Assembly: GCF_006345805.1 (NCBI RefSeq)
Contig: NC_042997.1
Location: 147,188,001-147,252,000 of the forward strand
Source: Octopus sinensis
Taxonomy: Eukaryota
Direction: 5' to 3'
DNA length: 64,000 nucleotides
Made by a program: the position numbers and the translations under genes
Notes under the pieces: model-generated
Databases searched by the model: none
What the model was told of the DNA's origin: nothing
What the model saw: the letters and a program-made list of their open reading frames with translations, nothing else
In this document: one piece after another, positions 1 through 64,000 of the stretch
Numbering within the stretch: the first letter of the stretch is position 1
How the letters are laid out: each line of letters begins with the position of its first letter

Positions 1-62
<62 letters not shown>

Positions 63-149
63 ATATATGTATATGTATAAATATATATATTATGTACTTG
101 TTGGCTATGGTCGGTCAAAAAGGGACAATTCATTTCACATCTATTATTG

Positions 150-420
150 CTTTTGGCAATATAGACAACTTACATGGCCCGCTTCGGAGGCACATACTAA
201 TGGAGTTGACTACAATCTTTGCATGTGCGCTGATGGAGAATGCTCTGAATCGAAATTCTTCGAAGCGAAAACCCTTTCTGGGAGAGACCGAGCTATCTCC
301 ATTTAAACGGCTCCAGTTGTGTCTGTAAAGGTCAGTTTATGTATGTTTCCCGTGCGGTAGTTAGCAAACGCGGAAGCCCAAATTTCGAACATGAATTGTA
401 TATCATGAGGGTACCGACTA
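150..420 (+). mobile_element. Possible highly decayed Helitron/PIF1-type helicase fragment
   Basis: Frame-shifted peptides ALMENAL, ELSPFKRLQ and GQFMYVSR loosely recall PIF1 C-terminal motifs (PFxFKRxQFP, GQxYVAxSR); weak and degenerate. Confidence 0.25.
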
Positions 421-779
421 AACACATCACTTTTTGAATTTAAGAAGGCTCACGGATCAAGCGAATTCTTTAGGATCCTATTACTTGGTCAAGCGTCAGC
501 GATGATGAAATTCTCCTGTTGGATCATACCGAACAAGTTTATTTCTATATGGAACCAAAGTATCATCTGAAGATGGTATTGAAAAGATTACATATCACTG
601 CTTAGCGCTCCCTCCTTAAAAAGATTACATCATATTGGAAGAAGAGGCACACACGACATAACACATTCATGGGGTGAAACAAATGGAAGTTCGATTCACT
701 TTTCTAATTCGGGTAGGATTTGAAAGGAAATGAAATTAACAGTGTCTTAATACGCTGAAATAAGGGTTTTATATATATT

Positions 780-992
780 GATTTCAAATTTCGGCACAAT
801 ACCAGCAATTTAGTAGGAAAGAGTAAGTCGGTTATATCGAATCTAGTGCTCAACTAGTACTTATTTTATCGACCACGAAATAATGGAAAGCAAAGCCAGC
901 CTTGACGGAATTTGGACTCAGAACGTGTAGACGGAGAAAATGCCGTTAAGGACTTTCTCCGGCGTGCCAATGATTCTGCTAGCTCGCTGCTT
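780..992 (-). mobile_element. tRNA-derived SINE family 1, tail type C
   Basis: Reverse complement of the family consensus GGCGAGCTGGCAGAATCGTTAGC...GAGTTCAAATTCCGCCGAGGTCGACTTTGCCTTTCATCC seen >25 times in the window. Further copies at ~4135-4320, 6585-6715, 34040-34252 (-) and 7320-7452, 13780-13935, 33660-33800, 62120-62330 (+). Confidence 0.85.
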
Positions 993-1039
993 AAAGGCAT
1001 TGATATTATAAGGAATCGTAAGTAATGGTTCATCCTAGT

Positions 1040-1372
1040 TTCTTTTACCTTTTACTTGCTCCACTCATTGGACTGCTGCCTTGCTGGGGTAACACCTTGA
1101 AGGGTTTAGTCGAAGAAATCGATTCCAGTACTCAAGTCTAGTACTTATTCTATCGGTCTCTCACTAAGTTACGGGGACGTAAACAAACCAAAGTTAGTTT
1201 TCAACCGTGAGAACATAAACACAAACACACACACACACACATGTAATGGGCTTCTACACAGTTTCCATCCACTATATTCACTCACAAGGAATTGGCTTTG
1301 GGACTATAGAAGATAAGCTCAAGGTGCCCAGCACCGAAACTGAACCCGAAACCACGTGGTTGAAAGCCGGGG
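1040..1372 (-). mobile_element. tRNA-derived SINE family 3 (CORE-like, internal (CA/TG)n)
   Basis: Shares GGTTCAGT B-box-like head, CTACTATAG...GGAAACTG body and GACTGAAACAAGTAAAAG-type 3' end with copies at ~9945-10040, 15950-16340, 16370-16530, 43725-43885, 45725-45980, 47630-47780, 54780-55040, 57830-57990. Confidence 0.7.
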
Positions 1373-1552
1373 TACTTCTGATCATAGAGTAGCTTGAGCA
1401 AGGTTGAATTGAAGCTAAACAACTGGTATAGTAGCTTTAACTGACCAAAGATATCCGGTCTGGTCGAGGATCAAAAATATACATACAGCTACAGTCAAAT
1501 GTTTGAAACCAGTTAAAGAATGCATACATGTATGTGTCTATGAATCTCTCTT

Positions 1553-1590
<38 letters not shown>

Positions 1591-1618
1591 GCACATTAAA
1601 ATGTGCACTTGAAAACTA

Positions 1619-1943
1619 TAAAAAAAATGATAAACGTCGCTCTTTTCAAGCCTAACCAGGTTCATGGGCCCGGTTTCCCGGTTTCTGTGGTGTATCTGTC
1701 CCCCCCCCCAGCTGGATGGGACGCCAGTCCATTGCAGTGTTACTCAAGAAACAGAAAGACAGAGTGAGAGAAAGTTGTGGTGAAAGAATATAACAGGGGC
1801 CACCATCACCCCCTGCCGGAGGCTCGTGGGGCTTTTAGGTGTTTTCGCTCAATAAATACACACAACACCCGGTCTGGGAATCGAAACTGCGATCTTCTGA
1901 CCGCAAGTCCGCTGCCCTAACCACTGGGCCATTGTGCCTCCAT
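1619..1943 (-). mobile_element. tRNA-derived SINE with 12-bp target-site duplication
   Basis: Minus-strand head TGGAGGCACAATGGCCCAGTGGTTAGGG (A box) and GTTTCGATTCC (B box); TSD ACTTGAAAACTA at 1607-1618 and 1944-1955; related 3' part at ~53700-53900. Confidence 0.85.
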
Positions 1944-2082
1944 ACTTGAAAACTACAGTGAATTAAAATAACGATATGTATAACATTTATAATGTACAAG
2001 CATAAAACGGTAATGTTCTCCTAAGAGACATCGTATGTTAGAAAAACAAGGAACAAATTTTACTTAGATTGATGTCGCCAAA

Positions 2083-2127
2083 TCGTCAGACCGATGTTTC
2101 TATCTGATTTAACCTCTTCAGTGACGA
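2083..2127 (-). ncRNA. Minimal type I hammerhead ribozyme-like motif (degenerate stem II)
   Basis: Minus strand: UCGUCA-CUGAAGA-(14 nt)-GAAA-CAUCGG-UC-UGACGA; 6-bp stem I, GUC cleavage triplet. Confidence 0.55.
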
Positions 2128-2431
2128 ATATTCTGAGCTAAGTCGGAACGTTCGTTCCAATCTAGAAATCAGTAAACGAAATATTTGCTAATTTGTAAGG
2201 CAGCTCGCTAAAATTGAATCAATATTAAATCAATATACTCACTAGAAACAGAACTGGATTAATTAGGATGTGTTACATTTATAATGCATATACAAAGAGA
2301 GGGTTAGCTCTGAGAAGATTCTCGGAGACTAGCGCTGTTTTACGTTTCTATATACATCAAAAATACATATCGTACACACACACACACACACACAAACACA
2401 GAGTGGACCAAACGTCACACACCAAAACATT

Positions 2432-2645
2432 TGGTGGAGAGCTGGCAGAATCGTTAGCACGCTGTGCAAAAATACTTTGCGACAATTCTTCCGTCTTTAC
2501 GTTCTGAGTTCAAATTCCACCAAGGTCGACTTTTGCTTTCATCCCTTCGAGGTTGAAAAAATCAAGTACGAGTTGAGCGCTGGGGTCGATGTAATTGACT
2601 TGTCCCTCTCCAACAATTTTAGGCCTTTCGCCCATAATAGAAAGT
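2432..2645 (+). mobile_element. SINE family 1, tail type B, followed by (ATT)n to ~2740
   Basis: Matches family consensus; ends CCCATAATAGAAAG then ~30 ATT/ATC units. Confidence 0.85.
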
Positions 2646-2661
2646 ATTATTATCATCATCA

Positions 2662-2729
<68 letters not shown>

Positions 2730-2871
2730 AATAATAATTTTGTTAATCATGTACTAGTACGTGGAATTCATCATTATTTTATTTATTTTATTCAACTTCA
2801 GAAAAATTGAAGCATGTCTGATAATTCAAGAGCATTCTGAACTTATTTTGTGTATGACTTTTGGACTACCC

Positions 2872-2873
<2 letters not shown>

Positions 2874-2938
<65 letters not shown>

Positions 2939-2953
2939 ACGCACACACACACA
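2874..2953. repeat. (CA)n microsatellite
   Basis: Direct inspection. Confidence 0.97.
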
Positions 2954-4974
2954 TTGGGGATGCAGATATGCAGATAAATATACAAACAGCACAACATGTG
3001 CATACATGGAAGCATAAAGACAAATAAATCATCGACTGGAAATGGAGACTTGCAGACATGTTGTTTCATCCTATCTGCCTATATAAGTTATGAGAATTGT
3101 TTGGGACAGGTCTGTCTCTTACTAGATTTCCCCGCAACGGACACAGAAAGGTTTCATGATAAACTGAACAACTTTCACCTTACTTAAGCTGTTTCTACCA
3201 CAGATTGACGTTGTATTTAAATATATTGTTTCATATATTTCGCCTCAATTTTTTCCCCCTTTTAAAACATTCTGTTCTATAGAGCTTAACATATTGATTC
3301 TTTTATTTTAAACTGTCTTTTTATTTAGTTTATACTTTATTAGTTTTCCATGTCTACTAAATCATCTATTATTGCAAAGATATGTACATAGCTGTTAGCT
3401 TTAACCTTTAACAAACATTGATACATATGTCTTGAAAACATACTTTTATACACATATATACACATGCATAGACAAATCTGTCTATCTCTCTTCCTCTCTC
3501 TACACACACATATACGCTAACATAAGTTCATACGGATATACTTACATATGCATACATGCATTCATAAATTCATACATATGTGGTAACTATATGAAAACAT
3601 ATGATAACACGAATTGGACAATCAATACACTTTGGTATACTGCTGCTTATAACTCAGAAAGAAAACCTACGAGATACCTGCATTGCATGTGTTAATGCAA
3701 TAACTCAACGTAAACAACTGCGATGGTAAACAAAGATCGAAGAAAACATCAACAGATTTAGATACGATCATAAAAGATGAGGTGCATACTAACTTCATAG
3801 CGCACTAAAAACAACCAGTGAAAAACTGACAAAACTGTACAGAGATTCTACACCCCAGCTGCATTATTCTGTTACTCTTATTATTTTATCTGTTTTAGCC
3901 TGCGTGCCGTGACCATGCTGGAGCACCGCCATTAAATATTGAAACGCCTCGGCGAGGAATCGAACCCCTGTCTCTCTCCTACTACCGAGGATCGGTTTTA
4001 TAGAGAAATGAATAACTTCAAAGTAGGAACTAGTAAAGAATAATAAATTCCACTGAAATAAACAGTTAAGATGATTCTATTTATCCCTGTCTTCTCTTTG
4101 ATAAATCAAATTAACTGTGAAAAGTAATATTCCTGAAATTTAGCGGGGAGGGGTAAGTCGATGACATCGACCCCAGAGCTATACTGGTACTTATTTCATC
4201 GACCCCAGAAAGGATAAAAGGTAACATTGACCTCGATAGAATTTGAACTTAGAACGTAAAGACGGACGAAATATCGTTAAGCATTTTGCCCGACGTGCTA
4301 ACGATTCTGCCAACTCACTGCATTATATTCGGAATGTCAAGGTTCGGTTTCAGCATATAATGCTCAGAAAGGATAAATGTTAACCATTTAGCATTTAAAC
4401 CAGCTATATCCAGCGAAAATACTCTACATGCTTTATGTTGAAACTCGTTTCACCCAACCTCCAAAAAGTGAATATTTGAGTCATATTGAAAAATAATGAA
4501 TATTAAAGGCATACAGAGAAACTATATGCGTGTATATAGTGTGTGTAGCGTAGATAGAAATGTATATATACACTGGTAGAAATGTTCTGAACTGTCGTTG
4601 GTAACTGCTGATTATGGAAGTGCTGAGTATCAGAGCTGCTGGTAAAAGGGGATATGACGTGCTCACAGTAGTCCTGATGTGAGTACAGCAGTAGCTCTGC
4701 CGGCTAAAGACATGATCGCTGAGCTGTTCACTGTTATGTATGGTCGTGTCTGGACCGAGAGTAAAAGCTGTATGTGATTTTTACAAATTCATAATTCTTC
4801 TACTGTAATTTTTACAAATTCACAATTTTTCCATTGCCACGACGACTGTCAGAATCACTATGATTACATTGTGTAACACGACTTTTGTCCTTGGATAGCA
4901 ACTGTTATTTCCTAATTTGCAACCTCTAGAAAGTTTGTAAAATGACTAATATTTTCTTTTAAACTTTGCTTTTA

Positions 4975-5135
4975 TTTCATTTATTCAATCTCCAAACATG
5001 CCCTCTCAGTTCATGGCTATGATGCTCTCCTGCTACTTCTGCTCATGATCAGAGATATTGTCAGCCACCACAGGACATGCTCAGGCAACTGACAAGCAAA
5101 TCCGTGGTATTGAGCAGAATATTTGCTATAACGAT
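4975..5135 (+). repeat. Fragment of the interspersed repeat at 52257-52806
   Basis: CAACTGACAAGCAAATC(C/T)GTGGTATTGAG(C/A)AGAATATTTGCT and upstream sequence shared with ~52530-52705. Confidence 0.8.
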
Positions 5136-6333
5136 ATTTCTGATTCAGCAACACAGCGCTGGATCTGTCTGAAATGTAATGGAAAATAGGTAAGTTTCAT
5201 TGATGTCTAGGTCGCAAAAACAATATTTGAAGAAAATAGTAGTCATTTCCATTGATTTCTAGATAAAAGCAAATAGTAAGTAACTCTTACGGACCAAAGA
5301 TAAAATAAATAAATAAATAAATAAGTAAAAATTTTCTTACTGTGTTATTTGTACGTTTGCTGTATCGGCCGGTACACTGCGACCTGGTAGTATGTTTGTT
5401 GATTGTTTCAACAGGTTAAACCAGACAACCAATGCAAATAATGCCAGTAAGTGAGGTCCTCCTTGATATATCTTCTTAACAGAGACGACCGTTAATTTTA
5501 GACACTGGTTGGTTAGAAAAGTGATAAGAGCTCAGCTTTTGAAACCAGTTTCTCTAAGGAGATGAACGAGATAGCGCACAAGTTGATTGGTTCGAAAAGT
5601 AGGGATATGCTGTTGCTGCTTCAAGCTGGTGTCAGCGATTGGTCTAGATAGTGATGACGTAGGTTAATTTCGGCGTTAGTCTGTCTCAGTATAGACTCAG
5701 TCTGTAAATGTGATCAAGTTGTAAATGTGTGGATTTACGTTCACTTCACCGGCACGTCACGAATATAACAATATGACAGATCTGCTACAAACTAAAGACG
5801 TTGACGAAAATCCTTTTATCAAGGAATTCTACCTAATTGAGTAAGCATTTATCACAACTTTGCCTCTGAACCTCAGACGATGAGAAAACAAACAAAAGAC
5901 AATAACAATCCAAATTTGTCTCTCAAAAGAGCACCAAAACAAGGATTTCGATTAGAATGTATCATAAGGTACAATCAAGAAAAAAATACAGTATTAAGCA
6001 CCAAGAGTAAAACTTACATTATCAACTCTAAAACTTACACCTAAGCTGTAGGAAATCTGCACTGAGGTAAGGCGGATTACCTCAGGCTTAATGAATGAAT
6101 GCTGTTACAAGACGTTCTAAAGGAAGCCCCTTGCATGTATTTACAATAAATATGAAAAAGCCTTGAGACTCTTGGACTTATAAGGTCGGATACCCGGTTT
6201 CCATGGCGTGTAACTGACTGAGATCATAATCATAACATACACACTGAATGAAACGACGGTTCGTAGCAGAGTTCAAGACTAGCAATTTTGAAGGGAGAGA
6301 ACAAATCGATTACATAAAGCCCAGTGGTTGAAT

Positions 6334-6560
6334 GTGGAGGCACATGGCTTAGCGGTTAGGGTGTTGGACTCATGATCGTAAGATTGTTGTTTCGATTCCT
6401 GGACAGGGCGACGCGTTGTGTTCTTGAGTAAAACACTTCATTCCACGTTGCTACAGTCCACTCAGCTGGTATAAATGAGTAATCCAGTGCCCCGTCCAAG
6501 GAGGAATATATGCTCCACGGAAACCAAGAAACCGGCACTATAAGTCTAAATAACTTAAAG
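6334..6560 (+). mobile_element. tRNA-derived CORE-like SINE family 2, nested in a family-1 SINE
   Basis: A box TGGCTTAGCGG, B box GTTTCGATTCC, CORE-like GTGTTCTTGAGTAAAACACTTCA...ATAAATGAGTA; splits a minus-strand family-1 copy (~6270-6330 and 6585-6715). Other copies at ~10290-10520, 10780-10980, 48780-48945 (-), 49760-49955, 63368-63625 (+). Confidence 0.8.
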
Positions 6561-7671
6561 GATCTTAAAAATAACAATACTTAACTGATACTTTGTTTGA
6601 TCGAACCCCAAAGGGAGTAAAGACAAAGTTGACCTTAGTGGTATTTGAACGTGAAATATAGAGCCGGAAGAAATATCGCTAAGTATTTTGTTCGATGTGC
6701 TAACGATTCTGCCATCTATCAATACCTTGCATATTACTTATTTTATCTTTTTCAGCTAGATGATAGGCAAAGTCTGTTCCGGTGGAATTCGAATTCAGAA
6801 CAATGAAAGACAAAACTAAATATATTTAATTTAGCGTTTAACGCAACTTATACAGCTTAAAATAACTATATGTCAACTGAAGTACAACAACAATAACAAC
6901 GACAAAATCGTAATTTTCAAATCATCAAAATCACACACAAAAAAGAAGTAATCAAAAAAGAAAATCAACAAAACGTGTTGATTTTTTTTTTCACCACATT
7001 TGTCAGAACTAAAAAAAACTTAAAGGAATATTTTTGTTCCAATTATTTCACCTCGATGAATCCATTGTGGTAGAAACAGAAGGTGTTGTCTGACGAGAGT
7101 GATTACGTAAGAAAAAAATAAAGATTCAATTGAAGACAAGAAGGGAAGCAAAGCGCAGAAATAATTTGAATTACCAGTCTTTAGTAAAGGAGTATATTTA
7201 CACGATGGAACACGCGCACACTGGTACAAATAATATATAAATATATATACACAAAGAGAAATAACTCTCCTGCACAAATACCCACATACATACACGCATA
7301 CATATATTTATGGATGCATAAGAACTGGCAGATTCGTTAAAGGGTCGGTTTTTGTTCCGTGCTCAGGATTCAAATACCGCCGAGATCAACTTTGATCCTC
7401 ATACTTACGTGGTCGATAAATAAAGTACGAGATATGTACTTGGGGTCAATTCTTCTCTCTCTCACTCTCCCTCTCTCTCTTTCTTTTTCCTTCTCTATTT
7501 CTGTCTCTAGGTTTTAGAAGAAATCACCTGTGCAAGTATGACGACAAGAAGTTATCAGCAAAAACACCAACACAACGTTTTTAAATAAGTGTACGAATGT
7601 TTATTGAGGAAATTGCATACTAGCAAAGATATTCAGCGATACCCGGTTTTGTATCAGAATATCCTGAAAAA

Positions 7672-9665
7672 GGATGTGATTTGAGGGGTAATTGACTGCT
7701 ATATTTACCATGTCAACCTAAATCTTAGAAGTTTTAATTTCTTGATTCAGATATACATATGGATAAATATTGATTAGACAGTAGAAGAAAATTCGGTTGC
7801 TATTTCTACCATTTTGAGATACGATGAGAAATCTCCCACGCTGGGGGAGATAGGGAATTATTCTTTACAGTTTAGTCAAAATAGGCAAGGCAGCGTCTAG
7901 TAACTTTTTATTTCTTTGCAGGTCTTCTGAATCTCAAGAGATGAAGGAATTTATTCTCAAGCCGAAGACCTCCCCAAGTGAACATCAATAAAGAAATCCA
8001 AGGACCATGTGTTACACAGATCGACTGTTTGGATTTTACTAACCAACGATACAGAATCCATTTAGTTCGACTCTTTAACAATTCGGCCAAGTCACATCTC
8101 TCGATGTGTGTTTCATTTTATCAATCTTGAAAGGATACAGAACAAAGATGACCTTAGTTCGATTAGAACCTACGGCCCAGACAGCTAGAACAAATTTCAC
8201 ATTGGAGTTTTAACCAACACTTTTGATGTATACATAATACATAAAACAATATAGTAGTGTTTGAAGGAAATTTCGTTGCTATGCCTATCAGGTCGTGATG
8301 TCATGCCGAGAAATCATGTCGAGACTCCGTCGCTGTTTTACACATTCATGAATAATGCAGAATGCAATTTGAACGTGACTGGACCCCTATTTCTTGTGTG
8401 TCATACTACCACATACATGTTTCTATTGTTGGAGCATATATAATACGTTAGTACTATCCGAGAGAAATATAGTTTCTAGCAAGCACACAGAAGTCTGCCT
8501 CCTTGACTAACAAATGTACAAACATGCACACTTATAAAAGTGTGGAGCATGGTGTGAGGGAGATCATGCATAAGGCATTAAGGTGTAGTTTCATTGAATT
8601 TTACTGATATTTCAAACAGCTATTGCTCCTCTGTAGAGGCCTCCTTCGTTGGCTCAAACAAACATGTGTTCATTCATAAGACAGAATATGTGATTTGAGT
8701 GAGATTTAGCAGATATTTCAGTAAGTTCGAAATACATTGTAGACACACCGTTGCATTGTTCGCTCATGTATATAAGCCTATGTTATCGCAATACAGCAGT
8801 ATCGCAACGGCATTAGGGTGCCTTTAGTAAATTAGAAGAGGTGCATCAAGAGAATATATAAAATAAACTTATAAATATATAAATGTGTGTATGTATGCAT
8901 GCAAGATGGTAGAGTGCTAATTAAGAGAAAATTGGCTGCTATTTCTAGCAGGCCAGTGAATACACAAAGGCACCTTGTTGGCTATTTTATATACATTAAG
9001 GTGTGATTTGAAGGTGATTTGGCTCGTAACAGATTATGCTCCCTCAATTAAGTCTCTTTGCTTCGTTCAAACATATCTACATACGTATATTCAACACTCG
9101 AAAAACACTATAACAGAATTTTAGATACACTAATACAATAATATATACTGGAAGTATGCTGCAACAGAAAAATAAACTATTATACGTTTTTATATAGATG
9201 TTATTGTCTAAACCAGAGTATTGATGTGAAATACAATTACAGATATGTAATTAAAGACACTATGAGGTGAAAAACACAATGCGTTCCGTCCATCACTTTT
9301 CAAAAAACCGCCACCAGCATCATCATTCTTCTCACCTATTTTTATATGAATATTTCTCTCTCTTCATGAGCGTCAATTCTTAATCTCTCTCTCTCTCTCT
9401 CGAGCGACAGAGGAGAAAAAGAGAGAAAAGAAAGATAAAAAGTGAATGAAGAAGAAAAAGAGTCTGACGTCATATAAATGTACCACCGCAATCATCATTA
9501 TTATTCTCCCTCTCCGTTGTCTATGTTACTCTCTTCATGTGTGCCCTTCATTCTCTATTACACTCTATTTCACTACTATACAGTGAAAAAGAGAGATTGC
9601 CACTGCTACCTTAGTTCAACTGTCTTGATAGAGGTTTGAGGGAGAGCTGTCTGCTATTTCTCGAC
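7672..9665 (+). repeat. Cluster of ~10 same-orientation degenerate ~70-bp repeats
   Basis: Approximate consensus GTGATTTGAGGGAGATTTGGCTGCTATTTCTAGCAGG...TAGAGGC.CC.TCGTTGG at ~7672, 7778, 8255, 8360, 8455, 8581, 8686, 8910, 8998, 9630. Confidence 0.7.
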
Positions 9666-10526
9666 TAAATTTAGTTAATATTAGGTTGAGGAAAAAGTTC
9701 GTGCGCCGTGTTAAAATAATGGTTTTTATATATTTTTGTTGTGTGTGTGAGTTCATTTAGCTCAGGTCATGTTCAATGGTGACTCACGGTGCACAAACTT
9801 TTTCCCCAATCTAGTATGATAACTGTAATTACTACATTTGAGGTATATATTTTGTACATTATATAGACATGCAAAGATATATACCATCATGCATGTATAT
9901 ATATATATGAGTAATTGTAGATAACTATATAATCTATACCAATGCGCAGCACCTTAGGCAAGTGTTCCCTACTATAGCTCCTGGCCTACCTAAGCCTTGT
10001 GAATTTAGTTGATGGAAACTGAAAATAAGTCAATAGTGTGTGTTATAATGTGCTTGAAACAAAGTAATGTAAATGATAAAAATATGTGAGTATATGTGCA
10101 TCAACACACACATGCACACACATACACACATATATTGTCATATATGTGTATATTGTCATATATATGTATATGTGCAAGGTGGGGAGTGTGCACAAAGAAC
10201 CAGCCGTCATGAACGAAAAAGCATTGCTTGATAACATGTACTATACTTCCGCTAATGTTTTAGGTGTCTGTGTAGTTACGAGCAGACATAAGGACCATCT
10301 TTGTTCTTCCATCATTTGACCCAATGGCACATTCAGGATGTGACAGCTTGCAGGACAGAAAGCTACATCAGAACTAGTTTGGTACTCATTTTCAGTTGAG
10401 TAAGGTGAGGCAATGTAGAATTAAGTACCTTACTCAAGGACACAAGTCTAAGAATGGAAACCACGAGATTATAATCGCAAGTTGAACACCCTAATTATTA
10501 GGGCATGTTTCTTCACAAATGTGCGC

Positions 10527-10634
<108 letters not shown>

Positions 10635-11215
10635 TAAATATGTGTGTGTGTGGGTGTGTGTGTAAATCTGTAGCCATCACTCGCAAACGATTATAACCTG
10701 GTAGAATCTAACATCCTTTCTTAATTGATTTTGGTGCCTATCTAGTCGTGGCAAGACATAGAAACCAACTCTGTCTTCCTAGCCACGGACACATGAAAAA
10801 CGTTGAATATGTGATAAGATGGTTGCGACACCACTCGGCGAGTACTCATTCTCAGTTGAGTGGATCAACGTGAAATTAAGTATCTTACTCAAGAACACAA
10901 TACACTGCCTGGTCCAGGATTCGAAGACATGACCGTATAATCGAGAGCTCCATACCCTAACTACTAAACCACACGTCATAAGAAAGAATAAAAACGTTGC
11001 TTGACCTTATTAAAAAATTAGGTTGTTGAGACTTCACTGGAAACTTCGAAATACGAAATATTTATTCTTTCATTCAGAAGACCAGTATTCTATTGATTTG
11101 GTTAGTGGCAATATGTATTGTTTCTATTCGAAAAATATCCATTATAAGGTTTGAAGTGTATCTTACCTTTATTCTTCTTTTATAGTTTGTAGGTCACTGA
11201 TAATAGGAAAATATG

Positions 11216-11217
<2 letters not shown>

Positions 11218-11291
<74 letters not shown>

Positions 11292-11360
11292 CAGAGAGAA
11301 AGAGAGAGAGAGAGAAAGAAAGAGAGAGAGTGAGGGAGAGAGAGAGAGAGCGAGAGAGAA
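11218..11360. repeat. (GA)n microsatellite followed by purine-rich low-complexity DNA to ~11730
   Basis: Direct inspection. Confidence 0.95.
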
Positions 11361-12069
11361 GAATCACGATGTGTCAATGATGATGATTATGATATCGACA
11401 GCAACTAAACGAAGATGACAATGTTATTAATGATGTTAATGCTGTTGGTGATGATAATGTCGTGGCTAAGACGAAGTAGTCAGTTATAACAGTAGTAGCA
11501 GTAGTAGTAGTAATAGTAGAAAAAATAGAAGAAGAAGGAGACGTAGAAATAGCAGAACGGAAAGGAGAAAACGAAGAACACGAAAAGAGAAAGAAAGTAT
11601 AAAAAAAGAAAAGGAAATAAAGAATGTAGAGAAGAAAAAAGAGAGAAATAAAGCTGGAGAAGAGAAAGAAATAAGACATAAGAAGAAAAATAAAAATATA
11701 AAAGGATAGAAAAAGAAGGCAAATAAAACGCAATTACGTTGTCAGTCCAAATGACTGACTGTTATCCATGAAACTAAATAAAAACAATACAGAGATTATA
11801 AATGAGAAAAGTTTGAAATGAGTATATTTAGAACAAACGACAGCCTCTCTTTGCTGCACAGTTTAATAACAATCTTGATAGGACTGGGCCATAAATTGTT
11901 ATGTAAAACATCAGAGTCTACTTGAGCAATCTTGGTTGAGATTAGTTTGATAGTGTGATATCAGAAACTCTTCCTGTAATAAGTCTTTCTCACTAGTGAA
12001 GGAGACGACTAATAAATCAGTGGATTTCTACTCAACACGTCCCACATCGTCTACGTATAGAAATAATTA

Positions 12070-12247
12070 TGTATATATGTATATGGATACTGTACGCATA
12101 TTCTTTTATACATAAATATATATACATAAATATATGCATATGCCTACATACTTTACACGCTCACATACATATACACATATATGTATATGTGTATATATGG
12201 GCGTGTACGTGTCTGTATAATATAAATATACATAAATCTGTATTAAT

Positions 12248-12313
<66 letters not shown>

Positions 12314-12447
12314 AAAATAATTACTTATATCATACACATAATATATATGCATATAAATATAAATATATACATATAAATTTAAAGTATATGTAAGTATATA
12401 CATTTGTAATATATATGCTTATATGTGTTTATGTATTTACGAAACAT

Positions 12448-12494
<47 letters not shown>

Positions 12495-12608
12495 TATATG
12501 CATATATATATATACACAAATATCCATATATATATACACAAACATATATGTATAATATATGATATATGCGTGTGCATATGTGTGTACATGTTTGTGTGTA
12601 TATATATA

Positions 12609-12646
<38 letters not shown>

Positions 12647-12740
12647 TATATATACATGTATATATATATATATATGTATGTATATATATATACATATATA
12701 TATATATACGCACACACATTCATATTTATATGCATATATA
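12070..12740. repeat. Compound (TA)n/(CA)n microsatellite tract
   Basis: Direct inspection. Similar tracts at 1-90, 10530-10660, 15530-15850, 22590-22775, 32120-32600, 42670-42955, 46640-47100, 49960-50365. Confidence 0.95.
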
Positions 12741-14050
12741 TCCATACAGATGTAAACACAGAATTGTATATGACCATAGAGATGTTTATACTCTTTAAGC
12801 TGTATTGTCATACACGAGTATACATACATTCATGGACACTTGTAAAAACAGAAATATACGCAAAGAATTACATTGAAACTCATTCATAAATGTACCTATA
12901 TATGTGTGTACAGATATAATAAGTGTAACTATGTTAATAACACGCACACTTTCACAGTTTCTGAAACAGACACATTTACTGCTTCACACACATATAATTT
13001 GAAAAACCACTTAGAATTGAGAGTAACTATAAATTCTTTCTATGACTCAATAACAGTAAATCATAGCTTATATTAGACATACATTCCAGAGAAACTAACG
13101 AGTGGCTGAATATAATGGGAGCGGGGCGTGGAAGCCTTAAAGTAAAGATATTCGAGTGAGAAAGATGGAGATGGAGAGAATAAGGTTAAGAAGGAATTAA
13201 CTAGTTACTACTGTTAGATAGAAAATTGTGAATGAGGAAGAGAAAAACAAAGCGAGATGGGAATTAAGAGGGGGGGGGGAAGAAGACGACGATGGCGACG
13301 AAGAAGGAGCGTGAAGAAAATGTGCTGTAATTCTCAAGTATTTGCATCCAAGGATATATGAGGGAATCCATTATTTATCATGTGATATTTTGGAATAGTC
13401 ACAAGCCCGTGTTTTAATTTCAGCGTAAGTGGATTAAATGGTTTTTCAATATTTAATTTGCAAGGGGGGGGGGGATCGATGTCATGCTAGCTATCGTTGG
13501 AGCACGTGGGAGCAAAACACCGAGTTCAAATCCCGCTGGAGGTCAATTTCAGTTTCAATTGCCCCTGGGTTTCGATAAAATAGCATAGAACTCCTGTAGA
13601 TGTTACTAGATTATATTCTTACAACGCAAATCAAAATTTGATTTGAAGAGGAGGTTGACTAGCCGAATTGTTAGAGTATTGGGAACAATATCTTACAATA
13701 ATTGGCTGTGTGTTCGTATCACACCGAGGTCAACCTGGATCGATAAAATAAATTACTCAAGTACGGTCGTCATTTATAATCAATCTTCCGGTTTTTTACG
13801 CTCTCAGTTCAAATTCCGCCGAGGTCGACTTTACATATCATCCTTCTGGGGTCGATTACCAGTTGAGTACTGGGCTCATTACAATCGACTAACTCTTCCT
13901 CTAGAAATTATCGGCCGTGTTTCCAAATTAGTATTATTTCCAGTAAGGTGTATTTTTCACTCAAAATTTTGACGGCTGCGTGTAAATATAAAATATTTTC
14001 AACGCTCTCACATGTGTGTGCATGTGTATGTGCGTGTGTGTGCGTATGTG

Positions 14051-14088
<38 letters not shown>

Positions 14089-14569
14089 TGTGTGTGTGTT
14101 TGTGTAAACTGGAGGAATTGTAAGACTGTCGACCAAAATGTGTTGTAGTATTTGTCTTGGTTCTTTGTATACATTGCTCAAATGTCGTGTAAGTCAACAG
14201 TGCTTTCCATTCTCGCGAAAACAATAAATACCAGGCCAGAGCGGAGAGTGAGAGTAATTTCTAGAACGTTGGATAAAATGCTTTATTTTGTTTGTTCCGA
14301 CTGCATCCGTTCTGTGTTCCCAGGAATGTTTAGCAAACTTGTTCACACCTCGTTGACAAGTTGATGTCTAGTGAAAAAAATTCAAATGAAGACAAAGACA
14401 AAACAATTTTTCTATTCCTTTCAAGAAAATTCCATAACAATCACTGAGTTTATTAACGAAGCCATGCAAGAGCCTAAGCCTTAAAAAAAAATTTTTTATT
14501 GGATTCTCGTTGCTTCGACGAATGAGGATTCAGCAGGGGATCAACTGTAGTGTTCTTAGTTTGATATTT

Positions 14570-14850
14570 TACCGTTTCGTCTCATGTGGGAATTCAAGAA
14601 TCCGAGAGATCCTACTGCACACATTGCAATAGAAGATCATGCCATTTAGAAGAAGATTGGTCTCGGCTCTATGTTGGGCCCTTTTCTCCTTCAGAGTATT
14701 GGTATCGTTGCACCAGTATCGGACGTTGTCTGGTAGCAAGAGCTTGCCCATTATCTTCTATTTTGTAGTTCCGATCCCCACGTCTCCAAGTTTATCTTGC
14801 AGGCCTTGCCTTCAAATATTTCTTTATATCAAGCAGATAGAATACTGAAA
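14570..14850 (-). mobile_element. Decayed 3' end of an RTE-clade LINE ORF
   Basis: Minus-strand peptides KACKINLETWGSELQNRR*W, then EKRAQHRA...FYCNVCSR and NSHMRR, match the RTE C-terminus (CxI..WE..A.DR..W; KR..RK; CxxC..SRIGLxSH). Confidence 0.7.
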
Positions 14851-14989
14851 CATATCTTTCTAAATGAGTATTTACTTTTAAAATTAATTCAATGATTTTT
14901 TATGACATTTAGAGCCATATTAAACTAATTTGATGCTCGTAGGAAGAAAATGGTAAGAAAGGAAACTCCCGAGATTTACAGTTATGTGG

Positions 14990-15325
14990 AGGAACTTAAT
15001 GTACTGCTTGGTAAATGGGCCCAGTAATGTTTAGGGGGAATGAAGAGGGAGATGAAGTGGAATGAGGGAAAAATTGGGGAACCTCGATTCGTGGGAGTAG
15101 AAGTCATTGTTAGCAGGAGAGACAGATGTTGTTTGTTTCTGACTGAAATATTGCTGACTCGTTCCACAACATTTCCTTGGACGTTGGCTAGCACTGGAGT
15201 TGCAGCACAGACCAACTCACCTGACAAATCAGTTTTTTACGCTGTGATGACAGAGTAAAAGATTACTTTACAAGTGAAGTTCCCCAACATCTCCCGTCAA
15301 ACCGCCACAAAAACTAGACTGTTGG
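14990..15325 (-). mobile_element. Possible decayed Penelope-like GIY-YIG endonuclease fragment
   Basis: Minus-strand NFTCKVIFYSVI resembles the FTC..SN.IYCI motif preceding YIG(E/Q)T; heavily mutated; adjacent to a fold-back repeat. Confidence 0.35.
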
Positions 15326-15329
15326 TGTG

Positions 15330-15454
15330 TAATATATGTATATAATTTAGCGAAAACCTCTATTAAACAATTCAATAAAGAAAGATGTTATTCACACCAT
15401 ACAGAAAACATATACTATAATAGAGGTTTTTCTCTAAATTATATACATATATTA
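15330..15454. repeat. Inverted repeat, 36/37-bp arms, ~52-bp spacer
   Basis: TAATATATGTATATAATTTAGCGAAAACCTCTATTA (15330-15365) versus TAATAGAGGTTTTTCTCTAAATTATATACATATATTA (15418-15454). Confidence 0.9.
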
Positions 15455-15659
15455 TATATTGTGAAGTTTGATTTAAAATTGTTAAATTGAATTTTTCCCT
15501 GTAAGTTTTGGAATTATATTCCCTACTATTATATATATATATATAATATAATAATATATATATATATATATATATAGATATATGTACACATATATATATG
15601 GTGTATGTATATATATATATATATATATATAATATACATCTATATTTTATATATATATT

Positions 15660-15697
<38 letters not shown>

Positions 15698-15755
15698 ATA
15701 TATTTATATATATATATATTATATATATATTTATATATTTATTATAATATATATA

Positions 15756-15850
<95 letters not shown>

Positions 15851-16829
15851 GGATAATCGAAATTCTTCCCTTTTGTTACTATATATATACATATATATGC
15901 ATGCATACTTACATACGTACATACGTATGTGTGTGGGTGCGGTGTGTATCTTGTATTTTTTACTTCACTCATTCGACCGTAGCTATGCTGGGGCACCCCC
16001 TTGAAGTGTTAGTCGAGCATATCGATCTCAGTACTTATGTTTTTCAAGCTTAGTACTTATTCGATCTGTTTATGTTCCCGTAACTGGTAAGTTACGGGCA
16101 CATAAACACAGTAGCAACGGCTGTCAAGCAGTGGTGTCACAAATTCATACGCAAAAACGAGCATGCGCGCACGCACACACGTACGATGAGCTTTATTCAG
16201 CTTTCGTGCATCAAATTCATCACAATCCTTTGGTCGGCCCGGGATTAGAGTAGAGGACACTTCCCCTAGATGTCATGCAATACGACTGATTCAAGAATCA
16301 CGTGGTTGGGAGGTAAACCTCTTTCGACAAAGCCACTGTTTGCTTTGAACAGAACTTATTAGTAATGAGTGAGAACATGCCTGTATAATTAAGAAGTTCG
16401 CTTCATAACTACGAGGTTTCACCTTCGATCCCTCTGCATGGCACATACAACAAATGTTTTCTACCATGCCTCGTATCCAAGAGACACTATGTATGAAATT
16501 CAGTAGTTTGACATTTCCTAGAAGGCTATCATCGAAGTGAAGGACGGATGTTGTTCATATGTGGCAGATGTAATCTATCAGTCGGTTTAACGCCACTGCC
16601 AGATCCGTAGATGCTCTTTAGCACCGACAATGAAAACTGAGCAGATGATACCTGGTGATGATGATTGAGATGGTGATAGTGGTGGATAATTGTGGCAATT
16701 ATAATGATGATAATGATGATAAGGATAATAACGATGATGATAAAGGTATTGATGATATTTCGTCGTTGGCATTAACTCGTATCTGAATAGTAGATCTACA
16801 GCCAGTGATTGAGCCTCATCATCCTGATG

Positions 16830-17220
16830 GGTGTGAAAGGTGCTGAAGCCTGAGGTGGCTGTTCAAGCCAAGAACAGTGGAGGGCATTTATTGTAAGGGA
16901 GAGTTAGTGGGGGACAATGAAGTGCAAGTTTCTCTTTGTGTCTTGGGCGTCTGATCTCTGGCCCTTTTCCATCAGGTCTGTTCCTCGACAATATTTAAGG
17001 GAAACAAAGAAACAGGTTCTTAAAATGAATTCTTAAGTGGGAACATGAGCGCAGGCAAGTTCAAAAGTCTAGAAATCATTCAAAGTCGCAGGAGTTGTGT
17101 TATAAGTGCCTGGGTCAGATAGTTGAGCCGGGGTAACATACTAGCCTCCCTTCACAAAAACCCTGATTTCTTGAAGACTGGTTACGGCATCTGCTTTACT
17201 TTCCTGGCAATCATTTCAAA
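16830..17220 (-). mobile_element. Decayed 3' end of an RTE-clade LINE
   Basis: Minus-strand VLGLNSHLRLQH and upstream FK...VSLKYC remnants. Confidence 0.5.
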
Positions 17221-17580
17221 AACGTGAACAAGAAAAAACAAAACAAAAAAAAAAACAAAATAACACGGCAACCAAAATACATCGTACGTCTGAAAAGGGA
17301 ATGGAAACTCAATAAGATGGTTCCGTTTGGTCTGGCTGTATGTCTGTCGGTAGGTTGGACTTGTAATAGGACTTTAACACATCACATTCTCTAGTGCAAA
17401 TGGATGCTGAGATTTATAAGTCAATAAAAATTGAAGTACAGCAATCTCAGCAATCAAACTGCATTCATATTCTACGTAACAACATCTTGGGCGTTTGGGT
17501 GTGTATATATGTGTGTGCATATGTATGTGTGCGTGTGCATGTACGTGTGAGTATATATATATATATATACCCACAAACAT

Positions 17581-17617
<37 letters not shown>

Positions 17618-18004
17618 CATACACTCATATACGTGTCAAAACCGTTATGATTAAAGTCCACAGAGCTTATCAACATAGAGATATACAGATGTTTGAAAGC
17701 AAGAAAGAAAGAAAGAAGAAAAGAACGAAATTGTATGTTATCAGCCGCTTACACTGAATGAAGAAATCATAAATGGAATATTCCTAGGGAGTTAAAGACA
17801 TTAGCTTGTTGAATATAATTCTAAAATTATATTATTTATGAAGTATATAGGCTTATATATCTACACCACTTGTAATTTATTTCTCTCTCTAAACAGATAT
17901 TAACAGTTTTTACTCCCGCTTCTTCCACGATGTGTTTGTGTGGAGTGGTAGATTTAGATAATAGATGTTTACACAAATAAAATGAACTCTCATCTGTTTG
18001 TCTG

Positions 18005-18111
<107 letters not shown>

Positions 18112-18375
18112 GTCGAGCTGTCTGACTAACAACAAATATACTTATATGCATAGATGTAAGCATGTTTAAATTTACACGTAAATAATTATAGATATGAACA
18201 CGTGCATGTATGTGCTGAGTGTATACGCATATATTCGCACATTTGCACATGCAAACACGTTCAAACACATGCACACACGCAGACACACACACACATATAT
18301 ATAGATGTGTGTGTATGAATATATATACATGAATATCTATGTATGTTAGCCACTTACACGATACACATTCATACA

Positions 18376-18411
<36 letters not shown>

Positions 18412-18616
18412 AGATAACGGTGTTATTGAGACCCAAAGGTGTCAGGTAATGCTGAATAAGTGCTATAGACAGACTAAATTAAGTTTCAGATTCAGTAATA
18501 TTGCGAATAAAGGGTTCAACTTTGGTTCTATGCCAGCATGTGTATATAAGAATTTTTTGCGTAATAAGATAAAAAAACCAAAGCTGTATAGATATTAGAG
18601 CATTTATAGATAGAAG

Positions 18617-18668
18617 GTCTTACAGCTGTTTCTAGGATATTAATTACTAATATACCTTCATCGGAGAC
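18617..18668 (-). ncRNA. Minimal type I hammerhead ribozyme-like motif
   Basis: Minus strand: GUCU-CCGAUGA-AGGUAUAUUA-GUAAU-UAAUAUCCU-A-GAAA-CAGCUG-UA-AGAC; 4-bp stem I, long stem II, palindromic stem III; U4C core change. Confidence 0.6.
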
Positions 18669-18997
18669 GGTGTGAGAAGAAAAGTTAAATCATAGTTAGT
18701 TTCGATATGATACAAATAAAGAGTGAGGTGGAGGAAAGAAAATAATAGATGTAAGATATGTATGGGTATTGAATTTGTAAATCCGTTTTATCGGCATAAT
18801 GGTATATATGCAAAATTCCAATATCCTTTGAGTAAAATCCAAAAGTACAATGGAGTTTAATATGATTCCATCCAAATGTAAAGTTTATAAGCAATGTAAG
18901 ATTCTCTTAAACTTGGTTATTCCCAGTAGGGAATATATATATATATATATATATATATAGAACAGAAAGTTGGTTTGTGAAAGCACGTGGTTGAATA

Positions 18998-19199
18998 TAT
19001 AGAAAATAGTAAAAAGTGAAAAAACTACAGAAGGCTTGTTTTAAAAGGTTAAAATAAAAAATTATAAATTTTTTTTCTTACAATGACATAATTGTAAGAA
19101 AAAAATTTATAATATTCTTCAGACATATTGACTTAAATATATATTCTTTAACCTTTTAAAACAAGCCTTCTGTAGTTTTTTCACTTTTTACTATTTTCT

Positions 19200-19202
<3 letters not shown>
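18998..19202. repeat. Perfect 56-bp inverted repeat with 93-bp spacer
   Basis: 18998-19053 is the exact reverse complement of 19147-19202. Confidence 0.95.
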
Positions 19203-19258
<56 letters not shown>

Positions 19259-19381
19259 TACACAGACATACATGTATACATAAAAGATGCATATATATAT
19301 ATAAGTATATACACATATATATATACATACATATATAAATATATATATATACATATATAAATAAATATATGTATGCATATA

Positions 19382-20643
19382 CAGGGTGGGGAAGCAAAAT
19401 TTACAATATTTTGAGGCAGGGATTGAAAGACAGTGTATGACCAATTAGTTTATTGAAAGTCATGAGAATTTATTTGCCACAAGAATATTTACATAATAGA
19501 AAATGTTTTTATTCTCTGTGTCCTCCTCCTTTCTCAATAACTGCCTTCACACGTTTCTTGAAACTTTCACAAGTGTTCCTCAAATATTCGAGAGACAACT
19601 TCTCCCATTCTTCTTTAATAGTATATTTAAGAAATTCGATATTGCTGTGTGATGTTCTATTGTTAGCGTGTTCTAAAACGCCCCAAATAGCATAATCCAG
19701 AGGGTTTACAGCTGGGTTAGAAGGCGGCCATAAACATGATTCCAAAATGTTGCTAAAGCTGGATTTGCAGGAATCTTGTAATTTCCTAGCTGTGTTCATC
19801 CTGTGTTCATATATAATTACCATCTGGGTAGTTTGCTTTAAGCCATGGCAATATCTGGTATCTCAGATTCTTGTAGTAAGTATTAACATTGATCTTTTCA
19901 TCAGCTTTGTAGAATTTTATAGGCATTTTCTTTCCATCGGAAGCCACAACACCAAAAGCCATAACTTGAGCAGGATGTTTTGTTTTGAATGTCCCCTTAA
20001 CCTCAGTTGTCAATTTTGCGATAAATCTGCGGTTCAGAACAGCATCGACAGTGAAGATCTTTCCTCTGAAAAGATCGTTACAATGGAGGATTTTTTCTTG
20101 AATCATGTAATAATTTTCTTGCACCTTTCCAATCTCTTTTCCTTCATAGCTGTTGTCAACGAGTGTTTTGCTGTTCTTGTGTAAGATTTTAACCTCAAAT
20201 CATAATTTACTGCATTTTTAATGGTCTTGTTGTCTACCTCAAGTTCAATTGCCATTTTTCTTATAGATTTGGTTGGATCCTTTAGGATTTTGGATTTGAG
20301 AGCTTTAATAAAAGCTTTGTTGGGTTTTCTGTTGATTCATCCACTTCCAGACTTCCCTCGTAATAGTTTTGCTCATAGTCATTCTATTCTTTACATTATA
20401 AACAGTCTTTATGGAGACTCCAACTATTCTTGAAATCTCCTTTCGTGTGACGAATGCATCAGCAAATCACACACTCTTTGACGTTTGCTTTCCTGATTAC
20501 TCATATGGACAAACGTTTCTGAAAACGTAAGGATAATAGTTTTAGGTATGGCTATGACATCAATATATTTCAAAACAATTGACTTAGTGCCTGCTAAAAC
20601 AGGACAACTTAACTTTCATTGTAAATTTTGCTTGTCCACCCTG
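19382..20643 (-). mobile_element. Full-length decayed Tc1/mariner DNA transposon (maT/DD37D-like)
   Basis: 26-bp TIRs CAGGGTGG(GG/AC)AAGCAAAATTTACAAT (24/26 identical), TA duplication on both sides, 1262 bp. Confidence 0.95.
19509..20504 (-). pseudogene. Tc1/mariner transposase pseudogene
   Basis: ATG at 20504 (MSNQESKRQRVCDLL); KHPAQVMAFGVVASDG; WPPSNPAVNPLDYAIWGVLE; KRVKAVIEKGGGH; multiple frameshifts, and SPDLNP mutated to NPAVNP. Confidence 0.9.
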
Positions 20644-20738
20644 TATATATAAATATATATACACACATATATATATATACATCTATTTATATATACATAC
20701 ACATATGCATATATATATATATGCATATCTATATATGC

Positions 20739-20782
<44 letters not shown>

Positions 20783-21216
20783 TTTACATATATATACATA
20801 TTATACATACACACCTATATACATATACATGTATATACATATATGCATATACATATATACATATATATAGCATACATATATATATATATATATATATTCA
20901 TATATATATATATTCATATATATATAATATACATACAAATATATACATATATAATATATACATATATATATATAATATTTCATATATATATATATATTCA
21001 TATTATATAGATTCATATATATAATTTCCATACAATATATACATATATATATATACTATATATGTATATAATACAAGCATATATATATGCATACATATAT
21101 ATATATTCATATATATATAATATACATACAAATATATACATATATATATATATAAATACATATATATATGTATATATATACAAGCATATATATGCATACA
21201 TATATATATTATATAC

Positions 21217-21274
<58 letters not shown>

Positions 21275-21344
21275 CTATATATATACTATATATATATATA
21301 CTATATATATATATATATACATACATATACATATATATATATAA

Positions 21345-21392
<48 letters not shown>

Positions 21393-21526
21393 TATATACA
21401 TACGTATATGCATATAAACATTACGTACATATATAGACATACGTATATATTTATACATGTATATAAATATATACATTAACATACACATATATATACATAT
21501 ATTTATACCTGCATATATATAGATAG

Positions 21527-21562
<36 letters not shown>

Positions 21563-21942
21563 TCATACGTATATATACATACCTGTATATACATACGTAT
21601 ATACACACATATATCTACATACATATATACATGCACATATATATGCATATATATACATACGTGTATACACACATATATACATGTATATATACATATATAT
21701 GCATACATATTAGTATACATATATATATATATATAGACATATATGTACATATATATATATATATATAAACATATACATGCATATATACATAGATACTTAG
21801 ATACATATATGTATATACATATACATACATATATATACATAATACACATACATATACATGTATATAAATATACATATTTACATATATATATATACATACA
21901 TATATATATTACATATACACACACACACACTCACACACACAC

Positions 21943-22010
<68 letters not shown>
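20644..22010. repeat. ~1.4-kb degenerate (TA)n/(TACA)n tract
   Basis: Direct inspection. Confidence 0.97.
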
Positions 22011-22029
22011 CTATATTAAATATAGTTAA

Positions 22030-22520
22030 TCCAAACTGAAAACTAACTAAGAGAAAATGCAACAACGCGAGGACGTGGAATATGTATAGAAAGGGAAGAA
22101 AGAAGGAGGATTTAACGTTTCGAGCGGAGCTCTTCGTCAGAAACATAGAAAATGGAAAAATTCAAGGAAGGGACGACGGAGGAAAAAAACCGTGAACGAT
22201 ACTCACGCGGTCACATACTGAATGACCGGAAGGGAAAGTGGTGAAGAAAAAGTTCTCTCAAAGACAGGAGAGTGCAAGAGAAGGAAGTATGTGTGTGTAT
22301 GTGTGGTTTTGTGCGTGCGCGCTGGTCTGTGTTAATGTATGTAATGTTAGCATGTGTTTCTGTGTGTGTGGCTGTGGCTGTTAATCTGTGTGTGCTTGCG
22401 CTTAGTATAGTTTAAGGTCATAGGAAGAATTTATACTAGGAGTGGCTCGTGTTGTGTCTCTACCTACACATGTGCGTAGGAGAATGGTCAGTGGAAGGTA
22501 CTGGTTGTTTGAAGTATGTG
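22030..22520 (-). mobile_element. Penelope-like element terminal-repeat remnant containing a hammerhead motif
   Basis: Contains the minus-strand CTGACGAAGAGCTCCGCTCGAAACGTT signature; bounded by TA/TG microsatellites. Confidence 0.55.
22110..22144 (-). ncRNA. Minimal type I hammerhead ribozyme motif, intact core
   Basis: Minus strand: GUUU-CUGACGA-A-GAGC-UCC-GCUC-GAAA-CGUU-AAAU. Confidence 0.7.
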
Positions 22521-23053
22521 TGTGTGCGTGTATGTATATGTAGTGTGTGTGTGTGGGGAATAACTTTGTTCTACTTTGTGTATGTGTGCGTGTGTGCTTG
22601 TATATGCATATATATATATTTATACATATATATACATACATATATGTACATGCATATGTATACATATATATACGTATATATACATATGTATATACACAAT
22701 TATATACATATATATATATATATACATATATATACGCACACATATATATAAACATATATATACATATATATATATAGAGAGAAAATATATTTTAGATTTT
22801 GTATCTTTTCATTTGTCTTGCTCGCTTACGTTCTGGCGTTTGCTAATTTTTGTTGAGAACAATCCTTTCTTATGGGTAAGACAACAGAGGGTCTACTTCT
22901 AGCATAATGGATGTCCACTTAGTGGTCATCCCTATTATATGTATATAATATAACTTTTGTGAATCTTCAGATTTTTCAATATGCTAGACCACTGGTTTTA
23001 AATTGATATTAATCAAATTAATATTCAATTTCTCACCCTTATTATTTTAAATT

Positions 23054-23107
<54 letters not shown>

Positions 23108-23916
23108 TTCACTCATATTTTTCGCTGAGTATACTGATAAAATGCAAATGGAAATATATTCATACAATCAAGGAGAATGGAAAAGTAGAAGTAGAAGAAG
23201 AAGACGAAGAAGACGAAGAAGAAGAAGGATGAGGAGAGGAAGATGAAGGGGAGGAAGAAGAAGAAGAGGAAGAGAGAGGATGAGAACGAGTATTGTAAAG
23301 ATGTCGAGAGATTTGATAACATAATAACCTGCAGATTATTTTCTCATCTCTTATTACTGATATATTCATGGAGTTCATTAGAAATTGTGATCGATATAAA
23401 ATATTTTAAGCATTGAATGACTCTACAAGTATTTCTCTGTGTCTATTCAATTTTTTATTTGATTTCTGATTTTCTGGTTGTAGCGTTCTTCTCTCTTTGG
23501 CCCCCCTGTCTCTATCTGTTTCTCTCTTTCTCTCTCACTAAGTATGGACAGGAAATTCTAGATGAAACTTAATATTTTGAAAATAGATTAAATCGATGTA
23601 TCAAGTTTAATTTATCGTGTTAGTATGCCATGTTCTTTCTTCATTTATACAAACTTTTACACACTTTACATTGCAAGAAGGAATATTTTTTATTTTATTC
23701 CTGATGTAAATAGTTGTTTTAATAACATTACATATCTTCTCAGAGTCGTTTCCTGTGTCTTGTTAAAAACAAAAATGTAGTGAACATCAAGGAGTAAGAG
23801 TCGTTGTTGCTTAGCTAGTCCGCACTCAGCGCAGCAGTGATTGTTAAGACCTATGATTATATGTCCTTATTCAGCCGTAAACATCCCATATCTTTATTAA
23901 GATATCTATATTAAGA

Positions 23917-24400
23917 CGGCGAGCTGAGAGAATGGTTAGCACGCCGGACGAATACCTAGCAGTATTTCGTCTGCCGCTACGTTCTGAGTTCAAATTCCGC
24001 CGAGGTCCACTTTGCCTTTCATCCTTTCGGAGTCGATTAAATAAGTACCAGTTACGCACTGGGGTCGATATAATCGTTTGTCTGTTCTTGTTTGTCCTCT
24101 CTGTGTTTAGCCACTTGCAGGTAGTAAAGAAATAGGTATTTCGTCTGCCGTTATGTTCTGAATTCAAATTCCGCCGAGGTCGACTTTGCCTTTCATCCTT
24201 TAGGGGTCTTTGCGTTAATTTTAATGTTTCTATTTCGTATATCTTTACGTTCTGAATTCAAATTCCGCCGTTTTCGACTTTGCCTTTCATCTTTTCGAGG
24301 TTGATAAATTAAGTGCCAGTTGCGTACTGGGCTAGATCTAATCGACTGGCCCCCTCCTCCAAAATTTTAGGTTTTGTACCTAGAGTAGAAAAGAATATTA
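23917..24400 (+). mobile_element. Tandem array of three family-1 SINE units
   Basis: Full unit with tail A (23917-24134), unit starting GGTATTTCG at 24135, third unit with tail B; followed tail-to-tail by a minus copy at ~24405-24620. Confidence 0.9.
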
Positions 24401-24739
24401 ATGATCCTTTCTGCTGTAGGATAAGGACTGAAATTTTGGGTGAGTTGGGTAGCCGATTACATCGATCCCAGTGCTCGACTGGTACTTATTTTATCGACCT
24501 CGAAACGATGAAAAGCGAAGTCGACCTCGAAGATATTTAAATTCAAAACGTAAAGAGCCAGAGGGAATGCTACTCAACATTTTATCCGGCGAGCTAACGA
24601 ACCTGCTATTTCGCTGCTTTAATAATAATATAATAGTGGTTTCTCTTATTTGCCTCCCGGATGACGGAGAACTTCAAAGGCGTATATAAAATGGGGTGTA
24701 TATATATATGTATATATAGAAATTGAAATAATGTTTATC

Positions 24740-26200
24740 ACCACTTAAACATGGCTGTTCCGTTGGAACCGACATCACGGCTGTTTTTAACCCCAGGAGG
24801 ACACCACCTCCAGTTGGACCTCCGACCTACAGGCATGAGCTTTTAGTGGTTCCATCCTCTCTTGCCATTTTTACCCCATTTCAAAATACTCATTTGCATC
24901 CAATATCTTCCTCTCCACATTCACCTTCTTTGTAAAGTGAAATTTGAAGTCAGTAAGAGCTTGACCAAAAGGGACAGTATTTGTTCTTAGACCTTTAAAT
25001 CTCGCTTGTTACTGTCTATTGCAACAACCGACAGAGAGAGGAAAACTACCTTGTAAAAGGGGCTTCAGTGCAATTATCGCGATGGAACCCGAACCGTTCC
25101 ACACATCACACTAGCTATACGGCATAATTTCACAAGTCAGCCACCCTCAGACATTAAACAAGTGCATGTAGAACAGTTTTATCACCCTTTATTTACTTTA
25201 TTTACTTTGGTTCTCACCTTCCTTTATGACTGAGAAGGAAGTGGCGAAAGGCTTGTCTAGAACACTTTTATTGCAGTATTTACTAAACGCTTCAATGCTT
25301 TGATAAATAAAACTTTGAGCAGAAAATGTATGAATCAGTTAATATGAGCAGTGTGCCCGAAGGTATTTTCAGGAGATCGTCAAAGCCTTCCCAATTTGTC
25401 AGAATGTATTTGTCGCTAATTATCTCCTCAGTTGCTCTTTTGAACATCAGAGAAATTAATAAAGTTGGTTTGTGTCTGAGTGTCTGATAAAATTGGTTTG
25501 TATCTGTTGGTCATGTTGTTGATCGAGTGTTTTTGTTTTCCGGATTTCTTGTGACTTTGTGGTGGTAAATATGGTTGTAAGATTTGTCTTTATTGTTGTG
25601 ATAATGATGATGCTGATGATGTTGGTGTTGTTGTTGTTCGTTAGTAATTTTGCGTCGTGGTTTCTATCTCTCCTTTGTGTCTCATTGCCTGCAATTTGGG
25701 GTGACCTTTATTTGTTTGGGTTTGATATTTCTTCTCAATAAAGACCTAAATCTGGAAAGGTTTGCATTTGTTTCGGTGTTTTATTACTTGCGTAAGAGGG
25801 AGAGAGAATCTTTTGATTTTGATGGAGTAGGTAGTAACGGGGGAGGGCCTCGAGCTTTCTCCAGGGTGGGACAGAAAGTTTTAACTTGATCAAAATTTCT
25901 ACACACAAAATGTCTGGGCTTTCTGCTCATCAGCATGTCTTCGCATTCCTGGAAACCGAAAAAAAAAAGAAAAAAACTAAGAATGCTTGCGACTTCCACA
26001 GGAGTGACCAATATCTGGAATACAGTCACAATCCCAGTTCTGTTGAGTTGGGAATGTATGGTAGATTTCATTTCCACAGTCTCCTTTTGTTCTGCAGAGA
26101 TGGCCATGAATTTTGTCAAGTATGTGTGAGCAAGATTTTTTTTGACTCGGATTCAAATTAATCTTCTATCCATATACAAAGGAACCATAATAAAACTCTG
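24740..26200 (-). mobile_element. Highly decayed RTE-type LINE (endonuclease/RT remnants)
   Basis: Scattered minus-strand remnants in LINE ORF2 order (endonuclease-like ~25700-26100, RT-like ~24880-25450); no intact motif. Confidence 0.35.
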
Positions 26201-29200
26201 GGCGGCGAAGGTTATTGTAGTTATTCATCGAGCTTCCTGCTCACTGTTACCGATAATAGCTATCGTCCCGTACTGTCTTCCCTTATATATGTGTTGTACT
26301 GAAGCGCATGCATCTTCCAGACATTTTTTCATTTGTGCCTGCGAAGGCTATTTAAATTTTCCCGTCATTTCAACAAACGCTTTTGTATACGATTGCTTGT
26401 TTTTCGGAGCGTGCTTTTCCGTCCTCACTGTGAGACATTACTCATTGTTAAATAATTCTTTGTTGATATTGTAAAGCTTTACCTTTCAAATCTTACGCTG
26501 AATATGTAATCAATTGGTTAGCTGCTTTGGAGAAAACCACAGTTTGTTATATGCATTTGTCTTTGTTATTGTTACTTATTTGGGGAAACATTTTGTTGTT
26601 CTTCTAGTTGTAGTTATTGATGCTGTCTATGATATCGTCCATGATGGTGTGGGACTTGTTTATCTTCTCATTCCTGTTCTTATTTTCATTATTCTCATTC
26701 TTGCCATGGTTGATGTTCTTGCTACTGTTGGTGACATTGTTGACCAAGTTGTTTTTGCTGTTGGGTTAAGTATAAACCCACACCAAGTAAAAACAAAGCT
26801 AACTTAATTCTGCTGACATACCTTGGGGTAGAATATATTTGTCCAAGGTACCGTGCAGTGAGATTTAACCAGGGCTGCGTTATTGTGAAGCATCATGACC
26901 GTACGTGTGAAAAATTATTAATGGGTGACATTTTGGAAAGCCTGCCACCTCAATTCATTTAGCTGTCATTCATTTGAATCGAGGCACGTCTCCCTAAAAA
27001 CGCTATAATTTCGCGATATGACCCTAAATTTCCTTCAGTGTGCACCTATAAAATAGTGCACGTAAGTTGCAATTCAAATAATGCATAAATATATTTGTAT
27101 CTGTGAATAGATATAAATGTAAGTCTGTGTCGGGTATTTGGATAGATCGCAACGTCATCACTTTTCGTCCTGTGTGTGTGTGTGTACACACACACATATG
27201 TATATAAGCATTCATTTTGTGCTTTTTCTTTGGTGAATGATTACATACACATACGCACACACTTGTATGTGTGCTTCTGTGTGTATATATAAGGTTATAC
27301 ACACACATATATATATGCTCGAGGATAAAATTATCTTCCATTATTTTCTATAGAACGAATAGTGAAAAAAATAAAATTACGAATAATAAGATCTGCTAGG
27401 ATAGTTGTTTTTTTCTTTCTCTTCATTTTCAAAGAGTTATCGATTTTCATTTATCATCTTTTCCTTACTTCGAGAATCTCAGAGGAAAGACATGCTATAG
27501 AAGAAACATGGTATATGTAACACATTTTATACTAGAAATAGTGATTACTGGAGAATATCGCATTCTTTTATGTTGAAAATATTATTACAGAAATTCGTGA
27601 CATTTTACAAATATATTGTTCGGGGATCGATAGGATTGAAATAAAAGAAGGTATCTGATTAGTTTTACTTATTGATAAAGGTTTGGCAATATTATACACA
27701 CACACATATATATATATATATCTATATATATATGAAATGTGCGTGCGTGTGTATGTGCAACATATAGTGTATTAAGCAAGACTAACGAAAAGAGAGAACT
27801 TGAAGCTTTTGTAGAGTAACAATTTCACTGTAGGTATTGGAGAGTTCAATACCTTAGTATGACTAACAGTACTATAACAAGCAGGGATTCTCGGATTTTG
27901 GACATACTCAGAAAGTCTTTATTGTCAATTCAACAATTCCACACCACCTGGCACACACCGTTTAAATCTTTCCATATACTTAACTTACTCAAGACAAAAA
28001 ATATATAATCTCACTCATGAACATCGTCATTGTCTAATTTCCAAAATATTCTTCCTTAAAACTAATAATTATACAAGTAAAGAAGAAAGCTTTAGCACAA
28101 ATTTGCTATCTCTTTCACAAACTAGCTTTGATGCATGTTCAATTTCTTTGCCACCACACTAATTCACAGAGTACCCCAATGGTTTATAAATTAGACTTAT
28201 CATTGCTCATGCTCAACTTTATTTTCTAGTTACAAACCGACGCTCACCTTCCATACCTCATCGACCAGCTTACTCACATGCGCAAATCCTTCACACTAAA
28301 TCACCGACTTCAAATAAAACAGAAAACAAAACCCACGAAGAACTCTAACAACATTCCTAACACTTTTAAGTCAAACGAATAAAGCTATAATTAAATATAA
28401 CATCTCACAGATAGAGGATTCTCGTCTGGTATGAAATTGCCAGATACTGTGAGACACTGATGCATATACTAGTGATATCCAAATTAGTGTATGCTTCATA
28501 TCGGCATTAAATAGGCTATAAGACTTTCTTAAAATGTGATTATTGACAAAAGAGTACATTGTTATAAAAATCCTTTTTACCCCTTATCATTAAACCAAAT
28601 GATGTAATACTAGGTACGATTCCATGCATGCAAATAAAAGAAATATAGCTGTTATAACGAGTAGAAGCAGTAACGTGAAACAAGAAACCGTTTAACATTA
28701 CCAGATATCAATGAAATTTCGACACCTTAACTTGAGATCACGACTGCCAACGATGTCGAAGAGTTTTAGAAAATGTAGTCCAACGCCGCTTGGGAATACA
28801 TAAGCAAAATGCTTGTATTTGGATTATGAATCTCAAATGCATACACCTTAAGCACGACATACAAGGTAAAATAACATATCTAAAAAGAATTACTGCTAAA
28901 TTGATTTAGTAAATTAGATACTAAAAAATAAAATATAAAAATGCTATACCTAAACACATCAATCGTAAACACTAACATATATGACAAAAACTAAAATCTA
29001 GGATTAAAAAATAATTATTGATAAATTTATGTAAATAATTAAATGCAAATTTCCGTTGATGTTAAACAGCTTTAGAAATACGGTTTAACGCTATGAGAAA
29101 TATACAAACTAAAATGCTTTTATCCAGACGATAAAACACAGATGTAAAATTCGTAAACACGAACACGTAAGGTGAATATTGCAACAAAAATAATTATTGA

Positions 29201-29382
29201 CAAATTAACTTACGTAAACTTATACCATAAAAAATAAAACACTCTAAACATACCATGGTTCAATTAAAAAAAACAAGACACCAATGCATTAAAATATATA
29301 AAACAATTATATATACATATATATATAAATTTTAAATATCATTGCAATACAAAAGTATCACTTTCCAGCCAAATTAAGAACC

Positions 29383-29616
29383 TACTTTCTTTACTACTCA
29401 CAAGGGGCTAAACATAGAGTGGACAAACAAGGACAGACAAACGGATTAAGTCGATTACATCGACACCAATGCGTAACTGGTACTTTATTTATCGACCCCG
29501 AAAGGATGAAAGGCAACGTCGACCTTGGCGGAATTTGAACTCAGAACGTAACGGCAGACGAAATACGGCTGCGCATTTCGCCCGGCGTGCTAACGATTCT
29601 GCCAGCTCACCGCCTT
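29383..29616 (-). mobile_element. Family-1 SINE, tail A, 17-bp TSD
   Basis: TSD CAG(C/T)CAAATTAAGAACC at 29366-29382 and 29617-29633. Confidence 0.92.
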
Positions 29617-29735
29617 CAGTCAAATTAAGAACCGTAAAGGTAGAATTAAAAATAAGAAATAGGCATCAATGTTTGCTGGAAATAGCGGTCGATTACGATA
29701 CGACGCTATATAAAGCTTCACTGAAACATATACGT

Positions 29736-30917
29736 AATTCATAATTGCCTACAGGGGCCAAACAAAGAGGGGACGATACAAAAGTCAGAGGGCCAGGATG
29801 AAAAACACAAAAATATATGATAAATCGAATAAAAATTTGATAGTAAAAATCGGATGAAACAACAATACAAATTACAAAGACAATGAAGTGTGGGACGGGT
29901 TCTGCTTTTGGCCCCGCAAGCTCCTACCCACCAGTGCGACCTTTTGGAAAAAACTTTCAGGAAACTCTTAGTTGGAGACATTCACACCCACCATTTTGGC
30001 CACAACCTTCCATCTTCTCTTGTATATGCCCGGCGACAGGCACCCCTTCTCCGCCCTTATCTTCCTTTCAGGTGGAAATAAGGGAAGCTGACCAGCCCAA
30101 GGCTGGAGATGAAAGTGCCTGTCACAAACCTTTCATTCGGATCTTCCACTACTTCTTTCGCAATAGTGAGAAAACAGGCCTTGCCTTCTTTGCCCAAGGA
30201 GGGAGGGGGAACAATTTTTATAATCGACTCGGAAGACAGCTGTACTCTTCCCAGTCGTGACAACAGATGTTCTACGTAAACCCTCATTTCAGAAATTTTG
30301 GGGCATTGCACAATCGCGTGGAGGACGGTTTCCTTGTCCTGCTCGCATCTTGGGTACAAGGGTGAACAAGAGCCACCATGCCTTGCGAGTTTATCGCGAA
30401 CCGGTAGCTCACCTTGGAAGCATTGCCAGGTCAGAGATCTCTGGAAGTTATCCAAAGACGCCGGTCTGAATGTTCTTCGGAACATGTTGGTTAACTGATT
30501 TTTGTCGAAGCCCAGGGTCTCCCCCAGGCCGTAGTCATTCCTTGCATATACCGACCTTCTATAAAAGAATGAAGTTGAACCCCCATCGCTGGCATTACCT
30601 GGGTGAGAGAGGAACCGGAGTGCCGGCAGGCACTCCAAGTGGCACTGGTCGTGCTTACTTCTACGTTGGATCCAAGGTTCTAGTTCACTAAAGCTAGTGA
30701 ACCTAGGAAGCAGCTATCTGACGAACGGAGACCACACCTGTTCACCATCCAGGAAACACAACAGATGCCTCAACTTCAGCGCCAATTTGCGTATCAACAG
30801 CCAAGGCATCCCTAGCCCACCTTTTAGCGGGTGTTAGCAGTAGACAGAGCGCTCCACAAGCGGACATTTATTCTTCCACAAAAAGCGGAAAAGGAACTGT
30901 TCCAACTTGTTCAGGGA
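29736..30917 (-). mobile_element. 5'-truncated L1/Tx1-clade LINE (ORF2 C-terminus and 3' UTR)
   Basis: FRFLWKNKCPLVERSVYC*HPLKGGLGMP, then zf-RVT-like LTWQCFQGELPVRDKL...PRCEQDKETVLHAIVQCP; stops and frameshifts; 3' tail homologous to SINE tail A. Confidence 0.88.
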
Positions 30918-31320
30918 ATTCTTTTCTACTCTAGGCACAAGGGCCGAAATGTTTGGGGCAGGGGGCCAGTCGATTAGATCAACTCCAGTACGCAACTGGT
31001 ACTTAATTTATCGAGCCCGAAAGGATGAAAGGCAAAGTCGACCTCGGCGGAATTTGAACTCAAAACGTAAAGACAGACGAAATACCTATTTCTTTACTGC
31101 CCACAAGGGGCTACACACAGAGGGGACAAACAATGACAGACAAACGGATTAAGTCGATTACATCGACCCCAGTGCGTAACTGGTACTTAATTTATCGACC
31201 CCGAAAGGATGAAAGGCAAAGTTGACCTCGGTGAAATTTGAACTCAGAACGTAGCAGCAGGCGAAATACCGCTAAGCATTTTGCCCGGCGTGCTAACGTT
31301 TCTGCCAAGTTAGCAGCCTT
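30918..31320 (-). mobile_element. Family-1 SINE dimer (tail A unit plus tail B unit)
   Basis: Junction AAAGAAATA|GGTATTTCG at 31087/31086. Confidence 0.9.
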
Positions 31321-32148
31321 CCTGGTATCACATAATAAGCTAATGATGTCATTCTGCTGAATTTACTGTAACATAGCTTTATATTGTATCTGTTTTGTTT
31401 GAGTCATATCACTGGCATTTCATAAGGTTTCGAAGCAATCTTTATTTTAGTTACAACATTATTACAAAACAACATCCAATTGAAAAGCGGAGGTTTTTGC
31501 CAGTTATAACAGTTGATGCTTCCTTACGTAAGAAATGAAATGGGTTTTCTCCTTGCCTCCGTTTTCAAACCTCATTACTGAACAAAACTATAACAGTGAA
31601 GTAAGTGACGAGCACGTTAACTTTAATTAATCAAGTTTTTACCTGTACAGAGGTGAGGTAAACAGTATTGAACAATGCTTAACTAAACTGAACGCAAGGG
31701 TGGTAACTGAAAATAACAACAAAAAAATATATATAAAATATTTTTCTCATTTTTCAATTTGAAAAAATTAATAGTTAGACATTCAGTGTATGTAATACTT
31801 TAACAAGAAACAAAATAGGTGGGCGATGGTGGAAATAATATAATTTAGAAAAGGAACATAATTTTTTTTATTATAAAAGTGTTGAGAATAAAATATATGT
31901 ATAAAGTGCAATATTTTCCTTATAGGAAAATGTTACACGTTAAGTAGAAAAAGAAATACAAACACGATTTGTTACCTAAGTTCAATTTGCTATTTTAAAT
32001 TGATTTTCCAAAAAACAAAACAGACAAAAATGCTAAGCAATTGATATAACACGTTTCCCTTCCCAAACATGTTACTTGACAATTTTTTCAACTATATTTC
32101 CTTTTTCAAAGAGTTATACATACGTACATACATACATACATACATACA

Positions 32149-32239
<91 letters not shown>

Positions 32240-32456
32240 CATACATAAATTTACATCTATATATCTATGTACATTAATACATATACATCAATATATGTAT
32301 ATATATATTCATACATCTCTCTCTCTCTCTGTATATATATACACATATATTCATTCATATATATATATACATATATGCATTCATATATGTATATATATAC
32401 ACGCACACACATTCATGCATACAGATACATACACATATATACTGATATATGTATTC

Positions 32457-32505
<49 letters not shown>

Positions 32506-32513
32506 GCACGTTC

Positions 32514-32564
<51 letters not shown>

Positions 32565-35500
32565 CACATATTCACACACACAAACACACACATATACGAG
32601 AAGAGTTCATACATGACAAATAAGTTTTGCATATTTAAACATTGTCCATTTGTGAAAGGGGTAAATCACATACTTTGAACTTTTAAATATACTTAAACAC
32701 AGCTAGCAATTGAAATGAAGATATCGTATTGATAGCTGATAGATCCCACTGTTATAAAAGGTAGTCATTTTCCGAACGATAAGACTCTTTAATATCAGTG
32801 CTTATATCTGTTTTCCATAGCGTTTAGCAGATGAAAGGCAAATCCTCCTTGAAGAGAATATAGAACTATTGCAAAAGCGCACTTCTGAAGTTTGAAATTG
32901 AAACCAAAGGTTTCCACAACCTTAGGGATATTTTGTGCAGTTTTCTTTAATCCATATTATCACTGATCCTGCCGATCTATAATCAAATATATTGCTACCA
33001 TTAACAGCACGTAATTTACTTCAGACAACGTGTATCTAGAATAACATTAACCAGAGTGAGCCTCCATTTATCTCCATGGTGCTAGGATATGATTTGAGGG
33101 AAGCTTGAGCGTTTTTCCTAGCAAGTCAAGCGAGCACGTTAGTGGTTTTCTCGTTAGTTTATTGAAATCAGTGAATTATAGCACCTGATATATAAAAATA
33201 TATTGGATTATATATATATATATATATATATTATATAAACTTTAGATTGTATACATAAGAATTATATCAGCTTACAGGGTGAAGTATATCATTCACTGAT
33301 TCTACTTATGAGTTAGGTGGATTCAGTAGTTGTGAGTTATGCGTCTGGTCTATATGATTAACATAATCGGGAGGATAGAAAAAGGACCGCTGACTATTCA
33401 GCCGGTTTTTGATTCACGATAGAATCAGTGAATATAAATGAATTTCATACACACAAGATTATTTTAGAGAGAACGTTCAAAATGTTTGAATCTGTTGCAG
33501 CATAGAGAATAACAGATCTTTCATGTTTCGCTATATATGAAAGTGAACGATAATATTCACCAGTGAATTGTAGCAGTTGTTGTTTGGCACAGAGCAGTCC
33601 TAACAAAGTAGACCAATGGTTAAAGGTGTTTCAGTATGGCGGTCTAATGTCGGAATAGTTAGAGCTCCGATGAATGCCACGTGATATTGGTTCTGGTTCT
33701 TTATGTTCTGAGTTCAAATCGCGCTGAAGTCAACTTTGCACTCATCCTTCAATGGTCCGTAAATGTAATACAAATGAAATCTTGGTGTCGATTTTTCTCA
33801 TCACGTTCATTTTCACTCCCTCAGAATCAACCACTCTGCAATGAGAGTGGATTGTTGAGTTTCACTCATAATATTCTTTTGCTGCAGGAAATATAAGAGT
33901 AACTTCTTCATTTGCTTCTCTTCTTTACAGACATACAAAACAAAAATAGAAATAATCATTCAACATATCACTGTATGGGTAATAGGGAAAGATGTGTTTA
34001 TTTTCTAACAGTGTACCATTTATTTATCACTATTAAATTAGTTTCAAATTTTAGTACAAAGCCAGTAATTACGGGAGAGAGCTAAGACGATGACATCGAC
34101 CCCCATGCTCAACTGGTACTTATTTTATCGGCCACGAAATGATGATAGGCAAAGTTGATCTCGGCGGAATTAGAACTTAGAACGTAAAGATAGACGAAAT
34201 GCCGCTAAATATTTTCCCCGGCGTCCGAACGATTCTGCCAACACGCTGCCTTTAATCACAAATTGACAGTTGAACATTTCAATAGCTATTGTAAAATACA
34301 CATAAAGATATCTATCGAAATTTAATAGATGTCTGATACGGATTTTATTGATTGCGGATGATAAAGAAAAGACTTGAATGAAAAAATTCTCTGATTCATT
34401 TAATACGAGATTCTATAATTTCCACCTAAACCCTACTTACTTCAAATAAAGATTAGTTCTGTTGTCATTTGGTGGCAGGTCACTACTAATGGAATAATTA
34501 TTTAACTGCATGTGTTTTACCAGTGACTACTCCGTTCAATGATTTCTTCTTTTTTTTTTTTCAAATTTCAAAGAGAGTATGTTGAGATTTACCTCCGATT
34601 TTTTTGCTATTTGTAGCATGCAAAACGACCGTAGTGAGAAACTACAGTTTCAATGCTAAGGATAATACTGTTTAATCTTAGTCCATGCCATGAATGCATA
34701 AAAAGTCAATACGGATTTATCTGCTAAAGTTAAAACAACAACAAAAGCTAAAGGTTACCAACAACATCAACCACGACAATAAAAATTCAATGGGTTAATA
34801 TTCTCATACCTTTAGAGAATTGCATTGTTTTATAAGACCGAAATGAAGAACAGACGATCAAGTACAGGTTATTCGATCCTAGAAAGAAAACAGGTGAAAT
34901 ATTGATCGAAAAGAAGGCTGTATACATTAACATCATTGTGAGATTAACTTTGAACTAAAGATTTTTAATATTGATAAGGATCTACATATTTTAAGAGAAG
35001 GTACAGATGTTTTCTTGCCCACGGACTGTGTTCTTTTCCGCATTTTTGTAAAGTTGAAGATACACGCACTTGGCTTCAACTAGCTAAAGACTTGCAACCA
35101 TCATAGAATTGTTGACACAAAAAAATTGGAGTCCTGAATGTAGGTTTCTATACCTATATAACTTAATGAATATAGTCATCAGTTCCCAACGATATTGAGG
35201 TATATATATATATATTGACATACTCGGTTTGTCCGTCCACACACCCACATCACAGAAACAGAGATAAAATGAGAATTCAAATATATAATTTATGGAACGT
35301 GCAGGTTCTGCATAATCTTGGCCCATGAAACAAGATAAAGACGAACTGCGAACGTATAGTTAACATTTCGCGGTTAGTCAGAGGCGAGTCAAAGAGGTAA
35401 ACATTAATCATGAAAATATTCAGTAAAACACTTAAGGGAGGAAGGGACACTATTAAGAGCATGACAGAGTTAAAGTAAGAAAAAAGAAAACCACATATAT

Positions 35501-35711
35501 AAGTTTTTTTATGACGAGAATGTTAAACACAAACTAAATCGAATGCGTTGAACATGGGAAAATGAAAATGTAAAATAGTAGTCCGAGACGAAGACAAGGG
35601 TAGAGTAGCGAAAGCAAGTTAGCAGTTCACTATTTGAATGGCAGAGAAGAGAAAGAAACAGCGGGAAAAGAAGTGAAGAGTCGAAGTAGAGAAGGATAAA
35701 GATACAGGTAA

Positions 35712-36322
35712 TGGTTTCAAATTTTACCAGAAGGACAGTAATTTTGGGGAAGGGGATGAGATGATTACATACATTAACCTCGGTGTTCAACTGGCTTTTA
35801 TTTTATCGACTCCGAAAGGATAAATTGACCTCGGTGGAATTTGAAATGAGAACGTAAAGACGGACGATATGCCGCTATTAATTTTTCCCGGCGTACTAAC
35901 GGCTCTTATTTCTTTATTGTCCATAAGGGGCTAAACATAGAGGGGACAAACAAGAACAGACAAACGGATTAAGTCGATTACATCTACCCCAGTGCGTAAC
36001 TGGTACTTATTTAATCGACCCCGAAAGGATGATAGGCAAAGTTGACCTCAGCAGAATTTGAACTCAGAACGTAGCGGCAGACAAAATACCTATTTCTTTA
36101 TTACCCACAAAGGGCTAAGCATAGAGGGGACAAACAAGGACAGACATAGGTATTAAGTCGATTACATCGAATCCAGTGCGTAACTGGTACTTATTTAATC
36201 GACCCCGAAAGGATGAAAGGCAAAGTCGACCTCGGTGGAATTTGAACTCAGAACGTAACGGCAGACAAAATACCGCTAAGCATTTCGCCCGACGTGCTGA
36301 TGATTCTGCCAGCTCAACGCCT
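35712..36322 (-). mobile_element. Family-1 SINE trimer (A, A, C tails)
   Basis: Junctions at 36091/36090 (|GGTATTTT) and ~35905 (|GAGCCGTTAG). Confidence 0.9.
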
Positions 36323-36794
36323 TAAATAGTGACACAGATAATGAGAAGTAGGAGTAAGAGGATCACAGTCAGATAAGAAAATTACGAACAATGGTGGGTT
36401 AGATTGTGTGCGTCATAACAAGTAATAGCAAGATACAAAATACAAATGCAGGTGGAACCACCGGAAGTTCTTCCTTTCCTTAACTATTCAAACAAGGGAA
36501 TGTGAAGTCTCAGCCTTAAGGATAGTACAGCTTAACCATAGTCCAATTCATATATGCAGAGAAGATTCATGAAGATTTGTCCGATGAAGAGGAAACAAAG
36601 TCAGACCGCAGAAATATGTTTCGCTGTGGGTCAGGGACGAGATAAATAGATGAGAAGCGATTGCCAAATGGTTAAGTTGTTCAGGCAAGGGAAGAGACAA
36701 CGGACACAGACATAGATGAGTGCTTATGTAGTTTCTTTTGTATCTATATGAACTTCGAGATCGATGCTACTGAGTGGTAATTTTGACAAGAAAA

Positions 36795-37194
36795 GGCGGC
36801 GAGCTGGCAGAAACTTTAGCACGCCGGGCGAAATGCGTAGCCGTATTTCGTCTGCCGCTACGTTCTGAGTTCAAATTCCGTCGAGGTCGACTTTACCTTT
36901 CATCCTTTCGGGGTCGAAAAATTAAGTACCAGTTACGCACTGGGGTCGATATAATCGACTTAATCCGTTTGTCTGTCCTTGTTTGTCCCCTCTGTATTTA
37001 GCCCCTTGTGGGTAGTAAAGAAATAGGTATTTCTTCTGTCGTTACGTTCTGAGTTCAAATTCCACCGAGGTCGACTTTGTCTTTCATCCTTTCGGGGTCG
37101 ATTAAATAAATACCAGTTACGCACTGGGGTTGATATAATCGACTTAATCCGTTTGTCTGTCCCTGTTTGTCTCTTTGTGGGTAGTAAAGAAACA
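36795..37194 (+). mobile_element. Family-1 SINE dimer with 14-bp TSD
   Basis: Internal junction at 37025/37026; TSD GGTAATTTTGACAA at 36776-36789 and 37195-37208. Confidence 0.92.
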
Positions 37195-37461
37195 GGTAAT
37201 TTTGACAAATGTTTTTCTTATAAACCTCGTGTCTTGGCAATCCTTGTCAATGGAAGCTGTTTAGGAAACTGTTTATCCGGTCAGATGAACTGTTCCTATA
37301 ATTTAAGGGTTCTAATCTTGTCACACAGTGTGTCGTTGTGATTCTATTTCAGAATTACATTAAGGATATGCGTATAAGCGGAATACTCAACCACTTCAAT
37401 GAACAAATGATGCTCGTGCAATGAAATCGTCGAGAGAGTATTTTCTCTTTATCTATTTGAG

Positions 37462-37555
<94 letters not shown>

Positions 37556-38320
37556 CGTCTGGCTGTTTGTATGTCTGTCTGTCTCTCTCTGGTGACACCA
37601 TCATCATCGTTGTCGCCGTCAGGCCCTAAATGCATCTGAAATGTTCGTAATATAACTCAATAATGTTACATGGTTTATCAGCCAGCATATTACCACGCTT
37701 TAGGCTTTACATCGTCTCTTAATACGATGTGGATTCGGATTAGGTTTTGATGCATGAGCAAACTACACTAGCAAATTCACATCTCAGTTAAAACGGAAGA
37801 AAGAGTTGTAGCATAACATTCAGCAGCAAATATTTAATTAACATGTTGTGCGCAAACTACTGAGATTTATACTATGTTTTAGCAGCAAGATAACTACAGT
37901 TAACAGGCGTTAACAATATGGTTTCTGTCAGATCTCTGAAACTTCTGCAGTGCTAACTCTGATTGATAAAGTAGGAGAATGTTCTAGGTTTGGAAAACAG
38001 TTAACCAATGGAATTGAAAACAACTTGCGTAGGCGGAATTAGCTTCAAATATGTCATTTTCCCACATTCACACATAAAATGTAAAATTGAAATAAAATGT
38101 ATTGGATGACTGTAATCCGAAGTATTGTCAGTTATGAAGTTTCCAGAAGTACGAAAGCTAAAGTTTTTTCTCATAAATATTTCTCATGGTTGTTGTCAAA
38201 CAAAAGGAAATAATTCAGATATGTTAAGCCTTAGCAACCAGCGAGTAGCATCTCCGTAAATTCTCTCATTGACTCTTCCTGCTCGCTATTGCTTTTCAAC
38301 CCCAGGTCAACGCTGATTAA

Positions 38321-40071
38321 CGCTTCAGATATGAATACAGAATCGCGGCAAATGCCAGTAGCAATCCAAAAACCTTCTTTGCCCATGTCCAACGGAATTC
38401 CCGCTTGAACAACCAAATTGCAACGTTGGCAGACTCAACAGGCGTATCGATTGAGGACCCTTATCAACAGAGTCAATTATTTGCCGAGGCTTTTTCAACT
38501 ATTTTCGAACAAGATGATGGTCGTGAACCCCTTCCATTTGATAGATCGGTACCTCCAATGCTTCGATTGGTCATCACGCGGGACGAAGTCGAACGCGTTA
38601 TTCAAGGCCTCGATGTCAACAAGGGTCACGGCCCTGACGGCATACACCCACGGGTTACCAAAGCGTTGGCTCCGGTCATCTGCGAGCCCTTAACACGTCT
38701 ATTCAATATGCCATTGGCGACGGGTGTTATACCTGCGGACTGGAGAACAGCGATAATCTGCCCAATTTTCAAGAAAGGGAGCCGCGAAGACCCGCTTAAC
38801 TACCGACCGGTTTCCCTTACTTCAATAATCAGCAAGATGTTCGAAACCATCCTTAAGAAAGGTATGATGCTCCACCTCCAAAACACAGCCTCTATCTCTG
38901 ATTCCCAACACGGCTTCGTGCCGAAGAGATCATGCTTGACCAACTTACTGGTAATGGAAGAATTGGTGACGCGCATCATCGATGATAGTGATACTGTTGA
39001 CATGGTTTTATTGGACTTTGCCAAAGCTTTTGACTCGGTAAACCACCGCCTATTACTTGTCAAGCTTCAAACATATAGTTTCCATCCGATATTGTACGAT
39101 GGATTGGTGCCTTCCACTCAGATCGCTCCTTCCAAGTCCAAGTTAATGGTTTGCGATCCGACGTCTCCAGTGCGAGCAGTGGCGTGCCTCAAGGTTCAGT
39201 GCTTGGGCCCTTATTGTTCTTAGTCTTCATAAATGACTTGCCCGACGACCTCACGCAACACACCCTTCTATTTGCCGACGATGTCAAACTGGTCGCTCCT
39301 GGCGGTGATATAGAGGATCTTCGTCGATGCCTCCACCAAATTTGGAGATGGTCTAACGAATGGGACCTGTGTCTGAACGTGACAAAGTGCTGTCATCTGC
39401 CTGTTGGCTCTCCTCCTGCAACTCAACTTGATTTCGAGCCGGGTCGTCTGCAGCTGGAGAGGACCAATCAGGTAAAGGACCTGGGTATCTTGGTGGATTC
39501 CTCCTTTTCGCCTTCGGCCCAGTGCATCCATGCTGCCAACAAAGCACGCGGAGTTCTGTTCTTGATTCGACGAACATTCGGAATGCTCACAGCAGCCATA
39601 TTCCTACCACTCTATGTCACGCTGGTGAGACCCATATTGGAGTACGGGATTCAAGCCTCTTCTCCTTATCTCCTCAAAGACATACAGCATCTTGAAAGAG
39701 TCCAGAAGCTGGCTACCCGCATGGTTCTTGGTTTCAAGAATTTGTCTTATGAAGAAAGGCTGAGGACGCTCGACCTTTATTCTCTAGAAAAACGACGACG
39801 CCGTGGTGATCTCATTCTTGCTCACAACATCATAAGCGGAAAGTGTAACCTCTCGAAAGAGCTGTTCTTCACTCCTGCTCCAGAGCGTCGGCTGCGGGGT
39901 CATTCCGAAAAGCTCTATCTGCGACGATTTCATCTCAATCAAAGGAGAGGGACTTTCTCCGTCCGGGTTGCGGATCCGTGGAATAAGCTGCCGGACGAGA
40001 TGGTGAATCTGCCGACGACCGCTCGGTTCAAAGTCTCCCTTGACCACAAGTGGCCTGAACTCTTTACATGA
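38321..40071 (+). pseudogene. LINE ORF2 reverse transcriptase (5'-truncated, single frameshift at ~39088)
   Basis: NPKTFFAHV, GPDGIHPR, NYRPVSLTS, QHGFVPKRSCLTNL, LDFAKAFDSVNH, [frameshift] DIVRWIGAF, SGVPQGSVLGPLLF, LFADDVKL, RPILEYG, RGHSEKL. Confidence 0.95.
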
Positions 40072-40140
40072 ACACCACCCAGTACGTAACTCCATGTCCC
40101 CCTACATGGCCTTGCTTTTTGCTTTTTGAGCCAAAAAAAT

Positions 40141-40174
<34 letters not shown>
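38321..40174 (+). mobile_element. Young 5'-truncated CR1-type LINE
   Basis: RT-coding region; 3' UTR hairpin CCATGT-CCCCCT-ACATGG (40092-40109); (TAAC)8 tail at 40141-40172; visibly more GC-rich than flanks. Confidence 0.95.
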
Positions 40175-40175
<1 letters not shown>

Positions 40176-40279
40176 TATCACAGCCTTTCCAGACACGACC
40201 ATTTTATCTATTTAGGGAGTATCCAAAACTATATTAGTCAATGTCTGCTATTTTTCGATACTAATGCACAACTTAAGTC

Positions 40280-40725
40280 GGTGAGTTAGCAGAGTAGTTA
40301 GCATATCGGACAAAATGCTTAGTGGCATTTCGTCTGCTTTTACGCTCTGAGTTCAAATTCCGCGGAGTTAAACTTTTGCCTTTTATCCTTTTGTGGTTAG
40401 TGAAAAAAGTACCAGTTGAGCACTGGGATCGATGTAATCGACTAATCATAGTTTAAGGCCTTGTGCTTATAGTAGAAAGGATATTAGTTTCAAATTTGGG
40501 CACAAGACCAACAGTTTCTGGCGAAGAGGCAAGTCGATTGCTTCGATTCCAGTGTTCAATTGACACTTATTTTTTAGATCCCGAAACGATGAAGGGCTAA
40601 CCTTAACCCTAACCATAACCTCGGCAGAATTTAGACTCAGAACGTAAAGGCAGATGTAATGCCGCTAAGCATCTTACCCGGCGCACTTACGATCCTGCTA
40701 GCTATCCGCATGGAAAGGATATTAG
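40280..40725. mobile_element. Two family-1 SINEs tail-to-tail (+ 40280-40485, - 40488-40710)
   Basis: Minus copy flanked by 13-bp TSD GAAAGGATATTAG (40475-40487, 40713-40725) taken from the tail of the plus copy. Confidence 0.88.
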
Positions 40726-40947
40726 GGTATAATTTAAAGTAAAATTAGTCACTTTTTATAGTAGATCGATGGGCTGCTCATTGGTTCCTAATCCTCACTC
40801 AAAGGTAGTTGGAGGACAATGGTATGGATAGAGAATGATGTAGTTGGGAAGAAAGTGCAAGAATTTGATAATAACATCGTTGATAGAGGTTAATGTAGCA
40901 GTTAGGTAGTAATTGTAGATGGATGGCACTATAATAGGTTGATGCAA

Positions 40948-41325
40948 GGCGGCGAGCTGGTAGAATCGTTAGCACGCCGGGCGAAATGCTTAGTGGTATT
41001 TCATCTGCCGTTACGTTCTGATTTCAAATCCCGCTGAGGTCAACTTTGACTTTCATCCTTTCGGGGGTCGATAAATTAAGTACCAGTTACGCTCTGGGGA
41101 CGATATAATCGACTTAATCAGTCTATCTGTCCTTGATTGTCTCCTCTGTGTGTAGCCCCTTGTAGGTAGTAAAGAAATAGGTATTTCGTCTGTCTTTATG
41201 TTCTGAGTTCAGATTCCGCTGAGGTCGACTTTGCCTTTCATCCTCTCGGGGTCGATAAATTAAGTACCAGTTGCGTATTGGGTTTGATCTAATCGACTTG
41301 CTCCCTGCCCCAAAATATAGAAAAG
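40948..41325 (+). mobile_element. Family-1 SINE dimer with 15-bp TSD
   Basis: Junction AAAGAAATA|GGTATTTCG at 41179/41180; TSD TATAATAGGTTGATG at 40930-40944 and 41326-41340. Confidence 0.92.
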
Positions 41326-41391
41326 TATAATAGGTTGATGTGATTTTGTGGGTGGTGTCCAATGTATCATTAAGGGGATAATGCTTTACAT

Positions 41392-41812
41392 CAGTGGGTC
41401 TCAAACATTTTTTTACTTATCGACACCTTTGATATCTATTTTACTCAGGTGGACCCTCAGAGCCATTCGTTGTTTGATGAAACCCAGTAATTCCTGGGGA
41501 AGAGGTAAGTCGATTGCTTCGATCCTAGTGCCCAGCTTGAGCCTATTTTTTAGACCCCCGAAACTATGAAAGGCAAAGTCGATCTCGGCGGAATTAAATA
41601 TTAATAGGAATTGTATAAAAACATTTTGTATAAAACATTTTCTATAAAACATTTTGTATAAAACATTTTGTATAAAACATTTTGTATAAAACATTTTGTA
41701 TAAAAACATTTTGTATATTGTAGACGTATAACCAATTTATTGCCTATAAACTCTAGCAACATATCTAATATGGACCCCCAAGCATCATGTGGACCTCGGT
41801 TGAAAACCACTG
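41392..41812. mobile_element. hAT (Charlie-like) MITE
   Basis: TIRs CAGTGGGTCTCAA / TTGAAAACCACTG; 8-bp flanks CTTTACAT / CTTTAGCT; contains a SINE fragment and a 15-bp tandem repeat. Confidence 0.8.
41611..41716. repeat. 15-bp minisatellite (AAAACATTTTGTATA) x~7
   Basis: Direct inspection. Confidence 0.95.
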
Positions 41813-42685
41813 CTTTAGCTGGAGGACAATATGTGTGGTTGGAAGGTATTGTAACTTGAAGAATGATGTAGAAGTTGGTAGAGAGTCTGTCTTTTTGTTT
41901 TTTACATTTGTAATGGTTTAGTGAGAGGAGGATGGGAATGTACTATAACTTTTTTCAGAGCTACTGATAAAGAAAAGGTTTTACTGGCACCGTAGGCATC
42001 AACCGTATGTCTGCAAATGAGGAAATGTTATTAAAGTCCCTCATGCGATATGTGTTCATGTTAAACCAAGAAATGGATTACGTCATATTCACAAGTTAGA
42101 CGGACAATATTGGAGTATAATTTGAGTGCTATTTCTAGTTGCTCAAGTGACTTTCAAAAAGGCTCAGCTCAACCATCGATAAAGTGAACACTGTGACGAA
42201 GTCTAACAAAGCACTCGTTAATTTCAGAGTACCCTAAATTTTAAAGAATATCTAGGACTTCATTTTTCAGATGTACCTCTCAGTATTTTAAGACGGTAGA
42301 GTAAGATTTGATGGAAATTTGATTGCTCTTTTTAGGAAGTCAAGCCATCGTATGGAAGCTATGTTTATTTTTTTCTCTCTTGTCAATAGAAATGAGGTAA
42401 AATGAGCATCTGATGGATGCATCTCATCATTGGGTCTAATGATTAGATGTTTCTGAATGTGTTTGAGTACCAGGCAGACATAATTTACTTTGGTTCCGTC
42501 AGTATGCCCACTATAGAACCAAATAACATTATCTTGGTTGAAGAGAAAAGGAAAACAAACGACCACAGATCGCTATAGCCAATTCATGTCGATTGCTTTC
42601 ACTTTGATATCGAAACGGAGATGAAAAATAACGTAACTCGCATCCTTCATCAATTCATTTCATATCAATATCAATATATATATAT

Positions 42686-42740
<55 letters not shown>

Positions 42741-42778
42741 ATACATATATACATACTTGTAAATATATATGTATACAC

Positions 42779-42859
<81 letters not shown>

Positions 42860-42920
42860 CTATATATATATTTGTGTGTATATACACACACGCACAAATA
42901 TATATGTATATATAGGCATG

Positions 42921-42952
<32 letters not shown>

Positions 42953-44765
42953 CTACCGAAGACAGAGAGAAAGTAAACATTTTCTTAGTATTTCGCTGTG
43001 ATTCACTTCCAAGCTGTTGTTTTGTGTTCTGATATATTCACTTGATATATTTTTTTCCCTTGAAGCCATACAAAAGTATATATAAATAAAAGGGAAAGAA
43101 GACTCAAGATTATTTCCCTCGATTCCTTGTCGATCTGTTTACATTGAAATATTTCCCCCATTTATGATCAAATCGTAACTGTTTCTATGATTAGTCTCAT
43201 TCTCAAAGAGAATCAATGAAAGCTATCTCAATGGAAAATACAAGGGAGAAGTGGAGTGATCTTTCAGATATATTCTTCTGGAGATTTGTGTAAAACAAAT
43301 ATTGAAGAGAGTGTATTACTGTGTAATTCTATTTGGGAAAATAAATGTCGGAAAGTTATTCTGGATATGTTTGCGATCAGAGTTTCAAAAGAAAAGAAGA
43401 CAAAAATCAACATCACCATCAACGACATAACATTAAAAATGTTATTTTTGTTTCGTACAAGGAAGGATACATCAAGCTTAAATATACCTAGCTATTTCAG
43501 AATGTTTACCTCATAGAAATAAGTATATTTGAAACTATATACAAAGATATTTTACATCGGAATAAATCAATGATATTGAAGTAGTAAATTGAGAACTATC
43601 TGACTTTAGGTTATTTAGTTTCATAACATACCTTTCTATTCTTGAATTGAAATTCCTATCGGTATTAATTTTATTCGCATTTCTTCAGGTTCTCTAAAAT
43701 AAATACCAATAGCAAATGGGTACACGAATGGCTGTAAGGATAAAGCGTTTGCTTTGTAACCATATGGTTTGGGGTTCGATCTCGCCGTATGGCCCCTCAG
43801 GCAAGTGCCTTCTATCATAATCTCGGAATAATCAATACCTTGTGTGTAGAATTTGGTTGGCAGGAAGTGCATTGAAGCCTGTTGGACATTTTATACACAC
43901 ATATATACACTCACACTGACACACATATTAGATGGAGTGTGCTGATATATTTCTGTGAGGAAAGAACAACAAGAATGAAACTTACTGAAAGAACTCTTTT
44001 GCGATATTTTTTCTGCAAGGAGTTAGTCCCTCTCTTGTCACCGCTGCTCTCAAAATGCATGATATAACTTTGTGATTGGATCGAAGGAATTCTGTAACCA
44101 ACTAGGCTATTGTTAATCAATTGTGACATAAAAACAAAATAATTAACACGTATAGTACGAGGGTAAGAGATTGACAGAGGTATCAGAGCATGAGATAAAA
44201 TGCCTGGCGCTCATTTGTTTTGATTGTGTGTGCTGAGTTCAAAATCCTACTGAAGTCAAGATTACTTTTCATCCTTTCGAGTTCTACAAAAAGTACTCAT
44301 CCAAGTCGGTGGATTAGTGGAAATGTGAGAAAGTGAGGCATCTCATTTGGTTAATTATTTTCTGATAGCATGTGGCTACACTGGTGCCAAGTTGCTAACC
44401 ATTCTCTTGTATAAATATTTGCAGCGTTGGAAGGGGAGACTTGCATGCATGGGAAACAACCAGTCTTCCTAAAAAAAAAAATCTTGCCTATAACTGTGCT
44501 TACATACATGGCCAACCTTGATAGACAGAAACCTTATAGATAAATGAAATTTCAAACAGAGTTAGATCCAATATAGTATAAGTAAATTCAAATGACACAT
44601 TGTGAGGTATTATACTTACATCGTGGAATGTGTACGGATGAAAGTCAAAGACGCATTTAAGTGAGTAATAGCAATAGTCTTATTACGCGGTATCGTAGGA
44701 AAGCGTCTTCTATTATTGCTCCTTGGGAGTGAATTTTGTAGACGGAAACTGCGTAGAATGCCCGT

Positions 44766-44800
<35 letters not shown>

Positions 44801-45564
44801 TTACTTGGAAAAGGATGCGTGGCGTTTGATCATATAATAATATAATATATAAATATATGCATATATACATACACATATGTACATACCTACATATATATGT
44901 GCATATGCAATCATACATGGGTACAGGACATAAAAAAAAGCGTTGAACACAATGAGAAACGAAAACATAAAAACAAAAACATAGAAATGAACTTTTTTTC
45001 GTTGTTCAAAAAAACAAACAAACAGAGAAACGAGACATACAACATAATGAATATTCCCCTTCTTCAGTTTTCCCTGTTTCATCTACACCGCGTTTCAAAG
45101 GTAAAGACAAGACGCGACTTCGCTGAAATAGTCGTTCCCGCAAAGCAAATTAAATAAAATTTGTGATTTTTTGCGGAGGGTGAAAGTGGTAACAAGAGCA
45201 GGACAGTGAGAACAAAACAGTAAAAACAAACTGTGAGGGATGTTAAACCATGATGATAGAAAAATTATTAGGAACGCTAGGAAGATGAGCTTATGAAGGA
45301 GACAATATAAGCACGTTGTTGTCTTTACGAAGGTAGTGGTCAGAAATATAGATCCTCTTTCGTCACGTGTCAGCGACTGTTTTCCCAGCAGGTAGATATA
45401 CTCAGTATATCCTTTGATTAATTTTAATCCTTCAGCTATTTAATACTTTCTTGTGCCTGCAATCGTTTATATTATTAATTCTGATATTATCATTTTTAAT
45501 TGTTACACTAGATAATGATAGAGTCAATAATATCTTCGCAATTATTTACTCCGTATATATATAT

Positions 45565-45612
<48 letters not shown>

Positions 45613-46875
45613 GGTATCACTCGGAAAAAATGATTAGCATATGGATTATGATATTAAGTAAGGATTTCATAAGTTAAGTATTCTGACATCGCAACATATT
45701 CTATATATATATTACATAAATGTATGGCTGTGTGTATTTTTGTTAGTGTTTTATTCTCTCCCCCTCTTCGCAATCGCTGTTGGTTTGTTACGGCCCGTAG
45801 TTTCCTGGTTTGGTAAAAATGATCGATGGAATATGCACCTGTTTTACAATAATAAAAAAAAGCGAAAAGAACAACAAAAGAAACTCCATAAGGTTTGGGG
45901 CCGATTAGTCCGACTAAAGCTTTTCAAGGCGGTACACCGACATGGTTGCAATCCAATGACTGAAACAAGTAAAAGATAAAAATGAGAGATAAAATGATCG
46001 ATAAAAAAATGACGAAAGAGAAATATAATTGTAAACTTAAGGTCGTTGACAAGTTGCTATGACAATAGAAGAACGTCACGAAGCCATAGCAAAGTTACGT
46101 TTAAGAAATTGATTTGAGACTTATGAAAACATAAGAAAAAAATATATCTTTTTCACTTACGTAATTGAAACCGAAGTAAAATGATTATTTTTGAAAAGTG
46201 ATTTATAGTGAAAAATTCTGAACTAGGTTTTTAGTGGCAAACTAGCGAAATTTACTTTAGTGAGCGTTGCGAGTTCCGAAATTAGGTTTTTAAATCTTTT
46301 TTTCGTAGTTTTACTACTAAATAAGAGATAATTGAATTCGTGTAAAGAGAAACAATCCTATTACTTTGATGGCGTTAAACGTAAGCCAATGGAGCAGAAA
46401 GTGTTGTTGTTAAAGCTACTGCACGTGAAAAATGATCAAAGCTCAAATGATGCTATGACTCCAGTTTTTATTTTCTTGCACTTCCGGAAGACATTTAGAT
46501 AATCATGAGAGCGGAAAGCTCAGATCTATATCGTATGTGCTCTCTTTCTCCGCCCTCTTTCTCTTCCTTTCCCTCTTCCTCTCTCTCTCTCACAGACACA
46601 CACAGGCAACTGCCTACATTCAAACACACGCGCACACATGTCTGTGTGTGTGTATGTGTGCGCCTGCGCGTCGGTGTGTGTATATGTATGTATATTTATA
46701 TGTATCTCTAAATATGTGTGTATATATATAGACAGATACATATATATTGTATATGTATATATGCATATACATGTATATTTATGTGATATATGCATATACA
46801 TGTATATTTATGTGATATATGTGCGCCTACGGATATATATGTCTGTACACACACACGCACATATATGTATATATG

Positions 46876-46909
<34 letters not shown>

Positions 46910-47892
46910 ATATAAATATACATACATATATGTGTGTTTATACACACACATACATACACAAATATATATAAATGTGTGATGTATGCATGATGTTTATATG
47001 TATATATATGCATATACATTATACATTCATTCACAGAGATGTATATGTGTTGATAAATTCACTTATGCACACATGCTGCATGAGATATATATATGTACAT
47101 GCGAGAGATGTTGAAAAGATAAGAAATGAAGACAAGGAGAAAAGAAGACAAACAGAAGAAGAAAAAGAAAGAAATGGTGATGATGATGACGATGAAGATA
47201 AAGAATAAGAACAACAACAATGAAAGAGGATAAGAAATAGAGATAGGAAGAAGAAATGTATGAGAGAAAGATTAAGAGGAAAATAATTTTTCATGATTTA
47301 GACTGTGAAATAAATATGTTAGCGATCGCAATGAAATGAGAAGTGGTTTAAGATAACAGTAAATAGTAAATTTTCCGTCTTGAGTAGAGAGAATAGTAAT
47401 AAATAAAATATAATTATAAGAGATATACAGTCCAATGAGATACATAAAGAAAACTTTAGATCAGTCTATCTATAGATCATTCATTGTGGTGTAGATTCTA
47501 AATAATACATTATATGAAGCTAGCGATAAGGAAAGAAAAAAATAATGCTTGTGATGTATTTAATGTCTATGAAAGGCATTAAATACATGCAGACTTAGAG
47601 ATAAGATTATTGAGAATTACGTTATTTTTTTCCTACTTTGATTAGTCTACTAGTTTCACTTATTGGGTTGCGGCCATGATGGGGCAACGTCTTAAAGTGA
47701 TTTAGTCAATTATATTCCTTCTGATACTCTGTCTGGTACATATTCTATCGATCAAGCAGGGGCCAAAGATTAAGTCGTCTTTGCCAAAAAACAATATAAC
47801 TTGGTCGAAACTAAATATCGCAGTATGTTTTTGGTTTGCTACTTTGACACACCGAATTTTGTATTGGTTTGACGCTCAAGAAGAATGGAAGT

Positions 47893-47928
47893 CTTTGACG
47901 TTTCGAGCCTACGCTCTTCGGCAGAAAA
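47893..47928 (-). ncRNA. Minimal hammerhead-like motif (A6C variant)
   Basis: Minus strand: UUUU-CUGCCGA-A-GAGC-GUAG-GCUC-GAAA-CGUC-AAAG. Confidence 0.6.
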
Positions 47929-47961
47929 GGTTCAAATGAAAAAATGGAGAGAGAACGAAAG

Positions 47962-48021
<60 letters not shown>

Positions 48022-48537
48022 GTATATATAGTTGTTTCTATGTTAAACTGTCGTATGTCCCAAATTTGGCCAAATCCGTTTTTTCAATATTTAATTTTGC
48101 TTGCAATAGCCGGTTCTTTTGGTCAAACTATATCGTATCTACAACTACGTCAGATAAAAATTGTCAAAGTGTAGTACAATGGTTTAGCTGAAACTATTTT
48201 TTCGTTTTCTGAAAAAGCAACGTTTTGGACTTACGACACTTTTGCACAATAGCAATGATATATATATATATATATACTTAATAAAAGGGTTCAGCCAAGA
48301 TTTGATTTACCACATACCGAAGTTTAGAAATAGCAGCCAAGAATCTTAGCTATTTCTTCTACTTTAAACACTTAAGTTTACCGTGAAATGGTCTTTTTTC
48401 ATACCGAATTCTACTTGGTGAAATTATTGATTACTTCTTAATTAATTTTACCCTTTGTTATTATTGATATATATATATACATACATACACACACACACGC
48501 ACACACACACACACACATATATATTTCATCGTTTTCC

Positions 48538-48571
48538 TTTCTGCTGAAAAGCGTAGGCTCGAAACGTAAAA
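48538..48571 (+). ncRNA. Minimal hammerhead-like motif (A6C variant), homolog of 47893-47928
   Basis: UUU-CUGCUGA-A-AAGC-GUAG-GCUC-GAAA-CGUA-AAA; downstream ~45 nt also similar between the two copies. Confidence 0.55.
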
Positions 48572-48680
48572 TACTTTCTCACCTTCCCGACCGTTAAACT
48601 TATACACCCGTTTGTTGTTTATACGCCTCTCTTTGCCTTTTGTTTTTTTGTAAATTTCAACTGTCTGTCTGTCTGTCTGT

Positions 48681-48715
<35 letters not shown>

Positions 48716-49483
48716 GTACACCACCACAAAGAAAATCTCTTGAAATTTTCATCCTTGATCCATCGCACATCCATGAAAGTAGAATGGAGAGAGGAATGTC
48801 CCATAACTCAATTGGTCTCCATTTCAGCTAAATAAACTAGGGTTACATAAAATAAAGTATCTTTGTCGACCAGATCCAAGAATCAAACATACGACCTCAT
48901 GACTTTGAGCGTAGCCCCGAAACCACTACCCCATGTGCTTTCACAAAGCTGGTGCTACATACGCACCACAGGTAATTAAATCGACCGAAACGTCAAAATT
49001 TGTGGTTTTATGCCAAAATTAGAGAGCATTTCTTTCCCTATAACTTGTACAAAAAATAAAAATTAATTTTATAGAATCAGAAAATGGAGAAAATTGTTGA
49101 AGCTATACGATATAAATAAATGTACTGGAATATTTTAGCTTGCCAAAAGAGAAATTAATGACTTGGAGAAGCCGGTGGTTTAAGTAATAAGAAATAATTT
49201 GAGATAACTGTCAAGGTTATTTCAAAAATATATTATAAATCAGAAGGAAAACAGTTAAAGCGAGCTGTTTTTTTCGTCTCATTATTAATTGTTCCAGAGG
49301 GTAAGAAAAATGAATGATAATATGAGATGTCTTTCGAAAGAAGACGTCTATAGATGTGGCCAGCAAGTAATGTTTTGTATCACTGGTTTTTATTGAGACA
49401 AGACGATGAATATTTCTATGTGTGAATATTTCAAACTCTTTCTCTCTCTATTGATATTTATTTCCATCTCTCTCCTGTTCACT

Positions 49484-49527
<44 letters not shown>

Positions 49528-49958
49528 ATAGTGACTTCGAAGTTTCGCCCACTAAAGCCATCGTGCGACGATGCCAATAATATTCTTGTTTAAGAATAAT
49601 AAATTTGTACTCTACAAAAGTATAGACTAACCCATGAGATTAATGCTAAATTGGCTTTTATAATAACTGAAAACATCTCTTGCTCTCTCTTCCTTCCGTC
49701 TCGCTCTCCCCCCTCTCTCTGTGACACACACACATACACACACATGTGTATATGCAGAAGTTCGTGGCTTAGTGGTTTGAGTGTTGCACTGAAAATCGTA
49801 CGAATGTTGTTTTGATTCCTGCACAGGCGATGCGCTGTGTTCTTGAGCAAAACACTTCATTTAACGTTGCTTCACTTCTCTAAACTGGATGAAAAATGAG
49901 TAACCCTGCGACAGTTCAGTATCTAGTCTTGCAGGTGGGGAATATATACGCCATAGAA

Positions 49959-49992
<34 letters not shown>

Positions 49993-50001
49993 CATATATA
50001 T

Positions 50002-50050
<49 letters not shown>

Positions 50051-50089
50051 TATATATATATATTATATATATATATATTATATATATAT

Positions 50090-50133
<44 letters not shown>

Positions 50134-50277
50134 CCAATTATATACAATTTATTTATTATTTAGTACTTTAGTTTTTGGTAAATGTTTTATCGTATCTTTA
50201 ATTTTTTTTCAATATGGTATGATTTAAATATATCATTGTTGAATTGCTTCATGGTGGTTCTTCTCTAATTTATATAC

Positions 50278-50366
<89 letters not shown>

Positions 50367-51399
50367 ACTGTATAATAATATATTGCTATACAGTCATTGT
50401 TTTACTATGCGTCCTCCGTAGTAGCTTTCTCTCCGTAACTTACAAAGCCTTTCCGGCTTGTTTACAGATATTATATATATCTGTTAAACTTAGATCAGAT
50501 TTTGAGATGATACATGTTAACACACACACATACATACAGAAAAAATATATTCATCCAATACGTAAGAATAAACATGAGTTATCCATGTGAAAAAAGGAAG
50601 AGCACAACACCCTACTAATGGATGAAAAGGGATTCAGTGGAGGTGAGGGATGAATGATGCGACAAACGAAATATACCTGATTTTGAATCGACTTAAGCCT
50701 TCTCCGAAATTGCTGGTCTTGTGACTAAATATGACACCAATATTTAGGATATATACCAACTAACTCTACCAAATACTAAAAACAACACCCACTGAATGAT
50801 AGTGAGAAAGTACCACAAAAATGTAATTGGGAAATCTATTGTATACATGCAAATATTCTAACAGAGTAAGTTGCTTTGAAACTACAATTATCAATGCTCT
50901 GTGACGATGCGTTAGTCGGAACGCACCATGCTCTAAAGAGACCCTTCGATCAAATTCAAATCTGCGAATTCTTCAGAAATTCTCTAGCTTTCTATAAACA
51001 ATGCCATTCAGCGTCCAACATGATTTTTAATTGACCCAATTCAGGCTAGCAGGTCAATGGTGTTATGTCAATAACTCTTTGTACTGTATAAATTATGAAT
51101 TCCGCGTGATTTATTTCGGTTCTACGCAGTATTCAAGCCAATCACTAGCAAAATCACAAGGAATTTACTTTTTATCTAATTCAAGATAATTCTAAGGATT
51201 TCTGAATATGTAAAATTGTGTGTGTCGATATGAGGTGCATATGCTCATCATCTTGTAGTGGGGGTATGTTTCTTTTGTAAACGAATATGAGTGGTTGTGT
51301 ATGGTTACTTCTTATGTACGCCATAAGCATGCCACAAGCACAAAAGTAATTTTCTGTAAATGGTCATTTCCTTGGATTTAAACGATGCAAATTAGTTTA

Positions 51400-53520
51400 C
51401 TTTATTCATTCCTCGCATACTCAAGCATTTTCAAGCCTTTTCTGAAAATCTGCTGTTTGCAAAAACTTGTTAATATATAACAATAGACGCAAATGAATAT
51501 ATACAGCCTAGATACAAGTGCAGGTTCTGACGTGCCTGTGATGTCACCGTGAGAACAATTCTTTCTATTGATGGCGTTGGAAAGGAATTTTGAAGAAAAT
51601 TGTCTCAAGGCAGTAATTTGCGGCCACTTTCGGTAAGCTTTCAACGATGTGATATCTCCTACATAGCATGGTAAAAAAACAACATTTTCTAGCACAACAT
51701 AAAGGTTTGAAGCCATTCTTATGTCTTTTATTAATCAATTATTCGCCTTTTCCTGTATAGCAACAGTATATTCTTCTGGACTGAATGGATGTATTTTATC
51801 ACTTGTCGAAGAGACGCTGCACTTCTTGTTAATATTGTTGTGTTGATATCTTAAAAGCGGCGAGCTGGCAAAATTGTTAGCACGCCGGGAAAAATGCTTA
51901 GCAGCATTTTGTCTTTCTTTATGTTTTGAGGCCAAATTCTGCCGAGGTCGACATTGTATTTCCTCGTTTCGGGTTGATAGACTAAGTACTAGTTGAACAC
52001 TAGGATCGATGTAATCGACTTACCATCTCCCAGAACCTGCTGGCATTATGCTAAATTTGAAATCAATATTGTCGGCATCTTCTTGCTTATGAGATATGAA
52101 TATCTGCATCACTTTTTGCTGTTATGGTGAGTGTTCCGCCTCCAAGTTTCTGTTCAATTTGATTAATATAGATGTCCATGGGTTACATTAAAACAGCTGA
52201 ACGCTCAGAGTACTTATTCAGGAGTTTTTTCCTAGTTTCAGTATATCATTATTATTGAGTGAGAGAGCAGTGCATGCCATCAAAGTGACACTGAGGTAAA
52301 ATATACGAAGTCCAGCATACCCATCATGACTACCCGTCTGATAAGTGTACACCAGGCACAACCACACGTGCGCGACATGGCGATCTCATATCAAGGATAA
52401 ACAGCGCATGACCTTGCAGGTGGGGCCCAGTTAGAATTTTCTTCTGGTCGGGTAGCCCGTCCCGCTCAAAAAGTCCCTGAATAAGGGTTGTTTAAGTATG
52501 ATGAACGAACCACCCATGTTTCCAAAGGTAAATTATCCAAACCCCCAAGAATTCCTTTCAACACACGTTTATGATGCTATGCTCCCCAACCACTTCTGCT
52601 ATAATCAGAGATGCACATATCGTCAGCCACTAAGGGATATGGTCAACTGGTTAAGGTCAAACAACTGACAAGCAAATCTGTGGTATTGAGAAGAATATTT
52701 GCTGTAGCCCATCTTTTATACCAAGACAAAACAATGTACATGATAACACTTCGAATCAGTTAAGGTCAGGAATCATGAGAGCCACTGTCTGGTACTGCAT
52801 CAGGGCATTTATTATTATCATTGTTATTATTATTATTAAAGGTGGCAACCGGATAGAACCGTTAGTACGCAACACAAAATACTTAGTATTTCGTACGTTT
52901 TGATCTCCTGAGTTCAAATTCCGCCAAGGTCGGCATTGTCTTTCCTCCTTTCGGGGTTGATAAAATAAGCACCAGTGAAGAGCTGAGGACGATGTAATTA
53001 ACTTCCCAATCCACTCAAAACTACATGTCTAATGCCAAAATTTCAAATCGTCATTTCTGCTGTTAAGTATACATGTGATGTTTTCATTTCTACCTTTAGT
53101 GTTTAGTAGGTATTGTCTAAGTGATACGATGTGACCCTCAGAGACTGTTCTGCTAATGTCATTGTTGATGCGGAACTTGGTCGCAGTGGTGCGTATCTTT
53201 CTAGTCACTGTGTCCAAGTTGCAGGTCTCTTCAAGTGTCCAATCAACTATTCTAAATATCATACTCTAATGCACTGGAAGAGCAAAAGTTTTATGAGATA
53301 TGGTATTATTGAATTCAAACATGTCTAACTTCCATATTTTCTGGATTTTACTGACATATTCCTTTTCAGACAAGTTTTCCTCATGTATACACAATATTCT
53401 CAGTGGAGATAAGGGAGATAGACAGGCCATTCGTATCCATATTCTTTGGCAAAAACATCAAGTGATTACCAAATGAGGCATTTACACTGACCAAAATCTA
53501 TTCCTATGTTCTGTGAGAAT
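51400..53520 (-). mobile_element. Decayed R4/Dong-clade LINE fragment with three nested insertions
   Basis: Minus-strand FSQNIGIDFGQCKC, IWKLDMFEFNNTISHKTFALP, IVDWTLEETCNLDTVTRK, HIVSLRQYL, EEYTVAIQEK in the expected order; interrupted by SINEs (~51857-52068, ~52840-53047) and by 52257-52806. Confidence 0.75.
52257..52806. mobile_element. ~550-bp non-coding interspersed element flanked by (ATT)n
   Basis: ATT repeats on both sides; partial second copy at 4975-5135; no ORF. Confidence 0.7.
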
Positions 53521-55109
53521 GTTCTGAATAGCTCTCAGTGTATCATGAAATCGAATATTACCTTAATATAGATTAAAGCAATCGACCAAAAAAAAAAATG
53601 TGTAACATGAAGTCTTCTATCCTCTAGAGATTCTGACAAGTAGCCTTGCCATTTCCTGAACAGAGTTTACAAGGATTCACTGTCAGAACGAAGAATGTGT
53701 GGTTGTTTGTTCCTTCTCGAGCCATGCCTAGCTAATAAGGGCCTGTTTCCTGGTTTCATTGGTGCATAGGTTCCCCGGCTGGATGGGACACCGGTCCATT
53801 GCAGGTGAGCTTCTAGATGCAGGAGGAAAGAGTGAGAGTAATTTGTGGCGAAAGAGTCAGCAGAGGTTCGACATTACCTTCTGCTAGATCCGTGTGGAGC
53901 TTGTTGTCCCCTCACCATTTTGTGTTTTGATTTCTGTACATTTCAACCACACACACAAACACAGAGTTTTATTTTAAGATGTCTTGCCAATAGGGAAAGA
54001 ATCGGTATCTATCCTAGATCCAAGGCTTCTTCATTGGAATTTCAACAACATCAACGCGTTTTTTTTACATGTATGTATATGTGTATGTGTGTATGCATGT
54101 GTGTGTGTGTGTTTGTGTGTGCAAATCAGGTGCAGTTGAACGTTAGGCGTATTAATGGTCAACTGGAATTTATACAAGATACGGGTTTAGTAATATCATT
54201 TATATTAAAGTGATGTTTAATATGGATATGAAAATATTCACTTCGACAGTTCGATGAAGTGCATATACGTGAAAGGAGATATTGCGATTAAAAAATGCCA
54301 AACATTTAGAATTGGATAAATTTTAAATGATATTGAAAATTCTTTAATAAAATTCTTAAAAACCATAGGGAAAGGATATCGCTAAGATTGTTGAATGCTT
54401 TGAATGAATATTTTAATTCACCAAGATTAATATTTGATGAGTTGAAAGCACAAGAAGGTCTGGGGAATGGCTGTAAGTTGATTTGCCATTAATATGGCTT
54501 GAATTTTATTTGGCTGTCAACTATATATAAGAACTGAAAGAGATAGTCAATCAAAATAGTAATGTGTATTTGCCTTAAGTTGTCTTCTGCAATTTTCCAT
54601 TTTAAAGTAAAATGAAAAAAGTAAAGTTGATAAGAGACTATGATAAAATAATGTGGAATATAGACTGAAATAGAATTTAAGAAATAAATATAATGCAGTC
54701 GGTTGAGTGTTTTATAGTATTAAATTGTATAAGACATTGAAAATTACAGTGTAAGATTGAAAAGTCATAGATATATAGTTAAGAATTTCTCTTAGCAAAC
54801 TAAATGGTTTCAGGTTCAGTTCCACTACACATTGGTCAACTGTTTTTTTTTTGTTTTTACTATAGCCCGCATCAGCCAATGCAATGTGAGCGAATTTGGT
54901 GAACGGAATCTGTGTGAATGTTCATTGTATACATATTTACATATAGAAAAACACACACATATGTTTATACACATACATTTATGTGTATGTATTGTGCGCG
55001 TGAATATGTCACCCTACCGCTTGAGAGCACGTGTTAAAATTAGTACCAGTGTCAAGGCGGTGAGCATGCAGAATCCTTAGATCGTAACTACGCTCTGCTA
55101 CAGTTAAAA

Positions 55110-55340
55110 GGCAGCGAGCTGGCAGAATCGTTAGCACGCCGGGAAAAATGCGTAGCCGTATTTCGTCTGTCGTTACATTCTGAGTTCAAATTCCGTCGAG
55201 GTCGACTTTGGTTTTCATCCTTTCGGGGTCGACAAATTAAGTACCAGTTACGCACTGGGGTTGATGTAATCAACTTAATCCGTTTGTCTGCCCTTGTTTG
55301 TCCTCTCTGTGTTTAGTTCCTTGTGGGTAGTAAAGAAATA
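55110..55340 (+). mobile_element. Family-1 SINE (tail A) inserted in the head of another family-1 SINE
   Basis: Imperfect 17-bp duplication GGTGAGCATGCAGAATC (55059-55075) / GCTGAGTTTGCAGAATC (55341-55357); host SINE resumes at 57020-57183. Confidence 0.8.
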
Positions 55341-55357
55341 GCTGAGTTTGCAGAATC

Positions 55358-57019
55358 ATCGCACTCTTCCGTTGTTTTACAAGGTGTACGTGAGTCATTT
55401 TTGACGGTATTTTCAGTGTTAACAACGTTTAGTTTGTTTCAGTGTTTTAACACTTCGATTAATTGTTTTTGTGCTGCTTTCCAGCAATTTTCTTGTGCTT
55501 CCCCTCCTCATAGAGGCGGGTCGGCTTAGTGAAAAAGATCTCTGAAGAAGACTCCAGCTTTTCAGATATGTCGTCTTCAGAGGAAGAATTTTTTAAAACG
55601 GTCAAAAGAATGGACGAAAAAGTAAATGAAGAAAGAGAAACTTTGCGGACTTGGCAAAGTGCCAGGAAAATATATTGATATTGGTAAATTTGAAAATTAT
55701 AAAAATTTATTAATTCTGGATGGATTTGACGTTAAATTGTTCCCCCCCCCCACACAAGAGACGTTTAATAATATGAAAAAAGAACAATGTTGTACAGAAC
55801 ATTTTCAATAATTAAAGGAAAAATTGATGTCATGACCACGGGTCAATTAGAAAAAGCGTTAAGACCAATATGGCATGAAATTGTGTACTAAGTTCGGAGT
55901 AGTGGAGGTGAGATTCAAGGACGCGGCAACAACAAAAAAGCACGCAGCAACTACCATTAAGAGGGAGGAAGTGGTGCTTTTGCTCACTTACCGTGGACAA
56001 CGTGCGACCAGAGTTAGGGTGGTGGGAAATCCGCCAGAGATAGATATGGCCTGGATAGCAGCCGCTGTCCTTCTGGGAAATAAGGGCAACATAGCGATTC
56101 TCCACGTCACAAAATGCAAAGTGTTATATGGAAGGGACAGATACTGGACATGATTATTCAAGGTTAAACCGAAACCCTAGAAAACATTACAGAAACAATA
56201 ATTACGGACGATGTGATAATGAGGTCAGGATAGAGGGCAGAATCCCTCGATGCTTTAAATGTGGCCTGAAGGGCCACATCAGAGCGGACTGCCCTTCACA
56301 GACCAAAAAGACGGAGGAGATACAAGAGGAAGAGCCCCAGAAAGAGCAAGAAAATAGAGAGGAAAAATATCAACAGAAGTAGAAATGAAACAGACAACGA
56401 ATGGGAAAGAGGAAAAAAGGAACAAGAGGAAAAGAAAAAAATCAAGCCCCATAACCACCCATCACCCACCCACAACCTCTTCAACCCACCCTTCCTCTAC
56501 AGACACCAAACCTGCCCATCTCCCTCTGACACAGAAAAATGTACAAACAGACAAGAACTCCCAAACTCCCCCGCCAGACAAAAAGAGAAAGAAACAAAAT
56601 GCCAAATGAAAAACTGTGTAAAGAAGTGTTATCTTGGGTAGACTTTAAAACAGTTGGAACAACGAGTTTTGACAGCATAAACGGATGGCACTGTTACGCG
56701 TTGTGCTCGGATGAACAGAAAGAAAAAATAACAGGATTTAAAAGCGGAGGTGAAATTGGATTGGTACGTATTACCAGAGTATATGACATATGAGGAAGTG
56801 GTGGACGAATTTGGAATAGATATTCTTTCAGGAACGAAGTTTAAAAGGTATAAATGAAGCTGCTATGAAGTGAGACAGAGTGGCTTCATTCCATTTTTCT
56901 TTTCACTTTTCATGTCATTTTTTTCATACGTTGATTCTAATTTCTTTTTCTCTGTATGTCCCCATATGTTGTGTATTGTCCCCTCTATGTTCGTCCCGTA
57001 GTGGGTAATAAAAAGATTT
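55358..57019 (+). mobile_element. ORF1-only non-LTR retroelement (Tx1-related, HAL1-like)
   Basis: ~210-bp leader, frameshifted ORF1 from ATG 55568, no endonuclease/RT, ends in the shared tail TGTCCCCTCTATGTTCGTCCCGTAGTGGGTAATAAAAAG. Confidence 0.75.
55568..56793 (+). pseudogene. Gag-like ORF1p: RRM-like region, CCHC zinc knuckle, charged/Pro-rich tail
   Basis: TRVRVVGNPPEIDMAWIAAAVL; EGRIPRCFKCGLKGHIRADCP (CX2CX4HX4C); several frameshifts. Confidence 0.8.
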
Positions 57020-57411
57020 GAATCGTTAGCATGCTGGGCAAAATGTTTAGCGGCATTTCGTCCATCTTTACATTCTGAGTTCAAATTCCGCTGTGGTCGA
57101 CTTTGACTTTCATCGTTTTCGGGCCGATTAAATAAGTACCATTTGGACACTGAAATAGATGTAATCGATTTACTCCCACCCCAATGACTACAAACAAAAA
57201 AGGTATGTATATACACATACCATTTCACACTGTATATTTATATCATACCTATATATTATACTTAATTACTATTCGTATTTTAAGATTTACTTCAGTCATA
57301 GACAAATTTCAGTGTGACACATGACTATATTTTATTTACAGTATTGTAGTCACTCAAACTGCCGACAGTGTGCTTGTAGTTGAGTATCACATTATCTTCG
57401 TTATACAAGTA

Positions 57412-57612
57412 CAATAATCCCTCGCCATATCGCGGTTCACCTATCGCGCACTCAGTACATCGCGAATTTTTCTGGCTAATATATGTAAATTTATATTGCG
57501 GACTCCTCATTATATCGCGAGGAATTTTTAGGAATTTTCAATTTTTTTCGATTTGAATTATTTCTGTGGAAGGTTTTGGAACGTAACACCCACGATAGTA
57601 AGGATGTTACTG
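57412..57612. mobile_element. pogo/Tigger-type MITE
   Basis: Imperfect TIRs CAATAATCCCTCGCCATATCGCGG / CCCACGATAGTAAGGATGTTACTG, TA on both sides, ~200 bp. Confidence 0.65.
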
Positions 57613-58706
57613 TAGAGGTAAACATCACAAGTTTATCCAACAGAACAAGTGTAAAATTTCAAATCTATTCATAGTAGGTATAACTAGTCCTCTTTGGTGT
57701 CATCTCTAACACTGTCGACTGGCATAGGACAAATACATGGTTCAACTCCTGTAGGCGCTTTTACTGTTCCTCTTTTACCTTTCTTCTATGATTTTGGAGT
57801 CTCCGGATAAAGTAGAACGCTGAGGTGTGTTCAAATTTGTATACTTCCCTATAACTTAACGGTTCGGCAAAAAGGAGGGAATAAATACGTACCTGACTTA
57901 AAAAGCAAGTACTGTAATCAATAGTCACCTAAACCTTTCAAGGCAGCCCTTGAAAGATCGCAATCTAATGACTGAAACAAGTTAAAGTGTAAAAATATTT
58001 TCTTTTATTTTTAGCGATTTTCTTTATTGAACTGTATCATTCTAAGTCTTCAACATAAAAGTGTCATTTGATGTATAGGTTTGCTCTTTCATATCAATGA
58101 TTTCAAATCTATTCATAGTAGGTATAACTAGTCCTTTGATCAAACTTATTTATCATGTTATTCTCAGCGACATTTTAATTCACACTTAACTAAATCCTGC
58201 AGAAAAGCAGAAGTAAATATGTCGAGTAATTTATCATATTCTTTGATAGCATCAATCCCATTTGAGTCTTCCTCGAAGCCTACTTTAAAAATGTGTTAGA
58301 ACTATTTTTACTATAACTGTTACAGAATTATAATTCTTAGATTATTGGATCTTGTTGTTTAGAGTGGAGAAGATATCAAAGTGTTATCGAATTTTTGCTA
58401 TTATTAAACCGAATTTACGTTCAGCTTTAATCTCATTCAATAGAATGAGGAAATGGAAAAGTGAAACAATGTTTTTATCGATCCTCGTTGTTTTGGCTAG
58501 AACTGGCAAAAATATCTTGAGAGGAAGTCAAGAAAGTTAGAAGCATTGTATATATTATGATTAATTAGATTGTTGTTGGCTTTAAACCCAGCACGTGTAT
58601 GTTTTTATGTTTTGTTTTTGTAAATTTGTTCCATCGCGTTGTTCAGTCTAGAAATAAAACATATTCATTATATGGCTGAAGGGAAACTATTTCCATTATA
58701 ATAATA

Positions 58707-58908
58707 ATCTTTTCTACTAAAGGCGTAAAGCCTGAAATTTTTGGAGGGGGGCAAGTCGATTACATCGACCCCAGTACCAAACTAGTACTTATTTATCGAC
58801 CCCGAAAGAATGAAAGGCAACGTTGACCTCGGTGGCATTTGAACTCAGAACGTAAAGACGGGCGGAGTCTCGCTAAGCATTTTGCCCGGCGTGTTAACGC
58901 TCGCTGCC

Positions 58909-58954
<46 letters not shown>

Positions 58955-59296
58955 TGATAATAATAATAATCTTTTCTACTAAATGCACAAAGCCTAAAAT
59001 CTGGCAGAAGGGGAATAGTCGATTGTATTGACCGCAGTGTTTCCCTCGTTCTTAATTTATGGACCCCGAAAGGATGAAAAGCAAAGTCAACCTCGACGGA
59101 ATTTGTACTCAGAACGTAGCGACGGGCGAAATGCCACTAAGCATTTCAAAAATAATAATGGTAATAATTTCAAATTTTTGCCACAAGGGCAGCTTGGGTG
59201 GGGGATTAAATCGATTACATCGACCCCAGTGCGCAACTGGTATTTATTTAATGGACCCCGAAAGGATGAAAGGTAAAGTCGACCTCGGTGGAATTT
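58707..59296 (-). mobile_element. Three consecutive family-1 SINE copies separated by (AAT)n
   Basis: ~58707-58910, 58970-59146, 59167-59296 (last two lack the head). Confidence 0.88.
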
Positions 59297-60030
59297 AAAG
59301 AAGTTGACGAAATGCAAGAAGAAGACCTCCAGGAGAAGCCACAAGAGAAGCCCCAGGATGGGCAAGAAGAGGAAAAAATGGTACCAGTAGAAACAAAAAA
59401 AGAAAGAGGAAGAATGGGAAAATACCGGAAAAAGAAAAAGGAAGAGGAAAAAGATAAGTCCAACACATACAGAATTCAAACTACAGCTATCCAAGACCCA
59501 ACCATACCCTCTTTGTCCTACTCTCGCCCTGCAGACACTAAGCCTTACCACTCCCCTCCATCACAAAAGAAAAGAAAAGAACACTTTTGACACAATTAGT
59601 CACAAATCCCTCCCCCCCATTGGCTGTTTTGCGTGTGTAATATATGATGATGAACTGTTTGAAAGGGTAATTGAATGGGAGAACACAGTTCATGTTGATG
59701 TAGAGTACGAAGAGTGTAATGGAGTAGCAGGTACGGTTCTGTTAATAACGGAACAGCAAATGATGGAAATGAAGAGACACAAAAGGGAATGTGAACTGTG
59801 GAAGACTTTAACACAGAAAAGCTACCACAGTTTATAGAATATAAAGAACTTTAAAAAGGTATGGAGTAGACATAGTGGAAAACAGAGAAAAGGAAGCAAG
59901 TAATGTTACTTGATGGGGCAAGTAACACCATTTTCATTTCACATTTTTTTCATCTTTCATTATATAATACGTTTTATGTCCCCATGTGATATATGTCCCT
60001 CTTTGTTGGCCCGTTATGGGTAAAAAAATA
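59297..60030 (+). mobile_element. 5'-truncated relative of the ORF1-only element
   Basis: DEMQEEDLQEKPQE...PADTKPYHSPPSQKK parallels EEIQEEEPQKEQE...STDTKPAHLPLTQKN; ends TGTCCCTCTTTGTTGGCCCGTTATGGGTAAAAAAAT. Confidence 0.75.
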
Positions 60031-60039
60031 TCAAAAATC

Positions 60040-60150
60040 CCTAAAAGTTTCATACAGATCCATCCAGCGGTTCTTGGGATATCTTGTCCATGGACAAAGA
60101 AACAAACACGACTGAAAACAATACCCCCGCGTTCGCTAAGGCGGAGGTAA
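60040..60150 (+). mobile_element. Possible Helentron/HINE-type terminal fragment
   Basis: CGGTTCTTGGGATATC...ACAAAGAAACAAAC...GAAAACAATACC, GC-rich hairpin, GGCGGAGGTAA end. Confidence 0.45.
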
Positions 60151-60299
60151 TAATAATAATAATAATAATGGTGATGATGAGGAAATTTTTCAGTTTCAGT
60201 GAATAAGTATGTATAAATTTGATCAATAAATAGTGAGAGAAGAGGTCTTGCTTTATTCTAAACTTGGTTTATTTCTATACATGAACCTTGCCACATTTG

Positions 60300-61900
60300 C
60301 TCATGTAGACAGACATCATAGTTAGAGCATGTGAGGGGAGGAATTCTTCAATACTGTTATAGTAAGGCATTTTGTTGGTACATAAATATAGCAAGTGTCA
60401 TGCAGTAACAAGTAAGCTTCTGGCAACTTACATCTGCTGCATAATGTCGATTTCCGTTAGAAACAGATTCCATCAACTTGTGACAAGTCTTAAATGACAC
60501 ATAGATGAATTATTTTCTGCTACAGTTGCTATGTTTGTTGTCGTTTCTTATTGTTGCCTACTTCTAACTTCTGCTAATTCTGATCGAGATTCAACGTCGG
60601 TTTCGAGTTCATCGAGGAAATATATTTTCCAGTGTGTCCGAACAGTTTTTTACAACGATAGTTTTATTTGAGGGAAATTTGGTTGCTATTTCACCAAGTT
60701 AAACTATTACCTAGAAGCTCTTCTGTTGGTTGGATGGTTGACTGCTACTACTGTTTTGCAGCCTTCTGGCTTAAATAAATTACTACAATGTAGAAAATTG
60801 TGTGGCTTTAACTTATAATCTATATCTGAATATTTATTTGATTGGATGCAGGACGTAGTTAGGACACAGAAGTGTCTGTGAGTTGAAATATTTGTTAAAT
60901 TTATAGCAAATGCACAAAAGCAGCTTATCAGATATGTTAGTAGCCATGTCAAAGGAATTATAGAATAAAACATTGTTTTATACAATGCAAGAGAAAGAAA
61001 AAAGGATAAAAAGAAAAACCGAAAACAATATCTCTTAATCTGCCAAAACATGGTTTTTGGCAAGTTGAGAAGTAGTAATGGCCTCCATTACTACCTTAGT
61101 ATTTTCCAGCATAAAACTTTGGCTTTATCCATACTTGTTACAACCATTTTTTCCCTCTGCTCATTCAAACTTGAAAATTCGCCAGTCATAAGGAAATGCT
61201 ATTTGCAAGAATCTTCCTGCATATTTGATAATTTTCACCTTGTCTCAGGACCAGAAATTATAATTTTTTTTCTTCTTTTTACCAAAGTGTGATCCGACTG
61301 ATTTTTCTGCATGATTTCCAACCTCTATTTTAAATGTTTGTGTTATTCATTGAAGTTCAGTGAGGCAGCATTAAAAAAAAAATTAATTCTACCTTGTAGA
61401 ACTCAAATTCTATTCTTTCGATAAGGTTGTTGAGCAAGTCAACAGTGCTTTTAATTGACTCCTGGGATGCGTTTGACGACGATAGGAAGTATGGTGCTGG
61501 CACATGTTTTAGTCTGAGCAGTATTCCTTAAAGATAATGACCTTATAAGAAACCATATCATATAGATTCAACATCTGTAAAATTATATTTCTTTTCTTCT
61601 CAATTTTTCTCCATACTAAAATTCTAACTTTCTGAATTCTGCCAAAAATGTCGCGTATATTCTTCAACCTCTATTTTACTTTGGAGGACAATAAATAAAT
61701 TTTGCGATTCACATTCTTCCCGATAACTTTTTCTTAACATTCATTAGTTCGGCGTTTTGTATATGGAATGCGAAGCATTTCATAACAGTGGTCATGATAT
61801 TTTTCTCATTCTCAGCCCCCAACATGCATGATTAGCACCGATCTAGTGCAGTTAAAATTACTATTACTCTTAAACAGTGAATTTTTGTTATTAAAATCGC
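60300..61900 (-). mobile_element. Highly decayed L1/Tx1-like ORF2 (possibly continuing at ~57950-58330)
   Basis: Minus-strand WRPLLLLN at ~61065-61090 resembles NWRPIxLLN; other motifs barely recognisable. Confidence 0.4.
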
Positions 61901-62852
61901 TTTTTTTACCAAACAGCTTAATTTTAGTAAAGTCGTTGTAGCTGCAACACTAACATTTTACTTAATTCGTAGAGCTTATATCTTCTGTTCTTGTTCTTTG
62001 TTTTTCACAACCATTTAACTTTTCTGAACATATCCCACGTTGTATCAATTTGACTGGGTATTTTTTCATCAGTATTAATCATTTATAATTTTGGAATCTC
62101 GATATTTATTCCTAATTAAGACAGCAGAATCGTTACTGCACTGTGCAAAATGCTTTGGTGCATTTTGTCCGCCTTTACATTAGGAGTTCAAATTCCGCCG
62201 TGATCGACTTTGCCTTTCATCTTTTCAAGGTCGATAAAATAAGTACCGGTTGAGTATTGGAGTCGATGTAATCTGCTTTCCCTCTTCTCCACAACTGCTG
62301 GCCTTGTGCCACAATTTGAAACGAATACTTACTCCTAATCCATAGTTTATCAAATTAGATCTTAGCTCATTGGTTTTTATTATTATCGTATTACATACTT
62401 ATCCTAATAAATATCATCGGCAAAAACCAATTTACTGCTGACTTCTCAATTTTCTATAGCAGTTCCTTCTAAAGACTCAAAGATTTCTGTTTTTATGCAT
62501 TATAGAAATACATTTAAATGTCTTAGTGAAAGACTATAACTTTGACACCAGCAGTCGTTCTAAACAATATGCTTGCGGTATTTCTAATTAAACCTAAACT
62601 GGTCATATGTCTTGGTAACAAATACTATTGGTAGGCTGGCGCTATATTTTCTTATAGGAAAGCTATATTTTCTTATAGGTACCCCATGCCACACTTAGTC
62701 ATAAAGTTCTTAGTTTTAAGTTAATGGAATTGTAGTAATGGTCTGACTAGTGCTTTATGTATTTTTCTACTAGAATAGAAATGTAACAAATCTTAAAGAT
62801 TTTTTTCCTCAACAGTATGTTATTTTTATATTTAATATTTCCATTTGGCATA

Positions 62853-63150
62853 GGGCGGTGAGCTGGCAGAAACGTTAGCACGCCGGGCGAAATGCGTAGC
62901 CGTATTTCGTCTGCCGCTACGTTCTTAGTTCAAATTCCGCCGAGGTCGACTCTGGTTTTCATCCTTTCGGGGTTGATAAATTAAGTACTAGTTGTGTACT
63001 GGGATCGATCTAATTGACTGGCCCCCTCCCAAAATTTTCGGGCCTTGTGCCTAGAGTAGAAAAGAGGTCGACTTTACCTTTCATCCTTTCGGGGTCGATT
63101 AAATAAGTACCAGTTATGCAGCGATGTCGTTGTAATCGACTTAATCCCTT
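62853..63150 (+). mobile_element. Family-1 SINE (tail B) plus a headless second unit
   Basis: Near-consensus copy 62853-63064, then a unit starting GAGGTCGAC. Confidence 0.9.
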
Positions 63151-63699
63151 TGTTTTTTTACATTTTATGTTTATCTCCATTCGACAATGTTCAGCATCAG
63201 CAATGTCTTGCTTTGATGGTTGATTAAATTTTTTAGCGTTTCTCTTTTCACAAGTGGTATAAGAATTAATTCTGCCCATTTGCCGGGCCACCATCTGTAG
63301 GCAAAATACTATTATAAACTTTACAAAGAATCTTACTGGTAGTTTCACCTTTCTTTTTAACTGTTCTGCCTAGTGTTTAATATGTTGCACTCACGATCGC
63401 AAGATAATGGCTTCGATTCCCAGATCGGGCAGAGCTTTGTGTTCCTGAGTAGAACACTTCATTTCACATTGCTCGCGTTCACTCAGCTACATATGAGTTC
63501 CAGTAATAGTTGGGAAGTTAATCCTGCGACGCACCGGCGTCGAGTTCAGTGAGGGAGTGTCGTAAACTCAGTCACTCATGCGCCATGGCTCCTGGGTTAA
63601 TCTCCGGCCTATTGGTGCCTAGTATTTATGACAAATATGTATCAAAATCATTTATATTATCTGTTTCAAGTTAGTAATTAAATTTTAGTTTACTAATTG

Positions 63700-63850
63700 C
63701 TGATGTAACTTCTGATGTAACTTCTGGCTCTTGTATATTAAAAGGAGTTTCTTTTCTTAATTGCTTTAGTATATTACTATCTACATATTTCTGGCTCTTG
63801 TATATTAAAAGGAGTTTCTTTTCTTAATTGCTGTAGTACATTACTATCTG
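63700..63850. repeat. Local tandem duplications (12-bp and 67-bp period)
   Basis: CTGATGTAACTT x2; TTCTGGCTCTTGTATATTAAAAGGAGTTTC... at 63722 and 63789. Confidence 0.9.
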
Positions 63851-64000
63851 CCTCTGGTTTATAGCTGTCAAATTTCTCTCAGTATTCTATCTGTCTATCC
63901 GATCTATCATTTTCTGCATTTGCTTTCGTTAGTAGACTTGCATATGTATCCTCAACAACTTGGCTTTTAGGTACCCTTCATTTTGGTAGATCTTTTGCTG

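Follow-up and report, generated by a model that had tools for sequence, protein, structure and literature searches.

Our window, the whole stretch of 64,000 nucleotides of Octopus sinensis DNA analysed here (NC_042997.1, positions 147,188,001 to 147,252,000), raises the question of whether three kinds of retroelement that end alike are also mobilised alike. A sequence-only reading had described a Tx1 LINE, ORF1-only elements and SINEs with a common 3' end, and this was borne out more widely than claimed, in the window and genome-wide: one tail of ~47 nt is common to Tx1-like LINEs, ORF1-only elements and SINEs. Within the window it terminates a LINE fragment (29781 to 29735, minus strand), two ORF1-only elements (56972-57018 and about 59994-60032, plus strand) and nine SINE units (e.g. 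36981-37025 and 55296-55340), at the positions where the LINE, ORF1-only and SINE ends had been placed. All 10 pairwise comparisons among five window tails (29-43 identities in 47-51 columns) scored above 1000 of 1000 shuffles, and the LINE tail shares 34-36 of 48 columns with the SINE tails, again above 1000 shuffles. A tail profile found 159 matches in 561,534 bases of window and loci, with none in the shuffled control. Genome-wide, exact 28-mers of the SINE tail number 47,088 (control 0), so that the SINEs with this tail amount to at least that figure. Among 55 metagenome loci of distant relatives, many of them without a 3' end, the tail gave no match at E up to 10, the best segments being 23-48% identical. 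A repeat finder run over the whole window gave output dominated by microsatellites, and a homologue search with the window's 218-aa piece returned no match.

The LINE tier is represented in the window by a Tx1-like 3' fragment of 1.18 kb (29735-30914, minus strand), comprising a broken ORF2 C-terminus with a zf-RVT finger (E 7.7e-6), a 3' UTR of ~200 nt and the tail (29735-29781; profile, stem check and shuffle comparison). It corresponds to ORF2 residues about 814-1134, is 57-59% identical to intact relatives and belongs to a dispersed family. We rejected the idea that its tail is a stray piece of SINE, since LINE relatives and LINEs with long frames end in the tail as well. Of 30 loci with a relative of the fragment, 26 end in the tail, and ~20 of these 26 count as independent once the window and one duplicated block are set aside. 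All 20 stretches retrieved because of their long ORF2 frames end in it too, 14 with the standard form and 6 with a variant, so the different full-length LINE end that the sequence-only reading had named as its refutation was not what we found. Intact frames are 1132-1138 aa long with Exo_endo_phos, RVT_1 and zf-RVT domains, and the elements have the L1-group layout of an ORF1 and an ORF2 with N-terminal APE endonuclease, reverse transcriptase and C-terminal cysteine finger. The best solved relative of ORF2 is human L1 ORF2p (E 2e-64; R2, E 3e-25), and ORF2 scores 328 bits against a 'Transposon TX1' protein, 310-359 against fish proteins with ZCCHC3-type RBDs and 221 against human L1. ORF1 proteins of the Tx1 clade carry RRMs and a CCHC knuckle; here zf-CCHC is above cut-off in three of four ORF1 frames, and in a predicted structure the ORF1 segment from about residue 58 to 226 resembles tandem RRMs (best Z 9.1; 78 residues superposed at rmsd 2.5). 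The preference of Tx1-type elements for multicopy targets is likewise seen, in the use of the SINE A-box, mariner, (TC)n and sites in an old relative. Membership of the Tx1 clade is likely, our RT tree having been built without a curated Tx1 or L1 reference. LINE ORF1 evolves at a dN/dS of 0.08-0.09, and natural stop-free copies of LINEs and parasites are ~92-95% identical among themselves.

The ORF1-only tier has two members in the window. The first, of family O1, is a full-length element of ~1.65 kb (55365-57018, plus strand) with a 5' UTR, a decayed ORF1 (RRM-like core, CCHC knuckle, linker and C-terminal domain), no ORF2 and the tail (56972-57018; profile and shuffle comparison). The ORF1 of LINE A1 likewise has a C-terminal segment; the model of this domain in ORF1-only proteins is of low confidence, and we do not claim it as unique to them. 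The second, of family O2, is 5'-truncated (59296-60032, plus strand) and retains linker, C-terminal domain, 3' UTR and tail; the piece lacks the ORF1 core, and its earlier description as ORF1-only is taken from its relatives. O1 is a dispersed 1.7-kb family with copies 80-83% identical and full-length on several chromosomes, and several ORF1-only families end in the tail genome-wide. A young family has a 504-aa frame that is stop-free in 12 of 30 loci. In our ORF1 tree, a quick version without bootstrap that left out copies with fewer than 120 core positions, 73 of 100 rows combine ORF2 coverage below 40 residues with a tail no more than 1.3 kb from the ORF1 core. Values of dN/dS between ORF1-only families are 0.117 and 0.114, indicating purifying selection, and their proteins are only ~27% identical to the ORF1 of neighbouring LINEs. 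ORF1-only elements are thus long-lived selected lineages, separate from the adjacent LINE ORF1. Even so, young ORF1-only elements and LINEs agree in 48 of their last 49 bases, though their ORF1 proteins are 26-29% identical. Target duplications with 9-16 bp matching were seen in 4 of 10 rows scanned (L052, L053, L064 and L066; L064 is listed twice among the ten). Three loci (L038, L040 and L041) that could be taken for LINEs with two tandem ORF1 genes were reread as stacked elements, in L040 and L041 because tails and duplications lie between the units.

SINEs with the tail occur singly and in stacks. Single units lie at 29386-29616 (minus strand), with a target duplication of ~17 bp beginning GG, and at 23913-24134 (plus strand), followed by SINE position 51. 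A pair at 30915-31320 (minus strand), adjoining the 5' break of the LINE fragment, has a full tail unit (31320-31087) fused to position 51 of a differently tailed SINE, and a similar arrangement at 40946-41314 (plus strand) has an outer duplication of ~15 bp. The stack at 35770-36323 (minus strand) holds two tail units with junctions at SINE position 51 and at the A-box (position 17), and both units of the dimer at 36793-37200 (plus strand) bear the tail, within a 14-bp duplication beginning GGTA. Lastly, a unit at 55108-55340 stands immediately 5' of a SINE split by the O1 element; the host head (55341-55364) is a 5' remnant that holds the upstream copy of a decayed target duplication, and the host resumes beyond O1 (57019-57176, all on the plus strand) at position 17-18, inside its A-box. 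A-box-like and B-box-like motifs in the SINE head were recognised by eye against the usual consensus; ARAGORN found 0 tRNA genes in the head, and Rfam gave no tRNA match at E up to 10. Octopus SINEs named OK, OR1 and OR2 were reportedly described by Ohshima and Okada in 1994, and our SINE is probably the same as or related to these abundant tRNA-type SINEs. OR2 has been termed a CORE-SINE, and the portion of that literature consulted names no LINE partner for OK, OR1 or OR2 (PMC4758252).

What, then, is the tail for? A CCC-N5-GGG hairpin had been proposed, and this sequence pattern holds in the SINE and both ORF1-only ends, although the stem of the window LINE is damaged (GCCC-CTGT-AGGC). Across families the loop spans 4-6 nt and 87.5-93% of stem cells are paired. 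The suggested covariation analysis found only 1-2 compensatory cells, no more than in shuffles; 16 of 500 and 124 of 2000 shuffles reached the observed paired share, and folding z fell below -2 in one of eight tails. AATAAA lies inside the tail, 5-10 nt from the element end, and this overlap with a poly(A) signal alone could conserve part of the tail. Together with the non-significant covariation, it is what speaks for the tail as an inherited termination or polyadenylation module, served by a reverse transcriptase as relaxed as that of human L1. We regard this as quite improbable: a Pol III SINE would need no poly(A) signal and its main tail form carries AGTAAA, long poly(A) tracts are absent at element ends, and elements with proteins ~27% alike are nearly identical over their last ~47-50 nt, with a sharp drop beyond. 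We infer that the reverse transcriptase may recognise the tail in the 'stringent' manner.

New in this analysis, and overlooked by the sequence-only reading, is that insertion of tail-bearing elements is site-specific and inside other repeats, with duplications of 13-16 bp at fixed sites and families stacked into mixed arrays of LINEs and ORF1-only units. O1 3' ends adjoin a SINE A-box in 12 of 13 copies. The host SINEs are of three different tail types, which, with an L064 duplication carrying the host's own variant on both sides, led us to reject O1 plus its downstream SINE as one composite unit. LINE-type ends use the same base of the A-box (L004 and L014; 4 of 11 in a further set examined), and we found no intact LINE there. 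Targets of other families are mariner, (TC)n and old relatives; one mariner site is common to LINE, deleted LINE and ORF1-only units, and an ORF1-only unit lies immediately beside the LINE in 6 of 14 young-LINE stretches. For the SINEs, choice of site depends on the tail: copies ending in the LINE-like GGGCAAT number 1,200 at the A-box versus 792 at GGTA, and those ending in GGGTAGT 132 versus 27,432, an odds ratio of 315.

Taken together, we consider it likely that the LINE enzyme recognises the tail and copies both enzyme-less classes into its own target sites. The ORF2 protein would bind the tail, which probably folds into a small stem-loop that overlaps AATAAA, nick the target and reverse-transcribe from the nick; ORF1-only elements probably make an RNA-binding protein for themselves; several LINE families may have been active at different times; and the site would be set by the partner's endonuclease, possibly aided by pairing of a few read-through bases. 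The earlier proposal of one Tx1 reverse transcriptase mobilising two classes of parasite is too simple as to 'one', as the LINE families are several and differ in their targets. For its two classes, trans-mobilisation by a Tx1-like ORF2 is strongly supported by sequence comparison for ORF1-only elements, because of the shared tail, identical insertion sites and mixed arrays, and also for one SINE subfamily. Support is weaker for the largest SINE subfamily, because its main junction lacks a LINE counterpart in four pattern searches. Exact SINE tails are most often followed by GGTA (58%) or TATA (12%), and these searches found no LINE or ORF1-only tail at such junctions (2, 1, 0 and 3 matches, the 2 and the 3 SINE-like and the single one unclassified). 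SINE tails were in turn absent from the young LINE's main target (0), from (TC)n (0) and from the mariner site (0/5). By pairwise identity, A-box SINE copies (85%) look younger than O1 (78%) and the window-type LINE (61%, with deletions), which counts against the LINE partnership. It is conceivable, if unlikely, that ORF1-only elements depend on Tx1-like LINEs and that most SINEs spread through another LINE or local tandem expansion, their tail being a relic captured from a Tx1-like element. Many SINE tails indeed lie in 184-bp tandem arrays, and within the window this SINE's head and body are also seen with two or more different tails besides this one. Against this, dispersed SINEs have the tail as their precise 3' end and are flanked by target duplications, no fewer than 47,088 copies preserve the tail intact, LINEs and ORF1-only elements occur at exactly the junction used by one subfamily, and the junction patterns used can miss an old or diverged LINE partner.

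Recognition of the tail by the LINE enzyme could also be real and the site nevertheless be remembered by the RNA, its read-through bases pairing with nicked DNA so that each lineage goes back to where its master copy sat, whether or not it encodes an endonuclease. We hold this only tentatively. Target choice does track lineage in enzyme-less elements, as in the 315-fold difference between SINE tail subfamilies, and young ORF1-only copies at a second target group together in a separate subclade (7-10 rows, SH-aLRT 83-94). GGTA follows SINE tails even outside SINE arrays, and with AATAAA so near the element end cleavage would fall in the flank. A precedent is R1Bm, for which the consulted part of the literature describes a need for downstream target sequence in accurate priming (PMC7265360). 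However, tail variants track LINE subfamilies too (the CCCATCT form is common to LINE A1 and most ORF1-only copies at the LINE A1 site), so choice of partner explains the same pattern, and links between subfamily and target can also reflect different eras. An extension that we find somewhat doubtful is a self-nesting ecosystem, in which a strict-tail animal Tx1-like clan has parasites that inherit their site via a read-through RNA guide; equally speculative is that nuclease-less SINE and ORF1-only lineages would thereby be guided to fixed sites, among them the promoter of the SINE itself.

Each tier is known on its own, in HAL1 and HeT-A, in SINE-LINE tails, in Tx1 targeting and in SINEU, and HeT-A forms mixed arrays with TART. 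Our searches of the published literature found no animal Tx1-like LINE whose tail is common to a tRNA-type SINE and ORF1-only parasites. In the excerpts consulted, HAL1 (half-L1), HeT-A and Ag-Sponge are ORF1-only non-autonomous LINEs (PMC5786205, PMC5753468) that, like the octopus elements, encode one ORF1-type protein and no reverse transcriptase and need an autonomous relative. They come from the L1, Jockey and CR1 clades, whereas the octopus partner is Tx1-like, with a specific 47-nt tail link, interspersed-repeat targets and several coexisting lineages; an origin independent of HAL1 proper is likely. Tx1L, Keno, Kibi and Koshi are presented in the available part of another account as Tx1-clade elements with an EN-RT-zinc-finger ORF2 and fixed sites in other repeats, and Tx1 families (Tx1-Mar) as targeting a mariner transposon or microsatellites (PMC4494074). 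One octopus family targets (TC)n, as does Kibi, and the octopus targets extend beyond that group to the SINE A-box and old ORF1-bearing relatives. For crocodilian SINEU the same pages infer mobilisation by Tx1 from a common target preference (PMC4494074); its members have snRNA heads and end in poly(A), the grounds for the partnership are targets and common heads rather than a demonstrated shared tail, and the ORF1-only tier present in octopus does not appear there. The closest L1-clade parallels, from what the sources at hand describe, are the stringent-looking pairs of maize (ZmSINE2/3 and LINE1-1_ZM) and Chlamydomonas (SINEX-3 and L1-1_CR), which also join an L1-clade LINE and a tRNA SINE by a conserved 3' end of ~45 nt with a proposed hairpin (PMC3472496, PMC3747384). 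These are plant and algal cases, with compensatory changes reported that are weak in octopus, and target specificity and an ORF1-only tier are not part of those descriptions as consulted.

It has been proposed, on the strength of these plant and algal cases, that the reverse transcriptases of the L1 group may at first have been stringent and have relaxed later (PMC3472496). The octopus clan offers an animal case for it, and its natural stop-free LINEs make it directly testable. A likely partner can now be named for a very abundant SINE, SINEs making up 11.6% of the O. vulgaris genome (PMC13282606), and ORF1-only elements turn out to be not short-lived deletions but old lineages that endure under selection. 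The 315-fold association of insertion site with two bases of the tail may provide a way to separate endonuclease-guided from RNA-guided choice in target-primed reverse transcription.

The element ends quoted in the sequence-only reading were found in the window where it had placed them. The five tails (the ~47-nt 3′ end common to a Tx1-like LINE, ORF1-only elements and a SINE) share 29–43 identical columns of 47–51, with 10 of 10 pairs exceeding 1000 shuffles. A tail profile search of 561,534 bases returned 159 matches, against 0 in shuffled sequence; nine SINE units within the window bear the tail, and a search of 55 loci of distant relatives did not find it.

The window LINE is a 3′ fragment of only 1.18 kb. 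Among 30 related loci the tail matches at the 3′ end in 26, of which one is the window itself and six are one duplicated block, giving ~20 independent copies. An RT search of the 2.72-Gb genome yielded 150 scored matches, many with frames of >1,100 aa, and 20 LINE stretches were fetched, selected for their long frames. Fourteen constitute a young group (ORF1 ~460 aa, ORF2 1132 aa) with the tail terminal in 14 of 14, while six belong to a second family with a variant tail at its end and (TC)n as target. ORF2 contains endonuclease, RT and zf-RVT domains. It scores 221 bits with human L1 ORF2p; a protein labelled 'Transposon TX1' reaches 328 bits, and fish proteins harbouring ZCCHC3-type RNA-binding domains as many as 359. 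For the LINE protein, Argonauta hians and a cuttlefish supply the nearest named homologues, which makes an octopus the likely source of the window. Based on these homology scores and on target preference, the LINE likely belongs to Tx1, a placement not decided by our RT tree, which was built without curated references. Another window LINE fragment with an RT (Pfam RVT_1; 38321–40071, +) shows only ~25% identity to the Tx1-like ORF2 and lacks the shared tail; its motifs appear CR1-like. Two further loci were also observed: a multi-kb duplicated block (L036, L043–L046; G000 C18:36.3–36.5 Mb) where a LINE sits tail-to-tail inside an ORF1-bearing element, and a tandem of three (TC)n-targeting LINEs with a period of 5.5 kb (L167–L168; G000 C5:65.24–65.26 Mb).

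The element at 55,365–57,018 (+) is a full-length copy of a dispersed 1.7-kb ORF1-only family (O1), whose near-full copies are 80–83% identical. The piece at 59,296–60,032 (+) is a truncated copy of a second family (O2), relatives of which have an ORF1 core ~700 nt from the tail, without ORF2. In a third lineage, a young one, the frame spans 504 aa and is free of stops at 12 of 30 loci. The ORF1-only protein carries two predicted RRM folds along with a CCHC knuckle. Two between-family pairs of ORF1-only elements give dN/dS values of 0.117 and 0.114; the range is 0.16–0.32 in four pairs drawn from the young family and 0.08–0.09 in LINE ORF1. In a quick ORF1 tree of 100 rows, the 73 ORF1-only rows require six label changes, at least two of them forced by well-supported branches, and the young ORF1-only (37 rows) and young LINE (14 rows) clades, each with SH-aLRT 100, lie far apart. 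Their ORF1 proteins are 26–29% identical, whereas 48 of 49 terminal bases are identical, with similarity falling upstream. Seven rows combine ORF1 with an ORF2 stub, indicating that deletion derivatives also arise. ORF1-only proteins (L182:585–850, L233, window 56600–56860) end, after a charged linker, in an 85–100-aa C-terminal segment that seems related across families; it gave no family match and a low-confidence structure model. The O2 element (3′ flank 60033–60130) and two of its relatives (L083 and L103) have their 3′ ends at one shared position in a further short repeat, which resembles a Helitron-associated element.

An exact 28-mer of the SINE tail occurs 47,088 times genome-wide (control 0), followed by GGTA in 27,432 copies, TATA in 5,691 and the SINE A-box sequence (promoter box, position ~17) in 132. 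A 31-mer across the tail and SINE position 51 has 17,525 copies, often within 184-bp arrays. The window's tail/position-51 pairs have outer duplications, and the second unit's tail may differ; such pairs would fit insertion into a pre-existing SINE with a seamless 5′ join. Tandem arrays of at least six units (period ~184 bp) were seen at G000 C1:8.97 Mb, 15.417 Mb and 16.065 Mb. The head and body of this SINE also occur joined to other tails, of at least two kinds, with the switch at about position 170 (24231–24396, 30915–31085, 58708–58908 and 62854–63065; 777–990, 34036–34252, 51854–52067 and 62124–62326). One alternative tail ends AGAAAAG, often ahead of TAT/ATT repeats, and the other ends TTTGAAAC.

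The sequence-only reading was right about the shared tail but missed the target sites. O1 3′ ends adjoin a SINE A-box in 12 of 13 cases (11 at position 17–19, one decayed), in host SINEs of three tail types, and upstream lie the SINE's first bases and a 13–16-bp duplication. LINE-type ends occur at the same base (L004, L014), and 11 exact non-SINE tails at the A-box comprise four with ORF2 upstream, four with ORF1 only and three unclassified. A degenerate pattern running from the tail into the A-box gave 2,444 matches; 28 of the first 30 are SINEs and the other two ORF1-only elements. The SINE subfamily with a LINE-like GGGCAAT tail meets the A-box 1,200 times and GGTA 792 times (odds ratio 315 for A-box over GGTA, GGGCAAT versus GGGTAGT form). 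A second target, just upstream of a mariner transposase start, is occupied by ORF1-only units, by deleted LINEs and by a LINE in which 1101 residues of ORF2 are covered, in stacks three deep. Two window frames (19509–20199, −) resemble by eye a decayed Tc1/mariner transposase, without a clear Pfam match. Young LINEs and young ORF1-only elements have common sites within a short, old relative that bears an ORF1; among the 14 young-LINE stretches, six directly adjoin an ORF1-only unit. Junctions within one young array (L181, L182, L238, L233) are not all identical, suggesting that the 5′ ends of its elements retain target duplications from an earlier insertion.

To judge by the following junction searches, the SINE does not seem to be carried by the intact young LINEs. 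Four pattern searches for LINE or ORF1-only tails at GGTA/TATA junctions found none (2, 1, 0 and 3 matches; those of the first and fourth SINE-like, the single match of the second unclassified), and no SINE tail turned up at the main target of the young LINE, at (TC)n or among five mariner-site matches. Pairwise identity is 85–88% in SINE groups, 78% in O1, 95% in the young LINE and 92% in young ORF1-only elements.

As for the proposed conserved hairpin with a changing loop, the loop is indeed more variable than the stem; the hairpin itself is plausible but unproven. For 28 representatives in the tool alignment, pairing across the four-pair stem stands at 87.5%, a level reached by 16 of 500 shuffles, with two compensatory cells; after re-registering it is 93% (reached by 124 of 2000 shuffles), with a single compensatory cell, which comes from the (TC)n family. 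Folding z is below −2 in only one of eight tails, and some prefer another pairing.

In the portions available, surveys of 58 SINE/LINE pairs discuss maize and Chlamydomonas for the L1 clade and do not mention octopus (PMC3747384, PMC3472496). HAL1, HeT-A and Ag-Sponge (PMC5753468, PMC5786205) and SINEU and Tx1-Mar (PMC4494074) are covered elsewhere; excerpts on bivalve SINEs name CR1-Zenon, Nimb, CR1 and L2 as partners, leaving Tx1 unmentioned (PMC11481361), and those on O. vulgaris report 80 L1-Tx1 families, 13 recently active, giving no partnerships or targets (PMC13282606). No description of a three-tier tail-sharing system was found in the literature excerpts, including PMC4758252, PMC5804259, PMC3531059 and PMC9004415, although Repbase, Dfam, SINEBase, the HAL1 and 1994 octopus SINE literature, and supplements may include some of these families.

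We consider it probable that ORF2p of Tx1-like families binds the RNA tail, nicks its own target and copies LINE, ORF1-only or SINE RNA, while the ORF1 kept by ORF1-only elements would serve to package RNA of their own, a role that PMC5786205 proposes for elements of this type. Target memory via read-through bases is a compatible but rather doubtful addition; accurate priming by R1Bm requires downstream target sequence, according to excerpts of PMC7265360. The three-tier shared-tail system is real and, at the sequence level, well supported, as a variant of kinds already known.

Follow-up and report, generated by a model that had tools for sequence, protein, structure and literature searches.

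Why some non-autonomous LINEs keep ORF1 is an open question, and the sources consulted infer co-multimerisation from the case of HeT-A. A locus in the window, i.e., the whole 64,000-nucleotide stretch of Octopus sinensis DNA analyzed here, raises this question in a concrete form: a decayed retroelement with an ORF1 remnant and no ORF2 is followed by part of a SINE. Is it an ordinary LINE that lost its ORF2 by deletion or a member of a family, and what placed it at this site? Our reading, which we hold to be highly probable, is that it represents a dead member of an ORF1-only, non-autonomous LINE family at a fixed base of an abundant SINE, likely written by target-primed reverse transcription with the endonuclease and reverse transcriptase (RT) of a Tx1-like helper acting in trans.

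The element and its neighbor in the window

A preliminary description of this DNA reported a unit of ~1.66 kb with a leader, a gag-like ORF1 of zinc-knuckle type, a 3′ tail and SINE flanks, and without ORF2. Pfam and tblastn bear this out for a unit of ~1.65 kb with a broken ORF1 and one CCHC knuckle (Table 1). The boundaries, first placed at 55358..57019, are corrected to 55367-57018 by comparison with sister copies, and the same comparison replaces the implied 5-bp duplication by one of ~16 bp, of which the upstream copy is decayed. That the element lies in the head of a SINE is correct for its 3′ side, but the upstream neighbor is a whole tailed SINE followed by ~10 nt. The SINE is the commonest repeat of the window and makes up 8.5% of its length.

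Table 1. Features of the element, its flanks and the second copy (positions in the window)
Feature	Positions	Strand	Basis or remark
Tailed SINE monomer, full, upstream of element; last ~45 nt resemble element tail	55106..55341	+	blastn 91.5% to SINE positions 11-246; tail alignment
5′ target-site duplication copy, decayed: 1-nt deletion (55361) and substitutions	55352..55366	+	Intact 16-mer at same place in sister copies
ORF1-only element, family A copy, 1652 bp	55367..57018	+	5.4% from family majority; decayed
5′ leader with T runs	55367..55537	+	Sequence; alignment
ORF1 remnant, 13 indels; ~450-460 codons in family A	55538..56857	+	Stop 56855-56857
RRM-type region of ORF1	55775..56250	+	tblastn to intact relatives; tandem RRM fold predicted on those relatives
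Single CCHC zinc knuckle	56251..56292	+	Pfam PF00098 (zf-CCHC), E=3.4e-5, matched at 56095-56379
C-terminal domain (~97 aa in family A)	56602..56854	+	In ORF1-only relatives; in none of the autonomous elements sampled
3′ UTR, 161 nt, AT-rich; last 45-65 nt common to autonomous Tx1-like elements and tailed SINE	56858..57018	+
3′ duplication copy (57019-57034) and remainder of target SINE (SINE positions 29-186)	57019..57176	+
5′-truncated ORF1-only element, other subfamily: post-knuckle region, different C-terminal domain, tail	59296..60034	+	Similarity to L041
Different repeat, 3′ flank of second element; also flanks L041, L033, L035, L036, L038	60035..60158	+

Four ORF2 queries from autonomous relatives found no similarity within the element (best tblastn E=0.62). 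The family's first ATG reads ATC in this copy, with the next in-frame ATG at 55568, and the 13 indels in ORF1 leave no doubt that the copy is dead. There is no excess of changes of the kind left by RNA editing (11 A>G vs 6 T>C, with 615 A and 428 T).

A second element, further downstream, had been adduced as a relative of the same structure that likewise starts within a SINE. It does run from the C-terminal part of ORF1 to the tail without ORF2, and it belongs to the same clade, but it represents another subfamily with a different target. The element begins just after the knuckle region and is 84% identical to L041 over 59296-60154, running on into the same downstream repeat; its similarity to the family A element of the window is 63-70% and patchy, and no match to the family A domain was found in its C-terminus. 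In the quick tree discussed below, L041 and L038 fall within the ORF1-only clade. The supposed start in a SINE is wrong as a supporting argument: the element abuts a SINE fragment (SINE positions 85-181) that lies on the opposite, reverse strand, and its 3′ end lies in another repeat.

Further LINE remnants occur elsewhere in the window. At 30914-29760 (minus strand), a 5′-truncated autonomous Tx1-like element with the tail, its ORF2 C-terminus 55-60% identical to the helpers, stands directly behind a SINE dimer and is followed on its 3′ side by sequence other than the SINE head. At 26407-25838 (minus strand) lies a heavily decayed and distant remnant that resembles ORF1 (20-25% to the ORF1 queries), and at 38378-39411 (plus strand) a piece of a reverse transcriptase from an unrelated LINE (24% to a helper).

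Family A and its target base

A search of the 2.72-Gb genome with the window element gave 61 matches from the best 40 of 666 candidates. Among the matches scored, six copies of what we call family A span 1.56-1.70 kb and lie 12-19% apart, none with ORF2, and 16 copies that were aligned differ from their majority by 5-11%. Between the ORF1 stop and the element end lie 147-170 nt in all 11 copies that keep both, and because this distance is constant, the loss of ORF2 is ancestral. Hence the earlier proposal of a family structure, as opposed to a one-off deletion, stands: no sampled copy has ORF2 between ORF1 and the tail, and the breakpoint does not vary from copy to copy. Copies with ORF2 could nevertheless be unseen, because only the best candidates were scored (40/666 in this search and 150/13540 and 150/386 in the two described below).

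Internal deletions do exist in family A and are what might suggest that the element arose from an ordinary LINE by deletion, once or repeatedly. Those found are private to L012, L013, L014, L016 and L030 and all fall within ORF1, whereas the ORF2-less junction is shared and, among the copies sampled, the clade has no autonomous member. For these copies a deletion origin is refuted by the constant stop-to-end distance together with the 34-row tree presented below, and we regard it as hardly credible. One family A copy has a different peculiarity at its 5′ end, namely six tandem copies of a 35-bp leader unit (L004:3166-3391). On the distance scale of PMC13282606, where 0.065 corresponds to 18 My and 0.09 to 25 My, family A would have been active roughly 15-30 My ago, the transfer of this scale being a rough one.

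Insertion of family A is sequence-specific to the base, with a duplication of ~16 bp. It had been suggested to determine the share of copies inserted in SINE sequence; 13 of the 14 family A copies with a 3′ end stop at the same SINE-head base, position 29 of the reference SINE copy. At nine of these 14 junctions the sequence departs from the 16-mer AGAAWCGTTAGCACGC by no more than 2 mismatches and at four more by no more than 5, and the exception is the most diverged copy, L030, whose 3′ end lies in another repeat. The search query held none of the downstream SINE and the 3′ junctions were thus unselected; as a background, the 16-mer occurs in the window within 2 mismatches at 1.2e-4 of positions and within 5 at 4.6e-4. 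On the 5′ side, the same 16-mer precedes 8 of 11 copies within 2 mismatches and is recognizable with small indels in the remaining three, the window copy included. Since the 3′ junction is unchanged in the 5′-truncated copies L009, L011 and L020 and the remaining SINE sequence differs from copy to copy, the insertions were independent. Moreover, 6 of the 7 copies with both ends have the same A/T variant of the target at either junction, which leans, if weakly, toward a true duplication.

What kind of sequence is being hit? ARAGORN reports 0 tRNA genes in the SINE head and Rfam no match to it. By eye, and set against the consensus, the head carries motifs that we take to be A- and B-box-like, with the target site inside the A-box-like motif, so that a family A insertion would split the SINE promoter.

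The ORF1 protein and its lineage

ORF1 is predicted to adopt a tandem RRM-type fold followed by one CCHC knuckle. A model from 32 intact ORF1 cores (pLDDT 86.6) resembles tandem RRMs (Foldseek E=1e-5) and the La RRM (Z 9.5, rmsd 2.6, 80 residues aligned); a single-sequence fold of a young intact ORF1 reached a pLDDT of 39.5 and was not used. Pfam finds zf-CCHC alone in the intact ORF1s, and zinc knuckles were the sole matches when PDB sequences were searched with the ORF1 profile. According to PMC5203782, type I ORF1 is associated with the Tx1 group in non-mammalian animals, and the family A ORF1, with RRM and CCHC, is a type I ORF1 as characterized there. Its core is 43-49% identical to three autonomous ORF1s, and the named ORF1 homologues come only from Octopus bimaculoides. 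A viral Gag origin is ruled out, given that the rest of ORF1 is RRM-type and that the full-length relatives are APE-RT LINEs without LTRs.

In family A, the knuckle is followed by a charged, proline-rich linker and then the ~97-aa C-terminal domain, for which the best 150 of 386 candidates gave at least 150 matches in the genome. At the 30 best loci for this domain, an ORF1 core lies upstream in 28 and the tail within 130-520 nt in 27; ORF2 precedes the tail in none, and one ORF2 match lies beyond it. Neither the sampled autonomous ORF1s nor the young ORF1-only family introduced below contains a match to the domain. ESM Atlas returned no usable match for it, a result that bears on neither novelty nor absence.

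The ORF1 core had 13540 first-look candidates in the genome, the best 150 of which were scored. Among the 114 distinct cores in the collected loci, 57 are ORF1-only, 30 autonomous and 27 uncalled; the ORF1-only cores reach the tail mostly in 690-800 nt, and ORF2 was found before the tail in 0 of 20 further relatives. A quick tree of 107 rows has a group of 49 ORF1-only and 12 uncalled rows that includes no autonomous one. A careful tree, with 34 rows picked to cover the groups and a bootstrap not fully settled, splits 23 of 24 ORF1-only rows from the 10 autonomous rows (99/96). Judged by these sequence comparisons, family A belongs to an old, diversified ORF1-only clade. The 24th ORF1-only row forms a long branch among the autonomous rows. 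It represents family Z (L074, L075, L160), which is ORF1-only with intact frames and lies in mixed arrays with autonomous elements; family Z may be a second, independent ORF1-only origin, which the tree does not force.

Has ORF1 been maintained in this clade? A comparison of dN/dS among subfamilies, suggested at the outset, reveals purifying selection on ORF1, the values between ORF1-only subfamilies with finite dS being 0.11-0.23; two autonomous pairs gave 0.11 and 0.21, and between family A and the young families dS is saturated. The C-terminal domain has pN 0.30 and pS 0.71 over 12 loci. Within family A, two frame-intact copies give a dN/dS of 0.44-0.47 against the majority, and the 16 copies pooled give a pN/pS of 0.75 (an uncorrected count) with 18 stops, which is close to neutral decay. 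Purifying selection between subfamilies together with near-neutral decay inside family A implies that ORF1 continued to be required by the master copies long after the loss of ORF2. In this context, the structure of the copies across the genome supports the earlier view that a Tx1-like LINE gave rise to a non-autonomous family with ORF1 alone.

Helpers, target choice and known systems

In the young ORF1-only relatives ORF1 is intact and 471 aa long. These elements are arranged head to tail in arrays with a period of about 1750 bp, several of which begin in the first bases of the SINE and end in the SINE remainder. Some arrays are near-identical repeats, and arrays mix subfamilies; L203 is a solo young copy with a perfect duplication. 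A search of sequencing runs for this young family found no RNA run among those listed, and no conclusion is drawn from it.

The autonomous relatives carry APE, RT and zf-RVT domains (Pfam) and share the tail, each family having its own flanks, and they insert sequence-specifically into multicopy targets. Among solved proteins, human L1 ORF2p is nearest to the helper ORF2 (E=5.5e-69, vs E=4e-23 for R2), and no named Tx1 reference is among the 120 homologues listed; domain layout and target specificity make it likely that the helper is Tx1-like. Three 5.3-kb autonomous elements (L194-L196), 98.5-99.6% alike, lie at SINE position 29 with junction sequence on both sides, heading young arrays; they match the young ORF1-only family over 73 nt at the 5′ end and 34 nt at the 3′ end. 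The helpers observed at the SINE target are younger than family A, and it is with the young ORF1-only family that they have both ends in common. No autonomous element with the 5′ end of family A was found among the candidates scored. The family A tail, 45-65 nt of which are shared with several autonomous families, is closest to those at other targets (L159, L147). The tail-plus-target junction has 1631 exact matches in the genome and a control 0; this pattern favored young junctions, its first 30 loci being 28 tailed SINEs and 2 ORF1-only elements.

Other targets are also in use. A second autonomous family (L198, L201, L206) lies at SINE position 62 with a duplication of ~15 bp and may account for those SINE dimers whose sequence resumes at position 63. 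Yet another autonomous family (L057, L066, L071, L073, L076) is flanked by (TC)n, like Kibi.

Taken together with the structure of family A, a sequence of events can be proposed. The element RNA would be made by RNA polymerase II, because the T runs of the leader would stop polymerase III, and the element's own ORF1 protein would coat it in cis as an RNA chaperone. The helper ORF2, captured in trans, would recognize the shared tail; its APE endonuclease, and not ORF1, would pick the site and nick the SINE head, and reverse transcription primed at the nick would result in the 16-bp duplication. Since an intact target is kept at the 5′ junction, the site can be hit again, which would give rise to mixed arrays.

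The arrays could also point to another mode of spread, in which ORF1-only units travel mainly as passengers, either in read-through transcripts of helper plus array or by duplication of arrays at the DNA level. In its favor, L194 and L196 start with the same helper and the same junction series and have a first ORF1-only unit that is 98.8% identical, and near-identical repeats make up some arrays. Passengers would not give a dN/dS of 0.11-0.23, however; arrays mix subfamilies, and the family A copies examined are all single, with junctions of their own and no adjoining helper. We therefore regard passenger spread as the main route as distinctly improbable.

Helper-mediated insertion in trans leaves the question of what sets the site. 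Elements with the family A type of C-terminal domain occur at four or more different targets, and among those at the SINE target two unrelated C-terminal domains are found; young ORF1s that are almost identical occupy different targets, and along the ORF1-only tree the target changes. ORF1-only subfamilies with the family A type of domain (L030, L053, L182, L188, L215, L217, L218) have a third target repeat in common. According to PMC4494074, the endonuclease sets the targets of Tx1 elements. Because targets shift along the ORF1-only tree, because C-terminal domain and target do not co-vary, and because PMC4494074 states this rule for Tx1, the insertion site is likely set by the borrowed helper endonuclease. 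The helpers at the SINE site (L194, L195, L197) have only four endonuclease differences in common relative to their sister L156 at another target, at ORF2 positions 54, 97, 117 and 198, and a single type of 3′ tail occurs at several targets, which counts against a simple account of specificity; on this comparison the four residues are candidates for it. The 3′ flank of L197 is not the canonical target.

A role for ORF1 itself, or for a 5′ tag on the RNA, in choosing the site would account for why ORF1 and its private C-terminal domain were kept. The Gag of HeT-A at telomeres is a precedent, and the domain is conserved, with no counterpart in the sampled autonomous ORF1s. Moreover, the same non-native variant of a junction 14-mer recurs in three unlinked young arrays (L194, L205, L196, L206, L202, L065), and in both of the arrays with this variant in which the 3′ end was reached, the target there is canonical. 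Plain duplication does not explain these non-native 14-mers, and the combination suggests a 5′ junction written by the donor RNA. Against such a role, domain type does not vary with target and young ORF1s that are nearly identical occupy different ones, and the matching A/T variants at 6/7 family A copies also argue, weakly, for duplication of the local target. We consider site choice by ORF1 or a tag rather unlikely and favor the helper endonuclease.

A broader picture may be sketched tentatively, as one possibility. The octopod ORF1-only lineage would be ancient, with saturated silent sites, and a hyperparasite of several site-specific Tx1 helpers; ORF1 and its private C-terminal domain would be kept to capture the helper ORF2, and the element may bring along, at its 5′ end, a copy of the site where it last landed, as template for the next junction. 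A single SINE would then be the landing pad for two helpers (at two sites), for several ORF1-only families and for its own tailed form. In this one genome, the old ORF1-only clade exists alongside young copies that are intact, intact helpers that use the same site and closely related sister helpers that use others, and their coexistence permits direct tests of the cis role of ORF1, of the endonuclease residues that retarget an APE LINE, and of the donor RNA as the writer of the 5′ junction. A further consequence is that the most common SINE of the octopus serves as a target and is cut in its promoter-like head, something that annotations that count SINE dimers and L1-Tx1 fragments would miss.

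How does family A relate to known systems? HeT-A forms head-to-tail arrays mixed with its partner at one target, a likeness to the young octopus elements. Non-autonomous elements with ORF1 present are represented by three cases named in PMC5786205, HAL1, HeT-A and Ag-Sponge. Family A appears to work like them, with an ORF1 homologous to that of autonomous LINEs, no ORF2, a shared 3′ end and amplification by retrotransposition. HAL1 (half-L1) is mammalian and L1-derived, encodes ORF1 alone and arose more than once (PMC5753468, PMC5786205). Family A resembles it as a non-autonomous derivative of the L1 group with ORF1 alone, but it is not HAL1 in the strict sense: its ORF1 is of the RRM + CCHC type (type I) and not the mammalian type II (Transposase_22), and it inserts base-specifically in a SINE, with a structured shared tail, no poly(A) and a private C-terminal domain. 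HeT-A, with TART/TAHRE, is Jockey-derived and Ag-Sponge CR1-derived (PMC5786205). These are likewise ORF1-only elements dependent on a partner, whereas the octopus elements come from another parent clade, have a dispersed SINE and not chromosome ends as their target, and comprise many coexisting subfamilies with different targets.

In the literature searched, we found no Tx1-derived ORF1-only or SINE-targeting element, although Repbase entries or paper supplements may hold some. The octopus repeat paper (PMC13282606) gives 13 recently active L1-Tx1 families, and the terms ORF1, target and nested have 0 occurrences in its accessible text. Nearest in target use are the elements of PMC4494074, which include crocodilian Tx1-Mar with SINEU, Tx1L in Tx1D, Keno, Kibi and Koshi; the accessible text of that source names no ORF1-only partner, with 0 occurrences of the term ORF1. 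As in the octopus, Tx1 elements there target another repeat, with two hot sites inside a single target, a SINE that shares the target and tandem insertions. Their targets, in the portions of that source available, are a DNA transposon, an snRNA gene or a microsatellite, whereas the octopus target is a SINE seemingly mobilized by the same machinery.
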